Part shown: positions 1 to 64,000 of the stretch, one piece after another
How positions within the stretch are numbered: the stretch's first letter is position 1
Layout: every line of letters begins with the position of its first letter
Virus record (IMG/VR): IMGVR_UViG_3300014205_000170
Span: 160,001-224,000 of that record
Strand: one strand, 5' to 3'
Length of the DNA stretch: 64,000 nucleotides
Source of the DNA: a virus
Taxonomy: Duplodnaviria > Caudoviricetes
Program-made: the position numbers and the translations under genes
The notes under the pieces: generated by a model
The model's database searches: none
Seen by the model: the letters and a program-made list of their open reading frames with translations, nothing else
What the model was told of the DNA's origin: nothing

Positions 1-821
1 TCCAAAAATCTATGAAGATAACCACCAATATTTAATTGTGTTTCTTTTCTTTTTCCATCCCCAAAACCGGTATCAACATTTGAATAAGTAATAACTTCGC
101 CATTTGCATTGGTTTTTTCGAAAATTTCTTTGTTGTTGTATGTGAAATTAATTGGGGCAATTAATTTTTTAATTTGGTCAAGGTCAGCTACAACTCCATC
201 AATTTTATTGAAAAATTCAAAAATATTAGCTAAGCCGGTATAAAATGCGAAATCAAAATAATGCATGAAATGCTCAAGTCTTGCAATTTTAGTTAACCCA
301 ACATCTTCTGTAATATCATTATTATCACTTTGCTTTTGAGTGGCCATAGACTTGTCTAAAGTAGGCTTCGATAAGAAAATGACTGTTTTCTTTGTTTCTT
401 TGTTGAATTTCAGATAATCTACACGAACGATATTCTCGTCAAATTTATCTTTACTAGAATCGTAACGAGCAAACATTTTTTCGCGGTAAAGAAAAACTGA
501 ATCTCCCTTTTCCTCGGTTCTGAAATTGATTTTATAAATTTCATCATCATCTGGGCTAATCAAGATTAGTTTATTAACCTGATTATATACAGTTGAACAC
601 TTATCACACTTTACAGATTCAATACTGTGTTTATCTTCAACGGTAGTATCGTGTTTTTTAACTACTAATCTTCTGGCTTTTGTTTTAAGGTCTTTTTGAG
701 CTCCACATTTACAATAAAGTCGTTGGCTATCTTTACCTTCAGAGCTGATTCTGTTGGTATCAATCATTGTTTTACCGATATCTACCAAAAAGGAGTGTTG
801 TTTGTTTGCTGTTTTACCCAT
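1..821 (-). CDS. Hypothetical protein, runs off the left edge (MGKTANKQHSFLVDIGK...), with CxC and CxxC motifs
   Basis: ATG at 821-819 and an open frame to the window edge, read manually (absent from the ORF track because it has no stop). TAGATTTG promoter at 871-878. Confidence 0.75.
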   Translation of the reverse strand, partial: MGKTANKQHSFLVDIGKTMIDTNRISSEGKDSQRLYCKCGAQKDLKTKARRLVVKKHDTTVEDKHSIESVKCDKCSTVYNQVNKLILISPDDDEIYKINFRTEEKGDSVFLYREKMFARYDSSKDKFDENIVRVDYLKFNKETKKTVIFLSKPTLDKSMATQKQSDNNDITEDVGLTKIARLEHFMHYFDFAFYTGLANIFEFFNKIDGVVADLDQIKKLIAPINFTYNNKEIFEKTNANGEVITYSNVDTGFGDGKRKETQLNIGGYLHRFL

Positions 822-870
822 GTGTCTATTTTTTTTAGTTTTTAGTTTTTTGATTATAGTTTCAACGATA

Positions 871-902
871 CAAATCTATAAAATTTACACAATAATTCCA
901 AA
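871..902 (-). promoter_or_regulatory. Bacteroidota housekeeping-sigma promoter (TTTG-N20-TAGATTTG)
   Basis: Matches the -33 TTTG / -7 TAnnTTTG consensus. Other TAnnTTTG boxes upstream of minus-strand genes lie at 13161, 17546, 26700, 29682, 38250, 40521 and 62202. Confidence 0.65.
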
Positions 903-944
903 AGTTTTTGGCTTTTTGAAACTATTTAGTTGTAAACTCATATT

Positions 945-3350
945 ATGGACTTTTTAAACGAACATTTTGACAAAGAGTTACAAAGGATGTCTAAATTAGC
1001 TGGAATCCCCAGAAACTCTGTAAATGAAGGTGTCAAAACGGATACTAACCCTAATATAGTCCATGAAGTTTTAAATGAACAAGATGACCTTTTTGGGGAT
1101 TTAACAGACGTTTTTTCCCAGCAAACCAATGCCATCCAGAAAAAACCATCTACCGGTAAATTAAGCAAAGATTTAAAGGCAGCTATGGTATTAAATAACG
1201 TAAGTGAATATCAAGCCGCATTACATGGTTTAAATACAAAATATAACCCAAAGACACTTGGAGCAAAGCCAGAAGAACTTGGAGGTACAGCCGGAACTAT
1301 AATAGCCAAAAAGCCAATTGAAAAATTCAAAGACGCTTCAAAGGATATTGAAAATATGAAATACTCAAATTCTAATCATTTAAAGGATTTGACAAGTAAT
1401 GATTTTGATAAGGAAATAGAGAATCAAAAAAAGTTCTCTAGCGCTCCTGTAAGCTGGGATGAAAAATCCAAACAATTTAATCCAACGAACCAAATCAGTT
1501 TAGCCAAATGGCAACCAACTCATAAAGATGAATCTATTATATCGTATGAAAAACAAGTTGATAAGTTTGGTCATGAAACATTTTCTTTATCAGATAGAGG
1601 TAAAGAACAATTAGAGTTTTTACAAAGAATGTATTCCAATAAACCACTTCCTCCTAATGGAGATGAAAGTGTTGATATTGAAAGTGTTCTTACTAACAAT
1701 GATTTTATTTATAAAAATGTAGTTACTGCAAACTCCGAGAAAATTCTAAGAGATTTCTTTAATAAAGCTGTTGTTCCTATTATTGCTTCTGCTTTAAAAA
1801 GAACTACTGCTGCTCCTAAAGACACTCAATTTGAAAGATTTGTTAGAGCCGGCGTTGACCATGCTTTAGACCAAACAAAAAGAGGAAAATATAACCCATC
1901 CTTTAAAAATTACGGTGCTTGGTTTATACAAGTAGTAAAACACAAAGTAATTGACCAATTAAAATCTCAAACTACTTTTCGTTTAGATACTGCTCATGCA
2001 TATGATTTATTATCAAACATGCCTGGACCGCTTAAAATTGATTCACAATTGAATCCTGAACAGGCTATTGGTAACTATGACAGTGTCATTGAGAGTAAGA
2101 ACAAGTTCACAAAAGATGGTGTAGAGCATAATTATTTTACTTACGTTTACCAAAAACCGGAAAACGCATTAAGCGATTTGGAAGCCAAAGCTCTAAAAAC
2201 AGATACTGGCTTTAAAAAATCACCATTAAAAGCACAATACTTGAAGGAACCGGGAATGTTCTACAAAAGCTCCCTTGAACACATTCCTGCAAATACATCT
2301 CAACAAACCGTAGAACCGGCATATTTTGAAAAATTTGAAGATATTTCTGCTAATACAGTATTGAAAATCGCTTCAAAGGAAGTAAATGATATACTTGCTC
2401 AAATCGCCAAAGAGATAGTGGTTTCTAATGCTAAAGTTGGAGATACTGTTAAATTAAGTGGTAGAGAAAATGCACTATACCCTACTCTTACTAAAGGTCA
2501 ATCATACGAAGTTATTGAAAAAGGTGAAGACCCAACAGTTGGTGGTGGTAAACCAAAAAAATACTATTATGTAATAGATGATTCTGGGAAAAAAATTAAA
2601 GTTGGTGCTAGAGCATTAACGCCAACAGAATCAGTTGAGGGCAAAATCGTATCAAAAGCCAGAGAAAATGAACAAACAGTAACAGAGCTATTGAGACTAT
2701 TGCTTCAATATGGTAGATTAAAACCGGTATATACTAAAACAGTTTACTTGCCAAAAGCAGATGGCGGTTGGGCAAAGAAAAATGTTGGTGATGCAGTTGC
2801 TAAAGATAGAACGGGAAAAATCATTGTACCTTTTTCAACAGATAAAGCAGGTTCAAAATATAAAGATTTAGAATCTGCTCCTATTGAATATGTGTGGAGT
2901 ACTGAAAAATATTCTGATGAAGTAAATGATAAAATAATTGATGACATAGCTAATATGGCTAAGAAAAAAGGTTTGAATTTACCTAGTCAGTATTTTACCG
3001 CTACAAACGAACCTCTTTATAAACAAAAAGGTGTTCCAAAAGATACAAAACAAAAAACCATTGAATTCATAAATGGTGTTCGTAATGCTTTAAGAAGATA
3101 TTTTGGTTTTACTAGCTTAAACAATGAAGTAATAAAGCAGAATAGAGATATTCTAAAAAAACTAATTGATAACTGGTCTAATTCTCAAGAAGCCATTGCA
3201 CAAAACATAACAGAAGTTGAAATTAGAAAAACTATCAAAGGTTTACTTAAAGAAATAAATGAAATAGAAACTTTAGATGCAATTTCTGTGGATGCGCAAA
3301 AATGGGTATCAAAAAAAGTAGCACAACTAATAGGAACAACAGAATTATAA
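945..3350 (+). CDS. Large protein with a sigma70 region-2-like segment and an SH3-like segment; putative virion-packaged protein
   Basis: KYNPSFKNYGAWFIQVVKHKVIDQLK resembles ECF sigma region 2. N-terminal LQRMSKLAGI and C-terminal IRKTIKGLLKE motifs. Confidence 0.5.
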   Translation: MDFLNEHFDKELQRMSKLAGIPRNSVNEGVKTDTNPNIVHEVLNEQDDLFGDLTDVFSQQTNAIQKKPSTGKLSKDLKAAMVLNNVSEYQAALHGLNTKYNPKTLGAKPEELGGTAGTIIAKKPIEKFKDASKDIENMKYSNSNHLKDLTSNDFDKEIENQKKFSSAPVSWDEKSKQFNPTNQISLAKWQPTHKDESIISYEKQVDKFGHETFSLSDRGKEQLEFLQRMYSNKPLPPNGDESVDIESVLTNNDFIYKNVVTANSEKILRDFFNKAVVPIIASALKRTTAAPKDTQFERFVRAGVDHALDQTKRGKYNPSFKNYGAWFIQVVKHKVIDQLKSQTTFRLDTAHAYDLLSNMPGPLKIDSQLNPEQAIGNYDSVIESKNKFTKDGVEHNYFTYVYQKPENALSDLEAKALKTDTGFKKSPLKAQYLKEPGMFYKSSLEHIPANTSQQTVEPAYFEKFEDISANTVLKIASKEVNDILAQIAKEIVVSNAKVGDTVKLSGRENALYPTLTKGQSYEVIEKGEDPTVGGGKPKKYYYVIDDSGKKIKVGARALTPTESVEGKIVSKARENEQTVTELLRLLLQYGRLKPVYTKTVYLPKADGGWAKKNVGDAVAKDRTGKIIVPFSTDKAGSKYKDLESAPIEYVWSTEKYSDEVNDKIIDDIANMAKKKGLNLPSQYFTATNEPLYKQKGVPKDTKQKTIEFINGVRNALRRYFGFTSLNNEVIKQNRDILKKLIDNWSNSQEAIAQNITEVEIRKTIKGLLKEINEIETLDAISVDAQKWVSKKVAQLIGTTEL

Positions 3351-3369
3351 AATTTTAAACAAACAAAAA

Positions 3370-4815
3370 ATGAAAAACATAAAAATTACTTTAAAAGATT
3401 TAAGAAAATTAATTGCTGAAAATGCTTTTAAAATTTTAGAAGACAAAGAAGAAGAGTTATCTGATGTAACTCCAGAATTAAACAAAGATATTGATTCTTC
3501 AGAAACATTAAACATAGCAGATGAAACTCCAGCCGACACTGATAGTCAAGACTCTTTAAATAGTTCTTATGAAAATCTAAGTGATATAATTAAGAAAGTA
3601 GCTTCATATTTAGATAGTACAAAATTAAATCAGTTAAATGCTGAAATTTTAAAATCACTTACAACTGGTAAAGTTAATCGTAATTTTACTTTTGATAAAA
3701 TGGTATCAGAAAGTAAAAACAGAAAAGACTTTGATTATTTTACAACTGTATTAGCAACATTATACAAGAATGCAAATTCTAGCGAAAAAGAAAATATAAG
3801 AAAAGTTTTATTTTTAGCATTGCCTGTTTATAACATGGCTTCAATTGAAAGTGGTCAGGGTGACATACGTCCTTCATCATTTGCTAAAACTGTTGCTCAA
3901 AAAGCTGGTATAGGTTATGATTTTAATATTAATGCAAAAACCATAGATGCCAGTTATTATATTGATATTGTTGCTGACGCAGTTTATGAAGCAATTGATT
4001 ATTTTTTAAAAAACTATGACCCAGACAGAGGGGGATTGTTTAGTGCACAAGTTCTATATAAAGCAGCAAACTTAGCTAAAGACTCTTTGGGTAGTAAATT
4101 ACATCAAAAAACTTTTGCTGTGGGTGGTCAAAAATATTCTTTAGATGAACCATTGGGTGATGCAGGAGAAGAAGATACAGAAACAAAGATGGATAGAGTA
4201 ACCGGTAAAGAAGGTGAAGTAACTGGTGCAGAAAGAGAAGCAATTAAAGGTTTTGCAAATTCTTTAAAATCTTTCGTTCAAGGAAAGCTTGGACAAAAAG
4301 ATAGCTTGAAAAATTATTTAGAATTTTTTAATCTTTTCATTCAAGGTCATAATTTATCTGAAATTGCGGACATTATGGAAAAGAGTTCTGGAAATATCAG
4401 AATTATAAAAATGAGAATGGAAGACTTTATAACAAAGTTTGTTGAAAGTGGTGAGTTGCAAGATTATGTTTATGATAAAACAGGAATAAAAATTGATTTT
4501 CCTAATAATAAATTTACTTTATCAGTACAAGGAAATGGTAAAGGAGCAGGAGAAGTTGAGCCAGTAGAATATTTTCAAGTTACAGGACATAATCCTGAAA
4601 CAGGTGAAGCTGTTGGTGAATGGGTACAAATAACTCCAGATAAACATGATAGCGAAACTACTTGGTTTAACAATTATGGAGATTTGGTATTTGGACGTGA
4701 AGAAGAAGCGCAAGAAACTATTGAAACATCTGACGAAGAAAAAGAACAACAAATCGCAGAATCTTTATTGAAAATAATAAAAACTAGACTTTTAAAAAAC
4801 TCTAAAAATGATTAA
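3370..4815 (+). CDS. Sigma70-family-like protein with N- and C-terminal extensions
   Basis: Region 2 (AIDYFLKNYDPDRGGLFSA), region 3 (SLDEPLGD) and region 4 HTH (HNLSEIADIMEKSSGNIRIIKMR) occur in the correct order. Confidence 0.7.
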   Translation: MKNIKITLKDLRKLIAENAFKILEDKEEELSDVTPELNKDIDSSETLNIADETPADTDSQDSLNSSYENLSDIIKKVASYLDSTKLNQLNAEILKSLTTGKVNRNFTFDKMVSESKNRKDFDYFTTVLATLYKNANSSEKENIRKVLFLALPVYNMASIESGQGDIRPSSFAKTVAQKAGIGYDFNINAKTIDASYYIDIVADAVYEAIDYFLKNYDPDRGGLFSAQVLYKAANLAKDSLGSKLHQKTFAVGGQKYSLDEPLGDAGEEDTETKMDRVTGKEGEVTGAEREAIKGFANSLKSFVQGKLGQKDSLKNYLEFFNLFIQGHNLSEIADIMEKSSGNIRIIKMRMEDFITKFVESGELQDYVYDKTGIKIDFPNNKFTLSVQGNGKGAGEVEPVEYFQVTGHNPETGEAVGEWVQITPDKHDSETTWFNNYGDLVFGREEEAQETIETSDEEKEQQIAESLLKIIKTRLLKNSKND

Positions 4816-5275
4816 CGAAAACAAAATTAGAAAAGCTATTCGTAAGCATTTATTTGAATGTATGGATGAAACTATCCTGCCAGCTAATGAAGGATTAGAT
4901 GAAGCTTTGATTGATGAAGAAAGAATCACCAATGATGAAGCAAAAAAACATGTTGCAAAAAAAGAAAACTTTGTTGGGTCACATATTTTTGGAGAAAAAT
5001 TAGGAGAAAATTATGTTGTATGTTCATATGGGGAACAGTTTCCTTTATTTATTTATGATGCCAAAGAAAATAAGTGGTATGAAAATAAAGACCAATATGT
5101 TTTTAATGGAGAAGTTGTAGAACAAACAGAAGAGCATAGAAATCTTTTAAAACCTACTGTGGATATGCACACCGAATCACTCGAAGCTATGATTCAAAAA
5201 TTGAATAACATTAAAAAAAGAGCCGGTATTGAGGAACTTAACCACACATCTGTAGAACCAGGAACAAAAAATTAA
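4808..5275 (+). CDS. Hypothetical protein, putative virion-associated
   Basis: 155 aa ORF overlapping the previous stop; IRKAIRKHLFE and IKKRAGI motifs. Confidence 0.7.
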   Translation: MINENKIRKAIRKHLFECMDETILPANEGLDEALIDEERITNDEAKKHVAKKENFVGSHIFGEKLGENYVVCSYGEQFPLFIYDAKENKWYENKDQYVFNGEVVEQTEEHRNLLKPTVDMHTESLEAMIQKLNNIKKRAGIEELNHTSVEPGTKN

Positions 5276-5646
5276 GAAAACCAATTACTTACATTAAACC
5301 AATTTTTCTTTTGTGGTTTAAATTTATTTTTATCTCCTTTTTTTAAATTCAATAGATACGTTAAAGCCGCTTGTTCGGTAATATGCGTAGTAACATCTTT
5401 ATTATTATACCACCCCTGAGATAGTTCTTTTAAATAACCTTTTTGTAATTGATTATTTTCATCTAAAAAAATTCTATAAAAATTTAATATAATTTTATAT
5501 TTTACTTCATGCTTTTCCTTATATCTTCTAGAAAATCCAGCATATTGATAAACTTCTGAATATTTTTCAAATTTAATATAATTAAATTTTTTAGAAAATT
5601 CTTGTGGACACTTAACCCACTCAACAAATGTTCTTTTTTCCTCCAT
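5272..5646 (-). CDS. Hypothetical protein
   Basis: 124 aa ORF directly downstream of the kinase gene. Confidence 0.65.
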   Translation of the reverse strand: MEEKRTFVEWVKCPQEFSKKFNYIKFEKYSEVYQYAGFSRRYKEKHEVKYKIILNFYRIFLDENNQLQKGYLKELSQGWYNNKDVTTHITEQAALTYLLNLKKGDKNKFKPQKKNWFNVSNWFS

Positions 5647-5648
5647 TG

Positions 5649-6359
5649 TTAATTTATATTTCTTAAAATATCCAAAGTATTAACATGTAGAATATCATCA
5701 TAACCTTCATCAGAAGAAGGTTCTTGATAACTTAACAATATTCTTTGAATTACTTCTGGTGATAAAGTTTTTGACCCACCTTGTTTTTTTATTTCTTGAT
5801 TTCTTTTATCAGCCAACTTCGAAATGATACTTAATGTTTCCGGGTCTTTAAAATTAAATACAATAGCTATTTTTTTAAATTCAGGATGCAAATCAATGTC
5901 CCCTAAATTTATTTTCCTATCAGATTTACTCATATTTACCATATCAATAACAATATCACTTGTTGAGTTTATAGCAGAAGTTATTTCTTGTTTTAAATTT
6001 TGTGCAACAATTTTATTTGTTTTAGAAACTTTTTCAAAAGCAGTTGGATAATATTGTTTCATTCTTTCATCATCATTTGGAATTACGCGTCCAAATTTCT
6101 CTTTCCCCACTACAGGTTCTCCAATAGTATCTTGTGGTGTTGGATATACATAAAGGTCGTCATAAGTTAAACCAAGGCTTGTAGCTACTTTATTTACAAT
6201 ATCATCTCGTGAAATAATGATAGCACCTTTAAGATTAGGGTTGTTTTTAATAAAAGTTGATTTTCCAATAGCCGGTGGCCCTATTAAAACATAGACTTTT
6301 CTTTTTGAAATAGGAGAATTAGATAAAATTTCTCTAATTATTTTTCGAACTTCTTTCAT
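5649..6359 (-). CDS. P-loop kinase (AAA_33 / polynucleotide-kinase-like)
   Basis: Walker A GPPAIGKST, IISRDDI, IVIDMVN..R; N-terminal VRKIIREIL. Confidence 0.75.
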   Translation of the reverse strand: MKEVRKIIREILSNSPISKRKVYVLIGPPAIGKSTFIKNNPNLKGAIIISRDDIVNKVATSLGLTYDDLYVYPTPQDTIGEPVVGKEKFGRVIPNDDERMKQYYPTAFEKVSKTNKIVAQNLKQEITSAINSTSDIVIDMVNMSKSDRKINLGDIDLHPEFKKIAIVFNFKDPETLSIISKLADKRNQEIKKQGGSKTLSPEVIQRILLSYQEPSSDEGYDDILHVNTLDILRNIN

Positions 6360-6376
6360 CTATAATAAATAGATTT

Positions 6377-6580
6377 TTAATATATATTTTTTAATTCTTT
6401 TTTAACCTTTTTCCAGTGTTTTTCGTCACTATGATTCCTCTCAATATGTGAATCTATTATTTCATTCACAGCAATAACAGCACATTGTTTAGCTAAAAAT
6501 GATGATATCAATCCTTTTCCGGCATTTAACATAGAAAGATATATTTCTCTTGCTTGTATCTTTGGATTTTTATTCTTCAT
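6377..6580 (-). CDS. Small hypothetical phage protein
   Basis: 67 aa ORF in a tightly packed operon. Confidence 0.6.
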   Translation of the reverse strand: MKNKNPKIQAREIYLSMLNAGKGLISSFLAKQCAVIAVNEIIDSHIERNHSDEKHWKKVKKELKNIY

Positions 6581-6585
6581 GTATT

Positions 6586-6846
6586 TTAATAAATTTTACA
6601 CATTATTACAATTCTTTCTAAGTGCGTTTCAACCCTTTTTAGAGAAATAAAAGCATTTGGACTATATCCAGAAAGTGTACCATGGTTTAATTCTTTAAAG
6701 TGTAATGCAATTTCTTTTCCATGAAAATGCATGGCATTGCTAATTGTATAAATTTTTCCTTTTATAGGAATATCTGCATTATAACTTCGTAAGAGTTTTA
6801 CTTCAATAAGACTTACATCTAATTTACATATTACTTTTTCTTTCAC
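6586..6846 (-). CDS. Hypothetical protein
   Basis: 86 aa ORF with ATGA overlap with the upstream gene. Confidence 0.55.
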   Translation of the reverse strand: MKEKVICKLDVSLIEVKLLRSYNADIPIKGKIYTISNAMHFHGKEIALHFKELNHGTLSGYSPNAFISLKRVETHLERIVIMCKIY

Positions 6847-7097
6847 TTATATTTAATTTTCATTATAAGTAATATAAGACCAAATAATAAAGAGAAAGTA
6901 TTGGTAATTAAAATAGCATTTTCTTTAATTAAAAAACCATACACAAACCAGAACAAAACACCTATTACATAGATGACATACATTGATAAAGAAATACTTT
7001 TTGTATCCTTTGTACGAATTGTTTTTATCATTTGAGGTACAAATGCACCAGTAGTTAAAAGGCCAGCTACTAAACCTATTATTGTTGGAGAAATCAT
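6843..7097 (-). CDS. SemiSWEET / PQ-loop transporter
   Basis: 84 aa with 3 TM segments; GLVAGLLTTGAFVPQMIKTIRTKDTKSIS and WFVYG are typical SemiSWEET signatures. Confidence 0.9.
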   Translation of the reverse strand: MISPTIIGLVAGLLTTGAFVPQMIKTIRTKDTKSISLSMYVIYVIGVLFWFVYGFLIKENAILITNTFSLLFGLILLIMKIKYK

Positions 7098-7318
7098 AAC
7101 TTAAATACCAAATTATTTACAAGGTCCGCAGGCCACAAATTAGGAATTTTATTTAAATGTTTTTCGCAGATAACTATTCTTTCTTGAATTGATTCACAAT
7201 CTTCACAAAATCTATTAATTATTAGTTGTTGAGAATTGTCAAGAACTTCAATTTTAAGCCTACAATGTATATAGCAAAATCTTTCATGATATTTCTCTGT
7301 ATAAGATTTTTCCGACAT
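7094..7318 (-). CDS. Hypothetical Cys-rich protein carrying the RxVhhEK motif
   Basis: 74 aa; RIVICEK. Confidence 0.6.
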   Translation of the reverse strand: MSEKSYTEKYHERFCYIHCRLKIEVLDNSQQLIINRFCEDCESIQERIVICEKHLNKIPNLWPADLVNNLVFKL

Positions 7319-7590
7319 TAATTTTTTTCAATTCTAACTACTCGTTTTAATATATCAACTTCTTTAAATCTTTCGTTAAAAGATTCAGTACCTATTTGAT
7401 TCCAACAACTATTATCATCAATAACATACCCAGAAGGTTCCCATATAGAATTATTTGCATCTCCACCATTATGTTGTTGGTGTTCTTGATAAATCTTACC
7501 TTTTTTTAAAACTTGAACTTTAAAAGTAAAAGAAGCCACTCCACCATCATCAAGTCCATATTCATCTATTAAAGCTTCAAACTTTCTCAT
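7318..7590 (-). CDS. Hypothetical protein with a C-terminal RxVhhEK-like motif
   Basis: 90 aa; RVVRIEK at the C-terminus. Confidence 0.6.
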   Translation of the reverse strand: MRKFEALIDEYGLDDGGVASFTFKVQVLKKGKIYQEHQQHNGGDANNSIWEPSGYVIDDNSCWNQIGTESFNERFKEVDILKRVVRIEKN

Positions 7591-7790
7591 AATTCTTTTA
7601 AAACAAGATGGTCAGTCCCTTCCAAACATGCAATTCCACTTTCAAATCTTGACCTCAATACTCTTTTGGATTTTTTGGAATACTTCGACTCGAATCTTAA
7701 TGTATAATGTTTCCCTTCATTTAATTCACATGTTGCTTTTACTTGTTTTCCGTCTGGAACTTGAATTAGATAAGATTTTCCTGGTATCAT
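7587..7790 (-). CDS. Hypothetical protein
   Basis: 67 aa with ATGA overlaps. Confidence 0.55.
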   Translation of the reverse strand: MIPGKSYLIQVPDGKQVKATCELNEGKHYTLRFESKYSKKSKRVLRSRFESGIACLEGTDHLVLKEL

Positions 7791-8356
7791 GGTTGTTCAA
7801 TTTTTAAAATTATTTTTAAATGATTTAAATGAGCAGCAAGTGCTGCAATACAAGCACAAACATAAATAATTATTGCGAAAACACATCTAACAGTAGAGGT
7901 TGTTTTGGAAATATCAAAACTTAATAAACAAAATGAAAAGAGCAAATAAAATACGAAAACAATAATAAAAAAAATGATATATATGGATAACAATTTTTTA
8001 AACCAATTAAAAGATAATAATTTTATTGTAATTTCTTCATCTCTACCATTAGTCAATTCAACAATGTGCGTTTTACAATAAATACCAACTGGCGCTATAC
8101 CACACAGAAAAAATATAAGAAATATTAATCTATCTGCAATATCCCAGTTAAATAAATTTAAATTTAAACTTGTCATCACTGCCATGGAATACCCTAAAAT
8201 TAAGCTAGTAAGTGTAGCAATAATATTACAAATATTCCTTTTTATTTTTGACATTTTTATATCTCGCGTTCTTTTTAAAACTATATATCGATTAATTCCA
8301 GCTTTTTCCAACATTACTTTTCGTTCTAATTTATAAGGCCAAGTTAATGTTAACAT
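7787..8356 (-). CDS. Membrane protein (4 TM) with an N-terminal RxVhhEK motif
   Basis: Hydrophobic segments; RKVMLEK. Confidence 0.65.
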   Translation of the reverse strand: MLTLTWPYKLERKVMLEKAGINRYIVLKRTRDIKMSKIKRNICNIIATLTSLILGYSMAVMTSLNLNLFNWDIADRLIFLIFFLCGIAPVGIYCKTHIVELTNGRDEEITIKLLSFNWFKKLLSIYIIFFIIVFVFYLLFSFCLLSFDISKTTSTVRCVFAIIIYVCACIAALAAHLNHLKIILKIEQP

Positions 8357-8407
8357 GCTAATTTATGAATAAAAAGGGAGATAAAAAAAGGTTTTTTAAA
8401 AAAAATA

Positions 8408-9337
8408 TTAGATATTCAAGGTAAGGTAACCATCTAAGGTTTTTTGAGCTTCTTTATAAGATTTAAGGGCAATTTTTTGCTCTTTACCTGCTTTTGCAAT
8501 ATCTAAATAATTACAAAGAGTTAGAAAAATTTTCAAAGTATCAGTATTGTATTTTTCTAAATCTACCATACCGACAAATTCTTTATAAGAAGGTAATCTC
8601 TGGTTTTTTAAAATAAGCCCATCTTTATAAAGTATTCTTAAAAGCTCTGAATAATTCGCTTTATCTTCCTCTAATTTTTTCTTCTTTTTTTCTATAAATC
8701 CTTGAAAATCTTCTTGTTGTGTATTTTCGTTTATCTCTGAATCCTCTTCGAAAATTGATTCTTTAATCTCATTCTTCTCGATGGCAGTATCAAATCCAGA
8801 TTCTGCTTTTTCTAATTCAACCACTGAGTCTAATTTCACTTCATCAATCTTATTGGAAATGGTATTTGTTTTAATTACATAAGAAATGAGTAAGTGTAAA
8901 AAACATAATGAAATTATTGGCAATACTGCTCCTGAAAAAATAGCTATTATTCGTTTAACAAAAATCACATCTGTATTATCAAATATATCAAAGCCAAATA
9001 ATTCAGTAAAATTCTTTATTAAATTAGAGTCTTGAATCATTTTATTGGTAGTTGTATCATACGCATAATAGGTATTACCCATCATTTGAAATAGCGTTAA
9101 TAGAATAAAAATAAGCCATATGGTTGTCTTACTTATTTTATCCATAGCTACTAGTCCAGCCAATGAAGAAAGAGCTCCCAATTCAAAAGCAACAGCCAAT
9201 ACAATTGATAAAGTATAATAATTACTTAATTCAAAAAAACTAATTACGTGAATTGTACTTACGAAAGAAGTAATAAGTGGTACAATTATAAAAGAAGTTA
9301 TAATCCACCAAGATGCTTTGTTTTTATTTGTTGACAT
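8408..9337 (-). CDS. Membrane protein with 4 N-terminal TM segments and an acidic soluble C-terminus
   Basis: 309 aa; hydropathy judged by eye. Confidence 0.75.
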   Translation of the reverse strand: MSTNKNKASWWIITSFIIVPLITSFVSTIHVISFFELSNYYTLSIVLAVAFELGALSSLAGLVAMDKISKTTIWLIFILLTLFQMMGNTYYAYDTTTNKMIQDSNLIKNFTELFGFDIFDNTDVIFVKRIIAIFSGAVLPIISLCFLHLLISYVIKTNTISNKIDEVKLDSVVELEKAESGFDTAIEKNEIKESIFEEDSEINENTQQEDFQGFIEKKKKKLEEDKANYSELLRILYKDGLILKNQRLPSYKEFVGMVDLEKYNTDTLKIFLTLCNYLDIAKAGKEQKIALKSYKEAQKTLDGYLTLNI

Positions 9338-9338
9338 C

Positions 9339-9686
9339 TTATTTTATATTTTTCAATTTTTCTTGAAGTATTTTTATCTTGTTGTTATAACTATTTATAG
9401 CATCATCCGGACGCGTTGTAGTACGAACAATAGCATTGTTTGTATACACCACTTCTCTAGCGATTTCCAGAGCATTGATTTCTAAAAGTATTTCAAGCTT
9501 TTCGTTTGAAACTTTTTGTTTTAAGGTTGAATCTAAAGCATGAATTGTTTGGTCTAACTTATCTATTCTGCGAGATTCTTTTAAAATTCCACCTTTAGTA
9601 CCACATGTACTAAGAAGAATACATATTCCTAAAAAAATAAGGATTAGTATTCCATATTTATTTGCAAATTCTACGATTTTTTTCAT
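9339..9686 (-). CDS. Putative lipoprotein or membrane-anchored coiled-coil protein
   Basis: N-terminal hydrophobic stretch ending in LLSTC; ATATTTAT box just upstream. Confidence 0.65.
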   Translation of the reverse strand: MKKIVEFANKYGILILIFLGICILLSTCGTKGGILKESRRIDKLDQTIHALDSTLKQKVSNEKLEILLEINALEIAREVVYTNNAIVRTTTRPDDAINSYNNKIKILQEKLKNIK

Positions 9687-9710
9687 GATTATAAATATAT
9701 CAATAAAAGC

Positions 9711-10430
9711 TTATAAAGTCAATAATTGTCTAAGTGGCCACTTAACATATTTTTCAAATAAATGAACATTATATAAAGTCATTTGTCCATAATTTTTAGT
9801 TGATAATGGAAACTTCACTGAAGTCACTGTGTCTTTATCATTATAACAAAAATGCATATTACCAGTATTACTTATATAACAAGGTAATTCTCCTGCTTGA
9901 TAATTAAATTTTCTACAATTTATTCCATTCCAATGCCATTGCACTGAATCCTTCGTTATTTTAGAAGGCATATCATTAAAACTATGAAGTTGTCCTTTAC
10001 TATTTAGCCACTCCAAAGTGATATTTAACTCTTCTGCTGGTTTTGGGTCTTTAAAAAATCTGGAAACGTCTTGAGTTACTGTTACTCTATTGAAAAGATT
10101 ATTTTTACGATATGGCTCACCATGTTTATGCCATTCTATTTCTAACCACTTATAACTACCATATGTTATTCTAGATGGCATTCCATTAAAGCTATGAAGA
10201 CGACCATTTGCATCACCCCACTCTATTGAAACAAAAGAATGACCTCTAAAAATCATACCACCAAAATCATACTCTAGATGTTCAGCTTCTTCTTCAAAGT
10301 CAACATTAGGCTTTACGTGTTTTTCGAATAAAACATTTCTACTTTCATCACCTACTAGTTTTAGACTTTTAATTTTGTCAAATGCTCTATCAAGTAATCT
10401 TTGAACTTTTATATGTTTTGGTTCGCTCAC
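9711..10430 (-). CDS. Protein with LHSFNxMP beta-hairpin-type repeats and the RxVhhEK motif
   Basis: [11 protein letters not shown] and [11 protein letters not shown] repeats; RNVLFEK. Confidence 0.7.
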
Positions 10431-11575
10431 GAATGCAATTCATCATATTCTCTCATTCGAGAATATATGCCTTTTAAGTGTTCAGTATTTTTTTCATCTG
10501 GGATAGATAATTTTACCTTTTTAAGTTTAGAAATAATCTTTTTATCCGCTTCGGAAATGTTTTTTGGAATGAAAATATTAATAAATATAAGTTGGTCTCC
10601 ACGTTGTGTTGGATTATCAATTACCGGAATACCCTTTCCTTTTAAACGAAGAATTTTTCCAGTTTCAGTTCCTGGCTCTATTTTTATTTTAGCATTTCCA
10701 TCTGCTGTTTCGATTTCAATGGAATCATTCCCTAAAACAGCATCTAAATAACTAACAAATACATCTAAAAAAATATTGTGACCTTCTCGTTTTAATTTTG
10801 GATGTTCAATTTCAGTAATTTCAACAATAAGTTTTCCATTTTCTCCACCACCTTTAGCTTCACAACCTAAATTGCCAAAACTCATATTTATCCCTTGCAC
10901 AGCTCCTGCTGGTATATCAATTTCAACTTGTTCGCTATGTCCAACTAAACCATTACCTGCACAAGATGTACAAACATCTTTTATTGATTGCCCTGAACCA
11001 CTACATTTATCACATGTATGTTGAGTCATAACTACGCCCAACATCGTTTGTTGATGTGTGGTTATAACACCGGAACCTTGACAGTTGACACACATTACAA
11101 AAGAATCTTTATTTTTGGCACCACTACCAGAACATGTTTTACAATTAACTTCTCTTGGAAGAATAATTTTTTTATGTACACCCGTAATAGTTTCGTGAAT
11201 AGTTAAAGGTATTTTTACTCTTAAATCTTTTCCTTTATTTACTGCTTGACGTTGACGTTGTCTTCCATTAAAACCTCCTCCAAAATGTCCGCCAAATCCT
11301 CTAAAAAATTCAGCCATAATATCATCACCAAATCCCGTGTGGTTAAATCCTCCAAAATTATCTCCGCTTACTTCGCCTCTATCAAATTTAGCTTTTTTAT
11401 CTGGGTCGCTCAGTATTTCATACGCTTCAGCGATTTCTTTAAATTTTTCTTCTGCTTCTTTATTACCTGGATTTTTATCCGGATGATTTTGAAGAGCTAA
11501 TTTACGATATGCTTTTTTTATTTCTTCAGCAGAAGCATTCTTTTCAACGCCTAATATTTTATAGTACTCTTTCAT
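10427..11575 (-). CDS. dnaJ: Chaperone DnaJ
   Basis: J-domain with HPD, G/F-rich region, four CxxCxGxG repeats and C-terminal domain. Confidence 0.97.
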
Positions 11576-11578
11576 GTT

Positions 11579-11884
11579 TTAATTTTTTCTATGATGTTGT
11601 TCATTTCTATCGTAAAAATCTGGTTCTTTCTTCTCAATCCATTTAATGAATTTTTGTATTTCTTCATGAGAACAAACTTTATTTGGGTCGTTATATTCTT
11701 TTTCTAATTCTTTTTCAGTCCATAAAGAATGAATTTTTCTATGACAAATTTTATGTAAAAACTCTGAATCTTTTCCACCTTTACATTTTGGTATAAAATG
11801 ATGTTTATCAATAGATGGACCCTTCCACATATCTCTATCGCAAATAGGACAAATACCTACAATTTCTATTTTTTCTTTTTTCAA
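11579..11884 (-). CDS. Small HNH-family protein
   Basis: CPICDR...HHFIPKCKGG...LHKICHRKIH. Confidence 0.85.
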   Translation of the reverse strand: MKKEKIEIVGICPICDRDMWKGPSIDKHHFIPKCKGGKDSEFLHKICHRKIHSLWTEKELEKEYNDPNKVCSHEEIQKFIKWIEKKEPDFYDRNEQHHRKN

Positions 11885-11906
11885 TTCAAACTATTTTAAA
11901 CGACAA

Positions 11907-11934
11907 AGCGAAATACTAAAGATAGTATTCCGCT
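11907..11934 (-). terminator. Hairpin, probable intrinsic terminator
   Basis: AGCGGAATACTA-TCTT-TAGTATTTCGCT on the minus strand, with a short T tract. Confidence 0.5.
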
Positions 11935-11971
11935 AGTCTAGGGTTTGCCCATCCTTTATTGTAAGCGCTCC

Positions 11972-12430
11972 TTACTCTTGTTCATAAACCATAGAACTGT
12001 TTATCATTATGATTTCATAATGACCTTTACTGTTCTTTACAAATTTATAGCTATAATTTTTATTTAAAAATTTAACTCCAATTTTTTCTTCTGCTTCATT
12101 AATGAAAGTTAATTCACATTCGCAATGAAATGTTTTTTCTTTCGAAACAATATTGCCCGATTTTAAAGTTCTAGTTTTAGAATCTCTACTACAAAGCAAT
12201 TGACCATTTTTTTCATAGATGTTGAACCTGTCGAAGATAAAAACACTGTCAGCTCTTGAAGGTATTCTTAAAAAATATTTTCCTAAAAATTTAGAATAAT
12301 CTTTTGGTAACTGCTTAACTTGAATTGATTGAATCGGTGGAGTTTTTACATCTGTTGATTCTTGTTGCGAGAAACAGCAGCTAGTAATTAGTAATAATGT
12401 AATCGTAATTAAATTTGTAAGGGTTTTCAT
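11972..12430 (-). CDS. Secreted hypothetical protein
   Basis: Signal-peptide-like N-terminus ending in FSQ. Confidence 0.7.
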   Translation of the reverse strand: MKTLTNLITITLLLITSCCFSQQESTDVKTPPIQSIQVKQLPKDYSKFLGKYFLRIPSRADSVFIFDRFNIYEKNGQLLCSRDSKTRTLKSGNIVSKEKTFHCECELTFINEAEEKIGVKFLNKNYSYKFVKNSKGHYEIIMINSSMVYEQE

Positions 12431-12442
12431 ATTATATTGTTT

Positions 12443-13138
12443 TTATTTTTGTCTTTTTTCTAAAGTTTCATCTATCAACCCAAATTCTTTCGCTTCAGTA
12501 GGAGTCATCCAATAATCTAATTTACACTTTTCTTTTATGATATCATAAGATTGACCAGATTTTGCAGATAAAATTTTATATAAAGATTGCTCTTCTTTCA
12601 TCATTTCTTCAAAATTTACAGCTATATCTGAACTTTTACCTTCCATACCGGTAGAAACTTGATGTATCATAGTTTTAGCGCTTTTTAAAGCATATCTCTT
12701 GCCTTTTGTACCACAAGCTAAAATTACAGCTCCCATACTTGCACACATCCCTATATTAACAACAGAAACATCTGGAGTAATATATTCCATAACATCAATT
12801 AGACTTTTACCAGCCACTGTGCTTCCACCTGGACTATTTAAATACATGATAATGTCTTTCTTAGAGTCTGTCATTTCTAAAAACAATAATTGCGCAATAG
12901 TAATGTTTGTTACTTCATCCATAACCGGATGACCAAAGAAAATAACTCTATCTTTTAAAAGTCGTGTGTATACATCATAACTAATCAAAGAACCATTAGA
13001 AGCTTCTTCTACAACAGAAGGGCTTATATTTACAGTATCTATTAATTTATTAGTTTGTTGTGAAATGATTTTGTAGTTGTAGCCAAGTTTTCTGGCATTA
13101 AATTCAAAATTTTGAATTAGAGAGTCTATTTGTTTCAT
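12443..13138 (-). CDS. clpP: ATP-dependent Clp protease proteolytic subunit
   Basis: DVYTRLLKDRVIF, YLNSPGG, catalytic CASMG, MIHQ, DYW. Start placed at MKQIDS, downstream of TACATTTG. Confidence 0.95.
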   Translation of the reverse strand: MKQIDSLIQNFEFNARKLGYNYKIISQQTNKLIDTVNISPSVVEEASNGSLISYDVYTRLLKDRVIFFGHPVMDEVTNITIAQLLFLEMTDSKKDIIMYLNSPGGSTVAGKSLIDVMEYITPDVSVVNIGMCASMGAVILACGTKGKRYALKSAKTMIHQVSTGMEGKSSDIAVNFEEMMKEEQSLYKILSAKSGQSYDIIKEKCKLDYWMTPTEAKEFGLIDETLEKRQK

Positions 13139-13194
13139 TGCTTTAATTTTTATTTCAAAGCAAATGTAACTAAAAATAGATAGCAACAAAAAAA

Positions 13195-13881
13195 TTACAG
13201 AGTTTTTTTCTGTAATTCTTCAATTTGTTTATTAACGCCTAATTTTTTTTGGTTTATTTCTACGTATACATTGTACAATCTATCCATTAACTCAGGCTGG
13301 TTAAGGGTAAGGAAGATTTTATCATTAAAAAAAGTAGGCATGTCAACTACACAGTTGTTCCTGTCTCTGTCCCAGAAATCGTTTAGACATACTGGTTTTA
13401 TAAGATGAACTCCTAGAATAAATGGTTTACCGTATTTGGTTTTAAGAAAAGTAACAAGATTCATTTCTGTAATTTTGTCAAATCTATAATATTGTCTAAC
13501 AATATCTTTAGTAGAATATTTTTCTATCATAACATCCCTTTTCCCATTCATTAGATATTCTCTGTATTTTAAAGAACATAATGGCAAATTAGATATCTCA
13601 GATAAAAAATATATAGCTACATGTGTTAGAGAACTATTGAAATCAAAATATTTAAGCTGTTTTTTCCCAAAAAATCCATATATTTTTCGAAAATCCGGAT
13701 ATACATTAGATTTAGAATCGTACTGACTTAACGTAACATAACTGAATATTTTGATAGATTTTAAAGAAGACTTAATTATAAAGCCATATAAAATTCCAGA
13801 CCATACTATACCAAATACAGTATAAACACCATTGGAAAATTTCCCTACTGAAAAACGAATTATTTTTTGCTGAAAAGACAT
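13195..13881 (-). CDS. Hypothetical protein between clpC and clpP, carrying the RxVhhEK motif
   Basis: 228 aa; RDVMIEK. Confidence 0.7.
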   Translation of the reverse strand: MSFQQKIIRFSVGKFSNGVYTVFGIVWSGILYGFIIKSSLKSIKIFSYVTLSQYDSKSNVYPDFRKIYGFFGKKQLKYFDFNSSLTHVAIYFLSEISNLPLCSLKYREYLMNGKRDVMIEKYSTKDIVRQYYRFDKITEMNLVTFLKTKYGKPFILGVHLIKPVCLNDFWDRDRNNCVVDMPTFFNDKIFLTLNQPELMDRLYNVYVEINQKKLGVNKQIEELQKKTL

Positions 13882-13887
13882 AAGAAA

Positions 13888-13911
13888 AAAACCTAGATTT
13901 CTCTAGGTTTC
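13888..13911 (-). terminator. Intrinsic terminator after clpC
   Basis: AAACCTAGA-loop-TCTAGGTTT inverted repeat followed by a T run on the minus strand. Confidence 0.65.
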
Positions 13912-13916
13912 TAAGT

Positions 13917-15938
13917 TTATTTTTTGGAGATTTTCACCTCTTGCTTATCATTGTCCCAATCAGCAATAATTGTGTCTCCGGCTTTAAATTTCTTCAACAA
14001 CAATTCTTTTGAAATAGGAGTTTGAATATATTTCGTTATCATACGTAGAATAGGTCTCGCACCAAATTCATCACTATAACCATCTTTTGCAATAATATCT
14101 TTTAAAGCATCACTAACTTCAAGTTTAAAATCTTGTTTTTCGATAAGTTTCGCGAAATTATTTAAATGAATATTTGTAATCTCTGCAACGTTTTCTTTTG
14201 TTAAACGATTAAAGAATACTTGTTCATCAAATCTGTTTAAAAGTTCAGGTTTAAAATATTTCTTCAACGCTTTCTTTACGATTGATTCAATATCAGGACC
14301 AGTGCCTTTTCCTAAGCCAAATCCAACTGAAGTCGTTTCAGACAATTCTTTAGTACCAACATTTGAAGTCATAATGATGATGGTGTTTTTAAAGTTTACA
14401 GTTAAACCTTTACCATCAGTCAATTTACCTTCATCCAAAATTTGTAAAAAGATGTTGTGTACAAGAGGATGTGCTTTTTCAATTTCATCAAATAAAACTA
14501 CACAATATGGTTTGTTTCTTACTTTCTCAGTAAGTTGTCCGCCTTCTTCATAACCAACATAACCCGGAGGTGAGCCTTTTAGTTGAGCAATAGTATGAGG
14601 CTCTGTAAACTCGCTCATATCAAATTTAATCATTGCATCTTCATCATTGAAAAGATATTCTGCTATTGCTTTTGCAAGCTCAGTTTTACCAATACCGGTA
14701 GAACCTAAGAACATCAAAGATGCTATTGGTTTTTTAGGACTATTAAGACCTGCGCGATTTCTTTGGATTGCTTCTGCAACTTTTAATACTGCTTCATTTT
14801 GTCCAACAACACGCTTCTGAAGTACTGATGGCATGTTAATCAATTTAACACCTTCATCTTCCGTGATTTTTGTTACAGGAACTCCTATCATTTTTGAAAC
14901 AACTTTTGCTACATCAGATTCTGTTACTGGGAAACGGTTGCTTTTCTCAGATTCTTCCCATTCTTTCTTTTTTAATTCAAGGTCTCTCTCACATTGTTTT
15001 TCTTTATCACGAATTTTTGCAGCCTTTTCGTATTGTTGAGCTTTGACAGCTTGGTCTTTTTCTTTCTTAATATTTTCAATTTCAGTTTCAAGCTCAAGAA
15101 TTTCAGGTGGAGTATTTAAGTTATCAATATGAATTCTCGAACCTACCTCATCAATAATATCAAAAGCTTTATCTGGAAAATATCTTCCGGTGATATATCT
15201 ATCAGCCAATTCAACAGCAGCATTAATTGCTTCTGGTAAAAACGTAACACCATGATGGTCTTCATACATACCTTTGGATTGTGTCACAATTTCTTTAGTT
15301 TCCTCCACTGTAGTTTCTTCAACCATTACTTTTTGGAAACGACGCTCCATAGCACCATCTTTTTCAATTGATGTTTTATACTCATCAAGTGTAGTGGCAC
15401 CAATTACTTGCATCATTCCTCTCGCAAGTGCCGGTTTAATCATATTAGAAGCATCTAAGCTTCCGGCAGCGTTACCAGCACCAATTAAAGTATGTAATTC
15501 ATCAATAAGAGCAATGATGTCAGGATTTTGTTCTAATTCATCTACAATAGCTTTCATTCTTTCCTCAAATTGACCACGGTACTTGGTACCAGCTACAATT
15601 AAAGAAAGGTCAATAGTATAAATCTTTTTGCCATGTAAAATCCTGCAAACATTTTTCTGAACAATTTTCATTGCAAGCCCCTCTGCGATAGCAGTTTTAC
15701 CAACTCCAGGATGACCGATTAATACTGGATTGTTTTTCTTTTTACGGCTTAAAATTTGAATAACGCGGTCAATTTCTTTTTCTCTACCAATTACAGCTTC
15801 TAATTTACCATCAGAAGCCATTTTTGTTAAATCTTTACCAAAATTATCCAACATAGGAGTTCTGGATTTTTCTTTTTTTCTTGTTGTATTTTGTTCTCCA
15901 CCAATATTTTGGTTTTCGTCTTCGATTTGTCCTGCCAT
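13917..15938 (-). CDS. clpC: ClpC-type AAA+ unfoldase lacking the N-terminal Clp-repeat domain
   Basis: Two Walker A motifs (GHPGVGKT, GSTGIGKT), pore loops KYRG and GYVG, UVR-like middle domain (YEKAAKIRD), VGF ClpP-docking loop. The protein starts just before AAA1. Confidence 0.92.
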   Translation of the reverse strand: MAGQIEDENQNIGGEQNTTRKKEKSRTPMLDNFGKDLTKMASDGKLEAVIGREKEIDRVIQILSRKKKNNPVLIGHPGVGKTAIAEGLAMKIVQKNVCRILHGKKIYTIDLSLIVAGTKYRGQFEERMKAIVDELEQNPDIIALIDELHTLIGAGNAAGSLDASNMIKPALARGMMQVIGATTLDEYKTSIEKDGAMERRFQKVMVEETTVEETKEIVTQSKGMYEDHHGVTFLPEAINAAVELADRYITGRYFPDKAFDIIDEVGSRIHIDNLNTPPEILELETEIENIKKEKDQAVKAQQYEKAAKIRDKEKQCERDLELKKKEWEESEKSNRFPVTESDVAKVVSKMIGVPVTKITEDEGVKLINMPSVLQKRVVGQNEAVLKVAEAIQRNRAGLNSPKKPIASLMFLGSTGIGKTELAKAIAEYLFNDEDAMIKFDMSEFTEPHTIAQLKGSPPGYVGYEEGGQLTEKVRNKPYCVVLFDEIEKAHPLVHNIFLQILDEGKLTDGKGLTVNFKNTIIIMTSNVGTKELSETTSVGFGLGKGTGPDIESIVKKALKKYFKPELLNRFDEQVFFNRLTKENVAEITNIHLNNFAKLIEKQDFKLEVSDALKDIIAKDGYSDEFGARPILRMITKYIQTPISKELLLKKFKAGDTIIADWDNDKQEVKISKK

Positions 15939-15973
15939 ATTAAGGTTATTTTGTGATTTTTATGTTTCTATTC

Positions 15974-16002
15974 TTTAACGAATTTATTTCGTTTTTGTTA
16001 CA
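15974..16002 (-). promoter_or_regulatory. ECF-sigma-type promoter TGTAAC-N16-CGTTAAA upstream of clpC
   Basis: One of nine sites with an exact 16-nt spacer. Confidence 0.7.
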
Positions 16003-16022
16003 TTTTTACTTATTTCAACATG

Positions 16023-16457
16023 TTAATTTTTACCAGTACTACCAAAACCACCGGCACCACGTTCAGTTTCTGCAAGTTGTTCCACAACAGTCCATTCAAT
16101 AGTTTCGTGTTTTGCAATAACCATTTGAGCTATTCTTTCACCATCCACAACTTCAAAATCTTCATTTGATAAGTTAATTAATAGTACCTGCACCTGTCCA
16201 GTATAAGAACTATCAATAGTGCCTGGCGAATTTAATACTGTAATCCCTTTTTTGAGGGCCAAACCGCTACGAGGACGAATTTGAGCTTCTGTTCCGGAAG
16301 GTAATTGAATAAATAACCCAGTAGGTACCAACGTTCTTTCTAAGGGTTTTAATACAATTGAAGCGTCTACATTAGCTCTTAAGTCCATTCCAGCATCACC
16401 TACTTTTGCATACTTAGGCAATTCGTGTTTTGATTTATTTATTATTGATATATTCAT
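16023..16457 (-). CDS. dut: Trimeric dUTPase
   Basis: [37 protein letters not shown]. Confidence 0.97.
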
Positions 16458-16472
16458 GTTTCAAATTTATAT

Positions 16473-16781
16473 TTAATATTGTTTCAAAGCAAGTTTTTGA
16501 GACCATTCTATTATTTTCTTTTTATCAACACAATACGTGATTTTACCAGATTCTATAATAAGTCTTGGCAATTTTAAAGAAAGAATTCCAGAAGAACTTT
16601 TCATTATCACAATTCCGTTTTTATCATAAGCTTCAACCTCAATATCTTGATGCCAATACCTATATTTAATCTTTACGTTTTTGGTATTGCTCCAATAAAC
16701 ATTGGCGCAACGTTCCACACCGTTCCAGTCAACGTACACCATCCGGTTCAAAGAATCAAATTTTTTTATTGGATATTCCAT
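16473..16781 (-). CDS. Hypothetical protein
   Basis: 102 aa ORF in the operon. Confidence 0.6.
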   Translation of the reverse strand: MEYPIKKFDSLNRMVYVDWNGVERCANVYWSNTKNVKIKYRYWHQDIEVEAYDKNGIVIMKSSSGILSLKLPRLIIESGKITYCVDKKKIIEWSQKLALKQY

Positions 16782-16782
16782 T

Positions 16783-17535
16783 TTATTTAAGATTCCTTAC
16801 AAATTCACTCATTCCTACTTTTTGAATAAGTTTTGCATAAACGCGATGACGTTCTGATAGTTTTTCTTTACAAATATTAGTTGTAACCAAAAAACATTGC
16901 AACAATTCAATATCATCACTATATTTTTGTAATAATGTGTCAATTGATTTATTAATGGAATCATAATCTTTTTCTTTTTCAACTTTACTAATAAGTTGAT
17001 AAAATGATGCTGTATGTTTTTGTTTATCGTTATATTCTAATTGAAAAACATCTAAAATATCAGTCAAATTATTTTTTAAATCCCTTAATGTTTGAACTTG
17101 TATACCGGCTTCTTTTAAAAAATTAATCCCATCAACAGTTTTATAATCTTCTCCATATATGACTCTTTTAATGCCAGATTGGTAAATAAGTTTTGAGCAA
17201 TCTCTACAAGGACAACAGGTAATATACAAAGTAGCTCCGCTTGAGCTTTGTGTTGATTTTGTAATTTTAAGTATTGCATTGGCTTCTGCATGTAAAGTAT
17301 ACCAATGTGTGTGCGATTGTTCGTCTTCACATTGATTATCAAAACCAGATGGAGTTCCATTAAACCCATCAGAGATTATCATTCCATCCTTTACGATAAT
17401 AGCACCTACTTTTTTCTTATCACATAGCGATAATTCTGCCCAGCGTTTAGCAATATCCATATATGCTATATCGTATTGCCTTTTTCTGCTGTCTGATTTA
17501 GAATCGTAACTATCTGTCGTTTTATTCGTTTTCAT
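16783..17535 (-). CDS. dCMP deaminase (ComEB-like) with a C-terminal extension
   Basis: HAEANA and PCRDC zinc motifs; GFNGTPSG. Confidence 0.92.
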   Translation of the reverse strand: MKTNKTTDSYDSKSDSRKRQYDIAYMDIAKRWAELSLCDKKKVGAIIVKDGMIISDGFNGTPSGFDNQCEDEQSHTHWYTLHAEANAILKITKSTQSSSGATLYITCCPCRDCSKLIYQSGIKRVIYGEDYKTVDGINFLKEAGIQVQTLRDLKNNLTDILDVFQLEYNDKQKHTASFYQLISKVEKEKDYDSINKSIDTLLQKYSDDIELLQCFLVTTNICKEKLSERHRVYAKLIQKVGMSEFVRNLK

Positions 17536-17598
17536 ATTCTAGGAGCAAATTTAAAACAAAAAACTATCATTTTTACAAACAATTGTTATATTTCTATA

Positions 17599-18042
17599 AT
17601 GAAACGACTTATTTTAATAACATTTTTCTTATTTTCTTTTATAAGTTTTAAATGTTCAGTAAAAGATACCAGTAAACTATTTTTGAATATTCATTCTAAT
17701 ATTAAAGAAGAGCTTACAAGTAATTTATTTAAATCCTTTGTTGATAGAAAATTTGAAAACTTAATGATGTTTTTAAATTTAAATGTTGAATTCGTATTCA
17801 AAGACAAAAGTGGGGAAATCTATTATGATAGAGTTACAGACTTAGGAGCAATTAGTAATTTAAATCACATGTTTGGCAGTTCAACTTATGACCGCATCAA
17901 ACTTAAGATTGGAAAAAATGATAATGATGATGATACATTCTTAATTGAGATATTTTTTCTTGAAGGATATGAAACAGCAGATTTAAAAGTGTTTTTTGTT
18001 TTAAATAAAAACAATGCAATTAAAATCATTATCATAGAATAG
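17599..18042 (+). CDS. Secreted hypothetical protein
   Basis: Signal-peptide-like N-terminus; 147 aa. Confidence 0.6.
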   Translation: MKRLILITFFLFSFISFKCSVKDTSKLFLNIHSNIKEELTSNLFKSFVDRKFENLMMFLNLNVEFVFKDKSGEIYYDRVTDLGAISNLNHMFGSSTYDRIKLKIGKNDNDDDTFLIEIFFLEGYETADLKVFFVLNKNNAIKIIIIE

Positions 18043-18582
18043 TTATATTCTATGAGCAACTCCAGTTTTGGAATCTATATAAAATCCAACTCTATGAGCT
18101 TCGTTTCCAATTTTTTCCCCCTGTATAAATCTTTTTCGAACAAGTTCAATTGCATAAAAATTATTAAAAATACTCAAAAACTCTTCTTTATGACTTTCAG
18201 GTGTTGCGTATAACCTTCTTACTTTTTGAATGTTTTTAGAATTATTAAAGTGATTAAACAGAGCATCTACATCTAGATTAACAATAAATTCAAACCAAAA
18301 CAATTCTTCTTGACTCAAATGAATACTTACTGGATATATTTCTTTTATAGGTAAATTTAATAAACTTGAAACATTTAAAAAAGAACAATTCTTACTGTTG
18401 TGTATATTAATTTTCTTGATTTTAGCATTGATTGAATCAAAAATTCTAGACAAACCACCTTCGTCAATAAAATTGTTATTTGGTCTACTATGTAATACAG
18501 ATAATGCTGCATTGAAAGCGTGCTTAAAATAATAAGTCAAAAAAATGTCAACGAAAATATTTCGTACTAGTATTTCTCTCAT
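18043..18582 (-). CDS. Hypothetical protein
   Basis: 179 aa ORF. Confidence 0.6.
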   Translation of the reverse strand: MREILVRNIFVDIFLTYYFKHAFNAALSVLHSRPNNNFIDEGGLSRIFDSINAKIKKINIHNSKNCSFLNVSSLLNLPIKEIYPVSIHLSQEELFWFEFIVNLDVDALFNHFNNSKNIQKVRRLYATPESHKEEFLSIFNNFYAIELVRKRFIQGEKIGNEAHRVGFYIDSKTGVAHRI

Positions 18583-18591
18583 AAAGTTGTG

Positions 18592-19335
18592 TTAATTGTT
18601 TTTTGAATTATCCTTTATAATTCTAAATCTCAACAAAGGTTTACCATTAATAGTAATATCACCTTTTTCATTTTTATCGATTGTTTTTACAACAATCTTT
18701 TTGTTTTTAAATTTACCTCCAAGTACAGTATCTCCAATTTCAATTGGTATTTTAATTTCTTCATTTAAAATAGTTGACAAGAAAAGCTTTCGAACACTTT
18801 TTCTAATTTCCTGTAAAGTTGAGTCTTCAACATCATGCTTCATTTCAACAAACTCAATAATTGTCGGATTTAAAATAATAGCATGAATAACACCTTCATT
18901 CTTTGGAACGTAAATTACATCATAACCTAACTTAACCATATTTCTAACATAATTAGCCGGTTCATTTCTAAAAAATTCTATCCAAATTTGCAAAAACTGT
19001 TCATGTGGATTTTCGTTATGCTCAATTGTATTCTGTATGGCTTGTTTTAAGCCAATATTAGGATTTTCATCCCAGTTTTGAGCATGCATTTGCCAATCTG
19101 ATGATTGTTTTGCTAACCATTCCAATTGTTTAACAGGAGCTCTCTTTCCTTCTTTAACAGAAATAATTTTTTTAGGATTTAATTTAACTGTATAAACATA
19201 TTCTCCATATCGTCTTGCATCATCAAATGATGATGTAAAATAAATTCCTGGACCTTCTTGGTCATGAGCTTCTTTGCCTCCGACAAAATCATCTGTGAAT
19301 TTTTCTATTTTATGTTTTGAACCGTGGTAGAACAT
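18592..19335 (-). CDS. ADP-ribosyltransferase-like (ART-PolyVal-type) domain plus a C-terminal KOW/SH3-like domain
   Basis: FYHGS...F...EGPGIYFTSSFDDARRYG pattern; linker EIRKSVRKLFLSTILNEE. Confidence 0.65.
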   Translation of the reverse strand: MFYHGSKHKIEKFTDDFVGGKEAHDQEGPGIYFTSSFDDARRYGEYVYTVKLNPKKIISVKEGKRAPVKQLEWLAKQSSDWQMHAQNWDENPNIGLKQAIQNTIEHNENPHEQFLQIWIEFFRNEPANYVRNMVKLGYDVIYVPKNEGVIHAIILNPTIIEFVEMKHDVEDSTLQEIRKSVRKLFLSTILNEEIKIPIEIGDTVLGGKFKNKKIVVKTIDKNEKGDITINGKPLLRFRIIKDNSKNN

Positions 19336-19341
19336 TTTTAA

Positions 19342-22293
19342 TTACTTTTTTTCTTTTTTCACAATCACCTTAGCTTTATCTAACAACGTACTTATTTCAT
19401 TATTTTCAAATAAAAGTTCTGAAAACCTCTCATTTAATTCGTCCTTACCAAAATCCCCTTGAACACCATAATAAGGAACTTTGATTGTTAATCTATCTCC
19501 TCTTTCATCTAAAGCATATGCTATTATATTATTTAAATTCCCAGCAGAACTTATATCAATAAAACCATCATCATAATATCCATAAGATTGAGCATCTTTA
19601 ATAAAATCCACTAATTCTTTATAAGATATTTCAAATTCTAACATTTGTTTATCTTCTATTTTTTCTTCTCCTTTTTTCTTGGTTTTTACATTAGCCCATT
19701 CGGATTTACCAAGTAATTCAGATATTGGTCGGATAAACAATTTCCAATATTCATCTTCATCTGCCTGTCTTTGTGCATCTTCGACCGCTCTGACAAATGT
19801 TGTTTTAATATCATCAAGTAAAGAGTCATTATATCCGCCTTCTGCAAATTCTTCTGGATTATTTAACACATCTACCAATTGACTGTTAGTCATGGCTTGA
19901 ATTTGTTTTTTAAATCCTGGAGGGAAAGCTTTTTTAATAAGATATTTTACTCGTGCAGAATTTATTTGGTCTAAATCACTAAAATTATTATCTATACTTT
20001 CAAATGTATAGTCATAACTATGAAAATCTAATTCATAATTAGCTATAGATTTAGCTATGTCTTTTCCTCCCTCTCTAGCATTATCATCAAAAAAATCTAA
20101 CAAATCACTATCTTGCCAATCATCAAATCTTAATTTTATACTCTCATCAGTATAAGTAGTATAAACACCATTGTATTTTTTTAACCTTTCAATATCTTTA
20201 AATCTAACTGGATAAATTAAAGCATTAAAAAATTCAGGATGTTGTTTATAAATTTCAAAAACATATTGTTCTCCAAGTACTTCTTCTATTTCTTTAGCAA
20301 GAGTAAGTTGATATGATTCATCATTATTATTGTTTTCAAATAAATAAATAATTAATTCTTGTGTTTTTTCAGGTGATAATTTTAATCCTTGAATTGTATC
20401 AAATGTCAAATTGTTTAAAACTTCTTTTGAACTAATTAATTCATTTTTTTGAGCAGGTGAAAAATTAATTTTTTCCATCTCCTCATGAGAATATAAAGAT
20501 AAAATATTTAATTTCCCTTGAATTTCAGCATTTACAATTTTTTGTTTTTGTATAGGAGTTAAATTCCAATTATGTATATTTAATTTTTTATTATATTCAG
20601 AATATTGCTTAATCCAATCTAAATGATGGTCCACAATATATCTTCCTACTTTTTCCCACCCCTCTTCTTTTGTTTTTTCTAAAAGCTGAGCACCATAGAA
20701 TTCCATAGGATAATGCTGTATAAAAAATAAACCTAAATCAGCATCAAAATGAGGAGCTAATTGATTTAAATCTGGAACACTACTAAGAATTCCAAAAGGG
20801 TCATTATCTTTACTGTGATTTCTAATATAGTTTGATAATAATTCTGGTGTTAAAAATGCATTAAATACTATATAAGATATTCTACTTCTTCTAGAAAAAA
20901 GCTCAGGGTTTGAAATAAATAATGCACGAAGTCTATCTGGACCTAACAACTGTAAAATTTCTTTATCGTTTTTAACATCATTATACTCAAGCATGGAAAT
21001 ATAATGAGTAAATGCTTTTGGATAATGTTTTACTAAATAATCTTTTTGTTCATCACTTAAATACTCTAGAATATGTTTTGAAGTTGCAAACATTTCAGGT
21101 CTATTTTTAACTACCCAATTTAGAGTATCTTTATCTAAATTCATTTGGTCTAAAAATATTCCTTCTGAAACTTCCTTTTTAGATAAAGCTTTTTTTAGTT
21201 GTTCTTGATTAAATTTAACTGTTCCCCAATTTTGAACCCAAAACAATTTTGGAGCATTGTCTAGTGCCCAATTAACCATATCTTCATTTTGTAAAACGTC
21301 AGATAAAATCAAATTATCTGATATGTTTTCATATTTAAAAATATCTGGATATTTTAATAATAACATTTTTATATCCTCTAAAGACAAACGTTTTAAAACG
21401 CCCATTTGGTGTTTTAGTAGTGAAGGCTTTTTGAGAACAACATTTTTTAATTCAATATCATTTAAATCTTCAAGACGAAAATCAGTGTGTGGTTGATAAG
21501 TAGAATGGAAGTAATTAACATTTGGATTATCACCTAAAATAAAAGGAATAATATATTTGTGAAATTCTGCTTTAGGTTTTGTATTTGCTCTACCTTTCAT
21601 TTGAAGAACCACTCCAGATTCACTTACATCAGTAGTAATATATGGATACTGGTCTTTCCTTAAAGAATAAAGCATACCTCTACCACTACCACAATGTCCC
21701 ATAGCTGCTGCTTCTTTTTCACATTTTGCTCTTCCTAATTTTATCCAGTAAAATCCATCAGGGAAATTCATTACAATTTCACCATCTTCATCCTGGATTT
21801 TGCCACCTTGAATATCTTTTAGTGCCTCATGCCAAGCCTTACTTCTTAATGTAGCTTGCTGAAATGTTAAAGCTTTTAAATTCAATTGGTCTTGTTCTGG
21901 AGCTAATACAGTTCTATTTCTAAGCCAATCAAGTATGTGTTCATATTCAGGAGTGAATGCTTTAATAGCTTTTCGTATTTCTTCAATAACATTTCTTCGT
22001 TGAGGTGATAAGTTCCCATCTTTTTCAGATTTTTGAACTCCTGTATCCAATTCACCATTTTCGTCTATATAACCTATTTGAATTAATGTTTTCTTTAAAG
22101 AATCAGCTATCCAAATGGAATATTTATCAGATAAATTATGAGCCCAATCTGCTATCTCTTTTTGAAGTTCTTCCGGGAATTTAATTTTAGTAATAATAAC
22201 GTTACGCTTATCACCTTCTGAAATAAGATTTTCACTAGTAGGAACACCAGCTAATACCTTTAATCTTTGTTTAAACGTTTCAGACAATAACAT
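19342..22293 (-). CDS. Large protein with a PcfJ-like domain and a helical repeat region; putative virion-packaged protein
   Basis: EAAAMGHC...LYSLRK...QMKGRAN pattern; N-terminal LSETFKQRLKVLAGV. Confidence 0.6.
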   Translation of the reverse strand: MLLSETFKQRLKVLAGVPTSENLISEGDKRNVIITKIKFPEELQKEIADWAHNLSDKYSIWIADSLKKTLIQIGYIDENGELDTGVQKSEKDGNLSPQRRNVIEEIRKAIKAFTPEYEHILDWLRNRTVLAPEQDQLNLKALTFQQATLRSKAWHEALKDIQGGKIQDEDGEIVMNFPDGFYWIKLGRAKCEKEAAAMGHCGSGRGMLYSLRKDQYPYITTDVSESGVVLQMKGRANTKPKAEFHKYIIPFILGDNPNVNYFHSTYQPHTDFRLEDLNDIELKNVVLKKPSLLKHQMGVLKRLSLEDIKMLLLKYPDIFKYENISDNLILSDVLQNEDMVNWALDNAPKLFWVQNWGTVKFNQEQLKKALSKKEVSEGIFLDQMNLDKDTLNWVVKNRPEMFATSKHILEYLSDEQKDYLVKHYPKAFTHYISMLEYNDVKNDKEILQLLGPDRLRALFISNPELFSRRSRISYIVFNAFLTPELLSNYIRNHSKDNDPFGILSSVPDLNQLAPHFDADLGLFFIQHYPMEFYGAQLLEKTKEEGWEKVGRYIVDHHLDWIKQYSEYNKKLNIHNWNLTPIQKQKIVNAEIQGKLNILSLYSHEEMEKINFSPAQKNELISSKEVLNNLTFDTIQGLKLSPEKTQELIIYLFENNNNDESYQLTLAKEIEEVLGEQYVFEIYKQHPEFFNALIYPVRFKDIERLKKYNGVYTTYTDESIKLRFDDWQDSDLLDFFDDNAREGGKDIAKSIANYELDFHSYDYTFESIDNNFSDLDQINSARVKYLIKKAFPPGFKKQIQAMTNSQLVDVLNNPEEFAEGGYNDSLLDDIKTTFVRAVEDAQRQADEDEYWKLFIRPISELLGKSEWANVKTKKKGEEKIEDKQMLEFEISYKELVDFIKDAQSYGYYDDGFIDISSAGNLNNIIAYALDERGDRLTIKVPYYGVQGDFGKDELNERFSELLFENNEISTLLDKAKVIVKKEKK

Positions 22294-22346
22294 AATGTAA
22301 ATAAATAGCCTTTTTTTTACTTAAAATAAGCATATTTATATAGGAT

Positions 22347-22790
22347 ATGGAGAACAAAAAAATAGGTGCCGGAGTTATATTAATTGACAAAAAAACCGGC
22401 GATATTCTACTTGGAAGACGTTCATTTCAATCGCCATCTCCAAACACTTACAGTCCATTTGGTGGCACATTTGAACCAAAGGATGGCGACCCAAAAACAA
22501 CAGCAAAACGTGAATTTGGAGAAGAAACCGGTAGTAGTGAAGAATACGAAATATCAAAAACTCCATTTTATGTACAAGATTCCCCTAAATTAACCTTTTA
22601 TAGTTATTTAGGATTGGTAGACAGCAAATTTCCAGTACATATCAATAAAGAACACATAACATTTGGTTGGTTCCCAATAGAACATCTACCTTCTAATTTA
22701 CACCCAGGTTTTGCTAAACTTTTAAGTGATAAAAAATCGGAATTGGAAAATATAATCAACAAATTAAAGAAAAGTAATACAGATACGTAA
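22347..22790 (+). CDS. Nudix hydrolase
   Basis: Nudix box GGTFEPKDGDPKTTAKREFGEETG. Confidence 0.9.
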   Translation: MENKKIGAGVILIDKKTGDILLGRRSFQSPSPNTYSPFGGTFEPKDGDPKTTAKREFGEETGSSEEYEISKTPFYVQDSPKLTFYSYLGLVDSKFPVHINKEHITFGWFPIEHLPSNLHPGFAKLLSDKKSELENIINKLKKSNTDT

Positions 22791-23036
22791 TTATTTTACG
22801 TATTCATTGAACCATTTCGTAAGTTCTCGACCATTAATGACTATATTATTTTTATAGGCAAAATGACCTATACCATCGTATAAAATCTGAAAGGCATCTT
22901 TTTTAGAAAATTGTTTTGGAGAATTTTTGTCACAAAATTCAGCTCCAGCTTTAAAACAGTTTCTATTTCTATTGTCTAAAGTTTTTTCGTGTTTTCTTGC
23001 AGCTTGTTCTATTTTTTTACCAAAGGACTTGTTCAT
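22791..23036 (-). CDS. Hypothetical protein
   Basis: 81 aa ORF. Confidence 0.55.
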   Translation of the reverse strand: MNKSFGKKIEQAARKHEKTLDNRNRNCFKAGAEFCDKNSPKQFSKKDAFQILYDGIGHFAYKNNIVINGRELTKWFNEYVK

Positions 23037-23060
23037 AATTATTCTATTATCATTTTTATG

Positions 23061-23807
23061 TTATTGTTGATTTATAGTTTCATTTACTCTTTGAAGGCAG
23101 ATTTCAAAATATTTTTCTTCTTTTTCCATCATGATATAATTACGTTTTAGATTCTTTGCTGCAAGTCCAGTAGTTCCACTACCGGCACACGTATCTAAAA
23201 CAACATCTCCTTCGTTTGTATAAGTTTTAATTAAATATTCCATTAAAGCAAGCGGCTTTTGAGTTGTATGTAAACAACTCTTTTGTTTATCACTAGCAAA
23301 CTTTATTACGCTACGTGGAAACCTATCTGTATCACCACCACCTGAAATTTCACGATTCATTCTGCCGTATAATTCAGTATTATTTTGAGTTTCAATATAT
23401 TTAGTATAACTATTAATTGGCTTATGGCCTTTTGTTTTTTGAGGATTATATGTTGGTAAATCTTTGTAAAACACCAAAATATTTTCATGAGCTTTCATTG
23501 GCATTTTTTTAGCATTCAAATGTCCTGTCGCTTGAGTTTTTTCCCATATCCATTCATACTTCAACATTTCAAGATTACTTGCACCCAATACTTTATCAAA
23601 TGGAGTTTGAGCTGTTAATACTATTGCCCCATTTGATTTTATAATTCTTTTATATTGAATCCAAAGCTGTACTAAATCAATAGGACTATCCCATCTGCAT
23701 TTTGTCGTCCCATAAGGCAAATCTGCGAGAATCATATCAATACTGTTATCTTTTATTGACTTCATTAATTCTAAGCAATCACCTAAATATGTTTTATTAA
23801 TTTGCAT
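23061..23807 (-). CDS. Orphan DNA methyltransferase (N6A/N4C, beta class)
   Basis: DLPY catalytic motif, HTTQKP, VLDTCAGSGTT. Confidence 0.93.
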   Translation of the reverse strand: MQINKTYLGDCLELMKSIKDNSIDMILADLPYGTTKCRWDSPIDLVQLWIQYKRIIKSNGAIVLTAQTPFDKVLGASNLEMLKYEWIWEKTQATGHLNAKKMPMKAHENILVFYKDLPTYNPQKTKGHKPINSYTKYIETQNNTELYGRMNREISGGGDTDRFPRSVIKFASDKQKSCLHTTQKPLALMEYLIKTYTNEGDVVLDTCAGSGTTGLAAKNLKRNYIMMEKEEKYFEICLQRVNETINQQ

Positions 23808-23810
23808 ATT

Positions 23811-24308
23811 TTAAGCTCTTCCTTCTACTTCTGCATTTCCATTATGTCCTTGGAATTCTTGTATCTCCTGTCTAGCCTCACCTCCTGCATCTCGTTCTTC
23901 TATTAACTCATCCATTAAAACGTTCAAATCTTCATCTGTTGTAATTTCAGCTTCGCCTTCCATAGGGCCATCATCATTCGCTGCATCAGTATACTCTTCT
24001 TTTTTCATACATTCTTCATCATTATAATATTGAGGTTCTCCATCAAATTCAATTTTATAAGTAGAATTTTGTGTTTCAAAAATACCAGCTTCTTCATTAA
24101 TTTCTTTAATAGCAGATGTGTAAAATTCAATACTTCCATTTTCTTTGCATAAGTACAAATTACTACCCGTTCTAAATTCACTTAGTATACCGGAAATTGT
24201 AAAACCCTCATTTATTCCTAAAGGATGATTGCCATCAAATTTGTCATCAATTATTTTGGTTATAATAACCTTCTGATTTAAAAATTTATTCTTTGTTGCT
24301 TTTTTCAT
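23811..24308 (-). CDS. Hypothetical protein with an acidic tail
   Basis: 165 aa ORF. Confidence 0.65.
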   Translation of the reverse strand: MKKATKNKFLNQKVIITKIIDDKFDGNHPLGINEGFTISGILSEFRTGSNLYLCKENGSIEFYTSAIKEINEEAGIFETQNSTYKIEFDGEPQYYNDEECMKKEEYTDAANDDGPMEGEAEITTDEDLNVLMDELIEERDAGGEARQEIQEFQGHNGNAEVEGRA

Positions 24309-24319
24309 TTGTTTGTTTA

Positions 24320-24769
24320 TTATGTTGTGTGAATACTTTCTAAAATAAATTGCAATTCAAATCCTGCTTTACACGCAGTTGCTTTAAATCCACCCGTTGA
24401 AACATAACTAGGTTCTTCTTCGTATCTATATTTTCTTACTTCTTCTAATAAATATATAGCAGTAGCTTTCAAATCTTCTATGGATGGGAGTTGTTGATTT
24501 ATTCCCCAAGTCCAATTAATGGCCTTCATAACAAAATGTGTTTTTTCAAAATCAAAATTTCTAAGTATATATTCAATTTGAACATCATCTTCTTCGGTAT
24601 TTATTTTTTTGATAAATTTCCCATTTCTATACCATACTAATTGCCCTGTATCATAAATAACAGCTGGACCATTATTTCTATGAAATTTACCTTCACTATT
24701 CTTCCAATAAGACATTCCTTTTTGTTGGTGATACCCAATTGGAAATTTTTCAAAAATTACAAATCTCAT
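24320..24769 (-). CDS. Hypothetical protein with an HRxxGPA repeat and an N-terminal RxVhhEK motif
   Basis: MRFVIFEK; FHRNNGPAVI. Confidence 0.7.
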   Translation of the reverse strand: MRFVIFEKFPIGYHQQKGMSYWKNSEGKFHRNNGPAVIYDTGQLVWYRNGKFIKKINTEEDDVQIEYILRNFDFEKTHFVMKAINWTWGINQQLPSIEDLKATAIYLLEEVRKYRYEEEPSYVSTGGFKATACKAGFELQFILESIHTT

Positions 24770-24861
24770 TACACAAACAAAAAGAAAAAAATCAAATAAT
24801 CAAAATTTTCATATGATTTTTCTATTATGGATATTAGTCACCTTTAGTGTACCAATAAAAT

Positions 24862-24898
24862 AAAAAAGCGCACACCCCAGACGAGAAGTGTGCGCTTT
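24862..24898 (-). terminator. Intrinsic terminator after pepF
   Basis: AAAGCGCACAC...GTGTGCGCTTT inverted repeat with a T tract on the minus strand. Confidence 0.75.
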
Positions 24899-24914
24899 AA
24901 TAAAGAAGCTTTTA

Positions 24915-26675
24915 TTACTCTAGTTGTTTAATTAAATTTTCAATATTTTCATAAGCAATTTTATAAAAATTATTATCAAATTTTATATTAAATATACTGT
25001 TTAGTAAATTTTCAGGAGTATCTGAGCCTCCGGCAGCTAATAATCTATGGTATTTTTCAATAAACTCTTCTTTATTAATTGAATTTTTATAATTCTGATA
25101 AAGATTTAAACTTATAATATTCCCGAAAGCATAAGTGTAACAATAAAAAGGTGTTTCAAAAATATGAGGTATGGATGACCAGCCATATTCAACAACTTTA
25201 GAATCTATAAGAATATTATCTCCAAATAACTTCTTGGTTTCATCTAACCACATTCTGTTATAATCTTCGTAAGTTAAAGGTTCGTTTTTAGCAAATGATT
25301 CATGACATTTTTTCTCAAAAGAAACATAAGATATTTGTCTTGAAATTGTTGCAAAAATATCATTTAGTCTTTCGCATATTAAAATTCTCTTTTGCTCTTT
25401 ATCGTTAATTGAATCAAGCAGAGTTTCAAACATTAAAGTTTCATTAAAAATAGAAGCCGTTTCTGCTAAGGTTAAAGGGGCATGAAAAACACAATCTTTT
25501 TGTTTTCTTGCCAATCTTCCATGAAATGCGTGACCTAATTCATGAGCAAGAGTTGTAACATCCTTTGTTGTATTTGCCCAATTTAAAAGAATAAACTCCG
25601 GTAAAAATTTTGAATACTGAGCATAAGCTCCATTAGATTTACCTTTTTTTGGAAAAACTGATATTCGCCCACCTTCTAACATATCCTGGGAAAACGTTAA
25701 TAGCGATGGGTCCACCTGACTTATTGTATCACAATACAATTTCCACCCATCTTCAAATAAAAATTTTTCTTCAGACTTTTCCGTTGTGATTGGTGCAAAC
25801 ACATCGAAAATGTTCATTTTTTCAATATTTAAAATTTTTGCTTTTATATCTAAAAACTTATGGTATAATTCATAAGAATTATTTTCCAAAAGAGTATTTA
25901 CAGCTTCATCAGAAACTTCTTCAGAAGAATTTCTTGCGCTCATAACTGTTTTAAAATTTCTCAACTCCATATTTGCTACGGATTCCTTACAAACAGTGCT
26001 GTATAGATTTCCTAAAACGATTTGATTCTGTTTTGTATTATAAACTTTAGCTAGAGATTCAAAAGCCTTCTGTCTTATTTCTCTGTTTGGACTTTTTCTT
26101 AAAGCTCGAATTTCATCCTCTGTCATTTGTTTTCCATCTACTTCAAATTCCAATGACGTTATAAACTCTTCTCTCAACCCAGAAGATGAAGCATTAGTAA
26201 GTTTGATATAAACTTTTTCTTGATTTTCTTCAAGCATATGCTTTAAATCATTAGCAATTCTAATGAGACTGTTTTTGAAAGAAAAAAACATTTCCATATT
26301 TGACATAGAAATTATACTCTCATATCCCATCTGTTTATATGCTTCATTAATGAAAAGAAATTTTTCACTAAATTCAGAATAAATTTTTTCCATTTTGGAA
26401 ATAATTTTCTGCACTTCTTGATTTTGAGTGTCTAAAGATTGAGTAAGACTTAAGAAAACAAAAATCTTATTAATTTCTTTAGTTAATTCATCTTCTTCTT
26501 CCAAAAAGATTAAAAAATCTTCTTTACTCAAAGAAACCAAGGAGTTTAAATTGTATTTTTCTAGAAATTTATTGGATTTGCTTTTAAATAAATTTAAATC
26601 AGATTCTAATTTTTTATCAGTTATTCCTGAGTAAAAATATTTATCTAATTGCCATTCTGTATTAAGATTATTCAT
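24915..26675 (-). CDS. pepF: Oligoendopeptidase F (M3B family)
   Basis: HELGHAFH zinc motif, LAETASIFNE, IPHIFETPFYCYTYAFG. Confidence 0.92.
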   Translation of the reverse strand: MNNLNTEWQLDKYFYSGITDKKLESDLNLFKSKSNKFLEKYNLNSLVSLSKEDFLIFLEEEDELTKEINKIFVFLSLTQSLDTQNQEVQKIISKMEKIYSEFSEKFLFINEAYKQMGYESIISMSNMEMFFSFKNSLIRIANDLKHMLEENQEKVYIKLTNASSSGLREEFITSLEFEVDGKQMTEDEIRALRKSPNREIRQKAFESLAKVYNTKQNQIVLGNLYSTVCKESVANMELRNFKTVMSARNSSEEVSDEAVNTLLENNSYELYHKFLDIKAKILNIEKMNIFDVFAPITTEKSEEKFLFEDGWKLYCDTISQVDPSLLTFSQDMLEGGRISVFPKKGKSNGAYAQYSKFLPEFILLNWANTTKDVTTLAHELGHAFHGRLARKQKDCVFHAPLTLAETASIFNETLMFETLLDSINDKEQKRILICERLNDIFATISRQISYVSFEKKCHESFAKNEPLTYEDYNRMWLDETKKLFGDNILIDSKVVEYGWSSIPHIFETPFYCYTYAFGNIISLNLYQNYKNSINKEEFIEKYHRLLAAGGSDTPENLLNSIFNIKFDNNFYKIAYENIENLIKQLE

Positions 26676-26713
26676 TTTATATGTTTATTTGTTGTTACAC
26701 AAATATACATTTT

Positions 26714-28558
26714 TTAATGAATAAACAGATGTGAATTTAGTTTTTTTATATTTAAAGAAATCAATTTTTGGTCATTAAACTCATATGCTCCGGCATATTT
26801 ATTAATGATTGTCTCTCTATTTGAAAATCCTCTACTTCGAGGAGAAATAATAACGAGAGGCGCTGCTTGAGCTGATTTAAATACTGAAATCATAGATTTA
26901 TGATAACACATATCAACAGCATCAATAAATTGTTTTTCAGTTACTTTTTCATATATAGTACTTCCATCTGGATAATTTGGAAAATAATCCATGTTTAAAG
27001 TTTTATTCTGATATTCTGCTATTAAATCAATTAAATCTTTTCTGTCTCTAATAATCTCAGCACAAATACCAGACACTAACCAATAATCAAAAGGGTCTTC
27101 ATTTGCATCGGCAAGTTCAGCAGCAGGCTTTGTGCTGCCATCATAAAGATTTACTGGTACAATGTCTTTATTGAATCTTTTGTTAATATACGCAGCCAAT
27201 TGGAAAATTTCCATTTTGGTCATATCTCCAACAATTGAATGCACTCCTATTGAACCTATATCATGAAAATTTGCCCATCCCAAAACAACTTCAGTATGAT
27301 TACCGGTTGCTACTATACCAGTACCGAACAGATGTGACGCTGATAGTCCTTGTACGGTTCTACCAACAGCTTGCATACATGATTTTGAGCCATTACTAGG
27401 GTCTACACCAAAACCTTCTTTAAAACTCTCCTGTAAAGCCTTATATGGCTTTTCCATAGAATTCCAATAAAGTTTAACACCAAGTATGTCACAAGTTAAT
27501 TGAGCATTCGTTCTTGTAACATTTCCATTATCTTGTGTTGGGTTAGAAATAGCAACTACATTTTCTCTTCCCATGGCCTCAACAACAATAGGTAGCACCA
27601 CTGAACTATCTATACCGCCAGACATGTGTACTTGAGCTTTTTTAATTCCCAATAGTGAAAATAATTCTTTTTGTTCAAAAACAAGAGCATCAAATATCTC
27701 TTTGTTTTTATCAACAAGAATGTCTCGCATTTTATTAGGATTACTTGTGTGTGCTTTTGTTTTATCGCGAAATAAATCAAGCTCAACAGTAGTAAATTCC
27801 TCTTTAAATTGCTCAGCCATATGTATGAGATTACCATATTGGTCATACACCATTGAACCACCGTCATATATCATGATATTTTTTACAATATCACCAACAC
27901 CAACAGCATTCACAGATACAAATGGAATTTCTTTTTCAAAAGCATGTGTACTTAAAAGTTCTCTACGAACTTCTTGTTTGCCATAATAAAAATAACTTTG
28001 GTTTGGACATAAGATAATTTGTGCACCAGCATATTTCATCTTTTGTACAACATCTTCCATGTGGTCTGTATTCCAAACATCTTCACATATAGGAGTTCCA
28101 ATAACTAATTTTTCTCCGCGTATATTAACATCAAATACTTTTACGTGAGTTCCTGGCGTAAAATACTTTCTATCTTCATGGTGAGAACCATTTGCTAAAA
28201 GTATTTTATCATATGTCCCAACTATTTTTTGATTTTGAATGACTGCCACTGAATTTCTAATTTCAGGATATCCATCTTTGGTTTTTCCGTACTTATCAAC
28301 GAAACCAATAATTACAACAAGGTTTTTTGGAACTAAAGGAATAATGTTTTTTTCAAGAAATTTTATATTGAAATCGATAAAATGTTCCTGATTAAACAGT
28401 GCACCACAACAATATCCCGTAATGGCCGTTTCCGGAAAAAGTACTATGTCAGACCCAGCCTCAACAGCTTTGTTGATAGCATCAACAATTCTATCTGTAT
28501 TTCCAGACAAATCACCGGTAACGGTTTTAATTTGTGCGAGTGATACTTTTACTTTCAT
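26714..28558 (-). CDS. nadE: Glutamine-dependent NAD+ synthetase
   Basis: N-terminal nitrilase domain (FPE, YDK, ICED) plus synthetase domain (SGGIDS, TGNHTE, KPAAEL). Confidence 0.93.
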   Translation of the reverse strand: MKVKVSLAQIKTVTGDLSGNTDRIVDAINKAVEAGSDIVLFPETAITGYCCGALFNQEHFIDFNIKFLEKNIIPLVPKNLVVIIGFVDKYGKTKDGYPEIRNSVAVIQNQKIVGTYDKILLANGSHHEDRKYFTPGTHVKVFDVNIRGEKLVIGTPICEDVWNTDHMEDVVQKMKYAGAQIILCPNQSYFYYGKQEVRRELLSTHAFEKEIPFVSVNAVGVGDIVKNIMIYDGGSMVYDQYGNLIHMAEQFKEEFTTVELDLFRDKTKAHTSNPNKMRDILVDKNKEIFDALVFEQKELFSLLGIKKAQVHMSGGIDSSVVLPIVVEAMGRENVVAISNPTQDNGNVTRTNAQLTCDILGVKLYWNSMEKPYKALQESFKEGFGVDPSNGSKSCMQAVGRTVQGLSASHLFGTGIVATGNHTEVVLGWANFHDIGSIGVHSIVGDMTKMEIFQLAAYINKRFNKDIVPVNLYDGSTKPAAELADANEDPFDYWLVSGICAEIIRDRKDLIDLIAEYQNKTLNMDYFPNYPDGSTIYEKVTEKQFIDAVDMCYHKSMISVFKSAQAAPLVIISPRSRGFSNRETIINKYAGAYEFNDQKLISLNIKKLNSHLFIH

Positions 28559-28736
28559 TTTTTGATAATTTTGGGCGTTCGTATTTAACTTTTCCAGTAA
28601 CCTTCATCCAAGAAAGAAGTAATTCACATAAAGTTTGATTGTCTGCTATGCCACCATGCTTTGCCATTTGATAGCGTACTTCTCTACAGACTCTTTCTGC
28701 TTTTTCGTCTCTTTTTTGTTTTTGCGTCTTTGCCAT
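28527..28736 (-). CDS. Small hypothetical protein (MAKTQKQ...)
   Basis: ATG at 28736 preferred over the upstream GTG start; overlaps the nadE start. Confidence 0.6.
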   Translation of the reverse strand: MAKTQKQKRDEKAERVCREVRYQMAKHGGIADNQTLCELLLSWMKVTGKVKYERPKLSKNESKSITRTN

Positions 28737-28747
28737 AAAAAAAAGTA

Positions 28748-28902
28748 TTGATTCACTTGTGTTGTTCTGATGAGCGTAACCCAATACTAACTCCAAGTGT
28801 TTGTTTAAAGCTTCTGGTATAACAGTTATGGCACAAAGGCGTGTTCCCACTCTCTACAAATTCGTTAACACTAAATTACGATACCTTTCGGCTGTGAATC
28901 AA
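28748..28902 (-). ncRNA. Candidate structured leader RNA upstream of the nadE operon
   Basis: 9-bp closing inverted repeat TTGATTCAC/GTGAATCAA, two GNRA hairpins (GCC-GAAA-GGT and GTG-GGAA-CAC), locally higher GC, directly downstream of an ECF-type promoter. Confidence 0.45.
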
Positions 28903-28923
28903 CATTTTAAATAACTTTATAAT

Positions 28924-28952
28924 TTAAACGAAATTTTAAGAAATTTGTTACG
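28924..28952 (-). promoter_or_regulatory. ECF-type promoter CGTAAC-N16-CGTTTAA
   Basis: Exact 16-nt spacer. Confidence 0.7.
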
Positions 28953-29397
28953 CTAATACATTTTTAGCAATCAAACTCAATTCTTTGCCATCATATTGAC
29001 CATCGTATTGAGCTTTAAAATGTGACATAATTTTCCCCATATCAGTTTTTCCTAGAGAATTATCGGTAACATATTTTTTCGAAATTTCTTCCATTTCTTC
29101 TTTTGATAATTGTTTTGGCATAACCTTTAATAAATAAGAATTAATGACATTGAGTTCTGTAGTTTCTTTTTCTAGCAATGCCACATTACCGGCATTCTTA
29201 AATTGAAGAATGCTGTCTTCTCTTTGTTTTACAAGGGGCTTTAAAGCTTTGATGTAGTTAATCTCTTGATTTGGATTTTCTTTTTCAAATTTATCAATAG
29301 CTGCTTTTGTAGCGCGGATTGCTTCTAGCTTAGAAGTGTTTTTTTCCTTCATTGCTACTTTTAAGTCTTCAAGAACTTGTGATTTTATATTTTCCAT
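28948..29397 (-). CDS. GatB/YqeY domain protein
   Basis: LKVAMKEK...VKQREDSILQF...YL...PKQLS...DMGKIM...DGKELS pattern. Confidence 0.88.
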   Translation of the reverse strand: MENIKSQVLEDLKVAMKEKNTSKLEAIRATKAAIDKFEKENPNQEINYIKALKPLVKQREDSILQFKNAGNVALLEKETTELNVINSYLLKVMPKQLSKEEMEEISKKYVTDNSLGKTDMGKIMSHFKAQYDGQYDGKELSLIAKNVLA

Positions 29398-29401
29398 TAT
29401 T

Positions 29402-29677
29402 CTATTTTTTAATTATACCAAAATAAGTTCCAATTATTCCGCCTATTATAAACGCTATTATTGGCTGCCAAGAACCAGAAATTACTGAATTCATACTTAC
29501 GCCTGTTGAAATTAACCATGTTGCAGAAACTCCTACATTAGATAATATGGTTGGCATTACCTTTCTCTCAGTAGTATATATTACATTTACTGTTCTTAAA
29601 TAAAGAAAAGCTATTTGAGTTATAAATACAATTATTGCTGACAACCATGGATTTTCGATTAATTCTTTGTAAGTCAT
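29402..29677 (-). CDS. Small membrane protein (DUF5698/DUF2179-like)
   Basis: 3 TM segments; LRT and GGIIGTYFG; similar to 52135..52416. Confidence 0.6.
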   Translation of the reverse strand: MTYKELIENPWLSAIIVFITQIAFLYLRTVNVIYTTERKVMPTILSNVGVSATWLISTGVSMNSVISGSWQPIIAFIIGGIIGTYFGIIKK

Positions 29678-29702
29678 TATACAAAGATATAACTTTCTGG
29701 GC

Positions 29703-30230
29703 TTAAAAGCGAATCTTAAGACCTAATTTATCTCGAAATGCCAAAAGAGCTTCTGCATTGCCTTTTGCATCATCAACAGGGTGATGCGTATGTTTGGTTT
29801 TACGAAATAATCGTTTCCAATCTTTGTTTACTCCGGCATCTTTCATAAGACCACAATATAAATCACCAATCCTACGTGCTGAAAATCCAAAAGGATTACT
29901 TCCATAATACATGTGAAAATAATAGTTTATCCATTGCCAATCAAAGGCAGGATTATCAGAAATAAAAGTGGGCTTACCATTAGAATTTGCCTTTATCCAT
30001 TCAGCAAAATCTTTCATCACCTTAACAGGTTCATCAAATTTTAAATGGTCTTCTCTTGAAAACCCCGATACAGCCAAAGCATCCGGAACCCATAAATCCG
30101 AAATTGGTTTAGTTTTCCCATAAAATGTTTTGTCTAATTTTTCATCAATAATGATAGCACCAAAGCACACCATTGAATTTCTGTATGGTATTTCACCATC
30201 TGCTTCTACGTCAACTACTATATAACTCAT
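29703..30230 (-). CDS. DEDDh 3'-5' exonuclease
   Basis: VDVEADG, DNPAFDW, HHPVDDA. Confidence 0.88.
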   Translation of the reverse strand: MSYIVVDVEADGEIPYRNSMVCFGAIIIDEKLDKTFYGKTKPISDLWVPDALAVSGFSREDHLKFDEPVKVMKDFAEWIKANSNGKPTFISDNPAFDWQWINYYFHMYYGSNPFGFSARRIGDLYCGLMKDAGVNKDWKRLFRKTKHTHHPVDDAKGNAEALLAFRDKLGLKIRF

Positions 30231-30236
30231 TTTTTA

Positions 30237-30791
30237 TTATTTATTAGATAATGACATTAGACCTGATTTAAGTTCATAAAACAATGCAATGAATGTTTTC
30301 AAATCCTGTGTCAATAATTCTTTATTTTCAATTAGTTCTTCCGGTGTAAATTCCATAATTTCTATTCCTTCATCACCAACGCCACCACCGGTACCTTTTT
30401 TCGTTCCATCAGTAATACCTTGAAAGATGTGCACTTTTTCAGTTAGACTTCCAGGAGAAGAAAAACAAGAACAAATCAACTTACACTCTGTTAATACATA
30501 TCCGGTTTCCTCTACAACTTCACGTTTAAAACAACTCTCTGGTGTTTCTCCCTCAATATCCATTGTACCAGCAACTACTTCTAAGATTTCACCATTAACC
30601 CCCGGCCTAAATTGTTTTACAAAAACATATTTTCTAGTGGTTTTATTAAATACAATTCCGGCAACCGCATCTCCACGATTAACTACTTCACGTTTAAATT
30701 CTTTTTCACCTCTTTTATAAGTTACTAAATCTACTTTTAAAAACCCGTTAGAGTTTATTTGTGCCCTATGAACTTCTGTTGTTTTTTCCAT
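30237..30791 (-). CDS. Nudix hydrolase, ADP-ribose pyrophosphatase (NudF)-like
   Basis: VKQFRP, AGTMD...REVVEETG, SSPG..TE. Confidence 0.85.
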   Translation of the reverse strand: MEKTTEVHRAQINSNGFLKVDLVTYKRGEKEFKREVVNRGDAVAGIVFNKTTRKYVFVKQFRPGVNGEILEVVAGTMDIEGETPESCFKREVVEETGYVLTECKLICSCFSSPGSLTEKVHIFQGITDGTKKGTGGGVGDEGIEIMEFTPEELIENKELLTQDLKTFIALFYELKSGLMSLSNK

Positions 30792-30793
30792 TT

Positions 30794-31234
30794 TTAATTA
30801 TCACTATTTTGTAATATCATTTCTATTTTATATCCTTTTTCAATAAAAAATACATAGAAATTATTTAAACCAATAGTTTTAAATGGCAAAATTTCTTGTA
30901 ATTCTAATTTTTCTTCTTTGTTGCAGTTATCAATTTCTTTTAATTTACCATTTAAAGTAATTTTCATTAAATCTTTTTCTAAAAATATTTCTAAGTTAAA
31001 TTTGTTAGAAACAAATTCTATATCAGGAATATAATCATTTAAAATTTTTGAATGATAATCTTCATATATTTTTTCAGCGTCATTTCCGGAAATCTCTCTG
31101 ATTTTATCAAGCATTTCATCTTTGCGTTCATTTGATTCTAAAAAATTTTCTAAAGTAGGTTTGTTAAAATTTTGTCTTTTGAAACCTATTTCAACTAATT
31201 TTTTTGTAATATCTTTTATTTTATTTTCTAACAA
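30794..31234 (-). CDS. Hypothetical protein
   Basis: 146 aa ORF with a TTG start. Confidence 0.55.
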   Translation of the reverse strand: MLENKIKDITKKLVEIGFKRQNFNKPTLENFLESNERKDEMLDKIREISGNDAEKIYEDYHSKILNDYIPDIEFVSNKFNLEIFLEKDLMKITLNGKLKEIDNCNKEEKLELQEILPFKTIGLNNFYVFFIEKGYKIEMILQNSDN

Positions 31235-31249
31235 AATTTTTTATTTTTG

Positions 31250-31352
31250 TACATTCTACAGGACTCGAACCTGTGACCTACCCACGCCTCCAGTGATTTA
31301 TGACGAGTTGAGCGTCTACCGAAGGTCGCTCTACCAACTGAGCTAAGAATGT
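31250..31352 (-). tRNA. tRNA-like gene with a 30-nt expansion of the anticodon arm; identity undetermined
   Basis: Acceptor stem ACATTCT/AGAATGT, D-arm GCTC-AGTTGGTA-GAGC, variable region AGGTC, T-arm ACAGG-TTCGAGT-CCTGT. The anticodon arm spans 47 nt instead of 17. No encoded CCA. Confidence 0.7.
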
Positions 31353-31356
31353 ATAT

Positions 31357-31782
31357 TTATGATTTTCCGTTCATTTTTGTGTCGTAAACAATATAATCCT
31401 CTCTTACTTTATCATGATAAAATTTTTCTAAAGCTTCAAGCAAATCCTTGCAGTAAAAATACGATGATATTTTTTGTTGATTTTCGCCTTTTTTAGCCCA
31501 AACCACTGTAAAAGAATTATAGTCGGTTTTGTGTTGTTGAACATAAAGTAAAATTTCTTCCAATCCTTCTTCGTGAGTTTTAACGTTTTTTACTTCTTTA
31601 AGCAAAAAACTCTCTTGGGTTTTAGGATTGAATGTCATCGCCTTCACATCATAGTTATCTTCCGATACTGGATTTACTCCTTTTTTGTGGTTAATTGCAT
31701 ATGTAAAATGGACTGTACAACCATTATCTGACATCACTTCTCTTAAAATAACGTCTTCTAATTCAACTTTGTTCTTTTTCAT
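31357..31782 (-). CDS. Hypothetical protein
   Basis: 141 aa ORF directly downstream of an ECF-type promoter. Confidence 0.7.
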   Translation of the reverse strand: MKKNKVELEDVILREVMSDNGCTVHFTYAINHKKGVNPVSEDNYDVKAMTFNPKTQESFLLKEVKNVKTHEEGLEEILLYVQQHKTDYNSFTVVWAKKGENQQKISSYFYCKDLLEALEKFYHDKVREDYIVYDTKMNGKS

Positions 31783-31787
31783 ACTTT

Positions 31788-31816
31788 TTAAACGTTTTTA
31801 AGATGATTTTGTTACA
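31788..31816 (-). promoter_or_regulatory. ECF-type promoter TGTAAC-N16-CGTTTAA
   Basis: Exact 16-nt spacer. Confidence 0.65.
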
Positions 31817-32040
31817 CGGGTCTTTTTTTCCACAAAAGTACCACATTGACAATATTTACAACCACATGGATACATTTGTTCATATGTATCAAAATGTCTA
31901 TAGTATGAATGACCACATTTACAGGTTCTATCATCTCCGTATTGTGGATTATAGAATCGAGTTTCCTGCTTAATTATCTCTACTTTGACAATATATGGTT
32001 TTTGTTCGTCAGAATTATTTTTATCTATTTTTTTTGCCAT
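31798..32040 (-). CDS. Small Cys/His-rich putative zinc-binding protein
   Basis: CKCGHSYYRH...CGCKYCQC. Confidence 0.7.
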   Translation of the reverse strand: MAKKIDKNNSDEQKPYIVKVEIIKQETRFYNPQYGDDRTCKCGHSYYRHFDTYEQMYPCGCKYCQCGTFVEKKTRVTKSS

Positions 32041-32043
32041 TAA

Positions 32044-32286
32044 TTATTTTTTATTTTCAGAAGCATCATGTATCATGTTTAAATCAATCTTTAAAGTATC
32101 ATATCTCATTGAAATTAAACTATCATTTTTTTTGTAATATTTTTTTACTTCAAAAACGCGATATTTATAATTCCATTTATCAATCCAGGAATTTACAATA
32201 ATAGATTTTTCATATGTTTTACATGCTGGTAAAACAAATGTAATTATTAAAAGTATACAAATACGTTTATGAAACAATTGATTCAT
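32044..32286 (-). CDS. Putative lipoprotein
   Basis: Hydrophobic N-terminus ending in LPAC. Confidence 0.5.
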   Translation of the reverse strand: MNQLFHKRICILLIITFVLPACKTYEKSIIVNSWIDKWNYKYRVFEVKKYYKKNDSLISMRYDTLKIDLNMIHDASENKK

Positions 32287-33388
32287 TTATTTTTATTTGC
32301 GCCCAAGATTCGTTAGATTTATCTTTCATTTCGTAATAGCCATGAAGAATGTTTTTTCCAATCAAATATTTATTACAAACACCAATAATGTCGGCCTCAT
32401 TTAATTTTTCTCCAATTCTATTGTTTCTATCATCTAAATAAACACGTACTCCCCTTTGTTTTTGTTCTAAATACAAATTCAATGCAAAATTTAACTGCAC
32501 TTCACTTTTAATATCTGCAACAATAATAACAGAATCATATGGTGTAATATCTGGACTCCAATTTAAACAATTTTCAATTCGACCGGCATCAGCCAAAACT
32601 TGGGCCAATCGCGATATACCTATACCATAACAACCCATTACAATATCTTGTTTTTGATTATTAGTATCAACATATTTAGCTTTAAGTTGAGAAGAATATT
32701 TGGTATCCAATTGAAATATATGTCCAATCTCAATTTCTCCATCACTTGTTTCAACAACAAATTCTTCAGATAATGAACCTCCAATCTCACCAGAATCAGC
32801 AGATACTATTTTGTATTTCAATTGAAGTGTGTCAAAAATTGCAATATAGCAATTACGTACTTCATTATATCTTGCTTGTAAATCTTCTTTTGTAGTATGA
32901 AAAGAATAAGCATCCATCATTGAAAACTCTTTACATCTGATTAAACCGGTATTACAACGAATTTCATCTCTGAATTTATTATTGATTTGATAAAATGTGA
33001 AAGGTAAATCTTTATGAGATTCTACATATGTTTTTGCAATAGTAGTTACCAACTCTTCATTGGTTCCGGTAAAAACCATTTCTTTATCAGAGCGGTCCTG
33101 TAATTTGAACATTTCAGCTCCATACGTCTCATATCTTCCTGTTTCTTTCCAAATATCGGCGCTTTGCAATTGATTCAAGCCTATTTCCATGCAATCTATT
33201 GCATTCAAATGTTGTTTCACTACTTGTTCAACATTATTTAATACCAAACGCATTAAATGCATTTGTACAAACAACCCTGATTGAACTTGTTTGATATAAC
33301 CAGACTTTTCTAAAAGTTCTGTGGTTGTTAATTTGATATTTTTATCAAATTTTTGTAAATTATACAATTTTGTTTTTGAGAGTTTCAT
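32267..33388 (-). CDS. proS: Prolyl-tRNA synthetase, short form without the INS editing domain
   Basis: WKETGRY, TNEE, motif 2 KFRDEIR...R.KEF.M.DAYSF, EIGHIFQL, motif 3 MGCYGIGISR, anticodon domain LDDR. Confidence 0.9.
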   Translation of the reverse strand: MKLSKTKLYNLQKFDKNIKLTTTELLEKSGYIKQVQSGLFVQMHLMRLVLNNVEQVVKQHLNAIDCMEIGLNQLQSADIWKETGRYETYGAEMFKLQDRSDKEMVFTGTNEELVTTIAKTYVESHKDLPFTFYQINNKFRDEIRCNTGLIRCKEFSMMDAYSFHTTKEDLQARYNEVRNCYIAIFDTLQLKYKIVSADSGEIGGSLSEEFVVETSDGEIEIGHIFQLDTKYSSQLKAKYVDTNNQKQDIVMGCYGIGISRLAQVLADAGRIENCLNWSPDITPYDSVIIVADIKSEVQLNFALNLYLEQKQRGVRVYLDDRNNRIGEKLNEADIIGVCNKYLIGKNILHGYYEMKDKSNESWAQIKINESIVS

Positions 33389-33657
33389 ATTATTTCATCT
33401 AAAAATATATTTTTTCTTTTCTTTTCTACAAGTACGTATCGTCCTGATGGGAACCAAAAATCTGTACTATCTCGATATAATTTATTATAAGTGTTTTGTG
33501 TTAAAAGCTCAAGCGATTGATATAAAAAACAATCATGTAAACTACCTCCTCCATAAAAAGAATCTCGTTGTAAAATATAACCTCCAAAATAGTAAGGTAA
33601 TCCTTGCTCTACATGAATGAGAACATCACCAAATTGAAATGTCGGTTTTCTACTCAT
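33385..33657 (-). CDS. Hypothetical protein with the RxVhhEK motif
   Basis: RYVLVEK. Confidence 0.6.
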   Translation of the reverse strand: MSRKPTFQFGDVLIHVEQGLPYYFGGYILQRDSFYGGGSLHDCFLYQSLELLTQNTYNKLYRDSTDFWFPSGRYVLVEKKRKNIFLDEII

Positions 33658-33904
33658 TTGAGTTTGAAGAAATACATAAAAAATCCATTAAACTTTGAAC
33701 TTCCTCTCTTTTAAACAATTCTCGTTGAATGGTGTAAGACGATTTGCCATCTGTCAACCACCAGCGATTGTTATCTTGAGTATGTCGTATTTCAATTAAA
33801 GAATTATGCTTCTTGCCATCAATCCTATAATGAGCAGCGCCTAAGTCATTTCCCAATTCTTTAAAGCCTTTTAATTTTAAGTATTCTACTGTTATACTTT
33901 CCAT
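33650..33904 (-). CDS. Hypothetical protein
   Basis: 84 aa ORF. Confidence 0.6.
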   Translation of the reverse strand: MESITVEYLKLKGFKELGNDLGAAHYRIDGKKHNSLIEIRHTQDNNRWWLTDGKSSYTIQRELFKREEVQSLMDFLCISSNSNE

Positions 33905-33905
33905 A

Positions 33906-35873
33906 TCATTTTTTGTTATTTAATACATTTTTGATTTCCATTGAAAGGAATGGTAAAAACGAAAACAACATTTTTTGTAATTCACTTGCTAAAAAGTAAA
34001 ATTCATTTTCCAACGCTATTCTAAAATCATCGTTTATGTCAGATTCGTAAAATTTATTTTTTATATCCTCAGTTAAATATGAAGAATAGCTATTAGTAAA
34101 ATTCACAAAATTTCTTATCGCTTTATTAAGTTCAAAAGCATCTACATCTTTTTGTATTACTTCCTTTACATCTTTAAGTTGTTTTTGCAAATCTTCGCGC
34201 ACATTCAAAACATCATGTTGTTCTCTATGTAAATTATTTACTAGATAACGAACAAAGTTTCTTATTCTAAAATATTGTTTCCCAGCGCTATTCATAGATT
34301 CTTCAGAAAAAACCACATCGCTTTTATAATCTGAGAGCAACACCCATAATCTCATTACATCTGGATTATAAGCTTGATACATTTGTTCTAAAGGTGAATA
34401 GTTTTCCATGGACTTTGCAAATTTTTCACCAAGTTCATTTACGACAAATCCATGTGTCAATATTCTTTTTGTTGGCAATGTATCAACCATAGCAGCTATA
34501 ATGATAGATGTTTGAAACCACCCACGATGTTGGTCTATACCTTCTATGTATAGGTCTGCCGGTCCTTCATTCATTGAAAATACCGTTCCTGAGTCAAACC
34601 AAACATCCAAGATGTCATTGCTATCAGGTATGGTAACGCCCCACTTACGTTGTCTTGATAAGCACCAATCTTTTCGAGAAAACAACATGCTTTCAAGACG
34701 AGTTCTGTCTTTCTTAGAAAGCTTTATTTGTTTTACTGTTTGCTTTATTTTTGTCCAATCAAAATCCAGATATGTTTGTTCTGTAAGAACTTTATAAACT
34801 TTTTCTTTCAATCTCCAATCGATAGGATAAGAATGTGTTAATGGAACACGTTTGTAAACATATTGTTCATCTACTTTAAAAGAATCTATATGTTCTAGCA
34901 ACATTGCAACATCTTCTACAACATTCTTTGGTTCTACTCCATTTTTTACTAAGACATTATAATCCTCATCACCATGTCCTCCTGAAAGATGAACTATTCC
35001 AGTTTCAGAATCAGTTACAAACTCATCAAATAAAACCGGACATTGTTCTCCTTTATGATTTGTATAATGTGTATATTTATTATAATCAACTAAAAAATAT
35101 TTTATTTCATTTTGTATTGCAAATTTCTCACTACAAAACATTCTCAACTGTGCTTTATTTTGGTCAGTTGGATTTGAATATGTTATGCAATATTGTATTG
35201 TAGGATTTAAACAGATAGCTTGATTACCAGATACAGTCCATTCAGTTGTTGTCCACACTAAAAAAGACACATCATTATCAGCTTTCAATTTGAAATACAA
35301 AGACTCTTCAGTTATGTCTTTATATTCTATTTCAGAATTTGCTAATACTGTTTTAAGTTTTGGAGAATACCAAGTAGGTTTATTCTTTTTGAAAATAAAA
35401 CCATTTGCTTTTAAATGATTAAATATGTTTAATTCCCGTTCAACAAAATCATCAGTTAAAGTCAAATAATCATCTTGTGTTGGAAATATTCCAAACAATG
35501 ACAAAGTTTGCTTTTGCTTATCCCTATAAGAGAGTGCTATTTTCTTACAATTTTCAAACAAGTCTCCTTCATTTTGTTTTGCCTTATTTTCTATTGGTAA
35601 CCCATGGCAATCCCACCCAAATCGAACATTGACTTTATATCCATTTGTTAATAGAAATTTTATATAAAAATCTTTGAGGGTTTTATTTAAAAAATGACCT
35701 ATGTGCAAATCTCCATTCGCATATGGTGGTCCATCTTGCAAAAGAAATATTTCAGAATTATTGTTATGTAATTCATTAACACAAGAGTGTATATCCAAGC
35801 AAAATGAAGGCAACAACTCCCTGTTGAGTTTTTGCTCCATATTTGTTTTTGGTAATAAAACTGTCTTGCTCAT
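33906..35873 (-). CDS. ileS: Isoleucyl-tRNA synthetase, reduced (655 aa)
   Basis: DGPPYANGDLHIGH, GWDCHGLPIE, DWCLSRQRKWG, DVWFDSG, EGIDQHRGWF, KFAKS (KMSKS variant). Confidence 0.92.
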   Translation of the reverse strand: MSKTVLLPKTNMEQKLNRELLPSFCLDIHSCVNELHNNNSEIFLLQDGPPYANGDLHIGHFLNKTLKDFYIKFLLTNGYKVNVRFGWDCHGLPIENKAKQNEGDLFENCKKIALSYRDKQKQTLSLFGIFPTQDDYLTLTDDFVERELNIFNHLKANGFIFKKNKPTWYSPKLKTVLANSEIEYKDITEESLYFKLKADNDVSFLVWTTTEWTVSGNQAICLNPTIQYCITYSNPTDQNKAQLRMFCSEKFAIQNEIKYFLVDYNKYTHYTNHKGEQCPVLFDEFVTDSETGIVHLSGGHGDEDYNVLVKNGVEPKNVVEDVAMLLEHIDSFKVDEQYVYKRVPLTHSYPIDWRLKEKVYKVLTEQTYLDFDWTKIKQTVKQIKLSKKDRTRLESMLFSRKDWCLSRQRKWGVTIPDSNDILDVWFDSGTVFSMNEGPADLYIEGIDQHRGWFQTSIIIAAMVDTLPTKRILTHGFVVNELGEKFAKSMENYSPLEQMYQAYNPDVMRLWVLLSDYKSDVVFSEESMNSAGKQYFRIRNFVRYLVNNLHREQHDVLNVREDLQKQLKDVKEVIQKDVDAFELNKAIRNFVNFTNSYSSYLTEDIKNKFYESDINDDFRIALENEFYFLASELQKMLFSFLPFLSMEIKNVLNNKK

Positions 35874-36145
35874 ACTTTCTTCTTTTTTAAAGCTTTTCGT
35901 ATTAATTCACTTGCTTGTGATTTAGTAGGATTTCTAGCATTTGTAGATGGTATTGGATTAAAATTTGTTATTAGTTCATCGTTTTCATAAACACTAGCTT
36001 GTAGCTCTTCTGAATTCCAAGAATCACTTTTATTATTGTTTTTCTCAATGCAAACTTCACGACTTGTTGTGTTGCCATAATGATATTCAACTTTATAATT
36101 TTTTCCTTTGAATGAAAAATATATAACTGTTTTTTCGTGTTTCAT
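35870..36145 (-). CDS. Hypothetical protein
   Basis: 91 aa with ATGA overlaps. Confidence 0.6.
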   Translation of the reverse strand: MKHEKTVIYFSFKGKNYKVEYHYGNTTSREVCIEKNNNKSDSWNSEELQASVYENDELITNFNPIPSTNARNPTKSQASELIRKALKKKKV

Positions 36146-37683
36146 TTTTTAACGTTTGTTTTATCTAAAAGGTTCCTTATTCTCCTAAAAGACTCATTTT
36201 TACCTAATATTTCCATTGTAGTGGGCAAATCAGGCCCTGGAATACCGCCAGTAAGCGCCATTCTGAGGTCTGGGAGGACTTTACCTATCTTTATGGCTAA
36301 CGTTTCGCAAAAAGCCTCCAAATCACTCTGTATGAAATCGGCGGTCCAATCTGATTCCTTATAGGAACTAACCAAAACAGCTTTCATAATCAAAGTAAAT
36401 TCAGTTGGATTTTTTAATGAAATTTCATCTTTTAAAACAACCGGTTCAAAAAAATAGGATACGAACTTATACAATTCTTTACTAAAGACAGCACGTTCTT
36501 TTGCAAAACCAACTATCTTAGTTTTTTGATTATCATTGTAAATATAATTTTGATATTCTTCTGAAACATTTGGTTCAATGTATTGTTTAAACAACAACAT
36601 ATCATTTCTGTTTCTTAAGTAATGAGCATTAAAGTTTTTTAATTTTTCAATATCAAATTTTGCGCCGGAAGTGTTTATTCTTTCCAAACTAAACAAAGAA
36701 ATCATTTCATCTACTGACATAAACTCTTCGTTGTTTCCAGGATTCCATCCTAGTAAGGCCAAGAAATTAATCAAAGCATCCGCCTCAAATCCTTCATCTT
36801 TAAAACCTATTATATGAACAGCTTCACCTTTTTCATTGTGATAATCCCAAGTAATTGGAAAAATAGGAAAGTTATATTTCGCAGCATGGCGCTTAGAAAG
36901 CTTTTTTCCGTCAGGACCAAGAACTAATGGCAAATGACAAAATTCAGGAGCTTCCCAATCGAAAGCTTCATAGAGCATAATATGAAGTGGTGCAGATGGC
37001 AACCATTCATCAGCGCGAATTACATGAGTAATTTCCATCAAATAATCATCCACCACATTTGCTAAGTGATATGTAGGTAATCCATCAGATTTAAATAAAA
37101 CTTTATCATCAAGAGTGTTGGAATTTACAACAATATTTCCTTTTACAGAATCTGTAAATTTAATTTCTTTATCTCTCGGAGTGTTAAAGCGTATAACATA
37201 CGGTTTTCCGGAATCGATTAATTCTTTAACCACAACTGCTGAAAGTGTGTAAGAATTTTTCATCTTTTCTCTGCTTAGATAATTATAACCTAAATTATCA
37301 GCTCCAGATACTTTTAGTTCTTCTCTTAATTTTTCTAATTCTTCTGAAGAATCAAAAGCATAATATGCATGTCCTTTTGAAATTAATATGTCAATATATG
37401 TTTTGTATTCTCTTTGACTTTGTTTGTATTTTACTGTACCATCTGTATTAAAACTATTATCCGGTGTGATACCTAACCAATTCAAAGAATCAATAATGTA
37501 TTTTTCTGCCCCTTCAACAAAACGTGTTTGGTCAGTATCTTCAATACGTAAAAGAAATTCACCATCATGCTTTTTGGCAAAAAGATAATTAAATAAGGCG
37601 GTGCGAACTCCACCGATATGTAAACCACCAGTAGGACTTGGAGCAAATCTTACACGAACTTTTTTATTTTTTAAATCACTCAT
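36142..37683 (-). CDS. gltX: Glutamyl-tRNA synthetase
   Basis: RFAPSPTGGLHIGG, LRIEDTD, PTYHLANVVDD, KLSKR; full length. Confidence 0.96.
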   Translation of the reverse strand: MSDLKNKKVRVRFAPSPTGGLHIGGVRTALFNYLFAKKHDGEFLLRIEDTDQTRFVEGAEKYIIDSLNWLGITPDNSFNTDGTVKYKQSQREYKTYIDILISKGHAYYAFDSSEELEKLREELKVSGADNLGYNYLSREKMKNSYTLSAVVVKELIDSGKPYVIRFNTPRDKEIKFTDSVKGNIVVNSNTLDDKVLFKSDGLPTYHLANVVDDYLMEITHVIRADEWLPSAPLHIMLYEAFDWEAPEFCHLPLVLGPDGKKLSKRHAAKYNFPIFPITWDYHNEKGEAVHIIGFKDEGFEADALINFLALLGWNPGNNEEFMSVDEMISLFSLERINTSGAKFDIEKLKNFNAHYLRNRNDMLLFKQYIEPNVSEEYQNYIYNDNQKTKIVGFAKERAVFSKELYKFVSYFFEPVVLKDEISLKNPTEFTLIMKAVLVSSYKESDWTADFIQSDLEAFCETLAIKIGKVLPDLRMALTGGIPGPDLPTTMEILGKNESFRRIRNLLDKTNVKK

Positions 37684-37685
37684 AA

Positions 37686-38237
37686 TTATTTTTCAATCTC
37701 TATCTTATATATTTTACTTCCCCAATAATTAAAGAAAGAAGTGCTGATAATCTTTGGATATTTTACAACATCTCCATTTTTGGCAGTTGAAAGGTATTCT
37801 AAAAAACTTCCTGAACATAAACCATCAAATTCTTCAAATGGATTTATAAAATAATTTCCTTTATCATTTTCATTGGTCATTGGAGAAAAAGTTATTTTAA
37901 TATTCTTGTTTTGTGTTTGAGGTAAAATACTAATTTTTTCAGGGAATACCTTTAAAAAATAATATTCATCTCTTTGAATTTTTTCCAAAGTTCTCTTTTC
38001 ATCAGGATGGACATTTGCTATAATACAAATAGTAGATTTCTCGGCAAAACCATATTTATCTTTCAAAATTTTATGAAGTTCATGACCAGCTTTTGCATCA
38101 GTATCATGTCCAGAATAATATTCTTTTAAAAGAATAACAGAAAAATTTACAGCTTCATTTACGAAGCAAACTCCATCTTCTGTTTCAGCCACCATTTGAT
38201 ATCCTTGGTTGATAATTTGTTGTTTATATTCTTCCAT
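37686..38237 (-). CDS. Hypothetical protein
   Basis: Probable start at MEEYKQ, downstream of a promoter. Confidence 0.65.
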   Translation of the reverse strand: MEEYKQQIINQGYQMVAETEDGVCFVNEAVNFSVILLKEYYSGHDTDAKAGHELHKILKDKYGFAEKSTICIIANVHPDEKRTLEKIQRDEYYFLKVFPEKISILPQTQNKNIKITFSPMTNENDKGNYFINPFEEFDGLCSGSFLEYLSTAKNGDVVKYPKIISTSFFNYWGSKIYKIEIEK

Positions 38238-38242
38238 AATTG

Positions 38243-38271
38243 TTAAACGCAAATTTAACAAAAAAGTTCAA
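38243..38271 (-). promoter_or_regulatory. ECF-type promoter TTGAAC-N16-CGTTTAA overlapping a TAAATTTG box
   Basis: Both motifs are present in the same 29 bp. Confidence 0.6.
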
Positions 38272-38282
38272 ATAAACCCAAT

Positions 38283-38315
38283 AAAAAAGGAGGACCAAAA
38301 TTTAGCCCTCCTTTT
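38283..38315 (-). terminator. Intrinsic terminator
   Basis: AAAAGGAGG...CCTCCTTTT inverted repeat. Confidence 0.65.
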
Positions 38316-38336
38316 AGAAAATAGATAAAATGATTT

Positions 38337-39320
38337 TTATTTTTTAACCACTTTTTTAGAGTTCTTCTTTTTTGTCCTATCATGTTCTGCTCTGGAAAAC
38401 TTTGTGTATTCCGGCATTATTTGATTAAAGAAAGTTTGCTCATCTGATGGTAATACATTAGATATTGCTTTACCCTCGGCTGTTGATACTCTAAGGGCTT
38501 TTTTAGCATGCTCTACGATGAATTTAGCTACTCTATCGTAATCTCCATCCATTTCACCTAAAAACATCTTGTAAACGCTTCTTCTTGTGTATGACTTTGT
38601 TACGCAGTCCAAAAGACAAGTACCACCATATGGTTTAGTGATTGCAGATAACTTTTTTTCTGCCTCAATACGTTCTTTGTTACCAAAATTTACATTCCTG
38701 TAACGATATGCTGCAATTTGCATTGGTGTTGTGCCTCCAACAAAGATATGCATAGCATCTTCATTTTTAAGCTTAATACCGGTTGCTGGACTTCTGAATT
38801 TTAAAGCCTTATGCATAGCTTGGTATAAACCATTTTTTACACCCTTTTTTGTTTCGATTGCATATCCAGACATCAAATAATCATTGTTCTGCCAATTGTG
38901 AGAACAATCATTTGCGTCGATAATTAAATCGCGAATATTTTCAATTGTATCTTCCTTAAGTTCTTTGATGATGAAATTAAAACCAAAACCACCTTTAATT
39001 TCATTATCCAATTGTTCAGCAGATGTGAAACGGTGTTGTCCATCCAAAATGAACATTTTATAAGAACCATCCTTAGAAAAAGCGCGAGTTCTGATTACGT
39101 CAATAATGGTTGTAAAACCATTTTTAATCATTTTCAGTTTTAATTTCGCCACATTGGGTCTTGAAATTTTTCTGTTCAACCCATCAAGTGGAATAATACG
39201 AATCTTTTTGTAATCTCGGCTATTCATCACAATATCTCCATCTTTTTGAGGCTTAAATGGATTTTGTAATGTTACTTGTGCTGGTTTAGAATTTACCAAG
39301 GTTTTCTTTTTGTTTTGCAT
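38337..39320 (-). CDS. ParB/Srx-like (DGQHR) protein
   Basis: NRKI...ILDGQHR motif. Confidence 0.7.
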   Translation of the reverse strand: MQNKKKTLVNSKPAQVTLQNPFKPQKDGDIVMNSRDYKKIRIIPLDGLNRKISRPNVAKLKLKMIKNGFTTIIDVIRTRAFSKDGSYKMFILDGQHRFTSAEQLDNEIKGGFGFNFIIKELKEDTIENIRDLIIDANDCSHNWQNNDYLMSGYAIETKKGVKNGLYQAMHKALKFRSPATGIKLKNEDAMHIFVGGTTPMQIAAYRYRNVNFGNKERIEAEKKLSAITKPYGGTCLLDCVTKSYTRRSVYKMFLGEMDGDYDRVAKFIVEHAKKALRVSTAEGKAISNVLPSDEQTFFNQIMPEYTKFSRAEHDRTKKKNSKKVVKK

Positions 39321-39356
39321 AATAGTAATTTAAGTTAATAATAACGTTAGGAATTA

Positions 39357-39385
39357 TTAAACGAAAAAGTCATAAAAATGTTACA
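39357..39385 (-). promoter_or_regulatory. ECF-type promoter TGTAAC-N16-CGTTTAA
   Basis: Exact 16-nt spacer. Confidence 0.7.
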
Positions 39386-39593
39386 AAATATTATTTTGTG
39401 GTCTACTTAATCCAAACATAAAAGCACTTTCTGCATTTTTAAATTCAATGACATACTTGACACAATCAACACCACTTGTTTTGTTTATTGACAAAACCAA
39501 TTGATTGTTTTTTAATTTTTCTAGAGTTTTATCCACATCTAAAACAAAATCAGTTCCATAACTTACTTCTATTTTGTTGTTGAACTTATCCAT
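39381..39593 (-). CDS. Hypothetical protein
   Basis: 70 aa ORF. Confidence 0.55.
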   Translation of the reverse strand: MDKFNNKIEVSYGTDFVLDVDKTLEKLKNNQLVLSINKTSGVDCVKYVIEFKNAESAFMFGLSRPQNNIL

Positions 39594-39597
39594 TTAA

Positions 39598-40506
39598 TTA
39601 CTTTGTTCTTCTGATAATTACAGTTATCATATCCATAGTATCTTTATAAGATTCTTTGTGTATAATTGAATATTTTCCTCGGCCTACGGTTTGAATAAGT
39701 TTATTTAACTCACTTAATGTATTATAACCTTTGATTGATACTCTTGTAGAAAGAGTAACCATTATAATTCCACCTTTTTTCAAGATGTCTTTTTGAATTG
39801 CTAATTTTATATCATCTTTATAACTGTTAAGTGTTCCGCAATAGTCTAATAAAAGATGAGCAAATTTATCCTTCTCAGAAAGGTCAATGATTTTACCAAT
39901 TTCTCCGGCAAAAACATACTTTATGAATTTTAAATTATGTTTAGTTCTTTCTTCAAATAAATTTTTTAAAGTTTCCTTATCGTTTTCACATGTCAAAAAA
40001 GTAAAGTTCGGGAATTCTTTATTAATTTTCTTTTCCATCAAACATTGCCATGAACTCAATGTTAATATCAATCCATCTACAATTTTAAATTTCTTATAGG
40101 ATTCAAGGATTTTATAAAGAACATTTTCTCTTACACTTTGCTTTCTGATACCTTTATTAAAATCAAGTTGTTTAGTTACTTTTTCAGGAATTTCAACTCT
40201 TTGAGTATTTGTTTGCTGTAAAGTTGAATTATTTTTTATAACCATTTCAAGTTCATCAACAACCATCGTAATAATTGATTTTAATGTAGGTATTCCCTTC
40301 GATGTGGTTTTTCTTTTTCTTGCAACTGCTGTTAATACGTTTTGATATGAATAACCGTTTGCTAACAGTTCACCAATTTCTTTTTTTGTTGGCGACAATT
40401 GTGAAATATATAATTTCACTTCGCTTGCAATAGCAGCATTAACGTTTTTAAAAAGATTTTTAACTCTAGAATCTGGGTCTACCTTCGAAACTTGTTTAGT
40501 TATCAT
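39598..40506 (-). CDS. Protein with a probable C-terminal class I SAM-dependent methyltransferase-like fold
   Basis: FLTCEND...FAHLLLDYCG...LKKGGIIMVT strand pattern. Confidence 0.5.
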   Translation of the reverse strand: MITKQVSKVDPDSRVKNLFKNVNAAIASEVKLYISQLSPTKKEIGELLANGYSYQNVLTAVARKRKTTSKGIPTLKSIITMVVDELEMVIKNNSTLQQTNTQRVEIPEKVTKQLDFNKGIRKQSVRENVLYKILESYKKFKIVDGLILTLSSWQCLMEKKINKEFPNFTFLTCENDKETLKNLFEERTKHNLKFIKYVFAGEIGKIIDLSEKDKFAHLLLDYCGTLNSYKDDIKLAIQKDILKKGGIIMVTLSTRVSIKGYNTLSELNKLIQTVGRGKYSIIHKESYKDTMDMITVIIRRTK

Positions 40507-40546
40507 TTTGAGAATTTTTACAAATATAATACAATTATTTGACTTT

Positions 40547-40900
40547 TTAATTATTTTTATGTCTTTTTGAGCGTTCCCGCAAATCTTCTATGGTCCAAAA
40601 TCTTTCTGTATCATAATCAGCATTGTTTTTGTTGCATTTTTGACACAAAATAATTATTCTAATTTCATTATTGAAACATGGGGTTTTTCTTAAAGGATTC
40701 ATTTTACTATATTTATGTTCTAATGTACATAAATTATCTGGGTTGTATTTTAAAGTTTTTTTACCATTATTAGGGTGTACGTTGAATCCAATTTCTTCCG
40801 GCAATATCATTTTCGTTTTACATTTGGGACAAAATGGATTTTGATTATAAAGCCTTGTGCGTTTCTCTTTTAATCTTTGTTGTTTAGATTTTTTAGACAT
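40547..40900 (-). CDS. HNH endonuclease-like protein
   Basis: CPKC...TLEH...LCQKCN. Confidence 0.75.
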   Translation of the reverse strand: MSKKSKQQRLKEKRTRLYNQNPFCPKCKTKMILPEEIGFNVHPNNGKKTLKYNPDNLCTLEHKYSKMNPLRKTPCFNNEIRIIILCQKCNKNNADYDTERFWTIEDLRERSKRHKNN

Positions 40901-41115
40901 TTCTCTATTAATATTTTTTTTGTATAAATTTTATGTTTCCAATTATATAAAACCTTTTTACCATCTACTAGCCGCCATTTTCCGGCCTCCTCATCATATT
41001 TATTCCACACAACAAAAAATTCTCCATTATACAAATTAAACACAACCTCTCTTACAATTTGTAATTCTTCAAGGTGATTGTGAAAAAAAATTATTTCTCT
41101 TGGAGTAGGGTTCAA
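40870..41115 (-). CDS. Hypothetical protein, paralog of 41112..41390
   Basis: YDE...KW.L...W; KKILIEK. Confidence 0.6.
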   Translation of the reverse strand: MNPTPREIIFFHNHLEELQIVREVVFNLYNGEFFVVWNKYDEEAGKWRLVDGKKVLYNWKHKIYTKKILIEKCLKNLNNKD

Positions 41116-41390
41116 AATTTATATTTTATTGTTTTTTCTAAAATTACACTTTTTACATACACAAACACATCTGCCCACTCCTTCATAAACCGGTCACGAT
41201 TTATCAAATTCCATTTAGAATAAGTTTCATCATATAAATACCACAACTCTTTTTTTTCATTCAAATGATTAACAATAATTGTTCTTCTTATGTTTAAAAC
41301 AGTATAGTCAACATTTGTAATTAAAAAAAACTTATCCTCGTTTAATCTAGGAGCTCTTTTTGGATTTCTTCCCATAATTCTACTGTCCAC
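41112..41390 (-). CDS. Hypothetical protein, paralog of 40870..41115
   Basis: YDE...KW.L...W; KSVILEK. Confidence 0.6.
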   Translation of the reverse strand: MDSRIMGRNPKRAPRLNEDKFFLITNVDYTVLNIRRTIIVNHLNEKKELWYLYDETYSKWNLINRDRFMKEWADVFVYVKSVILEKTIKYKF

Positions 41391-42259
41391 AAATATTCAT
41401 CAGCACTAACTTTTTTATCAAACATTATATAGTAATGTGTTAAAGGCAAACTGTTTGCCAATAATAATTTCTCAACTCTAGGATTTTGTGCAAGTTTTAA
41501 TTTATATATTTCTTTCAACTGTTCCTTTGAAGGATTATGCTCAACAGTATCGTGCTTATAAAGAAAGCGAAAATAATCCTTTGCTTCTTTTCCTGGCTTA
41601 CGTTTAATATCTCTTAGTTTGTCTTCATCAAATAAAGGAAGAAGACAAGAAGCATTAATGTTTTCCATTTTCTTAAAATACCACCACGATTCTACAGATA
41701 CAAACTGGGCTTTTTTAGTATTTATTGGAGTTCGAGCAAAATTAGAAAGCAAACGTCCTAATTCAGTTTTCCCCTTAGAATAAACATTAATATGATTAAC
41801 TCCATCTGTATTATAATTATATTCCTCTGTTATACTCATAGTAATTGGTTGTTGCTGTTCTAGTCTAAACACTTTTCCTAAAAGATTATGATAATCACTT
41901 CTTAGTGTTTTTATAATTCCTCTTTGTTTTTTTATTAAAACATTCAACTGTTGAACACGTACATCTTTTTTTAGTTCTCTATTATCTTCTTTTGAATTTT
42001 TAGAAGTAATAGTTTTAATTTGTTCATCTTGATTTAAAATTTGTTGTTTTAATGCTTCTATTTGTTTTGTTAATTCAATAACCTGTTCTGCTTCTTTGCT
42101 AACCTGACTTGTTATGTGCCAAACACTACAATGAGGACAAAAATAAGGTTTAGCGTCTTTTTTATTGTCTTTATTTTTAGAAGTTTGTTTTCTTTTATTA
42201 ATATGAAATAAAACATCTTGTTCAGTCGCGAATTTTACTTTACCACATTTCTTTTTCAT
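41342..42259 (-). CDS. Fusion of a zinc finger/coiled coil with a phage NADAR-like domain
   Basis: CGK...YFCPHCSVWH followed by GVNHINVYSKGKTELGRLLSNF...FVSVESWW...KL..NP...LL. Confidence 0.65.
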   Translation of the reverse strand: MKKKCGKVKFATEQDVLFHINKRKQTSKNKDNKKDAKPYFCPHCSVWHITSQVSKEAEQVIELTKQIEALKQQILNQDEQIKTITSKNSKEDNRELKKDVRVQQLNVLIKKQRGIIKTLRSDYHNLLGKVFRLEQQQPITMSITEEYNYNTDGVNHINVYSKGKTELGRLLSNFARTPINTKKAQFVSVESWWYFKKMENINASCLLPLFDEDKLRDIKRKPGKEAKDYFRFLYKHDTVEHNPSKEQLKEIYKLKLAQNPRVEKLLLANSLPLTHYYIMFDKKVSADEYLWTVELWEEIQKELLD

Positions 42260-42813
42260 TAACCTTGCTCAAGCTTATTAATAACGGTAGTTACCACTGT
42301 ATCTAAACTAACATTTCCAATACCGTTTAGAAGAGTATATTCAATTTTATGTTCATCAAGAAATACCTTTACTCTTTCATCTACAAGTTTTGCCCCATTA
42401 GAATCTTGATAACGTCCTTCTTGTTCATAAGGAACATCAGCATCCCTTTGAATATAAAAATTCAAATTATTATATTTATTGAATTCTTTTAAACTTAGAC
42501 CTTTTAAAAAAGGACATTTTTCTTCATCATAAATCGTAGAAAACAATATAGGCGAATCTGTTACAACAACAGACACAGATTCATTTAATGAAAACAATTG
42601 AAATTGTTGTTTTCTAAAAATATAAATTTGATTTTGAGTAACTTTTTTAGCCTCTTCTCTAAATTTTTTTTTGTAATATTCCGGAGATATTTCACAAGAA
42701 ATATATTTTCTTTTTAAAATAGAAAATATTTCATTTGTTAGAATGCTTTTACCAGTACCTGGTCCACCAAATAAATTGACAACGATTGTTTTTTTCATGT
42801 TATAATTTTCCAT
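42259..42813 (-). CDS. AAA_28 / NadR-kinase-like P-loop protein
   Basis: NLFGGPGTGKS, EY, VTDSP, YEQEGRYQ. Confidence 0.8.
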   Translation of the reverse strand: MENYNMKKTIVVNLFGGPGTGKSILTNEIFSILKRKYISCEISPEYYKKKFREEAKKVTQNQIYIFRKQQFQLFSLNESVSVVVTDSPILFSTIYDEEKCPFLKGLSLKEFNKYNNLNFYIQRDADVPYEQEGRYQDSNGAKLVDERVKVFLDEHKIEYTLLNGIGNVSLDTVVTTVINKLEQG

Positions 42814-43120
42814 CTACTTTTAATTCCCATTTTTCATTTTTTCTCGCAATGGCTTTAAGTACATCCTCTGCTGTAAAACCAAAACCATCCAAAATACAAA
42901 TAACATTTTGAATGGAGTCAGCTCCCTCATCTAAAATTTCTTGATTAATACTTTCTGGAGTATCTTCAGGCTTCAAAACTTTCCTTCCATTTGTTTTATT
43001 AATAGCTTTAGCTAACTCTCCGCCCTCTTCAAAAAATTTCCCCAATCTCTCCGCAGCAGTTGCTTGGTCTTTTTGATTTATACGACTAATGTCGTTATAT
43101 ATTATTTCGAAATTTTTCAT
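42800..43120 (-). CDS. MazG-like NTP pyrophosphohydrolase
   Basis: FEEGGELAKA...DEGADSI...KNEKW. Confidence 0.8.
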   Translation of the reverse strand: MKNFEIIYNDISRINQKDQATAAERLGKFFEEGGELAKAINKTNGRKVLKPEDTPESINQEILDEGADSIQNVICILDGFGFTAEDVLKAIARKNEKWELKVDGKL

Positions 43121-43554
43121 TGTATATAAATTAATTTTGTATGTATATAATTCTGATTATTAAATAAAATGCAATATTTTGGAGGTAATAGTATATCAGA
43201 GTATACAGTAATTCCTTCTATATATCCCTCTTTTCTAGCTCCATTATGATGTTCAAAATCCTTATCAAATGAAAAAATTTTATGTGTGTAAAATTGTCTT
43301 AACAAAACCTCAACTTCCATAGAAATATATAAAGAATTAAATAAAAATTCTTTTTCCAGCAAAACATTACGGGTATTTAAATGATATTCAAAACAATCAT
43401 CATATTTTAAATTTGATAAATTTTTCAATATTCTTATTAGTAAAGTTTTATCATGTTCTGTTTGAGAAGAAGAACTTTTCCATTCCCAAATTCCCTGTGG
43501 GGTGAATTCGGTATATTTAATTTTATCTTGAATATATTTTAATGTGTGTAACAT
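43117..43554 (-). CDS. Hypothetical protein with the RxVhhEK motif
   Basis: RNVLLEK. Confidence 0.6.
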   Translation of the reverse strand: MLHTLKYIQDKIKYTEFTPQGIWEWKSSSSQTEHDKTLLIRILKNLSNLKYDDCFEYHLNTRNVLLEKEFLFNSLYISMEVEVLLRQFYTHKIFSFDKDFEHHNGARKEGYIEGITVYSDILLPPKYCILFNNQNYIHTKLIYIQ

Positions 43555-43556
43555 AT

Positions 43557-44291
43557 TTAAGACGCACTAACCATTCTCGCTTTTTTAACCTCACTCATAA
43601 ATTCCTGCACTAATGAACGTTCAATTTTTTTCGTGGTTATACCATGTGGTTTAAAACAACTTCCAACAATACCTCCATCTGCAACTGATAATTGTTCAAC
43701 AACATTTGAAATGTTTAGACCGGCTCCAACAATAAGAGGATGTTCTCCAAGAATATTCCTGAATTCTGTTATTTTTTCAAAAGGAGTTTGTTTACCGGTT
43801 CCTTCACCTGTAACAACAATTGCTTCTGCTAGTTTCATCCCATTTTCAATATCATTTTTCAATACAGAATTAGGAACTGGTCTATAATACTTTGGCCAAA
43901 CGCCACCTAACACAGTTACATCAGGACAAGTAGCTTTGTTTGATAAATATTTTTCCACATCAATTGGATTTCCATTTTTATATGCACCGGCAACATAATC
44001 TATTTGAACGAACTGCGCATTATAAACTTTAGCCATTTCAAATACTTTTTCATAATCATTGGGCAATATATTTAAACCAACCATGATTTTTTCTCTTGCT
44101 TTTTCCTGATTTAAAATGTTCAAAACTGTTGACATATCAGCAACTTCTCCATGGTAATTTTCAATTATACATCCATCTACACCTTCTTGAATAAGAATTT
44201 CGACTTCTTGCATAGCTCTTTCCATAATGTTTGGTCCCACATTACCAGATAAGTGAATCATGCCAAATATAGGTTTTTGTTTAAAATTCAT
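43557..44291 (-). CDS. BtpA/SgcQ family TIM-barrel protein
   Basis: IFGMIHL, GVDGCIIEN, GLNILPND, AIVVTG.GTG, DGGIVGS.FK. Confidence 0.88.
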   Translation of the reverse strand: MNFKQKPIFGMIHLSGNVGPNIMERAMQEVEILIQEGVDGCIIENYHGEVADMSTVLNILNQEKAREKIMVGLNILPNDYEKVFEMAKVYNAQFVQIDYVAGAYKNGNPIDVEKYLSNKATCPDVTVLGGVWPKYYRPVPNSVLKNDIENGMKLAEAIVVTGEGTGKQTPFEKITEFRNILGEHPLIVGAGLNISNVVEQLSVADGGIVGSCFKPHGITTKKIERSLVQEFMSEVKKARMVSAS

Positions 44292-45042
44292 AATATTTCT
44301 TTATTAGTTTATAAAATTGTTCTTCAAAAACAACATTCAAAGGTATTCTAAATGCAGCAAAAAACAAAGCCAATTCCTCACTAGAATAATAATTTAAATT
44401 ATTATCGTGACAATTATAAGGACACAGCAATTCTAAATGTTTATTATTATCAGCGAATTCATATGCGCTTTTAATTTCTTCTTTAATTTGTTCTGGAGTT
44501 CTACTAGGATGGGTATCTTTGGTTAAATCTTTAGTGACAATACCAAAACATTGACCATTTAAACCTCTAGGTTTTCCATTTTTCGCTCCAAACTTCTCTT
44601 TACACAGCAACGCAAATCCTTTACCATATCTTCCTTGTGTATTGGTTCCAACTATCGCTATTTGATTTTCTTTTAAAGATAATATTTTACCTTTGTATGT
44701 TCGGTGAATATCCAATTTAGATTCAATGATTTTTTTAATGATAGTGCCATGGCAAGGCTGTGGCATACAATAACACACTAAATTCATATTTGTCCCGGAA
44801 CGAACTTTTTTCCAAATTGAATTTAATTCTTTGCAAACAATAGTATCTTTATTTTTAATTTTTTCATTAAGATACTCGCTAAACATTTTTAAAGACTGTT
44901 CTCTTGAATCACAATGATATTCTGCTTTGGTTTGAACTGTTGCCGGAATACTAGTATAAGGATTTCCTAAAGGAGAGCCTCTACCAATAAACACATCATT
45001 TTCAGTAGGAGTATGTGTTTTTTTATTTACTACGGTTATCAT
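44281..45042 (-). CDS. DUF4326-like domain fused to a macro-domain-like C-terminal module
   Basis: VFIGRGSPLGNPY...LVCYCMPQPCHG, followed by NQIAIVGTNTQGRYGKGFA. Confidence 0.7.
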   Translation of the reverse strand: MITVVNKKTHTPTENDVFIGRGSPLGNPYTSIPATVQTKAEYHCDSREQSLKMFSEYLNEKIKNKDTIVCKELNSIWKKVRSGTNMNLVCYCMPQPCHGTIIKKIIESKLDIHRTYKGKILSLKENQIAIVGTNTQGRYGKGFALLCKEKFGAKNGKPRGLNGQCFGIVTKDLTKDTHPSRTPEQIKEEIKSAYEFADNNKHLELLCPYNCHDNNLNYYSSEELALFFAAFRIPLNVVFEEQFYKLIKKYYEF

Positions 45043-45430
45043 TGAATTGTTTTAAAGATTGCAATAATAATTCTTGTGTAATCATTTCTACAAAATAAGA
45101 ATAACATTCTGTTGAATTTCTGCGACCATTATAAAAATGGTAATAACCAGTACAATATAAAAAAGTATGTTGATATAATTCATCCAGTTCAGTTACATTG
45201 CATTCATCAAACATAGCCTTTTGATTAAATTGTTTTAAGAGTTTCATCATTATAAATTTGACCATCTCTGAAAGACAACTAATTGCATCTTGGTTAATTT
45301 TTTTTTCTTGTATAGACTGCATAATTGAAATATAAAGAAGTTCTTTAAAATGAACATGAAAAACAGAACGAGAAGTTATTTTTTCAAGCAGAACACTTTT
45401 GTGGTGTAAATATTTTCCTTTCTCTTCCAA
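45023..45430 (-). CDS. Hypothetical protein with a KxVhhEK motif
   Basis: KSVLLEK. Confidence 0.55.
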   Translation of the reverse strand: MEEKGKYLHHKSVLLEKITSRSVFHVHFKELLYISIMQSIQEKKINQDAISCLSEMVKFIMMKLLKQFNQKAMFDECNVTELDELYQHTFLYCTGYYHFYNGRRNSTECYSYFVEMITQELLLQSLKQFNDNRSK

Positions 45431-45438
45431 AATTCTTT

Positions 45439-45816
45439 TTAAACAAATTCATGGTAATTTTTATATCGGGTTTGTGCATGATACACAACAACACTTTTTA
45501 TTTCGTTTATTCTTCTATTTATTCCAGTTTTATGAATATCACTTTCAAATGCAATTTTTGTTAGCTCAGAAATAGTTTTAAATTCAGTATAACCATAATG
45601 AACTTGAGTGCAATTATATAAAATACAATCTTTATAAGGAGAATTATGTCTATATTTAATTTCTACAACAAATCCAAACACACCATCATCAACAAAATTT
45701 TGTTCCTTCGATATGTTTATCCTTTTGTTTAAAACAATAAGTTTCATCCAATTAAAAAGATAACCTTTTTTTTCTATAATAACATCTCTTTCTTGTATTT
45801 TTGAAGGGGAAAACAC
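45439..45816 (-). CDS. Hypothetical protein with the RxVhhEK motif
   Basis: RDVIIEK; downstream of an ECF-type promoter. Confidence 0.6.
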   Translation of the reverse strand: MFSPSKIQERDVIIEKKGYLFNWMKLIVLNKRINISKEQNFVDDGVFGFVVEIKYRHNSPYKDCILYNCTQVHYGYTEFKTISELTKIAFESDIHKTGINRRINEIKSVVVYHAQTRYKNYHEFV

Positions 45817-45826
45817 TATGTATAAT

Positions 45827-45855
45827 TTAAACGTAAATTTAACAAAAATGTTGCT
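45827..45855 (-). promoter_or_regulatory. ECF-type promoter AGCAAC-N16-CGTTTAA
   Basis: Exact 16-nt spacer, directly after a terminator. Confidence 0.7.
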
Positions 45856-45857
45856 AA

Positions 45858-45887
45858 TAAAAAAATCCAGATTAATATCTGGATTTT
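45858..45887 (-). terminator. Intrinsic terminator ending the TrpRS-RtcB operon
   Basis: AAAATCCAGAT-loop-ATCTGGATTTT with a T tract. Confidence 0.7.
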
Positions 45888-45895
45888 AAAGGATT

Positions 45896-46129
45896 TTAAT
45901 CCCATTCTTCGCGACTGGCATGATATTCAGCTTCGCAATAAATGATGACTTTTTCTCTATAAGTTAAATTACACCATTCTCTTTGATACAACTTAGAAAC
46001 ATACTTCCTCCAATCATGAACTTTTCCAATGTTCTCAAATTCAGTCTTATTCAACAGAGCTCTTTTCATAGGTTTTATCCCAGCATCCTGAAATATCGCT
46101 TGAACAAATTGTATATTTTCTTGTTTCAT
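45896..46129 (-). CDS. Hypothetical protein
   Basis: 77 aa ORF. Confidence 0.6.
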   Translation of the reverse strand: MKQENIQFVQAIFQDAGIKPMKRALLNKTEFENIGKVHDWRKYVSKLYQREWCNLTYREKVIIYCEAEYHASREEWD

Positions 46130-46137
46130 GATTTAAT

Positions 46138-48272
<2,135 letters not shown>

Positions 48273-48283
<11 letters not shown>

Positions 48284-48479
48284 TTTCTTTTTTTAAGTGC
48301 TCTAATCCCGCAAATGCTTCTCTTTTTCTTTCTAACCATTCATTAAATTCTGAGGTATCAAGAAACAATGGTTTATTCACTCCGGTAACACAAATGAATT
48401 TTTTACCAAAATTCTTTTTTGATGACCCGCGTCCTTTTGATTTTATAAATTGCTGTAACCATTTATTAAAAGCGTCCAT
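48273..48479 (-). CDS. Hypothetical protein
   Basis: 68 aa ORF between the tRNA-like gene and trpS. Confidence 0.55.
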
Positions 48480-48493
48480 TTCATTTATTTTTG

Positions 48494-48577
48494 TGTAGAT
48501 GGGAGGATTCGAACCACCAACCCCAAACCGTTTTGAAGCGGATGAACTACCATTTCTCCATTATAGGGCACATCTAC
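48494..48577 (-). tRNA. Non-canonical tRNA-like gene; putative anticodon loop CUUCAAAA (contains UCA)
   Basis: Acceptor stem GTAGATG/CATCTAC, T-arm GGTGG-TTCGAAT-CCTCC, D-loop-like AAATGGTAG, hairpin CCG-CTTCAAAA-CGG. About 11 nt longer than canonical, with no encoded CCA. Confidence 0.6.
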
Positions 48578-48578
48578 A

Positions 48579-49355
48579 TTATGTTTCACTTCTTGTATAA
48601 CCACCTTTTTCAAAATCATCAATCCAAATCAATTTATAAAAACTTCTATCTTGTCCATAAGGCTGAATACGTATATGGCCTCTCACTTTAAAACCATCTG
48701 TTACAATGATTTTATTCCACAGTGTATTAACTAAAGTTACATCAAACAATGTATCATTTAAAAAATTATTTTCCTTCCCTTTAAATCCAATATCTTTATT
48801 AATTTTTTGAGATGGTTTAATAATAAACAATTCCGGCTCTGTTAATTTTACAAACAGAAGTAATTTTACAAATCTTTGTTTAGCTTCTTCATTTTGATTA
48901 GCATACTGTGTTATTTCCTTTTCTTTCAATAAAACAGCAAAACTTTCATAATTAACCATTGGACCTTTATCACTTTGTGATATAAACCAACGAACAACAT
49001 TAATACGTTCTCCTTTTATAACTTGAAATCTGTAAAATTCAGTTTTACTAATTACATAAGAAGAAATCTCATTTTCCAATTCCTTAAACCAATCTAAGTT
49101 TATTTTATTGATTTTAATTAAATCAGAATGTTTTTGTACGTTTTGACTTAAATAAAACAAATTTCCTTTTTTGGTAGGCGCACAAAGCGAGTGAGCTAAA
49201 GATACACCTTGAACAACATAAAAATTTTGAGCGTCAACACTAGGAATCGCTTGCTTATTTTTTTCCAAAATAGCTTTTTGTTGAGACAAATAGAATTGTT
49301 TCAACATTGGACCATGTTCAAATTGTATAGCCAAATATTCTTTGGATAGTTTCAT
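48579..49355 (-). CDS. Hypothetical phage protein
   Basis: 258 aa; C-terminal VRGHIRIQPYG...LIWID motif. Confidence 0.75.
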   Translation of the reverse strand: MKLSKEYLAIQFEHGPMLKQFYLSQQKAILEKNKQAIPSVDAQNFYVVQGVSLAHSLCAPTKKGNLFYLSQNVQKHSDLIKINKINLDWFKELENEISSYVISKTEFYRFQVIKGERINVVRWFISQSDKGPMVNYESFAVLLKEKEITQYANQNEEAKQRFVKLLLFVKLTEPELFIIKPSQKINKDIGFKGKENNFLNDTLFDVTLVNTLWNKIIVTDGFKVRGHIRIQPYGQDRSFYKLIWIDDFEKGGYTRSET

Positions 49356-49372
49356 ATAACCAATTGTTAAAA

Positions 49373-49401
49373 TTAAACGTAAAACCAGTAAAAATGTTGC
49401 A
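49373..49401 (-). promoter_or_regulatory. ECF-type promoter TGCAAC-N16-CGTTTAA
   Basis: Exact 16-nt spacer; heads the tRNA-like/trpS/rtcB unit. Confidence 0.7.
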
Positions 49402-49406
49402 AATTC

Positions 49407-49736
49407 TTAAATCTCTATTAAATCTACCTCTCTAAATTCCATATTATGAATTACAGCACCTATAATCACATGATTTCCATCACCTGTCTCAAATTTAAAT
49501 TCATCCCTTTCGCTTGTAAATCTATAAACATATTTATATTTTTCAAACAAAACCATTCTACTGGTTTGAATACCTTTATAATGCAAAGAGGTAATAGCTC
49601 TGCCATTAGAATTAAATAAAACCAATCGTTTAAATTGTAAACTAGCAAAGTTTAATTTGACCAAAAAAGCATATCCTTTAATGAATGGTGACCTTTTTAA
49701 ACTTATTGTATCACCAAGTTGAAACGTATTTTTCAC
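49407..49736 (-). CDS. Hypothetical protein with the RxVhhEK motif
   Basis: RMVLFEK. Confidence 0.6.
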   Translation of the reverse strand: MKNTFQLGDTISLKRSPFIKGYAFLVKLNFASLQFKRLVLFNSNGRAITSLHYKGIQTSRMVLFEKYKYVYRFTSERDEFKFETGDGNHVIIGAVIHNMEFREVDLIEI

Positions 49737-49761
49737 AAGCTAAAGATAGTGAAAATTCTGA

Positions 49762-49935
49762 TTATGTTAACTTTTTAAAAGCCCTCCACAATGATTGTAG
49801 CTCTAATTCCTTATTACAGCGATATAATCTAACTGCAATTTCAGAACGAAGCTCTTCCGTGGAATAAAGTTTGTCCGGCTCTAATTTAATGAGGTCTTCT
49901 GTAGGAATGTCTTTTATTGGCTTTGTTTCTTTCAT
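49762..49935 (-). CDS. Small hypothetical protein
   Basis: Probable start at MKETKP, downstream of a promoter. Confidence 0.5.
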   Translation of the reverse strand: MKETKPIKDIPTEDLIKLEPDKLYSTEELRSEIAVRLYRCNKELELQSLWRAFKKLT

Positions 49936-49942
49936 TATCTTA

Positions 49943-49971
49943 ATAAACGACAAAAAGAACTTTTGGTTACA
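49943..49971 (-). promoter_or_regulatory. ECF-type promoter TGTAAC-N16-CGTTTAT
   Basis: Exact 16-nt spacer. Confidence 0.65.
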
Positions 49972-50006
49972 TTTTTATAATGCAATAAAAAATATATATT
50001 TATAAT

Positions 50007-50225
50007 ATGGAACCAGACATAGGAGATACATTACTTAATACAGAAAACAATATAAAAGGCTTTATTTCAAAACCTATTGGATATAATATGGTAATTGACA
50101 ATACTATAGTAATTAGACTAATGGAACCCAACAACAAAAACAATCATAGAATTGAAATTAATAAAGATTTTTTATTACTTAACACCCGTATTGTTTTGTT
50201 AGAAAAACAGTTTTCCAATGAATAA
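50007..50225 (+). CDS. Hypothetical protein with a C-terminal RxVhhEK motif
   Basis: RIVLLEK; ATATTTAT box upstream. Confidence 0.6.
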   Translation: MEPDIGDTLLNTENNIKGFISKPIGYNMVIDNTIVIRLMEPNNKNNHRIEINKDFLLLNTRIVLLEKQFSNE

Positions 50226-50916
50226 AAACAAAAATATATTTTATGTTTATGCTTATTTAGACCCACGTAAACCTGGAACATATGTTTATGGAGACTATTC
50301 ATTTGAATATGAGCCGTTTTATATTGGAAAGGGTGGTACTAAACGTCAAATTAAAAGACATTTATTTGAATCAAAAGAGCGTACTAAAAATACTCTCAAA
50401 TATAATAAAATTCAAAAAATAATCAGAGAAACCTCACAAAATCCAATAATATTAAAAATCAGAGATAACATAGTTGAACAAGAAGCTTTTGATATAGAGG
50501 CTTCATTAATTAAAAAAATTGGAAGAATAGATTTACAAACTGGACCATTAACAAACCATTGGGATGGTCATTTTGGAGGAACTGCAAATCCCTCACAGGA
50601 AACCCGTAAAAAATTAGGAGATGCCACAAGAGGAAAAACGTATGAAGAAATATATGGTAAAAAGAAAGCTAAAGAATTAAGACAAAGCAGGGTTGAAAGT
50701 AACAAACGAAGAATACTCTCAATAGAAACTAAGGATAAAATAAGAAAAAAACACGCAAAAAGATTTTGGAAACTAACAAAACCAAATGGTGAAAAAATAA
50801 TAATCAAAAATTTAAATCAATTTTGTTTCAAAAACAATTTAACAATGACTTTAATGTGTCATGTAGCACAAGGAAAACAAACTCATCACAAAGGCTGGGG
50901 ATGCGAATATTGTTAA
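50218..50916 (+). CDS. Free-standing GIY-YIG homing endonuclease with a NUMOD-like C-terminus
   Basis: FYVYAYLDP...FYIGKG...R...E..LI...GPLTN; SQETRKKLG; HHKGW. Convergent with pncB, with overlapping stop codons. Confidence 0.85.
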   Translation: MNKNKNIFYVYAYLDPRKPGTYVYGDYSFEYEPFYIGKGGTKRQIKRHLFESKERTKNTLKYNKIQKIIRETSQNPIILKIRDNIVEQEAFDIEASLIKKIGRIDLQTGPLTNHWDGHFGGTANPSQETRKKLGDATRGKTYEEIYGKKKAKELRQSRVESNKRRILSIETKDKIRKKHAKRFWKLTKPNGEKIIIKNLNQFCFKNNLTMTLMCHVAQGKQTHHKGWGCEYC

Positions 50917-52130
50917 AAAATAGTTTCTTGTGAACTTGTATTTTCATACCCAAAAATTCTTTTAAATCTCTCGATATCCTCTGGTTTACCAGTGGCTTTA
51001 TTTAGGTTATCTGAAAGCTTTACAGTACCCATTCCATTGGCCTCAGTTGCCTTCATTACAATTGATAATGGTTTATATCCACAATCATTTGTAAGTTCCG
51101 TACCCCAACCGGCTACTGTCTTAATGTCTTGTCCAAAGTCTAAAGTCAATCCAATCACATCATCCGTCTTTAAACCATCACTTGGAATAAATGATTTTTC
51201 TTGAGTGTTTATATTCAATTTTTGATAAAAATTTAATTGTGTTTTAGCAAATTCTTTTGCTGAACCTGAGTCTTGTCTTAAACCAATCCATTTATGAGCA
51301 CGTTCTTCTCCAAAATCTTCAAAGAAAAATTTAGAACCATAAGTATCAGTTAAAGCTATAGAAAATTTTTCTCCCAAAAGGTCAAACCACATATCTAAAA
51401 TTTTACCATGTGACGAACGAATATCGTCATCAGAATCTCCAAAAAGCCTTGCTCCTACCATCGTAAGTTCATGCGCAGTTGTTCCTATTGGCTTTAATCC
51501 TAATTCTTTTGCTAGTAATACATTTGAAGTACCAACCAATTGTTCTGGTAATTCTTTTTGCAAAGTTTCCAAAACAATTTTCTGCCATTCAAACGAAAAT
51601 CTTCTTCTTGTTCCAAATTCGCTAAATCTTACTTGAGGATAATTTTTTAGTCTTTGAATTTTCTCAACCAATTTTTCTTTTCCAATTACTTCATGGTCCT
51701 TTCCAGTTAAAAAATCCATGTCTTTATAAAACATACAATTTACCGAACTTAATACCATTGTTTCCCACCAGATTGTGTTTTTCCAAAGACCTTCTGTAGA
51801 TATTTTTAATTCATCATTTTCTATTTTTACTTCAACTTTTGGTAAAGAAACTAAAGCTAAAAATCTAATGAATTCTTCTGGGAATACGTTTAAAGATGAT
51901 ATATATGCAAGTTCGTCCTCTTCGTATTTATATGCGCGTCTTATTTGAAATAATTCATAATTAATAGTTTTCTCTAAATGAACTAAAGAAACTCCTTTAG
52001 TTCTGTTTTTAAATTCATACTTTACATGAACATCCGGAAAATATTTCCAAACAAAATATGCCATTGTAAATTTATAAAAATCCACATCCAATGGAGATTT
52101 AATAGATAAATTTTGCATGTATGAATTCAT
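50913..52130 (-). CDS. pncB: Nicotinate phosphoribosyltransferase
   Basis: LDVDFYKFTM, SEFGTRRRFS, GTSNV, GTTAHE, ALTDT, RQDSG, SDGL, GWGT.LTND, VKLSDN..KATG. Confidence 0.93.
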   Translation of the reverse strand: MNSYMQNLSIKSPLDVDFYKFTMAYFVWKYFPDVHVKYEFKNRTKGVSLVHLEKTINYELFQIRRAYKYEEDELAYISSLNVFPEEFIRFLALVSLPKVEVKIENDELKISTEGLWKNTIWWETMVLSSVNCMFYKDMDFLTGKDHEVIGKEKLVEKIQRLKNYPQVRFSEFGTRRRFSFEWQKIVLETLQKELPEQLVGTSNVLLAKELGLKPIGTTAHELTMVGARLFGDSDDDIRSSHGKILDMWFDLLGEKFSIALTDTYGSKFFFEDFGEERAHKWIGLRQDSGSAKEFAKTQLNFYQKLNINTQEKSFIPSDGLKTDDVIGLTLDFGQDIKTVAGWGTELTNDCGYKPLSIVMKATEANGMGTVKLSDNLNKATGKPEDIERFKRIFGYENTSSQETIF

Positions 52131-52134
52131 AAAC

Positions 52135-52416
52135 TTATTTTATTAATTGTAATAAATCATTAGAATAGTGAATGCCAATAACAGTTCCAACAACACTTCC
52201 TAGTGAATAACCCAACCATTGATGTATTGTATCGTCAGATGTAGCAATCTTTTTAATTAACACAAAGTTCGCTGATGCAAATATAAAATCGCTACTCGCA
52301 GCTAATAAAATATTTCCATGAGCCACTGCTCTTAAGTTAATACAAATTATTCCATAAGAAAATATTTGTACTACAAACATGATTAAAAATTCCTTTATTT
52401 TTTTGTGTTTTATCAT
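52135..52416 (-). CDS. Small membrane protein (DUF5698-like)
   Basis: 3 TM segments; GYSLGSVVGTVIG; similar to 29402..29677. Confidence 0.6.
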   Translation of the reverse strand: MIKHKKIKEFLIMFVVQIFSYGIICINLRAVAHGNILLAASSDFIFASANFVLIKKIATSDDTIHQWLGYSLGSVVGTVIGIHYSNDLLQLIK

Positions 52417-52910
52417 GTTGTTTTTTCAAAATGACGACAGTATTTAATGTCTGTCCATTTAGCGACAAAGTGTCTTTCTTCTTCTTTTATATAATTTTCT
52501 TTTTCAACCAAAGTAGTCCTAGTTGGAGTATCATATACGATTCTTTCTAAATAAATCCTCGGATAATACCCACTTTGAAAAGTTGCTTTCCAAATTTTGC
52601 CATTATGAAAGATAGCAGCAACTCTTGCCTGTACTGCATGTTCGGTATTAAACCAATCAATTTGTTTATCAGTAGTTGTGTATTTAGCTCCATTATATTC
52701 CCATTGAAAATGTCTTGAAATAAAAAACGAATTTTCCATTCGTTTCCAAACATTCAATCTAATAGATTTTAAATTAATTATTTTGGAAATATTAGTTTTA
52801 TAATCCAAATAACTAACTTCGTTTTTCTCAATTTTAGTAATACGTTTTAGCTTGTGATTTATTTTAAAATAACAATCATCATTCTTTCTATATACTACAT
52901 TTGATTTCAA
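52413..52910 (-). CDS. Hypothetical protein
   Basis: 165 aa ORF; start uncertain. Confidence 0.55.
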   Translation of the reverse strand: MKSNVVYRKNDDCYFKINHKLKRITKIEKNEVSYLDYKTNISKIINLKSIRLNVWKRMENSFFISRHFQWEYNGAKYTTTDKQIDWFNTEHAVQARVAAIFHNGKIWKATFQSGYYPRIYLERIVYDTPTRTTLVEKENYIKEEERHFVAKWTDIKYCRHFEKTT

Positions 52911-53504
52911 TTATTGGCTATCTAAAAACTTCTTTTCTCCTGCTGTTAAACCCTCCATGCCTACTTTACCAATTTTCTCCAAAACAGCGTCAAGGTCATA
53001 TTCAAACTCTCCTTCTTCCTCTTCTTCTTTATTGAAAGCTTCAAAGCCACTATCTGTCACTTCAAGGTTTTCAATCATCTGTTGTGTTTCTTTTTCTCTT
53101 TCTTCCGGAGATAATTTCGAAATACGATTTCTTTCTTGTTCGTCTTCTTTAAATTGTTTTGCAATAACGTCTGAAAATTTATCAACGAATAATCTAGGCT
53201 TATCGGCTAAGGTAAAATACCTTCTTGTATTTCCAACTGATACTGCTAAACTTAAACCAATAACTGCGTTTAATTGTTTTTGAATTTTTTCATGAGAACT
53301 TTTCTTTTCAGAATCAAAAACTTCATCTAGCATTTCATGCGGTTGTAATCCTTGGGCGGACAAACCAAATGAATAATACCACTCATAATCTTCCGGACGC
53401 TTATGTTTTTCCTTAGATTTTGACGCTTTAATTTTCTCTACCAGAGTATCAATCAACTCTTTATGATATACTTTTACTTCTTCGAAACTTATCCTGATTT
53501 CCAT
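52911..53504 (-). CDS. Hypothetical protein with a C-terminal DUF6576-like helical motif
   Basis: LDAVLEKIGKVGMEGLTAGEKKFL. Confidence 0.7.
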   Translation of the reverse strand: MEIRISFEEVKVYHKELIDTLVEKIKASKSKEKHKRPEDYEWYYSFGLSAQGLQPHEMLDEVFDSEKKSSHEKIQKQLNAVIGLSLAVSVGNTRRYFTLADKPRLFVDKFSDVIAKQFKEDEQERNRISKLSPEEREKETQQMIENLEVTDSGFEAFNKEEEEEGEFEYDLDAVLEKIGKVGMEGLTAGEKKFLDSQ

Positions 53505-53523
53505 AATAATAGTCCTTTACAAC

Positions 53524-53552
53524 TTTAACGATTTTTTATTCTTTTTGTTACT
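53524..53552 (-). promoter_or_regulatory. ECF-type promoter AGTAAC-N16-CGTTAAA
   Basis: Exact 16-nt spacer; heads the unit ending in pncB. Confidence 0.7.
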
Positions 53553-53566
53553 TTTTTATAGACTTT

Positions 53567-55000
53567 TCAATTATCAAATAGCATAAAGTACAATTCATCT
53601 TTAGCTCTACTTACTGCCACATAATGTACATTTTTAGCCTCATAATCATTGGCATCGTCTGGGTCATATGAAACTTGTGCTAAATATTCTTTAGGAATTT
53701 GTAAGTTGTTCTCCTGCAATATGTCAGGTGCTATTGAATTAACAATTACACAAATTGGATACTCTAAACCCTTGGCTTTGTGTATGGTACGAATATGTGA
53801 TTGATTATCTTTATTCGCTTTTATAAATTCAATAACTTCATCAGCATTAGTAAAATGAGATAATAAATCCTTCATTTTATTTCTAGTGGTAACACGTTCC
53901 CTGGCTTTGATTATGTCCTCTATTTCAGCAGCTTTTAAATAATTTTCATAGCGAATAGGAACCTTTAAAATCATTAACCTTTTTTCAAGTTCTCGTATAA
54001 CTGAATTTGTCCTAACCAACACCGCAACATATGGGTTTTGTTTTAATATTTCAACTAAATGTTCAAATAGGATTATTTTTTTATGAACTTTACCGTCTTC
54101 TTTATGAAAAGGAATGGCTTGTAAGTGCGAATGTTTATTTGAATTCTCTACAATAGCTTTAGCACTTCTGAAATTGGTAGAAAGGTTCAATTCCACCGTG
54201 TCTCTACGACGTTTTAACATAGCTTCTATGGCATCACAATTAGCTCCGCTATATCCATAGATACTTTGACTCTTATCGCCCATTAAATAGTAAAACTTTG
54301 CATTTAGACTTAAAAGTATTTGCATTTGTATACTACTGGTATCTTGATACTCATCAATAAAAATATAATCATATTGATTTCTAAACATCCTAAGCCATTT
54401 GTCTTCTTTTAGAGATTCCCTTACTAAAATAAGCATATCCGAGAAATCAATGGATTTGGTTTGTTTTTGAAATGTTTGATATTCTTTTAAATAATCCGGA
54501 ACCTTACATTTGATATTGTCTGCTGTCTGTAATTTAAAGGCTGAAATTTCTGCACTTACATATTCTGCAGTATCATATAATTTTTCAACATCATAATAGA
54601 ATTGTTGAATGTCTCTTTGAGGTGCACTTGATTTAGGTTTATGATGTTCTTTAAACCAATCTATAAAATCATAGAATGTTACAATCTTTCTCATCTTCTT
54701 CATTCTTCCTAACAAATGAGTACAAAAAGAATGGATAGTAGTAATTTTAATTTTATCATTATCTACACGTCTTTTCAACTCTTCTACTGCTGCTACTGTA
54801 AAAGAAAAGAAAATGATTTTTGAAGGGTCTACTCCACTTTCAAGCATAAACTTCAGTTTTTCAACAGCAGAAAAAGTCTTACCTGACCCTGCGCAAGCAC
54901 TCAAAATAATAGATTTTGAATTAACTCCTTTTACTGGATATTCTATAAAGGCAAGTTGCTGTTCGGTCTTACCTTGATTTTTTTTTTCAATATTAGTCAT
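53567..55000 (-). CDS. UvrD/Rep-like SF1 helicase, compact
   Basis: ACAGSGKT, TIHSF, IDEYQD, GDKSQSIYGY, NFRS, TIHKAKGLEY, YVAVSRAK. Confidence 0.93.
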   Translation of the reverse strand: MTNIEKKNQGKTEQQLAFIEYPVKGVNSKSIILSACAGSGKTFSAVEKLKFMLESGVDPSKIIFFSFTVAAVEELKRRVDNDKIKITTIHSFCTHLLGRMKKMRKIVTFYDFIDWFKEHHKPKSSAPQRDIQQFYYDVEKLYDTAEYVSAEISAFKLQTADNIKCKVPDYLKEYQTFQKQTKSIDFSDMLILVRESLKEDKWLRMFRNQYDYIFIDEYQDTSSIQMQILLSLNAKFYYLMGDKSQSIYGYSGANCDAIEAMLKRRRDTVELNLSTNFRSAKAIVENSNKHSHLQAIPFHKEDGKVHKKIILFEHLVEILKQNPYVAVLVRTNSVIRELEKRLMILKVPIRYENYLKAAEIEDIIKARERVTTRNKMKDLLSHFTNADEVIEFIKANKDNQSHIRTIHKAKGLEYPICVIVNSIAPDILQENNLQIPKEYLAQVSYDPDDANDYEAKNVHYVAVSRAKDELYFMLFDN

Positions 55001-55805
55001 TTTTTATTATGGAAGAAACAGGGTTTGTATTAACATTAGATACAAAAACATTAACGTTAGAGTGACAACATTTTTTTAAATTATCAGAAATTACCTGTCC
55101 AGCATGTTTCTCTGATTCGTAGTGTCCTATATCAACTAATATAATATCCTTTTCATCAAAAAAAGTATGATACGTAATGTCAGCAGTAATTAACATATGG
55201 GCATGCATCTTTTTAGCTTGTGATGCCATAAAAGAAGCTGTACCAGTACAAATAGCAATAGTGTCTATCAGAGAAGAATTAAATCCCTTTGAAAAATTAA
55301 TTGGTCCTGATATTTCTAATTTTTTTTGTATAGAATAAATAAAATCAATAACATATTCTTTTTTAGGAAGAACTCCAACAGCTCCAGCTCCTAAAGAATA
55401 AGTTGTATCATTATCTACCATTTTTAATGGTGTAAGATTTTGTAAGCCAAGTTTATCAGCTATTGATTTATTAAGACCCGTTAAAAATACATTATCCAAA
55501 GAAGTATGAGCAGCATAAATAGAAATATTATTTTGTATGGCAAACATAATGATTTTTTCATTATTATTGGTTGAAAGTAAAGTCTTTAAGCCTCTAAAAA
55601 TAATTGGATGATGCGCAACAATAACATTACATTGTTTTTCAATAGCCTCTTCAACTACTTTTAAATTAATATCTAAAGTAGTTAAAATATTTGTAATATC
55701 ATTTTCTGGATTACCAACAATAAGACCACAATTATCATAACTTTCTTGAATTCTTTTTGGTGCCACAGCATGTTCAATAGCTGTAACTAATTCTTTAATT
55801 TTCAT
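54993..55805 (-). CDS. Nif3/YbgI dinuclear metal protein
   Basis: YDNCGL, AHHPIIF, AAHTSLD, ITADITYH, DIGHYESE. Confidence 0.92.
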   Translation of the reverse strand: MKIKELVTAIEHAVAPKRIQESYDNCGLIVGNPENDITNILTTLDINLKVVEEAIEKQCNVIVAHHPIIFRGLKTLLSTNNNEKIIMFAIQNNISIYAAHTSLDNVFLTGLNKSIADKLGLQNLTPLKMVDNDTTYSLGAGAVGVLPKKEYVIDFIYSIQKKLEISGPINFSKGFNSSLIDTIAICTGTASFMASQAKKMHAHMLITADITYHTFFDEKDIILVDIGHYESEKHAGQVISDNLKKCCHSNVNVFVSNVNTNPVSSIIKND

Positions 55806-56169
55806 ATTTTTTTTTCTTTAATTTAATTTTCTCTATAAATACTTTTTTCTTAAACGCATAACTGGTATCAAGTTCAAAATATGGCTTTTCTATAAACCTT
55901 TCTAAGTATGCTAGTGGGTTACTATACATAGCCATTTCTCCAAGATATGAAATAATTTCTGACTTTTTCTTACAATCAAAAAACTGCTTTACAAATTCTT
56001 TTGATAAAATAACATTTCTAATTCTCAAAGTATTGATTCCCCAAGAAATAGATTGTATTTTATTAATTTCAGATTGTAAAGAATCATTTAATTTCTCAAT
56101 GACTTTTTCCAACAAAGCTTCTTCTTTCCATTGTCTTTTACCAGTCAATCTATTTACTTGTCTACTCAC
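55795..56169 (-). CDS. Hypothetical protein with a KxVhhEK motif
   Basis: KKVFIEK. Confidence 0.55.
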   Translation of the reverse strand: MSRQVNRLTGKRQWKEEALLEKVIEKLNDSLQSEINKIQSISWGINTLRIRNVILSKEFVKQFFDCKKKSEIISYLGEMAMYSNPLAYLERFIEKPYFELDTSYAFKKKVFIEKIKLKKKKYEN

Positions 56170-56173
56170 TGAA

Positions 56174-56614
56174 TTATTTTTGTCTTATCTGCGAAAAATC
56201 CCTAAGAAATCTTGGTGTTAAAAACGTTTTTTCTATTAAAATATTTCGAGTTTCATCCTCTGCTTTTTTTACTAAAACCTTATGTAACAAAGCTTTATCT
56301 CTTTCAAGTTTTTCTTTTTTTAATTGATTGGTTTTCTCTCTTAAATGTTTTAAAAATAATTTATGCAAAGAATGATATTCTTTTGAATTTACACTCACTT
56401 CAATTGAATTGAAGGTTAAAAAAAAATCTCCATCACAATTACATAAAAGCATTTCACAATCATTGCCACGAAATTTAATTGTATTCATTCGGTCATCAAC
56501 ATCAAATTGAATTCGAGGACAATCTAATCCTTTATTAAAATGATAATCAAGAGTCAAACTTGTAATATCCTTTAGTTTTGTTTCAAATAAATCTATAAGT
56601 GCTCTTTTATTCAT
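56174..56614 (-). CDS. Hypothetical protein, paralog family A
   Basis: LIDLFE...FFLTFNS...EY; RNILIEK. Confidence 0.65.
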   Translation of the reverse strand: MNKRALIDLFETKLKDITSLTLDYHFNKGLDCPRIQFDVDDRMNTIKFRGNDCEMLLCNCDGDFFLTFNSIEVSVNSKEYHSLHKLFLKHLREKTNQLKKEKLERDKALLHKVLVKKAEDETRNILIEKTFLTPRFLRDFSQIRQK

Positions 56615-57056
56615 CTGCTTGTTTTTCTAATAAAATACCTCTTTTCTCTTTATTAACCTTTTGAGAAAAAATTAGGTTTAATAGTTTTTCATCATTTGTA
56701 ACAAGGTCTTTTTTTTCTTCTTCTGAAACGATATTTTGTTTGTTACAATACTTTTGCATCAAAGACCAATATTCTTCTGATGTGAGTTTATAACGAAAAG
56801 AATTGAAACCGATAAAAAAAGAATCTAAAACACCAACAACATACAAAGAAGCTCTTTCATAATTATCATACTCTTCTTGTACTCCATCCTCATTTATTTC
56901 CGGCACTTTAATTGTAATTTCAATTTCAAATCCAGGCAAATCACCAGAATAATTTTCAATTGAATGTTTTAAATAACAACTAGTAGGCGTGCCAACTTCA
57001 CATTGTTCTTCAAATAAATTTATTAAAAAGTCTTTTCTATCCATTTGATTTTTCAA
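56607..57056 (-). CDS. Hypothetical protein, paralog family A
   Basis: LINLFE...FFIGFNS...EEY; RGILLEK. Confidence 0.65.
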   Translation of the reverse strand: MKNQMDRKDFLINLFEEQCEVGTPTSCYLKHSIENYSGDLPGFEIEITIKVPEINEDGVQEEYDNYERASLYVVGVLDSFFIGFNSFRYKLTSEEYWSLMQKYCNKQNIVSEEEKKDLVTNDEKLLNLIFSQKVNKEKRGILLEKQADE

Positions 57057-57408
57057 TTAAAGGTTTTCTAATCTCTCTTTTATTTTTTTCAGCAATATAA
57101 AATGCTAAATCTTCACAATCGTTATTGTGCTCTCTAATACGTTTTTCTTTTAAAATAGTCTCTACTTTAGGTTTTATCATTTCATATATAACTTGATATT
57201 CTTCTTGTAAAATAGGTATTTGAATAGTATTAAACTTAACGAAAGAGTTATATTGATAACCAGAAATGGTTATGATATGTTTATGCTCAGTACCTAAGTA
57301 AACAGAAAAAAATTTATCAGAAATATGCAAACGAGCTTCTTCTGCTATAAGAAATTCACTTTGAAACAATTCCATTAAAACTTTTTTATCTACTTTTTCT
57401 AGTTCCAT
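57037..57408 (-). CDS. Hypothetical protein, paralog family A
   Basis: LMELFQ...FVKFNT...EEY; RKPLIEK. Confidence 0.65.
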   Translation of the reverse strand: MELEKVDKKVLMELFQSEFLIAEEARLHISDKFFSVYLGTEHKHIITISGYQYNSFVKFNTIQIPILQEEYQVIYEMIKPKVETILKEKRIREHNNDCEDLAFYIAEKNKREIRKPLIEKSNG

Positions 57409-60400
57409 TATGAATAAACAAATTGTGATATACCAGCTTCTGCATTTGATAATATATCGGGGTCAGTAATTCCTTGTTTGGTTTTTTGTACTTCAATAAT
57501 ATTATCCACAAAATCTCTTACTTCACTCTTATGAGTAACAATAAAAATGTTTTTGTATTTCGTTTTTAAATAATTAAATACTCCGCTTAATTCCATTAAT
57601 TTTCTATTATCTAAAGTATCAAATCCTTCATCAATTACCTTAAGAGATGGTTTAATTAAAACGCTCACATAATGTAGAGCATCACTTATAGCAGTGCTGG
57701 TAATAAACTTAACAGAACCTGACCCCATATTTAAAGGTAATGTATCAGTCTTATTTTCACTAAAGTAAAATATTTCTTTCACATCGCCATTTGGCTTAAC
57801 ATACATTTCTACCTTAAATGCAACCATTCCTTTTAAAAGACTGTTGATTTTATGATTAATAAAAGGTACTTTCTTTTTAATAATCATAGCCGGAATACCA
57901 TCTTTGCCAACCGCTTGCAAATACACTGAATATTTTTTATAAATCCTATCTGTTTCTCTTATCGAATTTAATTTTTCAGTTAAAGTTTCAATGTTGTTTT
58001 TCCAGGCCCCAATATTACCTGAACTTTCTTTTATTTTAGAATCTACTTGTAAATTTAAAGTCTTATATACTTTAATCTCTTCGTGTAAATTTTGAATAAC
58101 ATTATTAATGGCATCATTCTCAATGATGAACTCTTTGTTTTTTTCTAAAACAACAATTTGTTCTTCTAATTGTTTAATAGTTTTAGCTTTCTCTTCATTA
58201 AGTAATTTTAGCGCATTGACTTGACCTACAACTGCATCTACTTTGGAATTTCCAGAAACAATTTCTTGTTTTTGTATATATTTTTCCAACAAATCAATAT
58301 GAGATTGAAAATCTACATTCTCCTTTTCTTTGTTTTCAATTAAGCTTTTAATCTTTTTTATAGCCGTTGCAACTACATCAATAGAATCATTATGTTTTTC
58401 AATTTCTTCTTTTTGGCCACAAAGCTCAAGATTCGCTTTTAACGTTTGAATGTTTTTATGATGAGCTTGAATTGTAACTTTAAGAGAGTTGTATTTATTT
58501 GTTTCCTTATCATGTTTTGCATTATGTTCAATATTGGTTTTAATAACCTCTAAGGCTTTTTGCGCATCCTTTAAAGCCTTATCGCCTCTCTCAAAATCAG
58601 CAATACATTTTTTCTCTAATTCTAAATTTGGCTCATGGCTAACGTGATTGCAGGTAGGACATTTTTCACCTTTTGCTAACTTTATTTTATCGCTTAATCC
58701 AGCTAAAGCAACGCGAAAATCAGCTATTTTAGTCTCTAACTCTTCTTGTCCTTTTACTGGTGCAATAGGATTTGCTTTCAACCATTCTTCAATAGTGACA
58801 TATGAACTTTTTTCAGAATTAAAAATAGTTTTTTCAGAATTTAATTCTTTTTCAACATCAGCCTTAATTAAAGTAGATAAGTGTTCCGGTAAATCTTTTT
58901 TAAAGTTTTTTTCTAACCAAGATTCTTTTTCTAACAATAATTGTTTTTGAGACTCTATAAATTCTTTACCCTTAACAATATTGTCTTTTAAGACAGCAAT
59001 ATTTTTCTCTTTAATATGAGTTACATCTAAAGAGTTTAATTCTTCTGATAATTCTTTCTTAAAATTTGTTTTAAACCAATTTTCGTGTTCTTCTAAAGTT
59101 TTATTGTTATTTGTTAACTCATTTTTAAGAAGACCAATTTTAGTATTAATGACTGTTTCATCTTTTTCAGCCGGTATTTCTATTTTGTGTAATTTCTTTG
59201 TTGATTCTAATATTTTATTATTAAGATTATCAATCTGTTTATTGTTAGCTTCTTTTTCTTCTTGTAATGTTTTCAAAGACTCATTTTCAAGAGTTGTTTT
59301 GTTTTGAAAATCTGTTATTTGAGCATCTAACTCAACTGGGTCACCTAATACTTTTTGCTTAGACTTAATAGTTTTAAAAGTATCATTAGCCACATCATAT
59401 CTATCACGATAAATTTCCAAACCCAAAAATTTATTGATAAGGTCATTTTTTGGTTGTTGTGCAAGACTTAAATAATGCTGTCCATCACTTTGCATAGCAC
59501 AAACCATAAAGTCTTCATATGTTCCAATATAATCTACAATCAGTTTTTTGGTTTCCTTTTTTTCTGTTGCTGCTTCTTCTGATTCAACATCTACCCACTG
59601 TAATTCAGTTTCTCCAGTTAAATCACTTACAACGTTTTTTGCTTTTTTATATTCAATATTATAACTTACCTCAGAAGTACCGTCTTTTTTCTTTTTAACT
59701 GTTGCTGCTCTATAGGCAAAATATCGAGTACCAGCAATAGTGAAATAAATCTTCCCCCATCCTTTTGGATTGTTGGTGTATAAATTTACAATCTTTGCAC
59801 TTTCTAAATCGCCAGGCATTTTACCATAAGCAATCCAACAAAATACTTTCATGAAATTTGATTTACCATTATAGTTGGGACCAAATATTCCGGTAATACC
59901 TTTAAGTCTATCAAAATCAAAGAATGTAGGCTCTACGGAAAAAGAAAGTAGATTACTTACTTCCATACTATTGAATTCAATCCTTTTTCCATGAGTTGGA
60001 TTTTTCTTGACATTCAATTTTTTATCTATCTCCTTGTTTAATTCTATAACATCATCAGTATTCTCGTAATTATTTTGCTTCAAATATTCAACAAGAAGAC
60101 TTTCTGCACTTTCAGCATTATTTACATCAATAACATCAGTGTCTATTTCAGATTCTTGAACTTCTTTATCAATAGTTTGATAATCTACACTTACCGATTC
60201 ACAACCAAATCTATCTTTAATATACTTTTCAATTTGACTTAACTTCTCAACTGAATAGTTTTCTTTATCATCGTGTATGATAACTTCTACTTTAGTTTTC
60301 TTTCTGTTGAGAGAAAATTTCAAATCTTGCAATCTATCTTCCCATAACTCACCTTTAAAAATATTTAATTTACAATAACCATAATCATTAAGAATAAACC

Positions 60401-60536
60401 GACGTTTATGTTCACATGTATTTAAATTCCAAACTAAATAACCCTTTTCAATAGACTCCCCAAAATTCTGCTGGAGAAGGCTGGATGCATAAGCTGCAGA
60501 TTCAATTTTTCTTCTTATTTTTATTTTTTTTGTCAT
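57408..60536 (-). CDS. sbcC: C-terminal piece of a split SbcD-SbcC (Mre11-Rad50) fusion: SbcD C-terminal part plus full SbcC ATPase
   Basis: Begins with SbcD-type AYASSLLQQNFGE..KGY. Walker A GPNYNGKS, zinc hook CPTC, Walker B VIDEGFDTLD, H-loop VTH. Confidence 0.9.
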   Translation of the reverse strand: MTKKIKIRRKIESAAYASSLLQQNFGESIEKGYLVWNLNTCEHKRRFILNDYGYCKLNIFKGELWEDRLQDLKFSLNRKKTKVEVIIHDDKENYSVEKLSQIEKYIKDRFGCESVSVDYQTIDKEVQESEIDTDVIDVNNAESAESLLVEYLKQNNYENTDDVIELNKEIDKKLNVKKNPTHGKRIEFNSMEVSNLLSFSVEPTFFDFDRLKGITGIFGPNYNGKSNFMKVFCWIAYGKMPGDLESAKIVNLYTNNPKGWGKIYFTIAGTRYFAYRAATVKKKKDGTSEVSYNIEYKKAKNVVSDLTGETELQWVDVESEEAATEKKETKKLIVDYIGTYEDFMVCAMQSDGQHYLSLAQQPKNDLINKFLGLEIYRDRYDVANDTFKTIKSKQKVLGDPVELDAQITDFQNKTTLENESLKTLQEEKEANNKQIDNLNNKILESTKKLHKIEIPAEKDETVINTKIGLLKNELTNNNKTLEEHENWFKTNFKKELSEELNSLDVTHIKEKNIAVLKDNIVKGKEFIESQKQLLLEKESWLEKNFKKDLPEHLSTLIKADVEKELNSEKTIFNSEKSSYVTIEEWLKANPIAPVKGQEELETKIADFRVALAGLSDKIKLAKGEKCPTCNHVSHEPNLELEKKCIADFERGDKALKDAQKALEVIKTNIEHNAKHDKETNKYNSLKVTIQAHHKNIQTLKANLELCGQKEEIEKHNDSIDVVATAIKKIKSLIENKEKENVDFQSHIDLLEKYIQKQEIVSGNSKVDAVVGQVNALKLLNEEKAKTIKQLEEQIVVLEKNKEFIIENDAINNVIQNLHEEIKVYKTLNLQVDSKIKESSGNIGAWKNNIETLTEKLNSIRETDRIYKKYSVYLQAVGKDGIPAMIIKKKVPFINHKINSLLKGMVAFKVEMYVKPNGDVKEIFYFSENKTDTLPLNMGSGSVKFITSTAISDALHYVSVLIKPSLKVIDEGFDTLDNRKLMELSGVFNYLKTKYKNIFIVTHKSEVRDFVDNIIEVQKTKQGITDPDILSNAEAGISQFVYS

Positions 60537-61419
60537 ATTGTTTTATCTTATTTAGCAACAAATTTTCAAATTTTTCTTCTTTTATTTCATTTTCCCAAAA
60601 TCTTATTAAATTATATTTTTGTTGTTTAGCTAAATCATTTTTAAATTTATCATTTTTTATATTCATTTTTTGTATTTCATTTAATGATTTGAATATTTTT
60701 GAATTTCCATGCCAATAATCGCCATCAGCTTCAATCAATATATTATTTTTTTCTAAAAAAAAATCATATATTTTATATTCTTTCATATTGAAGAATACAT
60801 AAAAATTCTTCACATATTTTATGTTGTTTTTTTCTAGTATATTTTTAATTATTTTTTCAATATTAGTTTCTTGTGTTTTAAAAAGTTGTATTCTAGCTAA
60901 CTCAAGAGACGATTTTCCATATTTTAAAATTGTTGCTTTTTCTCCTTTTTCTCTTATTTCTTTATTCTTCCAATTGTGGTCTACGCCATATCTGCTCAAA
61001 TTAGTTTCTTTTCTTTTTTGGTTTGAATTATCATCTGTGCCGGGCCAATAACCATTTTTATCTTTAAATTTCTTTTGACCAATTTTTACTCTTTCCTTAT
61101 GTCCATTTTGTTTCCATAACTTTTTTGTTGCTTTAGAACGAATTATTTTTTCATCTTCAGTAATTTTACGTGCAAAACTAGGATTATTTTCTCCAGAATA
61201 TATTTCTTTTTGATGTGTGTCTTTACAATTTCGAGAACAATATTTTTTACCTATTACATTAATTCTATATTCAGTATCTTCAAACATTTCATTACAAAAT
61301 AAACAATTCTTTTTTATTCTTTTTGCTGTTGGTTGTTTATAGCCTTCATATTGACATTCCTCAGAACAATAAACTTTATTGTTAGTTTTTTTATTACAAT
61401 TTTTACATTCTCTTTCCAT
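60502..61419 (-). mobile_element. Inserted endonuclease gene (zinc-finger repeats plus a DUF559/Vsr-like domain)
   Basis: YCSEECQ and YCSRNCK repeats; TNIE...YDF...IEADGDYWH...ND..K...LIRFWE. Lies between the two sbcD pieces. Probable start at MEREC. Confidence 0.8.
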
Positions 61420-61469
61420 AGTTTTGTTGTTTTCAAATAAAAAGTACAACAAAACTTTTAAGAGCACAA

Positions 61470-62177
61470 TTAAACAGTCCAGCCTTCATTTTTATATTTC
61501 TCCAACTCTGATTCATCTATAAGTTTTTCTTCGATTCTTTCAAAAGCTTGATATTCGTGGATATCTCCAAGCATAACAATGTCAAAATTCTTAAAAGTAG
61601 ATAGATTAGTTAAATCATCGCCTTTCATCTCATATCCATTATCTCCTACACAACCATATATAGGACCATGAAATAATGCTATATATTTTTTGTTCTTTTT
61701 CTTTTCCGTCAAGGTGAGAACGTTACTGTCCCAGCAAGAGTATACGCCATACACAATTTCATCATCAATATCATAGAAAGCCGTATCTCTATAAAAATAT
61801 ATACCGTTTTTTCCATCACTAGGAATGGGAAGAATTGGATTCTCTTTTGTAATGATAAAACCATTATCTAAAAGCTCTATTATAGGCGAAATAGCATTTC
61901 CTTGAGACAAAGATTGCATGTTAAGGTCATGATTACCTAAAATAACATCTACTGGGGCTATTTTGGATAAATTACGTAGGAATTCACCGGCAATCTCAAC
62001 GGCAGTAGGGGAAAGATTGATTTTAATGTGAAATAAATCACCAGTAAATATAATTCGACGCGGCTTTAAGGTTTTAATATCTTCAACTGTTCTTTGTAAA
62101 ACAGTTCTGAATTCATCATGCCTACTACCAAATCGAATATGAATATCACTTAAATGTACTAAATCATTTTTTGCCAT
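61470..62177 (-). CDS. sbcD: N-terminal piece of the split SbcD/Mre11 nuclease
   Basis: SDIH, GDLFH, GNHD, FHG and GDIH metallophosphoesterase motifs. Ends shortly after the last motif. Start at MAKND. Confidence 0.9.
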   Translation of the reverse strand: MAKNDLVHLSDIHIRFGSRHDEFRTVLQRTVEDIKTLKPRRIIFTGDLFHIKINLSPTAVEIAGEFLRNLSKIAPVDVILGNHDLNMQSLSQGNAISPIIELLDNGFIITKENPILPIPSDGKNGIYFYRDTAFYDIDDEIVYGVYSCWDSNVLTLTEKKKNKKYIALFHGPIYGCVGDNGYEMKGDDLTNLSTFKNFDIVMLGDIHEYQAFERIEEKLIDESELEKYKNEGWTV

Positions 62178-62248
62178 GTTTGCTCCTTTAAAAAGATAGA
62201 ACAAATTTAGCAATTTTAACCTGAAAAAATGACTTCTTTATAAAAAGT

Positions 62249-62578
62249 TTATAAATTAGTTTTTCTTCTATATTTTTCTATTACTCGAAGCATCTGTTGT
62301 AAGATAGTGCTATCAGTTAAAATGCGTTGATGAGGGAAACCAACCACTAGGGCCGTTATGCCTAGATGATTTGTTAAAGCTAAAATATGCTCATCAAACT
62401 CTGATTTCATAAAAACAGGAACACCATTTAGTTCACATAATCTTATAAGGCTCGTTTTTACTGGAACACTAATTATAAATTTTTTTTCAAACAAAACATT
62501 CCGATAATAAAAATCATTAATATTATCAATTTGAGGTATAAAAATTTGTTTCAAGGTTGATAATATAAGTTTGAACAA
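62249..62578 (-). CDS. Hypothetical protein with the RxVhhEK motif
   Basis: RNVLFEK. Confidence 0.6.
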   Translation of the reverse strand: MFKLILSTLKQIFIPQIDNINDFYYRNVLFEKKFIISVPVKTSLIRLCELNGVPVFMKSEFDEHILALTNHLGITALVVGFPHQRILTDSTILQQMLRVIEKYRRKTNL

Positions 62579-62952
62579 GTTAAAACATAAGAGTAATCTG
62601 AAGGTTCATAAATTTCCAAAACAGTATCTGAGAACATTCTTATTTCTTGTTTGTTACAACATTTACACACATTACTTGTTAAGAACAATGCATTCTCATC
62701 AGTATATTCCAGATGTAAATATTTGAAGGATTCTTTTGAAATTAAACAATTACGTAAATCCTTATTAGTAGTAAAAGACATTTCAAATAACACAACTTTA
62801 TCTTTAACATAAAAAAACACATGTGAATTTTCTTTATATTGATATACATCACATGAATTTATTAATTGCTCAAGATTAAACAAAATATTCTTTTGTGCAG
62901 ATACTCGTTTTTCTAAAAAAACTTTTCTTTGTATTGGAATTCGCAATATCAT
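62551..62952 (-). CDS. Hypothetical protein, paralog family B
   Basis: IPIQRKVFLEK; FFYVKDKVVLFE. Confidence 0.65.
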   Translation of the reverse strand: MILRIPIQRKVFLEKRVSAQKNILFNLEQLINSCDVYQYKENSHVFFYVKDKVVLFEMSFTTNKDLRNCLISKESFKYLHLEYTDENALFLTSNVCKCCNKQEIRMFSDTVLEIYEPSDYSYVLTCSNLYYQP

Positions 62953-63365
62953 TAATTTGGTGTCATTTTTACCGTATCTGATAAATTTCTAAAAACAATA
63001 CGATATTTATCATCATCTGATAACGAAAATAAATCGGCAATTTTCTGCCGAATCTTAACCTTATTAGAATAGGGTGCAGAATCTAAATGAAACTGCAATA
63101 CAGAGGAATTAAATATTAATTTTTCATCTAAATCACTATATATTTTAAAAATAGTAATTCCATCTTTTTTATAAACAACAGTATGTACTCTTTTATATAC
63201 AAACACCTTAGAATCTTCAAATAATAAATCTACCATAAATTCAACATTTTTCATTGGATGTTTTAATTTCTCAATTAAAATTCTACGCTTTGTATATTTG
63301 AACCTTTTAGGATTTTCAAGAAATTCTTCTATGTTCATTATATGACTTGTATTTTTGTTGCACAC
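62952..63365 (-). CDS. Hypothetical protein, probable paralog family B
   Basis: RRILIEK; VVYKKDGITIFK. Confidence 0.6.
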   Translation of the reverse strand: MCNKNTSHIMNIEEFLENPKRFKYTKRRILIEKLKHPMKNVEFMVDLLFEDSKVFVYKRVHTVVYKKDGITIFKIYSDLDEKLIFNSSVLQFHLDSAPYSNKVKIRQKIADLFSLSDDDKYRIVFRNLSDTVKMTPN

Positions 63366-63739
63366 TTCTTAACATGAGGAAACGTTGAAATGGAATTAAA
63401 AGAACACCCAAAATCACATTCTTGAATATTAGGAGAAATATATTTAGTAAACATTCTCATAATGTGTTGATGAATTACCGCATTTTGTTTTGCAAAAAAA
63501 CACCTATCTGCTTTAATTGGATTACATAAAAAATTCAAACTATTTTTATGAAATTGAATTTCAAAAATAACTTCTAAATTTTGTACATAAAAATAAGTGT
63601 TATTAAATTGATTTGAATGAAAAATGTTACATCCAGACAATTCTTCTTCAAAAAAAAGCTCTACATTATTATAGGTAATTGTAGTTTTTTCTGTTAACAC
63701 TCTTCTTTGTATAGGGATTTTAATATCATTATTCATCAA
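63338..63739 (-). CDS. Hypothetical protein, paralog family B
   Basis: IPIQRRVLTEK; YFYVQNLEVIFE. Confidence 0.65.
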   Translation of the reverse strand: MMNNDIKIPIQRRVLTEKTTITYNNVELFFEEELSGCNIFHSNQFNNTYFYVQNLEVIFEIQFHKNSLNFLCNPIKADRCFFAKQNAVIHQHIMRMFTKYISPNIQECDFGCSFNSISTFPHVKKCATKIQVI

Positions 63740-63957
63740 TACTTTTCAGTTATGACATTTCTTTTGCTTACTAATCTGTTTTTTTCAACTTCGCTTATGA
63801 AACGATTATAAACTTTATCAAACTCTTTTTTTGTAATTTCTACAAAGTCTGTTTGTAAATTCAAAAAATGATGCGCACTTTCATTCTCATAAGTAAGAAT
63901 GTGAGAAAAATCTGATTCTGATTTTATTGTTACACCTTTAATTTTTCCAGTTTGCAT
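63736..63957 (-). CDS. Hypothetical protein (start uncertain) with a C-terminal RxVhhEK motif
   Basis: RNVITEKY followed by a stop. Confidence 0.55.
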   Translation of the reverse strand: MQTGKIKGVTIKSESDFSHILTYENESAHHFLNLQTDFVEITKKEFDKVYNRFISEVEKNRLVSKRNVITEKY

Positions 63958-64000
63958 ACAAAGCTCAGAAAAAAATCTGTATTTTATATCATAAGAGTTT

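Follow-up and report, generated by a model that had tools for sequence, protein, structure and literature searches.

A portable seven-residue tag on unrelated small proteins of a T4-like phage suggests a possible bait-and-handle counter-defense system

Eukaryotic viruses and intracellular bacteria use F-box, BC-box, and PRANC adaptors, which join a constant short handle to a variable target-binding body and undergo large lineage-specific expansion. Among phages, the T-even internal proteins Ip1, Ip2, and Ip3 are small and unrelated, share a common signal, and inhibit defense systems by direct binding (PMC12373910). SPO1 redirects Clp proteolysis through Gp53, an adaptor-like protein of the host ClpCP (PMC6873191), and jumbo phages carry ClpS, ClpP, and DnaJ genes, with ClpP and DnaJ both present in T4-like jumbo phages (PMC7824862). 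Direct protein binding also underlies the action of Acb3 (anti-CBASS) and Tad3 (anti-Thoeris) (10.1101/2025.07.23.666291, PMC13728456), while known immune triggers include the tube, capsid, terminase, and portal (PMC13276650).

Here, we describe a seven-residue tag found in a 64,000-nucleotide stretch of DNA (hereafter the window), which belongs to the complete 519-kb genome (30% GC) of a T4-like phage, probably of Bacteroidota, for which we found no cultured relative. With Ip1–Ip3 it shares a T4-like phage background, a short peptide on small, unrelated, non-essential proteins, and the sequence L/I-x-E; however, the T4 signal is N-terminal and occurs on about ten families, whereas this tag lies at either end or in loops of 170–200 proteins in each genome, among them membrane proteins and virion-protein fragments, and packaging is conjectural here. 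In contrast to the F-box, BC-box, and PRANC adaptors, the host has no ubiquitin system, the handle is only seven residues long and position-free, and many bodies consist of stretches taken from proteins of the phage itself. Gp53 and the jumbo-phage ClpS are single adaptors with no motif spread across many proteins, whereas the ClpC encoded here has no N-domain. Our literature search, conducted with several spellings and with subscription papers outside its coverage, recovered no description of the motif, in keeping with the earlier note on this DNA, nor did it recover phage-made decoys of a phage's own triggers or F-box-like logic in bacteria.

The earlier note had recognized about 23 small window proteins sharing [RK]-x-[VI]-h-h-E-K. 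All 23 heptamers are in frame in their ORFs, and the set proved larger than listed, with two further window carriers bearing one-position variants (35870–36145 and 52413–52910). We counted its regular expression, [RK].[VI][LIFM][LIFVTC]EK, in window and genome genes against composition-preserving shuffles and obtained 21 of 93 window genes (shuffles, 0.25; maximum of 3 in 1000) and, for the genome as a whole, 167 of 820 (shuffles, about 2). Genome-wide, a strict motif yielded 169 matches where 1.9 were expected, an excess of about 90-fold over the shuffles, and a relaxed motif 184 genes versus 5.3 ± 2.3. By these counts, roughly 20–25% of the phage's proteins carry the tag. Its form is (T)-R-x-V-L-h-E-K; its Glu and Lys never vary, not even where Lys is the final residue, and T at the fifth position, previously taken for a deviation, is a regular variant with 29–32 copies genome-wide. 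The tag is almost confined to proteins below 300 aa, being present in 0 of 72 proteins of 300–500 aa and in 4 of 55 above 500 aa, which is the chance level. The 1042-aa gene at 57408 likewise has one chance-level match, which its homologs lack.

Across 180 carriers, the tag is near the N-terminus in 63, near the C-terminus in 95 (in some cases as the last seven residues), and internal in 26, with 158 of the 180 tags within 30 residues of an end (the N- and C-terminal counts overlap slightly) and polar flanks; the three placements noted earlier are thus all represented. Codons at the tag positions track genome-wide codon use, and 188 copies are in frame versus 10 in other frames or antisense, which confirms selection on the peptide and rules out a DNA-level repeat. 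After tag masking, the 180 carriers fall into 151 BLAST components, ruling out one shared fold. Predicted membrane segments occur in 6 of 205 carriers and, more often, in 44 of 503 other small proteins. The window carriers and the adjacent DnaJ–ClpC–ClpP module (window 10427–15938) are listed in Table 1.

Table 1. Tagged proteins and candidate machinery in the window (coordinates in window positions)
Feature	Coordinates	Tag	Strand	Remark
74-aa protein	7094..7318	7160-7180	-	Cys/His-rich N-part, tag, variable tail; in two relatives, the syntenic gene has a portal-protein piece directly after the tag
90-aa protein	7318..7590	7324-7344	-	C-terminal variant tag
189-aa protein	7787..8356	8303-8323	-	Three predicted membrane segments; N-terminal tag kept in ortholog
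239-aa repeat protein	9711..10430	10320-10340	-	Directly downstream of dnaJ; tag kept in four relatives
Phage DnaJ	10427..11575		-	Candidate reader; clade-invariant substitutions enriched in C-terminal domain I
Phage ClpP	12443..13138		-	Catalytic Ser, His, Asp positions kept; candidate downstream protease
228-aa protein	13195..13881	13519-13539	-	Between clpC and clpP; internal tag
Phage ClpC	13917..15938		-	No N-terminal domain; present, equally truncated, in tag-negative relatives
149-aa repeat protein	24320..24769	24746-24766	-	Tag is residues 2-8
90-aa protein	33385..33657	33421-33441	-	
91-aa protein	35870..36145	36041-36061	-	Variant tag; newly added here
Adjacent pair, 81 and 92 aa	40870..41390	40900-40920, 41133-41153	-	
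145-aa protein	43117..43554	43351-43371	-	Internal tag
135-aa ORF	45023..45430	45380-45400	-	N-terminal tag; start codon uncertain
125-aa protein	45439..45816	45769-45789	-	N-terminal tag kept in ortholog
109-aa ORF	49407..49736	49539-49559	-	
72-aa protein	50007..50225	50187-50207	+	C-terminal tag; sole plus-strand carrier in the window
165-aa protein	52413..52910	52500-52520	-	Variant tag; newly added here
Four-protein run, 123-149 aa	55795..57408	55828-55848, 56228-56248, 56622-56642, 57049-57069	-	C-terminal tags
Four-protein run, 109-137 aa	62249..63739	62483-62503, 62908-62928, 63267-63287, 63686-63706	-	N-terminal tags
3' part of 149-aa protein	63736..64000	63742-63762	-	Starts beyond the window; C-terminal tag

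The tag is abundant only in one clade (capsid 88–90% identical) and was not found in relatives of equal AT-richness, and a de novo word search of tag-negative relatives returned no alternative tag. In ortholog pairs with a mean identity of 43%, 32 of 35 keep the tag, 30 at the same relative position, and its R is 91% identical compared with 12–44% in the flanks. The tag therefore behaves as a short linear motif: it is enriched in non-homologous proteins, conserved above its flanks, and selected as a peptide, and it lies in exposed segments gained by insertion or extension (the Acb3 loop and Tad3 tail described below, and one structure model). Collectively, these sequence comparisons support a position-independent linear motif that acts as a portable module, and that part of the earlier docking-motif proposal stands, while for the reader we can name only candidates. 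Of the three outcomes that the earlier note set out as refuting its proposal, none was observed. Displayed on tails or loops, the tag very probably serves as a docking site for one common partner.

The carrier bodies provide the main clue to function. One carrier matches the Acb3 family (PF25187) above cut-off at 6e-37, with model positions 82–244 matched in two pieces that flank the tag. In this family, a clean 25-residue loop insertion holds the tag in 21 homologs, and both insertion and tag are missing in 98. An AlphaFold2 model of the carrier (pLDDT 91) places the tag in a lower-confidence coil loop, and a fold search of the model against the PDB gave no match. A second carrier is a Tad3 homolog (Pfam, 2.4e-27) that also matches residues 2–188 of the solved Tad3 9B7D, its full length, at 1.7e-25; it ends in a 13-residue tagged tail, which is present in 26 of 120 homologs. 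In both families, the clade members add a tagged loop or tail missing in all other homologs. By family membership, these carriers are homologs of direct inhibitors of immune enzymes, and their activity, inhibition of CD-NTases for the Acb3 homolog and binding and inhibition of ThsB for the Tad3 homolog, is putative. Acb3 and Tad3 themselves function untagged in other phages.

A second group of carriers comprises degenerate pieces of the phage's own proteins, as judged by sequence matches: three capsid pieces, two tube copies, a prohead protease piece, a helicase copy, a terminase ATPase domain whose Walker B is altered, and tail-fiber, sheath, and portal peptides. For the sheath, the helicase, and, in this genome, the portal, the similarity is short or weak (E 0.03 to 3e-5). 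Pfam and PHROGs searches with tagged proteins of relatives confirmed Gp23, DnaB, terminase, and tube, and none of 680 untagged non-core small proteins matched capsid, portal, tube, sheath, terminase, or protease at E<1e-3. The fragments are no nearer to the phage's own proteins than to the relatives' versions. For the gene at genome position 398783, BLAST gave no support to a suspected tube-like fold. Pfam gave no significant match for six window carriers. Since about 90% of carriers belong to no recognizable family, the bait reading set out below rests on roughly 12–15 identified proteins per genome.

The presence of the tag on both relatives of anti-immunity proteins and broken virion or packaging pieces suggests an undescribed bait-and-handle system, and as a whole we hold a counter-defense role of this kind to be plausible, at somewhat below an even chance. 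The variable bodies would mostly be target-binding baits: Acb3 and Tad3 homologs directed at immune enzymes, and own-protein pieces that, as decoys, would bind host sensors. It is fairly probable that the baits act mainly against host immunity. The handle would bring the bait and its bound host protein to a protein-remodeling machine, such that a fragment able to trigger a sensor would instead get that sensor unfolded or destroyed. Recruitment of a chaperone or protease by the handle is plausible, likewise at somewhat less than even odds. In its fullest form, this would amount to a ubiquitin-free platform for targeted degradation, in which ~200 interchangeable baits, including decoys of the phage's own triggers, share one handle, and a phage-tuned DnaJ–ClpCP destroys the captured sensors, a version that we consider rather doubtful. 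If the tag does mark counter-defense adaptors, it singles out ~170–200 orphan proteins in each genome as candidates for binding bacterial immune proteins and provides a ready-made screening library that points to hypothetical genes worth testing. The self-derived fragments would then show where in the capsid, portal, tube, sheath, terminase, and protease the sensor-seen stretches lie, and the system would offer a reason for the clade's genome growth (about 500 kb versus 250–390 kb in tag-poor relatives).

The leading candidate for the machine in this bait-and-handle scheme is the phage DnaJ acting with host DnaK and the adjacent ClpC and ClpP, an assignment we make tentatively, and direct reading of the tag by DnaJ is unlikely. 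DnaJ is found in the tag-rich genomes and in a sister genome (G007) with only 1–3 tags, and is missing from three complete tag-negative relatives. On the tree this is a single gain, indistinguishable from any other clade-specific gene. The 70 residues of DnaJ C-terminal domain I hold 12 of 31 clade-invariant changes (p=0.006, with boundaries chosen after the fact). A complex prediction with DnaJ residues 108–352 and a 32-residue tag alignment, run without controls, scored 0.00, which counts neither for nor against binding. ClpP is present in all four complete genomes compared, and both ClpC and ClpP occur in complete tag-negative relatives, so neither marks the tag system. The truncation of ClpC described in the earlier note is real and deprives this protein of the N-domain on which Clp adaptors of the MecA, Gp53, and ClpS type dock. 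The tagged gene between clpC and clpP keeps its tag at the same position in two relatives; however, the gene is missing in a third, and for this reason, together with the ClpC and ClpP of tag-negative relatives, the synteny argument is weak. An atlas search with its protein gave no usable match. A soluble AAA+/M41 protease (genome 484139) and a SET protein are unlikely readers, since neither has a homolog in the relatives' contigs examined, including the one spanning 484 kb.

The main rival reading is a capsid-packaging signal like the T4 capsid targeting sequence. Such a signal would load the prohead with an anti-defense cocktail that is injected along with the DNA, and a gp21-type protease may cleave it after Glu. 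The phage is T4-like and encodes such a protease (genome 358997-359665), and the L/I-x-E within the tag is the gp21 consensus. The presumed head proteins of this phage group begin with a helical motif ending in R-K-I-L-F-E, the tag minus its Lys, but this separate helical signal already marks them in tag-negative relatives. The scarcity of membrane segments among carriers and the small, unrelated, signal-sharing T4 internal proteins also fit packaging, although a three-helix membrane protein retains its tag in an ortholog. A tag-like stretch occurs, in all relatives, in one conserved late protein, but one such match in a long conserved protein is the chance expectation. The late promoter precedes few carriers (7 of 37 small genes), although the genes of T4 internal proteins are not late either. 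The T4 signal is N-terminal, whereas most tags here are C-terminal or internal, and on balance we consider packaging unlikely; if correct, the number of proteins sharing this position-free capsid signal would be unprecedented.

The same handle could have another target, with fragments binding the assembly intermediates of related phages that co-infect the cell, or proteins of the phage itself that have misassembled, and marking them for removal. The copied stretches are conserved, for example the N- and C-terminal parts of the capsid and the N-terminal arm of the sheath, which we take to be subunit-contact regions. The capsid fragments are 49–57% identical to own and relatives' capsids alike, and because the fragments are equally close to both, competing phages could be the target; yet such fragments should also poison the phage's own assembly. 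This reading applies to no more than a minor share of the carriers, leaves the tagged Acb3 and Tad3 homologs unexplained, and is in our view distinctly improbable. Equally slim is the chance of a degron or timer that sends toxic accessory carriers to a phage or host protease after use. The location of most tags near an end with polar flanks, a ClpC without the adaptor-binding N-domain, and the need to clear virion-protein decoys would suit a degron, but known degrons are mostly end-specific, whereas this tag occurs at either end or in a loop. Moreover, of the roughly 60 small genes that follow the strongest class of early promoter, only 3 are tagged, though these genes would be most in need of a timer.

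A modification site, at which an enzyme recognizes R-x-V-L-h-E and modifies or conjugates the Lys (or Glu), would account for the invariance of both residues but is very unlikely: the top 25 Pfam families of clade-specific genes scanned include no ubiquitin-like, transglutaminase, or similar family, and the SET-domain protein of this genome has no counterpart in the relatives' contigs examined. Mimicry of host GroEL residues 36–42, an inter-subunit strand, so as to dock on GroEL or on the recognizer of that strand, was spotted after the fact among many possible hubs and is remoter still. Bacteroidota GroEL does read R-N-V-[VI]-[IL]-[ED]-K in 31 of 34 sequences, and host genomes otherwise seldom contain the motif. 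However, GroEL mostly has Val at the fourth position and often Asp at the sixth, and the tag matches the Ile/Glu forms while avoiding these commoner ones; the strand is occupied in assembled rings, and the genome encodes no GroEL or GroES. Lastly, although Lys, Glu, Ile, and Leu are common at this GC content, an artefact of compositional bias, DNA repeat, or shared fold has a negligible probability in view of the excess over shuffles, the genome-like codon use, the lack of off-frame excess, the 151 unrelated families, and the equally AT-rich relatives without the tag.

The earlier note identified neither the Acb3-/Tad3-family and virion- or packaging-derived cargo nor the capsid-targeting alternative. 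Its ORF numbers are low coordinates, that is, stop ends for the 22 minus-strand genes among its 23 carriers, with only the ORF at 50007 on the plus strand. It assigned most of the coding sequence to enzymes; genes of at least 300 aa make up about half of the window's coding residues.

The peptide [RK]-x-[VI]-h-h-E-K (the tag) is a portable, selected and exposed element of unrelated small proteins, two of which belong to known inhibitor families while a dozen derive from the phage's own trigger proteins. The 23 copies listed for the window in the earlier note all lie in frame in the genes named there, and we recovered two further variant copies. That note's pattern occurs in 21 of 93 window genes, against 0.25 in shuffles, and in 167 of 820 genes genome-wide, where the strict motif was counted 169 times (1.9 expected). 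The Glu and Lys never vary, Arg dominates at position 1 and Val at position 3, and Thr is preferred directly before the tag; in proteins longer than 300 aa, it occurs at chance level only. Codon use within the tag is that of the genome and other reading frames show no excess; selection therefore acts on the peptide, as had been proposed. When tags are masked, the 180 tagged proteins (carriers) sort into 151 groups by similarity, of which 127 have a single member; about nine in ten carriers have no recognisable family.

Portability is clearest in homologues of the anti-defence proteins Acb3 and Tad3. Among Acb3-family homologues, 21 have both the insertion and the tag, 98 have neither, and one is a fragment; in an AlphaFold2 model of our carrier (mean pLDDT 91), the tag falls in a coil loop, where confidence is lower. 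The tagged tail is present in 26 of 120 Tad3 homologues, the others ending before it or ending differently, and another carrier gives a weaker Tad3-like match. Tad3 binds ThsB directly, and Acb3 is thought to bind CD-NTases (10.1101/2025.07.23.666291; PMC13728456).

Locations of the two inhibitor-family carriers and of other features discussed in the text
Feature	Location	Detail
Acb3-family carrier	genome 341232-342056	two conserved blocks flank a 25-residue insertion that holds the tag
Tad3 homologue carrier	genome 268856-269506	match to solved Tad3 across whole length; extra 13-residue tail ends in the tag
DUF6642 gene	genome 471940-472509 (L021:7940-8509)	72% identical in a relative
Late 519-aa protein	genome 446864-448423 (L020:2864-4423)	conserved block with [RK]-Y-[LI]-[IV]-T-E-K
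673-aa protein	genome 484139-486160 (L022:139-2160)	AAA, ClpB D2-small and peptidase M41 matches; no obvious membrane anchor
RpoD-like sigma factor genes	genome 305507-307328 (L013:1507-3328)	two, side by side
TGTAAC-N17-CGTATAGTAC box	genome 516449-518487 and 535-46113 (L001-L003, L023)	promoter-like; ~55 copies, one per small gene
Late-type box CTATTTAT	window 6372, 22308 and genome-wide	ahead of structural genes
NAD synthetase-like and nicotinate/nicotinamide phosphoribosyltransferase-like genes	window 26714-28558 and 50913-52130	recognised by eye only
Aminoacyl-tRNA synthetase-like genes	window 32267-37683 and 47543-48283	several; others elsewhere in genome
Tagged-gene array	relative G046, 28-38 kb (L280)	~25 consecutive genes, among them a paralogue family tagged at residue 9
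Split prohead protease	relative G025, 39478-41277 (L334-L335)	~380-residue insertion, intein-like in position

A second set of carriers consists of degenerate copies derived from the phage's own proteins. Tagged copies of the capsid protein cover residues 18-107, 274-346 and 439-506, the tag interrupting the copied stretch in two of these pieces; two tail-tube copies bear it at opposite ends, and in a copy of the terminase ATPase domain the Walker B is altered. Tags are also found on a prohead protease segment, a piece of tail fibre, a copy of a helicase ATPase, the N-terminal peptide of the sheath, and portal peptides; for sheath, helicase and the portal peptides of this genome, the matches are short or weak. 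Relatives retain these self-derived pieces and have additional ones: Pfam and PHROGs searches of their tagged proteins returned Gp23, DnaB, terminase and tube, and in two genomes the gene syntenic with window 7094-7318 encodes portal residues 322-350 directly 3' of the tag. Searches with the 680 untagged small proteins outside the core gave no match at E<1e-3 to capsid, portal, tube, sheath, terminase or protease, and shuffled carriers matched nothing. Prohead protease is a CBASS trigger. DSR, Thoeris and Avs systems are known to be triggered by tube, capsid, terminase and portal (PMC13276650). In this phage and in the relative that shares it, the DUF6642 gene is convergent with the tagged copy of the terminase ATPase.

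A single partner very probably binds the tag. The carrier bodies would then, on somewhat better than even grounds, be baits that capture immune proteins; a chaperone-protease route acting through the tag might inactivate the captured protein, a step we propose tentatively. In the strongest rival, less likely yet still credible, the tag directs packaging into the capsid as the signal of T4 internal proteins does (PMC12373910). The T4 signal is N-terminal, but the tag lies near the C-terminus in 95 cases, near the N-terminus in 63 and internally in 26 (180 carriers). If one partner binds it, the tag would work in the manner of viral F-box adaptors or of the T4 capsid targeting sequence, yet it belongs to neither class. 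Literature searches did not find the motif or such a system described; portability, clade limits and cargo identity are added here.

Relatives with 88-90% identical capsid proteins carry the tag at equal density: two contigs from a single sample have it in 62 of 388 and 33 of 164 genes. Those at or below 82%, including three near-complete genomes, show background levels or 1-3 variant copies; because two of these rare copies fall in orthologues of tagged genes, the sequences suggest that the system is old and that its expansion took place within this clade. Conservation in relatives' homologues, named as a check in the earlier note, is borne out: the orthologue is tagged as well in 32 of 35 pairs (mean identity 43%), the exceptions being a start-codon miscall, a paralogue and a chance match. 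The block in the late 519-aa protein, present in tag-positive and tag-negative relatives alike, is possibly the tag's ancestor, or a chance likeness.

Among candidate partners, ClpC (which lacks the N-domain) and ClpP are also present in tag-negative relatives. DnaJ occurs in tag-rich genomes and the sister genome G007, is absent from three complete tag-negative relatives, and has tags at every dnaJ locus checked. Twelve of its 31 clade-invariant changes fall in the client-binding C-terminal domain I (p=0.006; boundaries set and test made after the fact) and bring in four acidic residues and three basic ones. DnaJ fits better than ClpC/ClpP, though the case is weak because it comes down to a single gain on a single branch, and we consider direct reading of the tag by DnaJ unlikely. 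The tag is similar to residues 36-42 of host GroEL, which depart from it at two of its constrained positions. The 673-aa AAA/M41 protein had no homologue among the relatives' sequences examined.

Three promoter classes, named from the genes downstream, were distinguished: a strong early-type box (516-46 kb region), a late box ahead of structural genes and a host-type box. Few small genes behind the early type are tagged (3 of 60); behind the late class 7 of 37 are, including the capsid and sheath fragment cluster, and tagged genes are commonest in units with a host-type box or no assigned class. About half of the TGTAAC boxes have an ATG three bases downstream, which suggests leaderless messages; the genes behind these boxes hardly ever bear the tag. 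The late-type box also precedes large L-x-E-rich proteins starting with a helical I-R-K-x-I-R-K-x-L-x-E motif. The sigma factors may read the phage promoter classes.

The window covers bases 160001-224000 of a virus record of 518,809 bp that has direct terminal repeats, 30% G+C and a head and tail module of T4 type. Its major capsid protein shares just 35% identity with the best cultured match. The host is probably a member of the Bacteroidota, since that phylum contains the closest bacterial ClpC and DnaJ, one gene has a type IX secretion sorting domain, and a TAnnTTTG promoter box precedes many units. Together with an NMN transporter elsewhere in the genome, the NAD synthetase-like and phosphoribosyltransferase-like genes likely form an NAD-rebuilding counter-defence set.

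What the first reader, a model, noticed from the sequence alone, without database searches (positions are those of the whole stretch)
57408..62177. SbcD-SbcC fusion split by an intronless endonuclease, with charge-complementary ends
Seen: the nuclease ORF stops about 25 aa after GDIH, and the rest of SbcD (AYASSLLQQNFGE) starts the next large ORF, fused in frame to SbcC. A Vsr/DUF559-like endonuclease gene fills the gap, with about 50 nt of spacer on one side and an overlap on the other, so there is no obvious room for a group I ribozyme outside the ORF. No intein Cys or His-Asn termini are present. The N-piece ends with an acidic tail (IEEKLIDESELEKYKNEGWTV) and the C-piece starts with a basic one (MTKKIKIRRK). 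Established precedent: nrdA of phage Aeh1 is split by mobE and reassembles non-covalently. Inference: this is a genes-in-pieces Mre11-Rad50 reassembled through an electrostatic zipper at a surface loop.
Basis: partly seen in the sequence, partly recalled or inferred. Interest (0 to 1): 0.7.

Follow-up and report, generated by a model that had tools for sequence, protein, structure and literature searches.

The report
Endonuclease-split phage SbcD-SbcC gene
A giant phage's DNA-repair nuclease gene (a fused SbcD-SbcC) has been cut in two by a selfish endonuclease gene with no intron or intein. The two halves carry a conserved acidic tail and basic head that recur in hundreds of related metagenomic phage genes and probably clip the halves back together.

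Summary
On the minus strand, a 235-aa SbcD nuclease core (62177-61470) ends 28 aa after motif V (GDIH). A 305-aa free-standing endonuclease gene follows (61419-60502). A 1042-aa ORF (60536-57408) then supplies the rest of SbcD fused to a complete SbcC. The three ORFs use different frames, and there is no Rfam intron hit and no intein signature.

The closest relative (L012, 71% aa) is uninterrupted. A 1060-bp cassette (60474-61533) replaces 36 bp that encode its hairpin loop.

The arrangement has a precedent. Dassa et al. 2009 (PMC2677866) described one metagenomic SbcD-like gene broken by a Vsr-like homing endonuclease, without an intein, and with 25-aa and 9-aa extra peptides at the break.

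New here:
- The acidic tail (hydrophobic-x-D-E-x-E-L-x-x-Y-x-x-x-G-W) and the basic head (M-x-K-K-I-K-I-K-K) occur in all 20 split loci of 88 examined, and in at least 86 of the 120 best short homologues.
- They persist when the endonuclease is lost or replaced, and they are under purifying selection.
- They come and go as one block between sister genes.
- In a contiguous relative they fold confidently as strand-helix-strand.

Non-covalent reassembly is well supported by comparison but has not been shown. I file it as a new member of a known kind.

The parts
61470..62177 (-). SbcD N-piece (235 aa plus stop): the nuclease core with metal-binding motifs I-V. The start is taken as the ATG at 62177 with AAAGGAG upstream; the ORF listing gives an upstream TTG at 62213.
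   Evidence: Pfam Metallophos E 1.3e-12 and PHROG 100 SbcD-like. 71% aa identity to the N part of the uninterrupted L012 gene. dN/dS 0.09 against L012.
61473..61538 (-). Acidic tail of the N-piece (RIEEKLIDESELEKYKNEGWTV). It is absent from uninterrupted homologues. The predicted layout is a strand followed by a helix ending in GW.
   Evidence: alignment; charge; DNA homology to L012 stops at about 61534; 76 canonical tails among the 120 best short homologues; secondary structure of the equivalent stretch in L080.
60474..61533 (-). Inserted cassette relative to the uninterrupted allele: tail coding, stop, hairpin, endonuclease gene and head coding. Its 1060 bp replace 36 bp of L012 (6646-6681). 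The boundaries are approximate, taken from the ends of BLAST homology.
   Evidence: Equivalent indels occur between L018 and L020 (2.4 kb for 36 bp) and between L030 and L035 (203 nt for 41 nt).
61420..61456 (-). RNA hairpin (GUUUUGUUGU...ACAACAAAAC) that ends just 5' of the endonuclease AUG. It probably limits endonuclease translation.
   Evidence: -14.9 kcal/mol, z -2.1, 6 of 200 shuffles fold as well. The same stem sequence lies upstream of the homologous endonuclease genes in L018 (z -3.1) and L031. Hairpins upstream of such endonuclease genes are described in PMC2677866.
60502..61419 (-). Free-standing homing endonuclease gene (305 aa). It has N-terminal CxxC...C-x2-C zinc-finger-like repeats, DUF7487-like repeats and a C-terminal Vsr-like (I-Bth0305I / EDxHD family) nuclease domain.
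   Evidence: PHROG homing endonuclease families at E 5e-9 to 4e-8. Weak Pfam Vsr, DUF559 and DUF7487 hits. Nuclease-domain profile against PDB 3R3P at E 9.4e-7. Homologues at the same site in L018 (54% aa) and L031 (41%), and a 100-aa remnant in L065.
60502..60536 (-). 35-nt overlap between the 3' end of the endonuclease gene and the 5' end of the C-piece. No Shine-Dalgarno motif was seen before the C-piece AUG, so translational coupling or reinitiation is possible.
   Evidence: The same kind of overlap is reported for fractured genes, including the sbcD-like one, in PMC2677866.
60495..60536 (-). Basic head of the C-piece (MTKKIKIRRKIESA). It is absent from uninterrupted homologues. It is a predicted beta-strand with alternating hydrophobic and basic residues.
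57408..60536 (-). C-piece (1042 aa): head, last strands of the SbcD nuclease domain (AYASSLLQQNFGE), capping domain, linker and a complete SbcC/Rad50 ATPase with zinc hook.
   Evidence: dN/dS 0.17 against L012.

Best explanation
This is a 'fractured' gene: genes in pieces, with no intron and no intein. A single-chain phage SbcD-SbcC (Mre11-Rad50) gene was invaded, at the tip of the beta-hairpin that follows nuclease motif V, by a cassette about 1.06 kb long. The cassette carries a free-standing Vsr-like homing endonuclease gene.

The cassette does more than interrupt the gene. It replaces the native loop of about 7 residues with three things:
- a 22-aa acidic extension plus a stop codon on the upstream piece;
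- the endonuclease gene behind a translation-damping hairpin;
- a start codon plus a 14-aa basic extension on the downstream piece.

The two pieces are translated separately. The most likely route to an active enzyme is as follows. The acidic strand of the tail pairs antiparallel with the basic strand of the head, which lengthens the native hairpin. The ELxxYxxxGW helix caps this ribbon. The downstream piece then supplies the last strands of the nuclease beta-sandwich, the capping domain and SbcC.

The endonuclease presumably cuts uninterrupted alleles in co-infecting phages. Repair would then copy the whole block, tail and head included.

Shown here: the anatomy, the insertion point, the absence of an intron or intein, the recurrence and conservation of the tail and head, and their gain or loss as one block. 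Inferred: physical reassembly, strand pairing, endonuclease activity and homing.
For: Insertion point
- L012 (71% aa) reads GDIHEYQAFE-MNGVERI-AYPGSLIQQNFGE. The window has a tail, an endonuclease gene and a head at that loop.

No intron or intein
- An Rfam E-value scan of 59800-62300 gives only noise.
- A, B and C use different frames, and Pfam finds no intein.
- Seven related split loci have only -4 to +4 nt between the pieces, which leaves no room for a ribozyme.

Recurrence
- 20 of 88 related viral loci are split at this loop. All have acidic tails (-3 to -10) and basic heads (+1 to +6). The 65 whole genes with a readable loop have loops of median 11 aa and mean charge 0.1.
- Among the 120 best proteins of N-piece length (of 437 clusters at E<=1e-10), 76 have the canonical tail and 10 a variant (4 more variant-like tails were left unclassified). 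83 of these 86 tails are net negative.

Selection
- Tail plus head has dN/dS 0.07-0.24, against 0.03-0.13 for the core.
- The split L018 against the whole L020 gives 0.02-0.05. The window against L012 gives 0.09 and 0.17.

Persistence without the endonuclease
- The gap holds a homologous endonuclease gene (L018, L031), a remnant of one (L065), an endonuclease with a different (TnsA-like) nuclease domain (L002), an unrelated 311-aa ORF (7 loci), or nothing.

Mobility as a block
- The split state needs 10-11 changes on the SbcD tree.
- The sisters L018 and L020 (95% aa) differ by 2.4 kb replacing 36 bp. DNA identity is depressed for about 150 nt next to the cassette, and upstream dS is 1.43 against 0.35 downstream.
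- L030 and L035 differ by 203 nt replacing 41 nt.

Structure
- In L080 the tail and head are contiguous. AF2 (pLDDT 92.5) gives strand 200-211, helix 212-220, strand 224-227, loop 228-232 (the break site in split forms) and strand 233-244.
- The model matches the SbcD/Mre11 nuclease plus capping domains.

Endonuclease family
- A profile of the nuclease domain hits I-Bth0305I at E 9.4e-7.
- A hairpin upstream of the endonuclease AUG is conserved.
Against: - Nothing here demonstrates association of the two polypeptides or nuclease activity.
- Strand-to-strand pairing is inferred from the order of secondary-structure elements in a model of a relative. No contacts were available.
- No Shine-Dalgarno motif precedes the C-piece start, so how much C-piece is made is unknown.
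- dS is saturated (above 1) in most comparisons, so the dN/dS values are rough.
- Endonuclease aa identity between loci (54% and 41%) tracks SbcD identity (57% and 39%). That fits long co-residence as well as repeated transfer.
- One relative (L080) has the module uninterrupted. The module may therefore have begun as an ordinary loop insertion rather than as part of the mobile element.
Confidence: 0.75

Rival explanations
1. The tail and head are an ordinary lineage-specific loop insertion of SbcD (a longer hairpin with a helix) that came before any endonuclease. Endonuclease genes and other genes later landed in its tip because it is a permissive site. The peptides are not an adaptation to being split and are not cargo of the mobile element.
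For: L080 carries the module uninterrupted, and the model is confident. L059 (split) and L080 are collinear through the module. Loop length varies naturally; L010 has a 23-aa loop. Several unrelated genes occupy the gap.
Against: Only 1 of the 66 uninterrupted genes whose loop could be read has the module, and it sits inside a clade of split genes. Sister pairs (L018/L020, window/L012, L030/L035) differ by the whole block, and the whole-gene loops are homologous across their clades. The module therefore arrived together with the break. The charge pattern is specific to split forms.
Confidence: 0.15
2. The intervening DNA is removed at the RNA or protein level (by a group I or II intron, an intein or split intein, or translational bypass), so that a single SbcD-SbcC chain is made.
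For: Vsr-like endonucleases do occur in group I introns and between split-intein halves (PMC2677866). A and C happen to be in the same frame, 936 nt apart.
Against: Rfam gives no intron hit even at E<=10. Only 50 nt of the insert lies outside ORFs. Endonuclease-less relatives have -4 to +4 nt between the pieces. The tail (22 aa) and head (14 aa) are far shorter than intein halves. They lack a junction Cys/Ser and a His-Asn, and Pfam finds no Hint domain. In L002 the pieces are not in the same frame. Known bypasses span tens of nucleotides, not about 930.
Confidence: 0.04
3. The split gene is a decaying pseudogene, and the phage no longer has a working SbcCD.
For: No Shine-Dalgarno motif precedes the C-piece. 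No expression data are available.
Against: An intact 1042-aa ORF in DNA of 27% G+C, with all catalytic motifs intact. dN/dS is 0.09 and 0.17 against L012, and 0.02-0.05 in the split L018 against the whole L020. Hundreds of split homologues keep the same architecture.
Confidence: 0.04

Closest known systems
SbcD-like 'fractured gene' from Lake Gatun GOS data (Dassa, London, Stoddard, Pietrokovski 2009, NAR 37:2560; PMC2677866)
   Same: An SbcD-like gene broken into two ORFs, with a Vsr-like putative homing endonuclease ORF between them and no split intein. There are 25 extra residues at the C-terminus of the upstream ORF and 9 at the N-terminus of the downstream ORF that intact SbcD lacks. The 3' end of the endonuclease gene overlaps the downstream ORF. 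Hairpins lie upstream of such endonuclease genes.
   Different: That report covers one partial metagenomic locus, and the text I read gives no interpretation of the extra peptides. I could not see its sequence (no supplement is held), so I could not test whether it has the same motif. Here the gene is a complete SbcD-SbcC fusion in a closed 519-kb phage genome. The peptides are shown to be a conserved, selected module that recurs in many lineages, with and without the endonuclease.
Aeh1 nrdA split by mobE (Friedrich et al. 2007 PNAS, as summarised in PMC2988022); also T4 gene 39/60 with mobA, and phage 25 gene 43 with a seg-like gene
   Same: A free-standing homing endonuclease gene splits an essential DNA-metabolism gene without an intron or intein. 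The pieces are made separately and reassemble; this was shown for NrdA and gp43.
   Different: The endonuclease family differs (HNH or GIY-YIG) and so does the host gene. The review I read describes no conserved, charge-complementary adaptor peptides at the break, and it leaves open how the split polypeptides assemble.
Naturally split inteins (DnaE type, and those of fractured genes)
   Same: Two halves associate through two long antiparallel beta-strands of opposite net charge. In DnaE and three GOS cases the N-half is negative and the C-half positive. A homing endonuclease gene often sits between the halves.
   Different: There is no Hint fold, no catalytic Cys/Ser/Asn and no ligation. The peptides are 22 and 14 aa, against roughly 100 and 35 aa for intein halves. 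They are expected to stay in the mature enzyme.
I-Bth0305I (EDxHD / Vsr-like homing endonuclease, PDB 3R3P; Taylor et al. 2011, PMC3239194)
   Same: The nuclease domain is homologous (profile E 9.4e-7). Both have a modular build with a separate N-terminal DNA-binding region.
   Different: I-Bth0305I is encoded in a group I intron of recA. The endonuclease here is free-standing and has zinc-finger-like and DUF7487-like repeats in its N-terminal part.

Membership tests
Fractured gene / genes in pieces made by a free-standing homing endonuclease (no intron, no intein) | Two adjacent ORFs are collinear with the N and C parts of an uninterrupted homologue | tested here: met
   L012, Mel-JY01 and 60+ other loci are uninterrupted, and the break maps to the 7-8-aa loop between GDIHxxQ and AYxGS.
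Fractured gene / genes in pieces made by a free-standing homing endonuclease (no intron, no intein) | A homing endonuclease ORF lies between the pieces and is not in frame with them | tested here: met
Fractured gene / genes in pieces made by a free-standing homing endonuclease (no intron, no intein) | No self-splicing RNA or protein element | tested here: met
   No intron in the Rfam scan. No intein in Pfam. Endonuclease-less relatives have abutting ORFs. A negative search cannot exclude an undescribed ribozyme.
Fractured gene / genes in pieces made by a free-standing homing endonuclease (no intron, no intein) | The pieces reassemble into an active enzyme | not testable with these tools
   Only indirect support: purifying selection on both pieces and on the tail and head.
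Vsr-like / EDxHD homing endonucleases (I-Bth0305I family) | Nuclease domain homologous to I-Bth0305I / Vsr | tested here: met
   Profile A5 against PDB 3R3P: E 9.4e-7, covering positions 3-99 of 119. The invariant E-x-D-G-x-Y-W block aligns.
Vsr-like / EDxHD homing endonucleases (I-Bth0305I family) | Reaches the Pfam Vsr or DUF559 gathering score | tested here: not met
   Vsr 17.4 bits against a cut-off of 27. DUF559 16.5 bits against 20.6. This is a divergent member; the profile-to-structure match above carries the assignment.
Vsr-like / EDxHD homing endonucleases (I-Bth0305I family) | Cleaves the endonuclease-less allele near the insertion site | not testable with these tools
   Needs a cleavage assay on L012-type sequence.
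Mre11 / SbcD nuclease | Phosphoesterase motifs I-V and the Mre11 fold with capping domain | tested here: met
   Motifs by direct reading. Pfam Metallophos. A model of the homologue L080 matches SbcD 7DOG at E 1.6e-9, and Mre11 and SbcD structures generally.
Rad50 / SbcC ATPase | Walker A, zinc hook CxxC in a long coiled coil, signature motif, Walker B, H-loop | tested here: met
   Pfam AAA_23 at E 1.6e-11 and PHROG 77 at E 2.2e-40.
Group I / II intron | Ribozyme core detectable by covariance model | tested here: not met
   One search gives only three noise hits (E 1.1-9.4) to unrelated families.
Split intein | Hint blocks, an N-terminal Cys/Ser at the junction, and a C-terminal His-Asn followed by Cys/Ser/Thr | tested here: not met
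   The tail begins RIEE and the head ends IESA followed by AY. There is no Pfam intein hit. At 22 and 14 aa the peptides are too short.

The most novel reading that the evidence does not exclude
The acidic tail and basic head are not host-gene sequence. They are part of the mobile cassette, which would make them a portable 'split-and-clip' adaptor. The homing endonuclease element brings its own stop codon, start codon and a pair of charge-complementary strands (with a capping helix), so that the gene it breaks still yields a working enzyme. This would be a third way, beside self-splicing introns and inteins, for a selfish endonuclease gene to live inside an essential gene. After the endonuclease decays, the adaptor keeps the gene permanently in pieces and leaves a hot spot for other cargo genes.
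Probability: 0.5. Interest if true: 0.75.

Novelty: new member of a known kind. Interest (0 to 1): 0.55.

Why it matters
Edgell, Gibb and Belfort (2010) left open how polypeptides split by homing endonucleases find each other again. This family offers a natural and abundant test case: at least 86 of the 120 best N-piece-length protein clusters carry the tail.

It includes matched uninterrupted, split and re-joined versions of one enzyme. It also has a short, well-defined pair of peptides that can be deleted, swapped or charge-reversed.

If the peptides are sufficient for reassembly, they would be a compact natural alternative to split inteins or leucine zippers for protein-fragment complementation. 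It would also show that a selfish element can pay for its insertion with a protein-level adaptor rather than with splicing.

The data further show that single-chain Mre11-Rad50 fusions are common in large environmental phages.

Tried and rejected
- Complex prediction on A (alignment A2) with C residues 1-185 (alignment A3). The verdict was 'no answer': score 0.90, but one control with chain 1 replaced scored 0.74. I do not use it as evidence either way.
- A single-sequence AF2 run of L080 failed (pLDDT 38). It was repeated with an alignment.
- No model coordinates are exposed, so tail-head contacts could not be measured.
- blastn of the locus against cultured and deposited phages gave no match.
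- tblastn found only uncultured huge phages, Mel-JY01, pT24 and phiLo. No cultured phage has the split.
- A close-relative scan for the endonuclease in IMG/VR found nothing. Homologues were found instead inside the SbcD loci.
- phmmer of the whole endonuclease against the PDB gave noise only. A profile of the nuclease domain was needed.
- The look-up of sequencing runs listed no RNA holder.
- Read laying showed the source landfill contig spanning the whole stretch, short fragments from two other metagenomes, and no contig joining across the cassette.
- No supplement to PMC2677866 is held, so the 2009 SbcD tail could not be compared.
- I considered that the tail descends from the C-terminal module of a GIY-YIG endonuclease. 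One such ORF in this genome ends ...DELQKWINLGWIKGRKIKW. It is a single match in 1.46 Mb, so it remains only a lead.
- Promoter and terminator scans gave fewer sites than shuffled sequence did.

Full report
**Source and anatomy**

The window is bases 160001-224000 of a closed 518,809-bp virus record with direct terminal repeats. G+C is about 27%, and the DNA is held by a landfill metagenome run.

Three ORFs follow one another on the minus strand.
- **ORF A** most likely starts at the ATG at 62177, behind an AAAGGAG Shine-Dalgarno motif, and ends with TAA at 61470. Its 235 residues carry phosphoesterase motifs I-V. They match Pfam Metallophos (E 1.3e-12) and the PHROG family for the SbcD-like subunit.
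- **ORF B** (ATG 61419 to TGA 60502, 305 aa) starts 50 nt after A's stop.
- **ORF C** (60536-57408, 1042 aa) overlaps the end of B by 35 nt. It begins MTKKIKIRRKIESAAYASSLLQQNFGE. It continues through a capping-domain region into a complete SbcC with Walker A, a CPTC zinc hook, signature motif, Walker B and H-loop (Pfam AAA_23 and PHROG 77).

B is out of frame with both neighbours.

**Where the break lies**

Uninterrupted single-chain SbcD-SbcC genes exist in Microcystis phage Mel-JY01 (1066 aa) and Tenacibaculum phage pT24. They also exist in most of the window's closest IMG/VR relatives, at 1150-1180 aa.

The nearest relative, L012 (71% aa), reads GDIHEYQAFE-MNGVERI-AYPGSLIQQNFGE. The window keeps GDIHEYQAFE and AY.SSLLQQNFGE. 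Between them it has a 22-aa tail (RIEEKLIDESELEKYKNEGWTV), a stop codon, the endonuclease gene, and a 14-aa head (MTKKIKIRRKIESA).

At the DNA level, homology to L012 stops at about 61534 and resumes at about 60473. So 1060 bp replace 36 bp.

**Not an intron, intein or pseudogene**

- An Rfam scan of 59800-62300 at E<=10 gave three noise hits and no intron.
- Pfam finds no intein. The junction residues are not those of an intein, and the peptides are far too short.
- Seven related split loci have nothing between the pieces: the stop and the start are -4 to +4 nt apart. That excludes a ribozyme there.
- Both pieces are under purifying selection. dN/dS is 0.09 and 0.17 against L012. In the split L018 against its whole sister L020 it is 0.02 and 0.05. 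dS is saturated in the window/L012 comparisons (2.2 and 2.1) and high for the L018/L020 N core (1.43).

**The endonuclease**

PHROG places B in homing endonuclease families at E 5e-9 to 4e-8. Pfam gives only sub-threshold Vsr, DUF559 and DUF7487 hits.

I built a profile from the nuclease domains of B, of its homologues at the same site in L018 (54% aa) and L031 (41%), of the remnant in L065, and of a second copy in this genome. That profile hits I-Bth0305I (PDB 3R3P) at E 9.4e-7. B is thus a divergent member of the Vsr-like / EDxHD family.

A hairpin (GUUUUGUUGU...ACAACAAAAC) ends right before its AUG. The same stem recurs upstream of the L018 and L031 homologues.

**Recurrence of the tail and head**

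A profile scan of IMG/VR returned 80 loci. Together with earlier loci, 88 SbcD N-domains were compared.
- Twenty are split at exactly this loop (a twenty-first, L011, is a plain frameshift).
- Every split locus has a tail of the form hydrophobic-x-hydrophobic-[D/Y]-E-x-[D/E]-[L/V]-x-x-Y-x-x-x-G-W. Three loci (L043, L044, L058) use a D-L-x-K/N-Y-P variant, and L074 has a G-D in place of G-W.
- Every split locus has a head of the form M-x-K-K-[I/V]-[K/R]-[I/L]-[K/R]-K.
- Tail net charge is -3 to -10 and head net charge +1 to +6. The 65 whole genes with a readable loop have loops of median 11 aa with mean charge 0.1.

In the 5.8-billion-protein collection, 437 clusters of N-piece length match at E<=1e-10. 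Of the best 120, 76 end in the canonical tail and 10 in a variant (4 more variant-like tails were left unclassified). 83 of these 86 tails are net negative, with median charge -6 and median length 28 aa.

Within one clade, tail plus head has dN/dS 0.07-0.24, against 0.03-0.13 for the enzyme core.

**What sits in the gap**

The gap holds different things in different loci:
- a homologous Vsr-like endonuclease gene (window, L031);
- that gene plus a 159-aa ORF and an N6/N4 methyltransferase (L018, 2.3 kb);
- a 100-aa endonuclease remnant (L065);
- an endonuclease with a similar zinc-finger-rich N-terminal part but a TnsA-like nuclease domain (LR756508, L002);
- an unrelated 311-aa ORF (seven loci);
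- nothing (seven loci at -4 to +4 nt, and L030 with a 69-nt spacer).

The tail and head therefore outlive the endonuclease.

**The module moves as a block**

On a tree of the N-domains, the split state needs 10-11 changes, and at least 7-8 are forced by well-supported branches.

- **L018 and L020.** L018 (split) and L020 (whole) are sisters (SH-aLRT 98, 95-96% aa). They differ by 2.4 kb replacing 36 bp. DNA identity is 70-77% for about 150 nt next to the cassette and 93-98% beyond it. dS is 1.43 upstream and 0.35 downstream. This looks like co-conversion from a diverged donor. The loops of the whole genes in that clade are homologous to one another, so the whole state is ancestral there and L018 gained the block.
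- **L030 and L035.** L030 (split, no endonuclease) differs from L035 (whole) by 203 nt replacing 41 nt.
- **L080.** In L080 the tail and head are joined in one ORF (...TMEVDKENLERYIKIGWVVDDDKNSAKINIKKVIPICYSGS...). It is collinear with its split sister L059.

**Structure**

AF2 with a 102-row alignment models L080 residues 1-304 at pLDDT 92.5.
- GDIH is at residues 194-197.
- The module is strand 200-211, helix 212-220 (the ENLERYIK stretch), short strand 224-227, loop 228-232, and strand 233-244. Block pLDDT is 86-95.
- Split forms break at the loop 228-232.
- The model matches SbcD and Mre11 nuclease-plus-capping structures (7DOG_B at E 1.6e-9).

From this order of elements I infer that the acidic and basic strands pair antiparallel as an extension of the native hairpin after motif V. 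Contacts could not be read.

**Comparison with what is known**

Dassa et al. 2009 (PMC2677866) described 'fractured genes'. Among them was one Lake Gatun locus in which an SbcD-like gene is broken by a Vsr-like endonuclease gene without an intein. [quoted passage not shown]

That is the same arrangement, so the kind is known. The text I read offers no function for the extra peptides. For split inteins, however, the same authors argue that opposite charges on two long antiparallel strands drive association, which is the principle inferred here.

The Aeh1 nrdA/mobE, T4 39/60/mobA and phage 25 gene 43 cases are functional analogues with other endonuclease families.

**Verdict**

- **Observation:** confirmed.
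- **Interpretation:** supported, though reassembly is inferred and not shown.
- **This locus:** a new member of a known kind.
- **Added value:** the tail and head form a conserved, selected module that travels as a block, and the module is widespread in uncultured phages.
- **Open question:** whether that module is an adaptor belonging to the mobile element (probability about 0.5) or a pre-existing loop insertion that made the site permissive.

Noticed in passing
L031:7556-9019, L059:6632-10256, L065:6946-11075, L080:5962-9858: In this clade the downstream piece is broken a second time, about 75-98 aa after the head (the piece ends ...LTNL/LTNI/LTNG). One or two small ORFs (74-172 aa) lie before the large SbcC ORF. 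The gene is therefore in three or more pieces.
   Followed up: partly
L018:6713-8058: The cassette in L018 carries extra cargo upstream of the endonuclease gene: a 159-aa ORF with no Pfam family, and an N6/N4 DNA methyltransferase (PF01555, E 2.5e-27) that appears to be split over two ORFs (7180-7449 and 7450-8058).
   Followed up: partly
L048:6653-7585 (also L050, L073, L084, L085, L087, L088): In seven loci an unrelated ORF of about 311 aa (MTKILVRCRNIHIGD...) fills the gap between the SbcD pieces where others have the endonuclease gene. It has no Pfam family apart from one faint DUF354 hit. Its function is unknown.
   Followed up: partly
L002:5656-6573 (LR756508.1, 484-kb uncultured phage): At the same split site sits an endonuclease with a zinc-finger-rich N-terminal part similar to the window's. 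Its nuclease domain, however, is TnsA-like (PF08722, E 5.8e-6) rather than Vsr-like. This suggests a nuclease-domain swap on one DNA-binding scaffold.
   Followed up: partly
G000:C1:92640-93368 (outside the window; L092:641-1369): A GIY-YIG/NUMOD3 homing endonuclease of this phage ends ...KQIKPDELQKWINLGWIKGRKIKW. This is the same E-L-x-K-[YW]-x-x-x-G-W motif as the SbcD tail. It is the only other ORF end with the motif in 1.46 Mb scanned. It may hint at where the tail helix came from.
   Followed up: partly
G000:C1:367090-367377 (outside the window; L014): A second, stand-alone copy of the Vsr-like nuclease domain (46% aa identity to residues 183-283 of the endonuclease) lies in a 156-aa open frame.
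   Followed up: no
L011:5944-9484: An otherwise uninterrupted relative has a frameshift right after ...AYPGSLIQQDYGE, a few codons from the usual split site. It may be an assembly error or a real break.
   Followed up: no
window 57408-62177 and loci L005-L091: Single-chain SbcD-SbcC (Mre11-Rad50) fusions of 1040-1310 aa are the rule in this group of large environmental phages. In deposited records they are annotated only as 'AAA domain containing protein' or 'metallo-phosphoesterase'.
   Followed up: partly
L065:8823-11075: The large SbcC ORF of L065 begins with about 70 residues (…IEIGKLNDIFQKYGDLEFQVDTPYGFHDIEWCGI…) that do not look like SbcC. This may be another inserted element.
   Followed up: no
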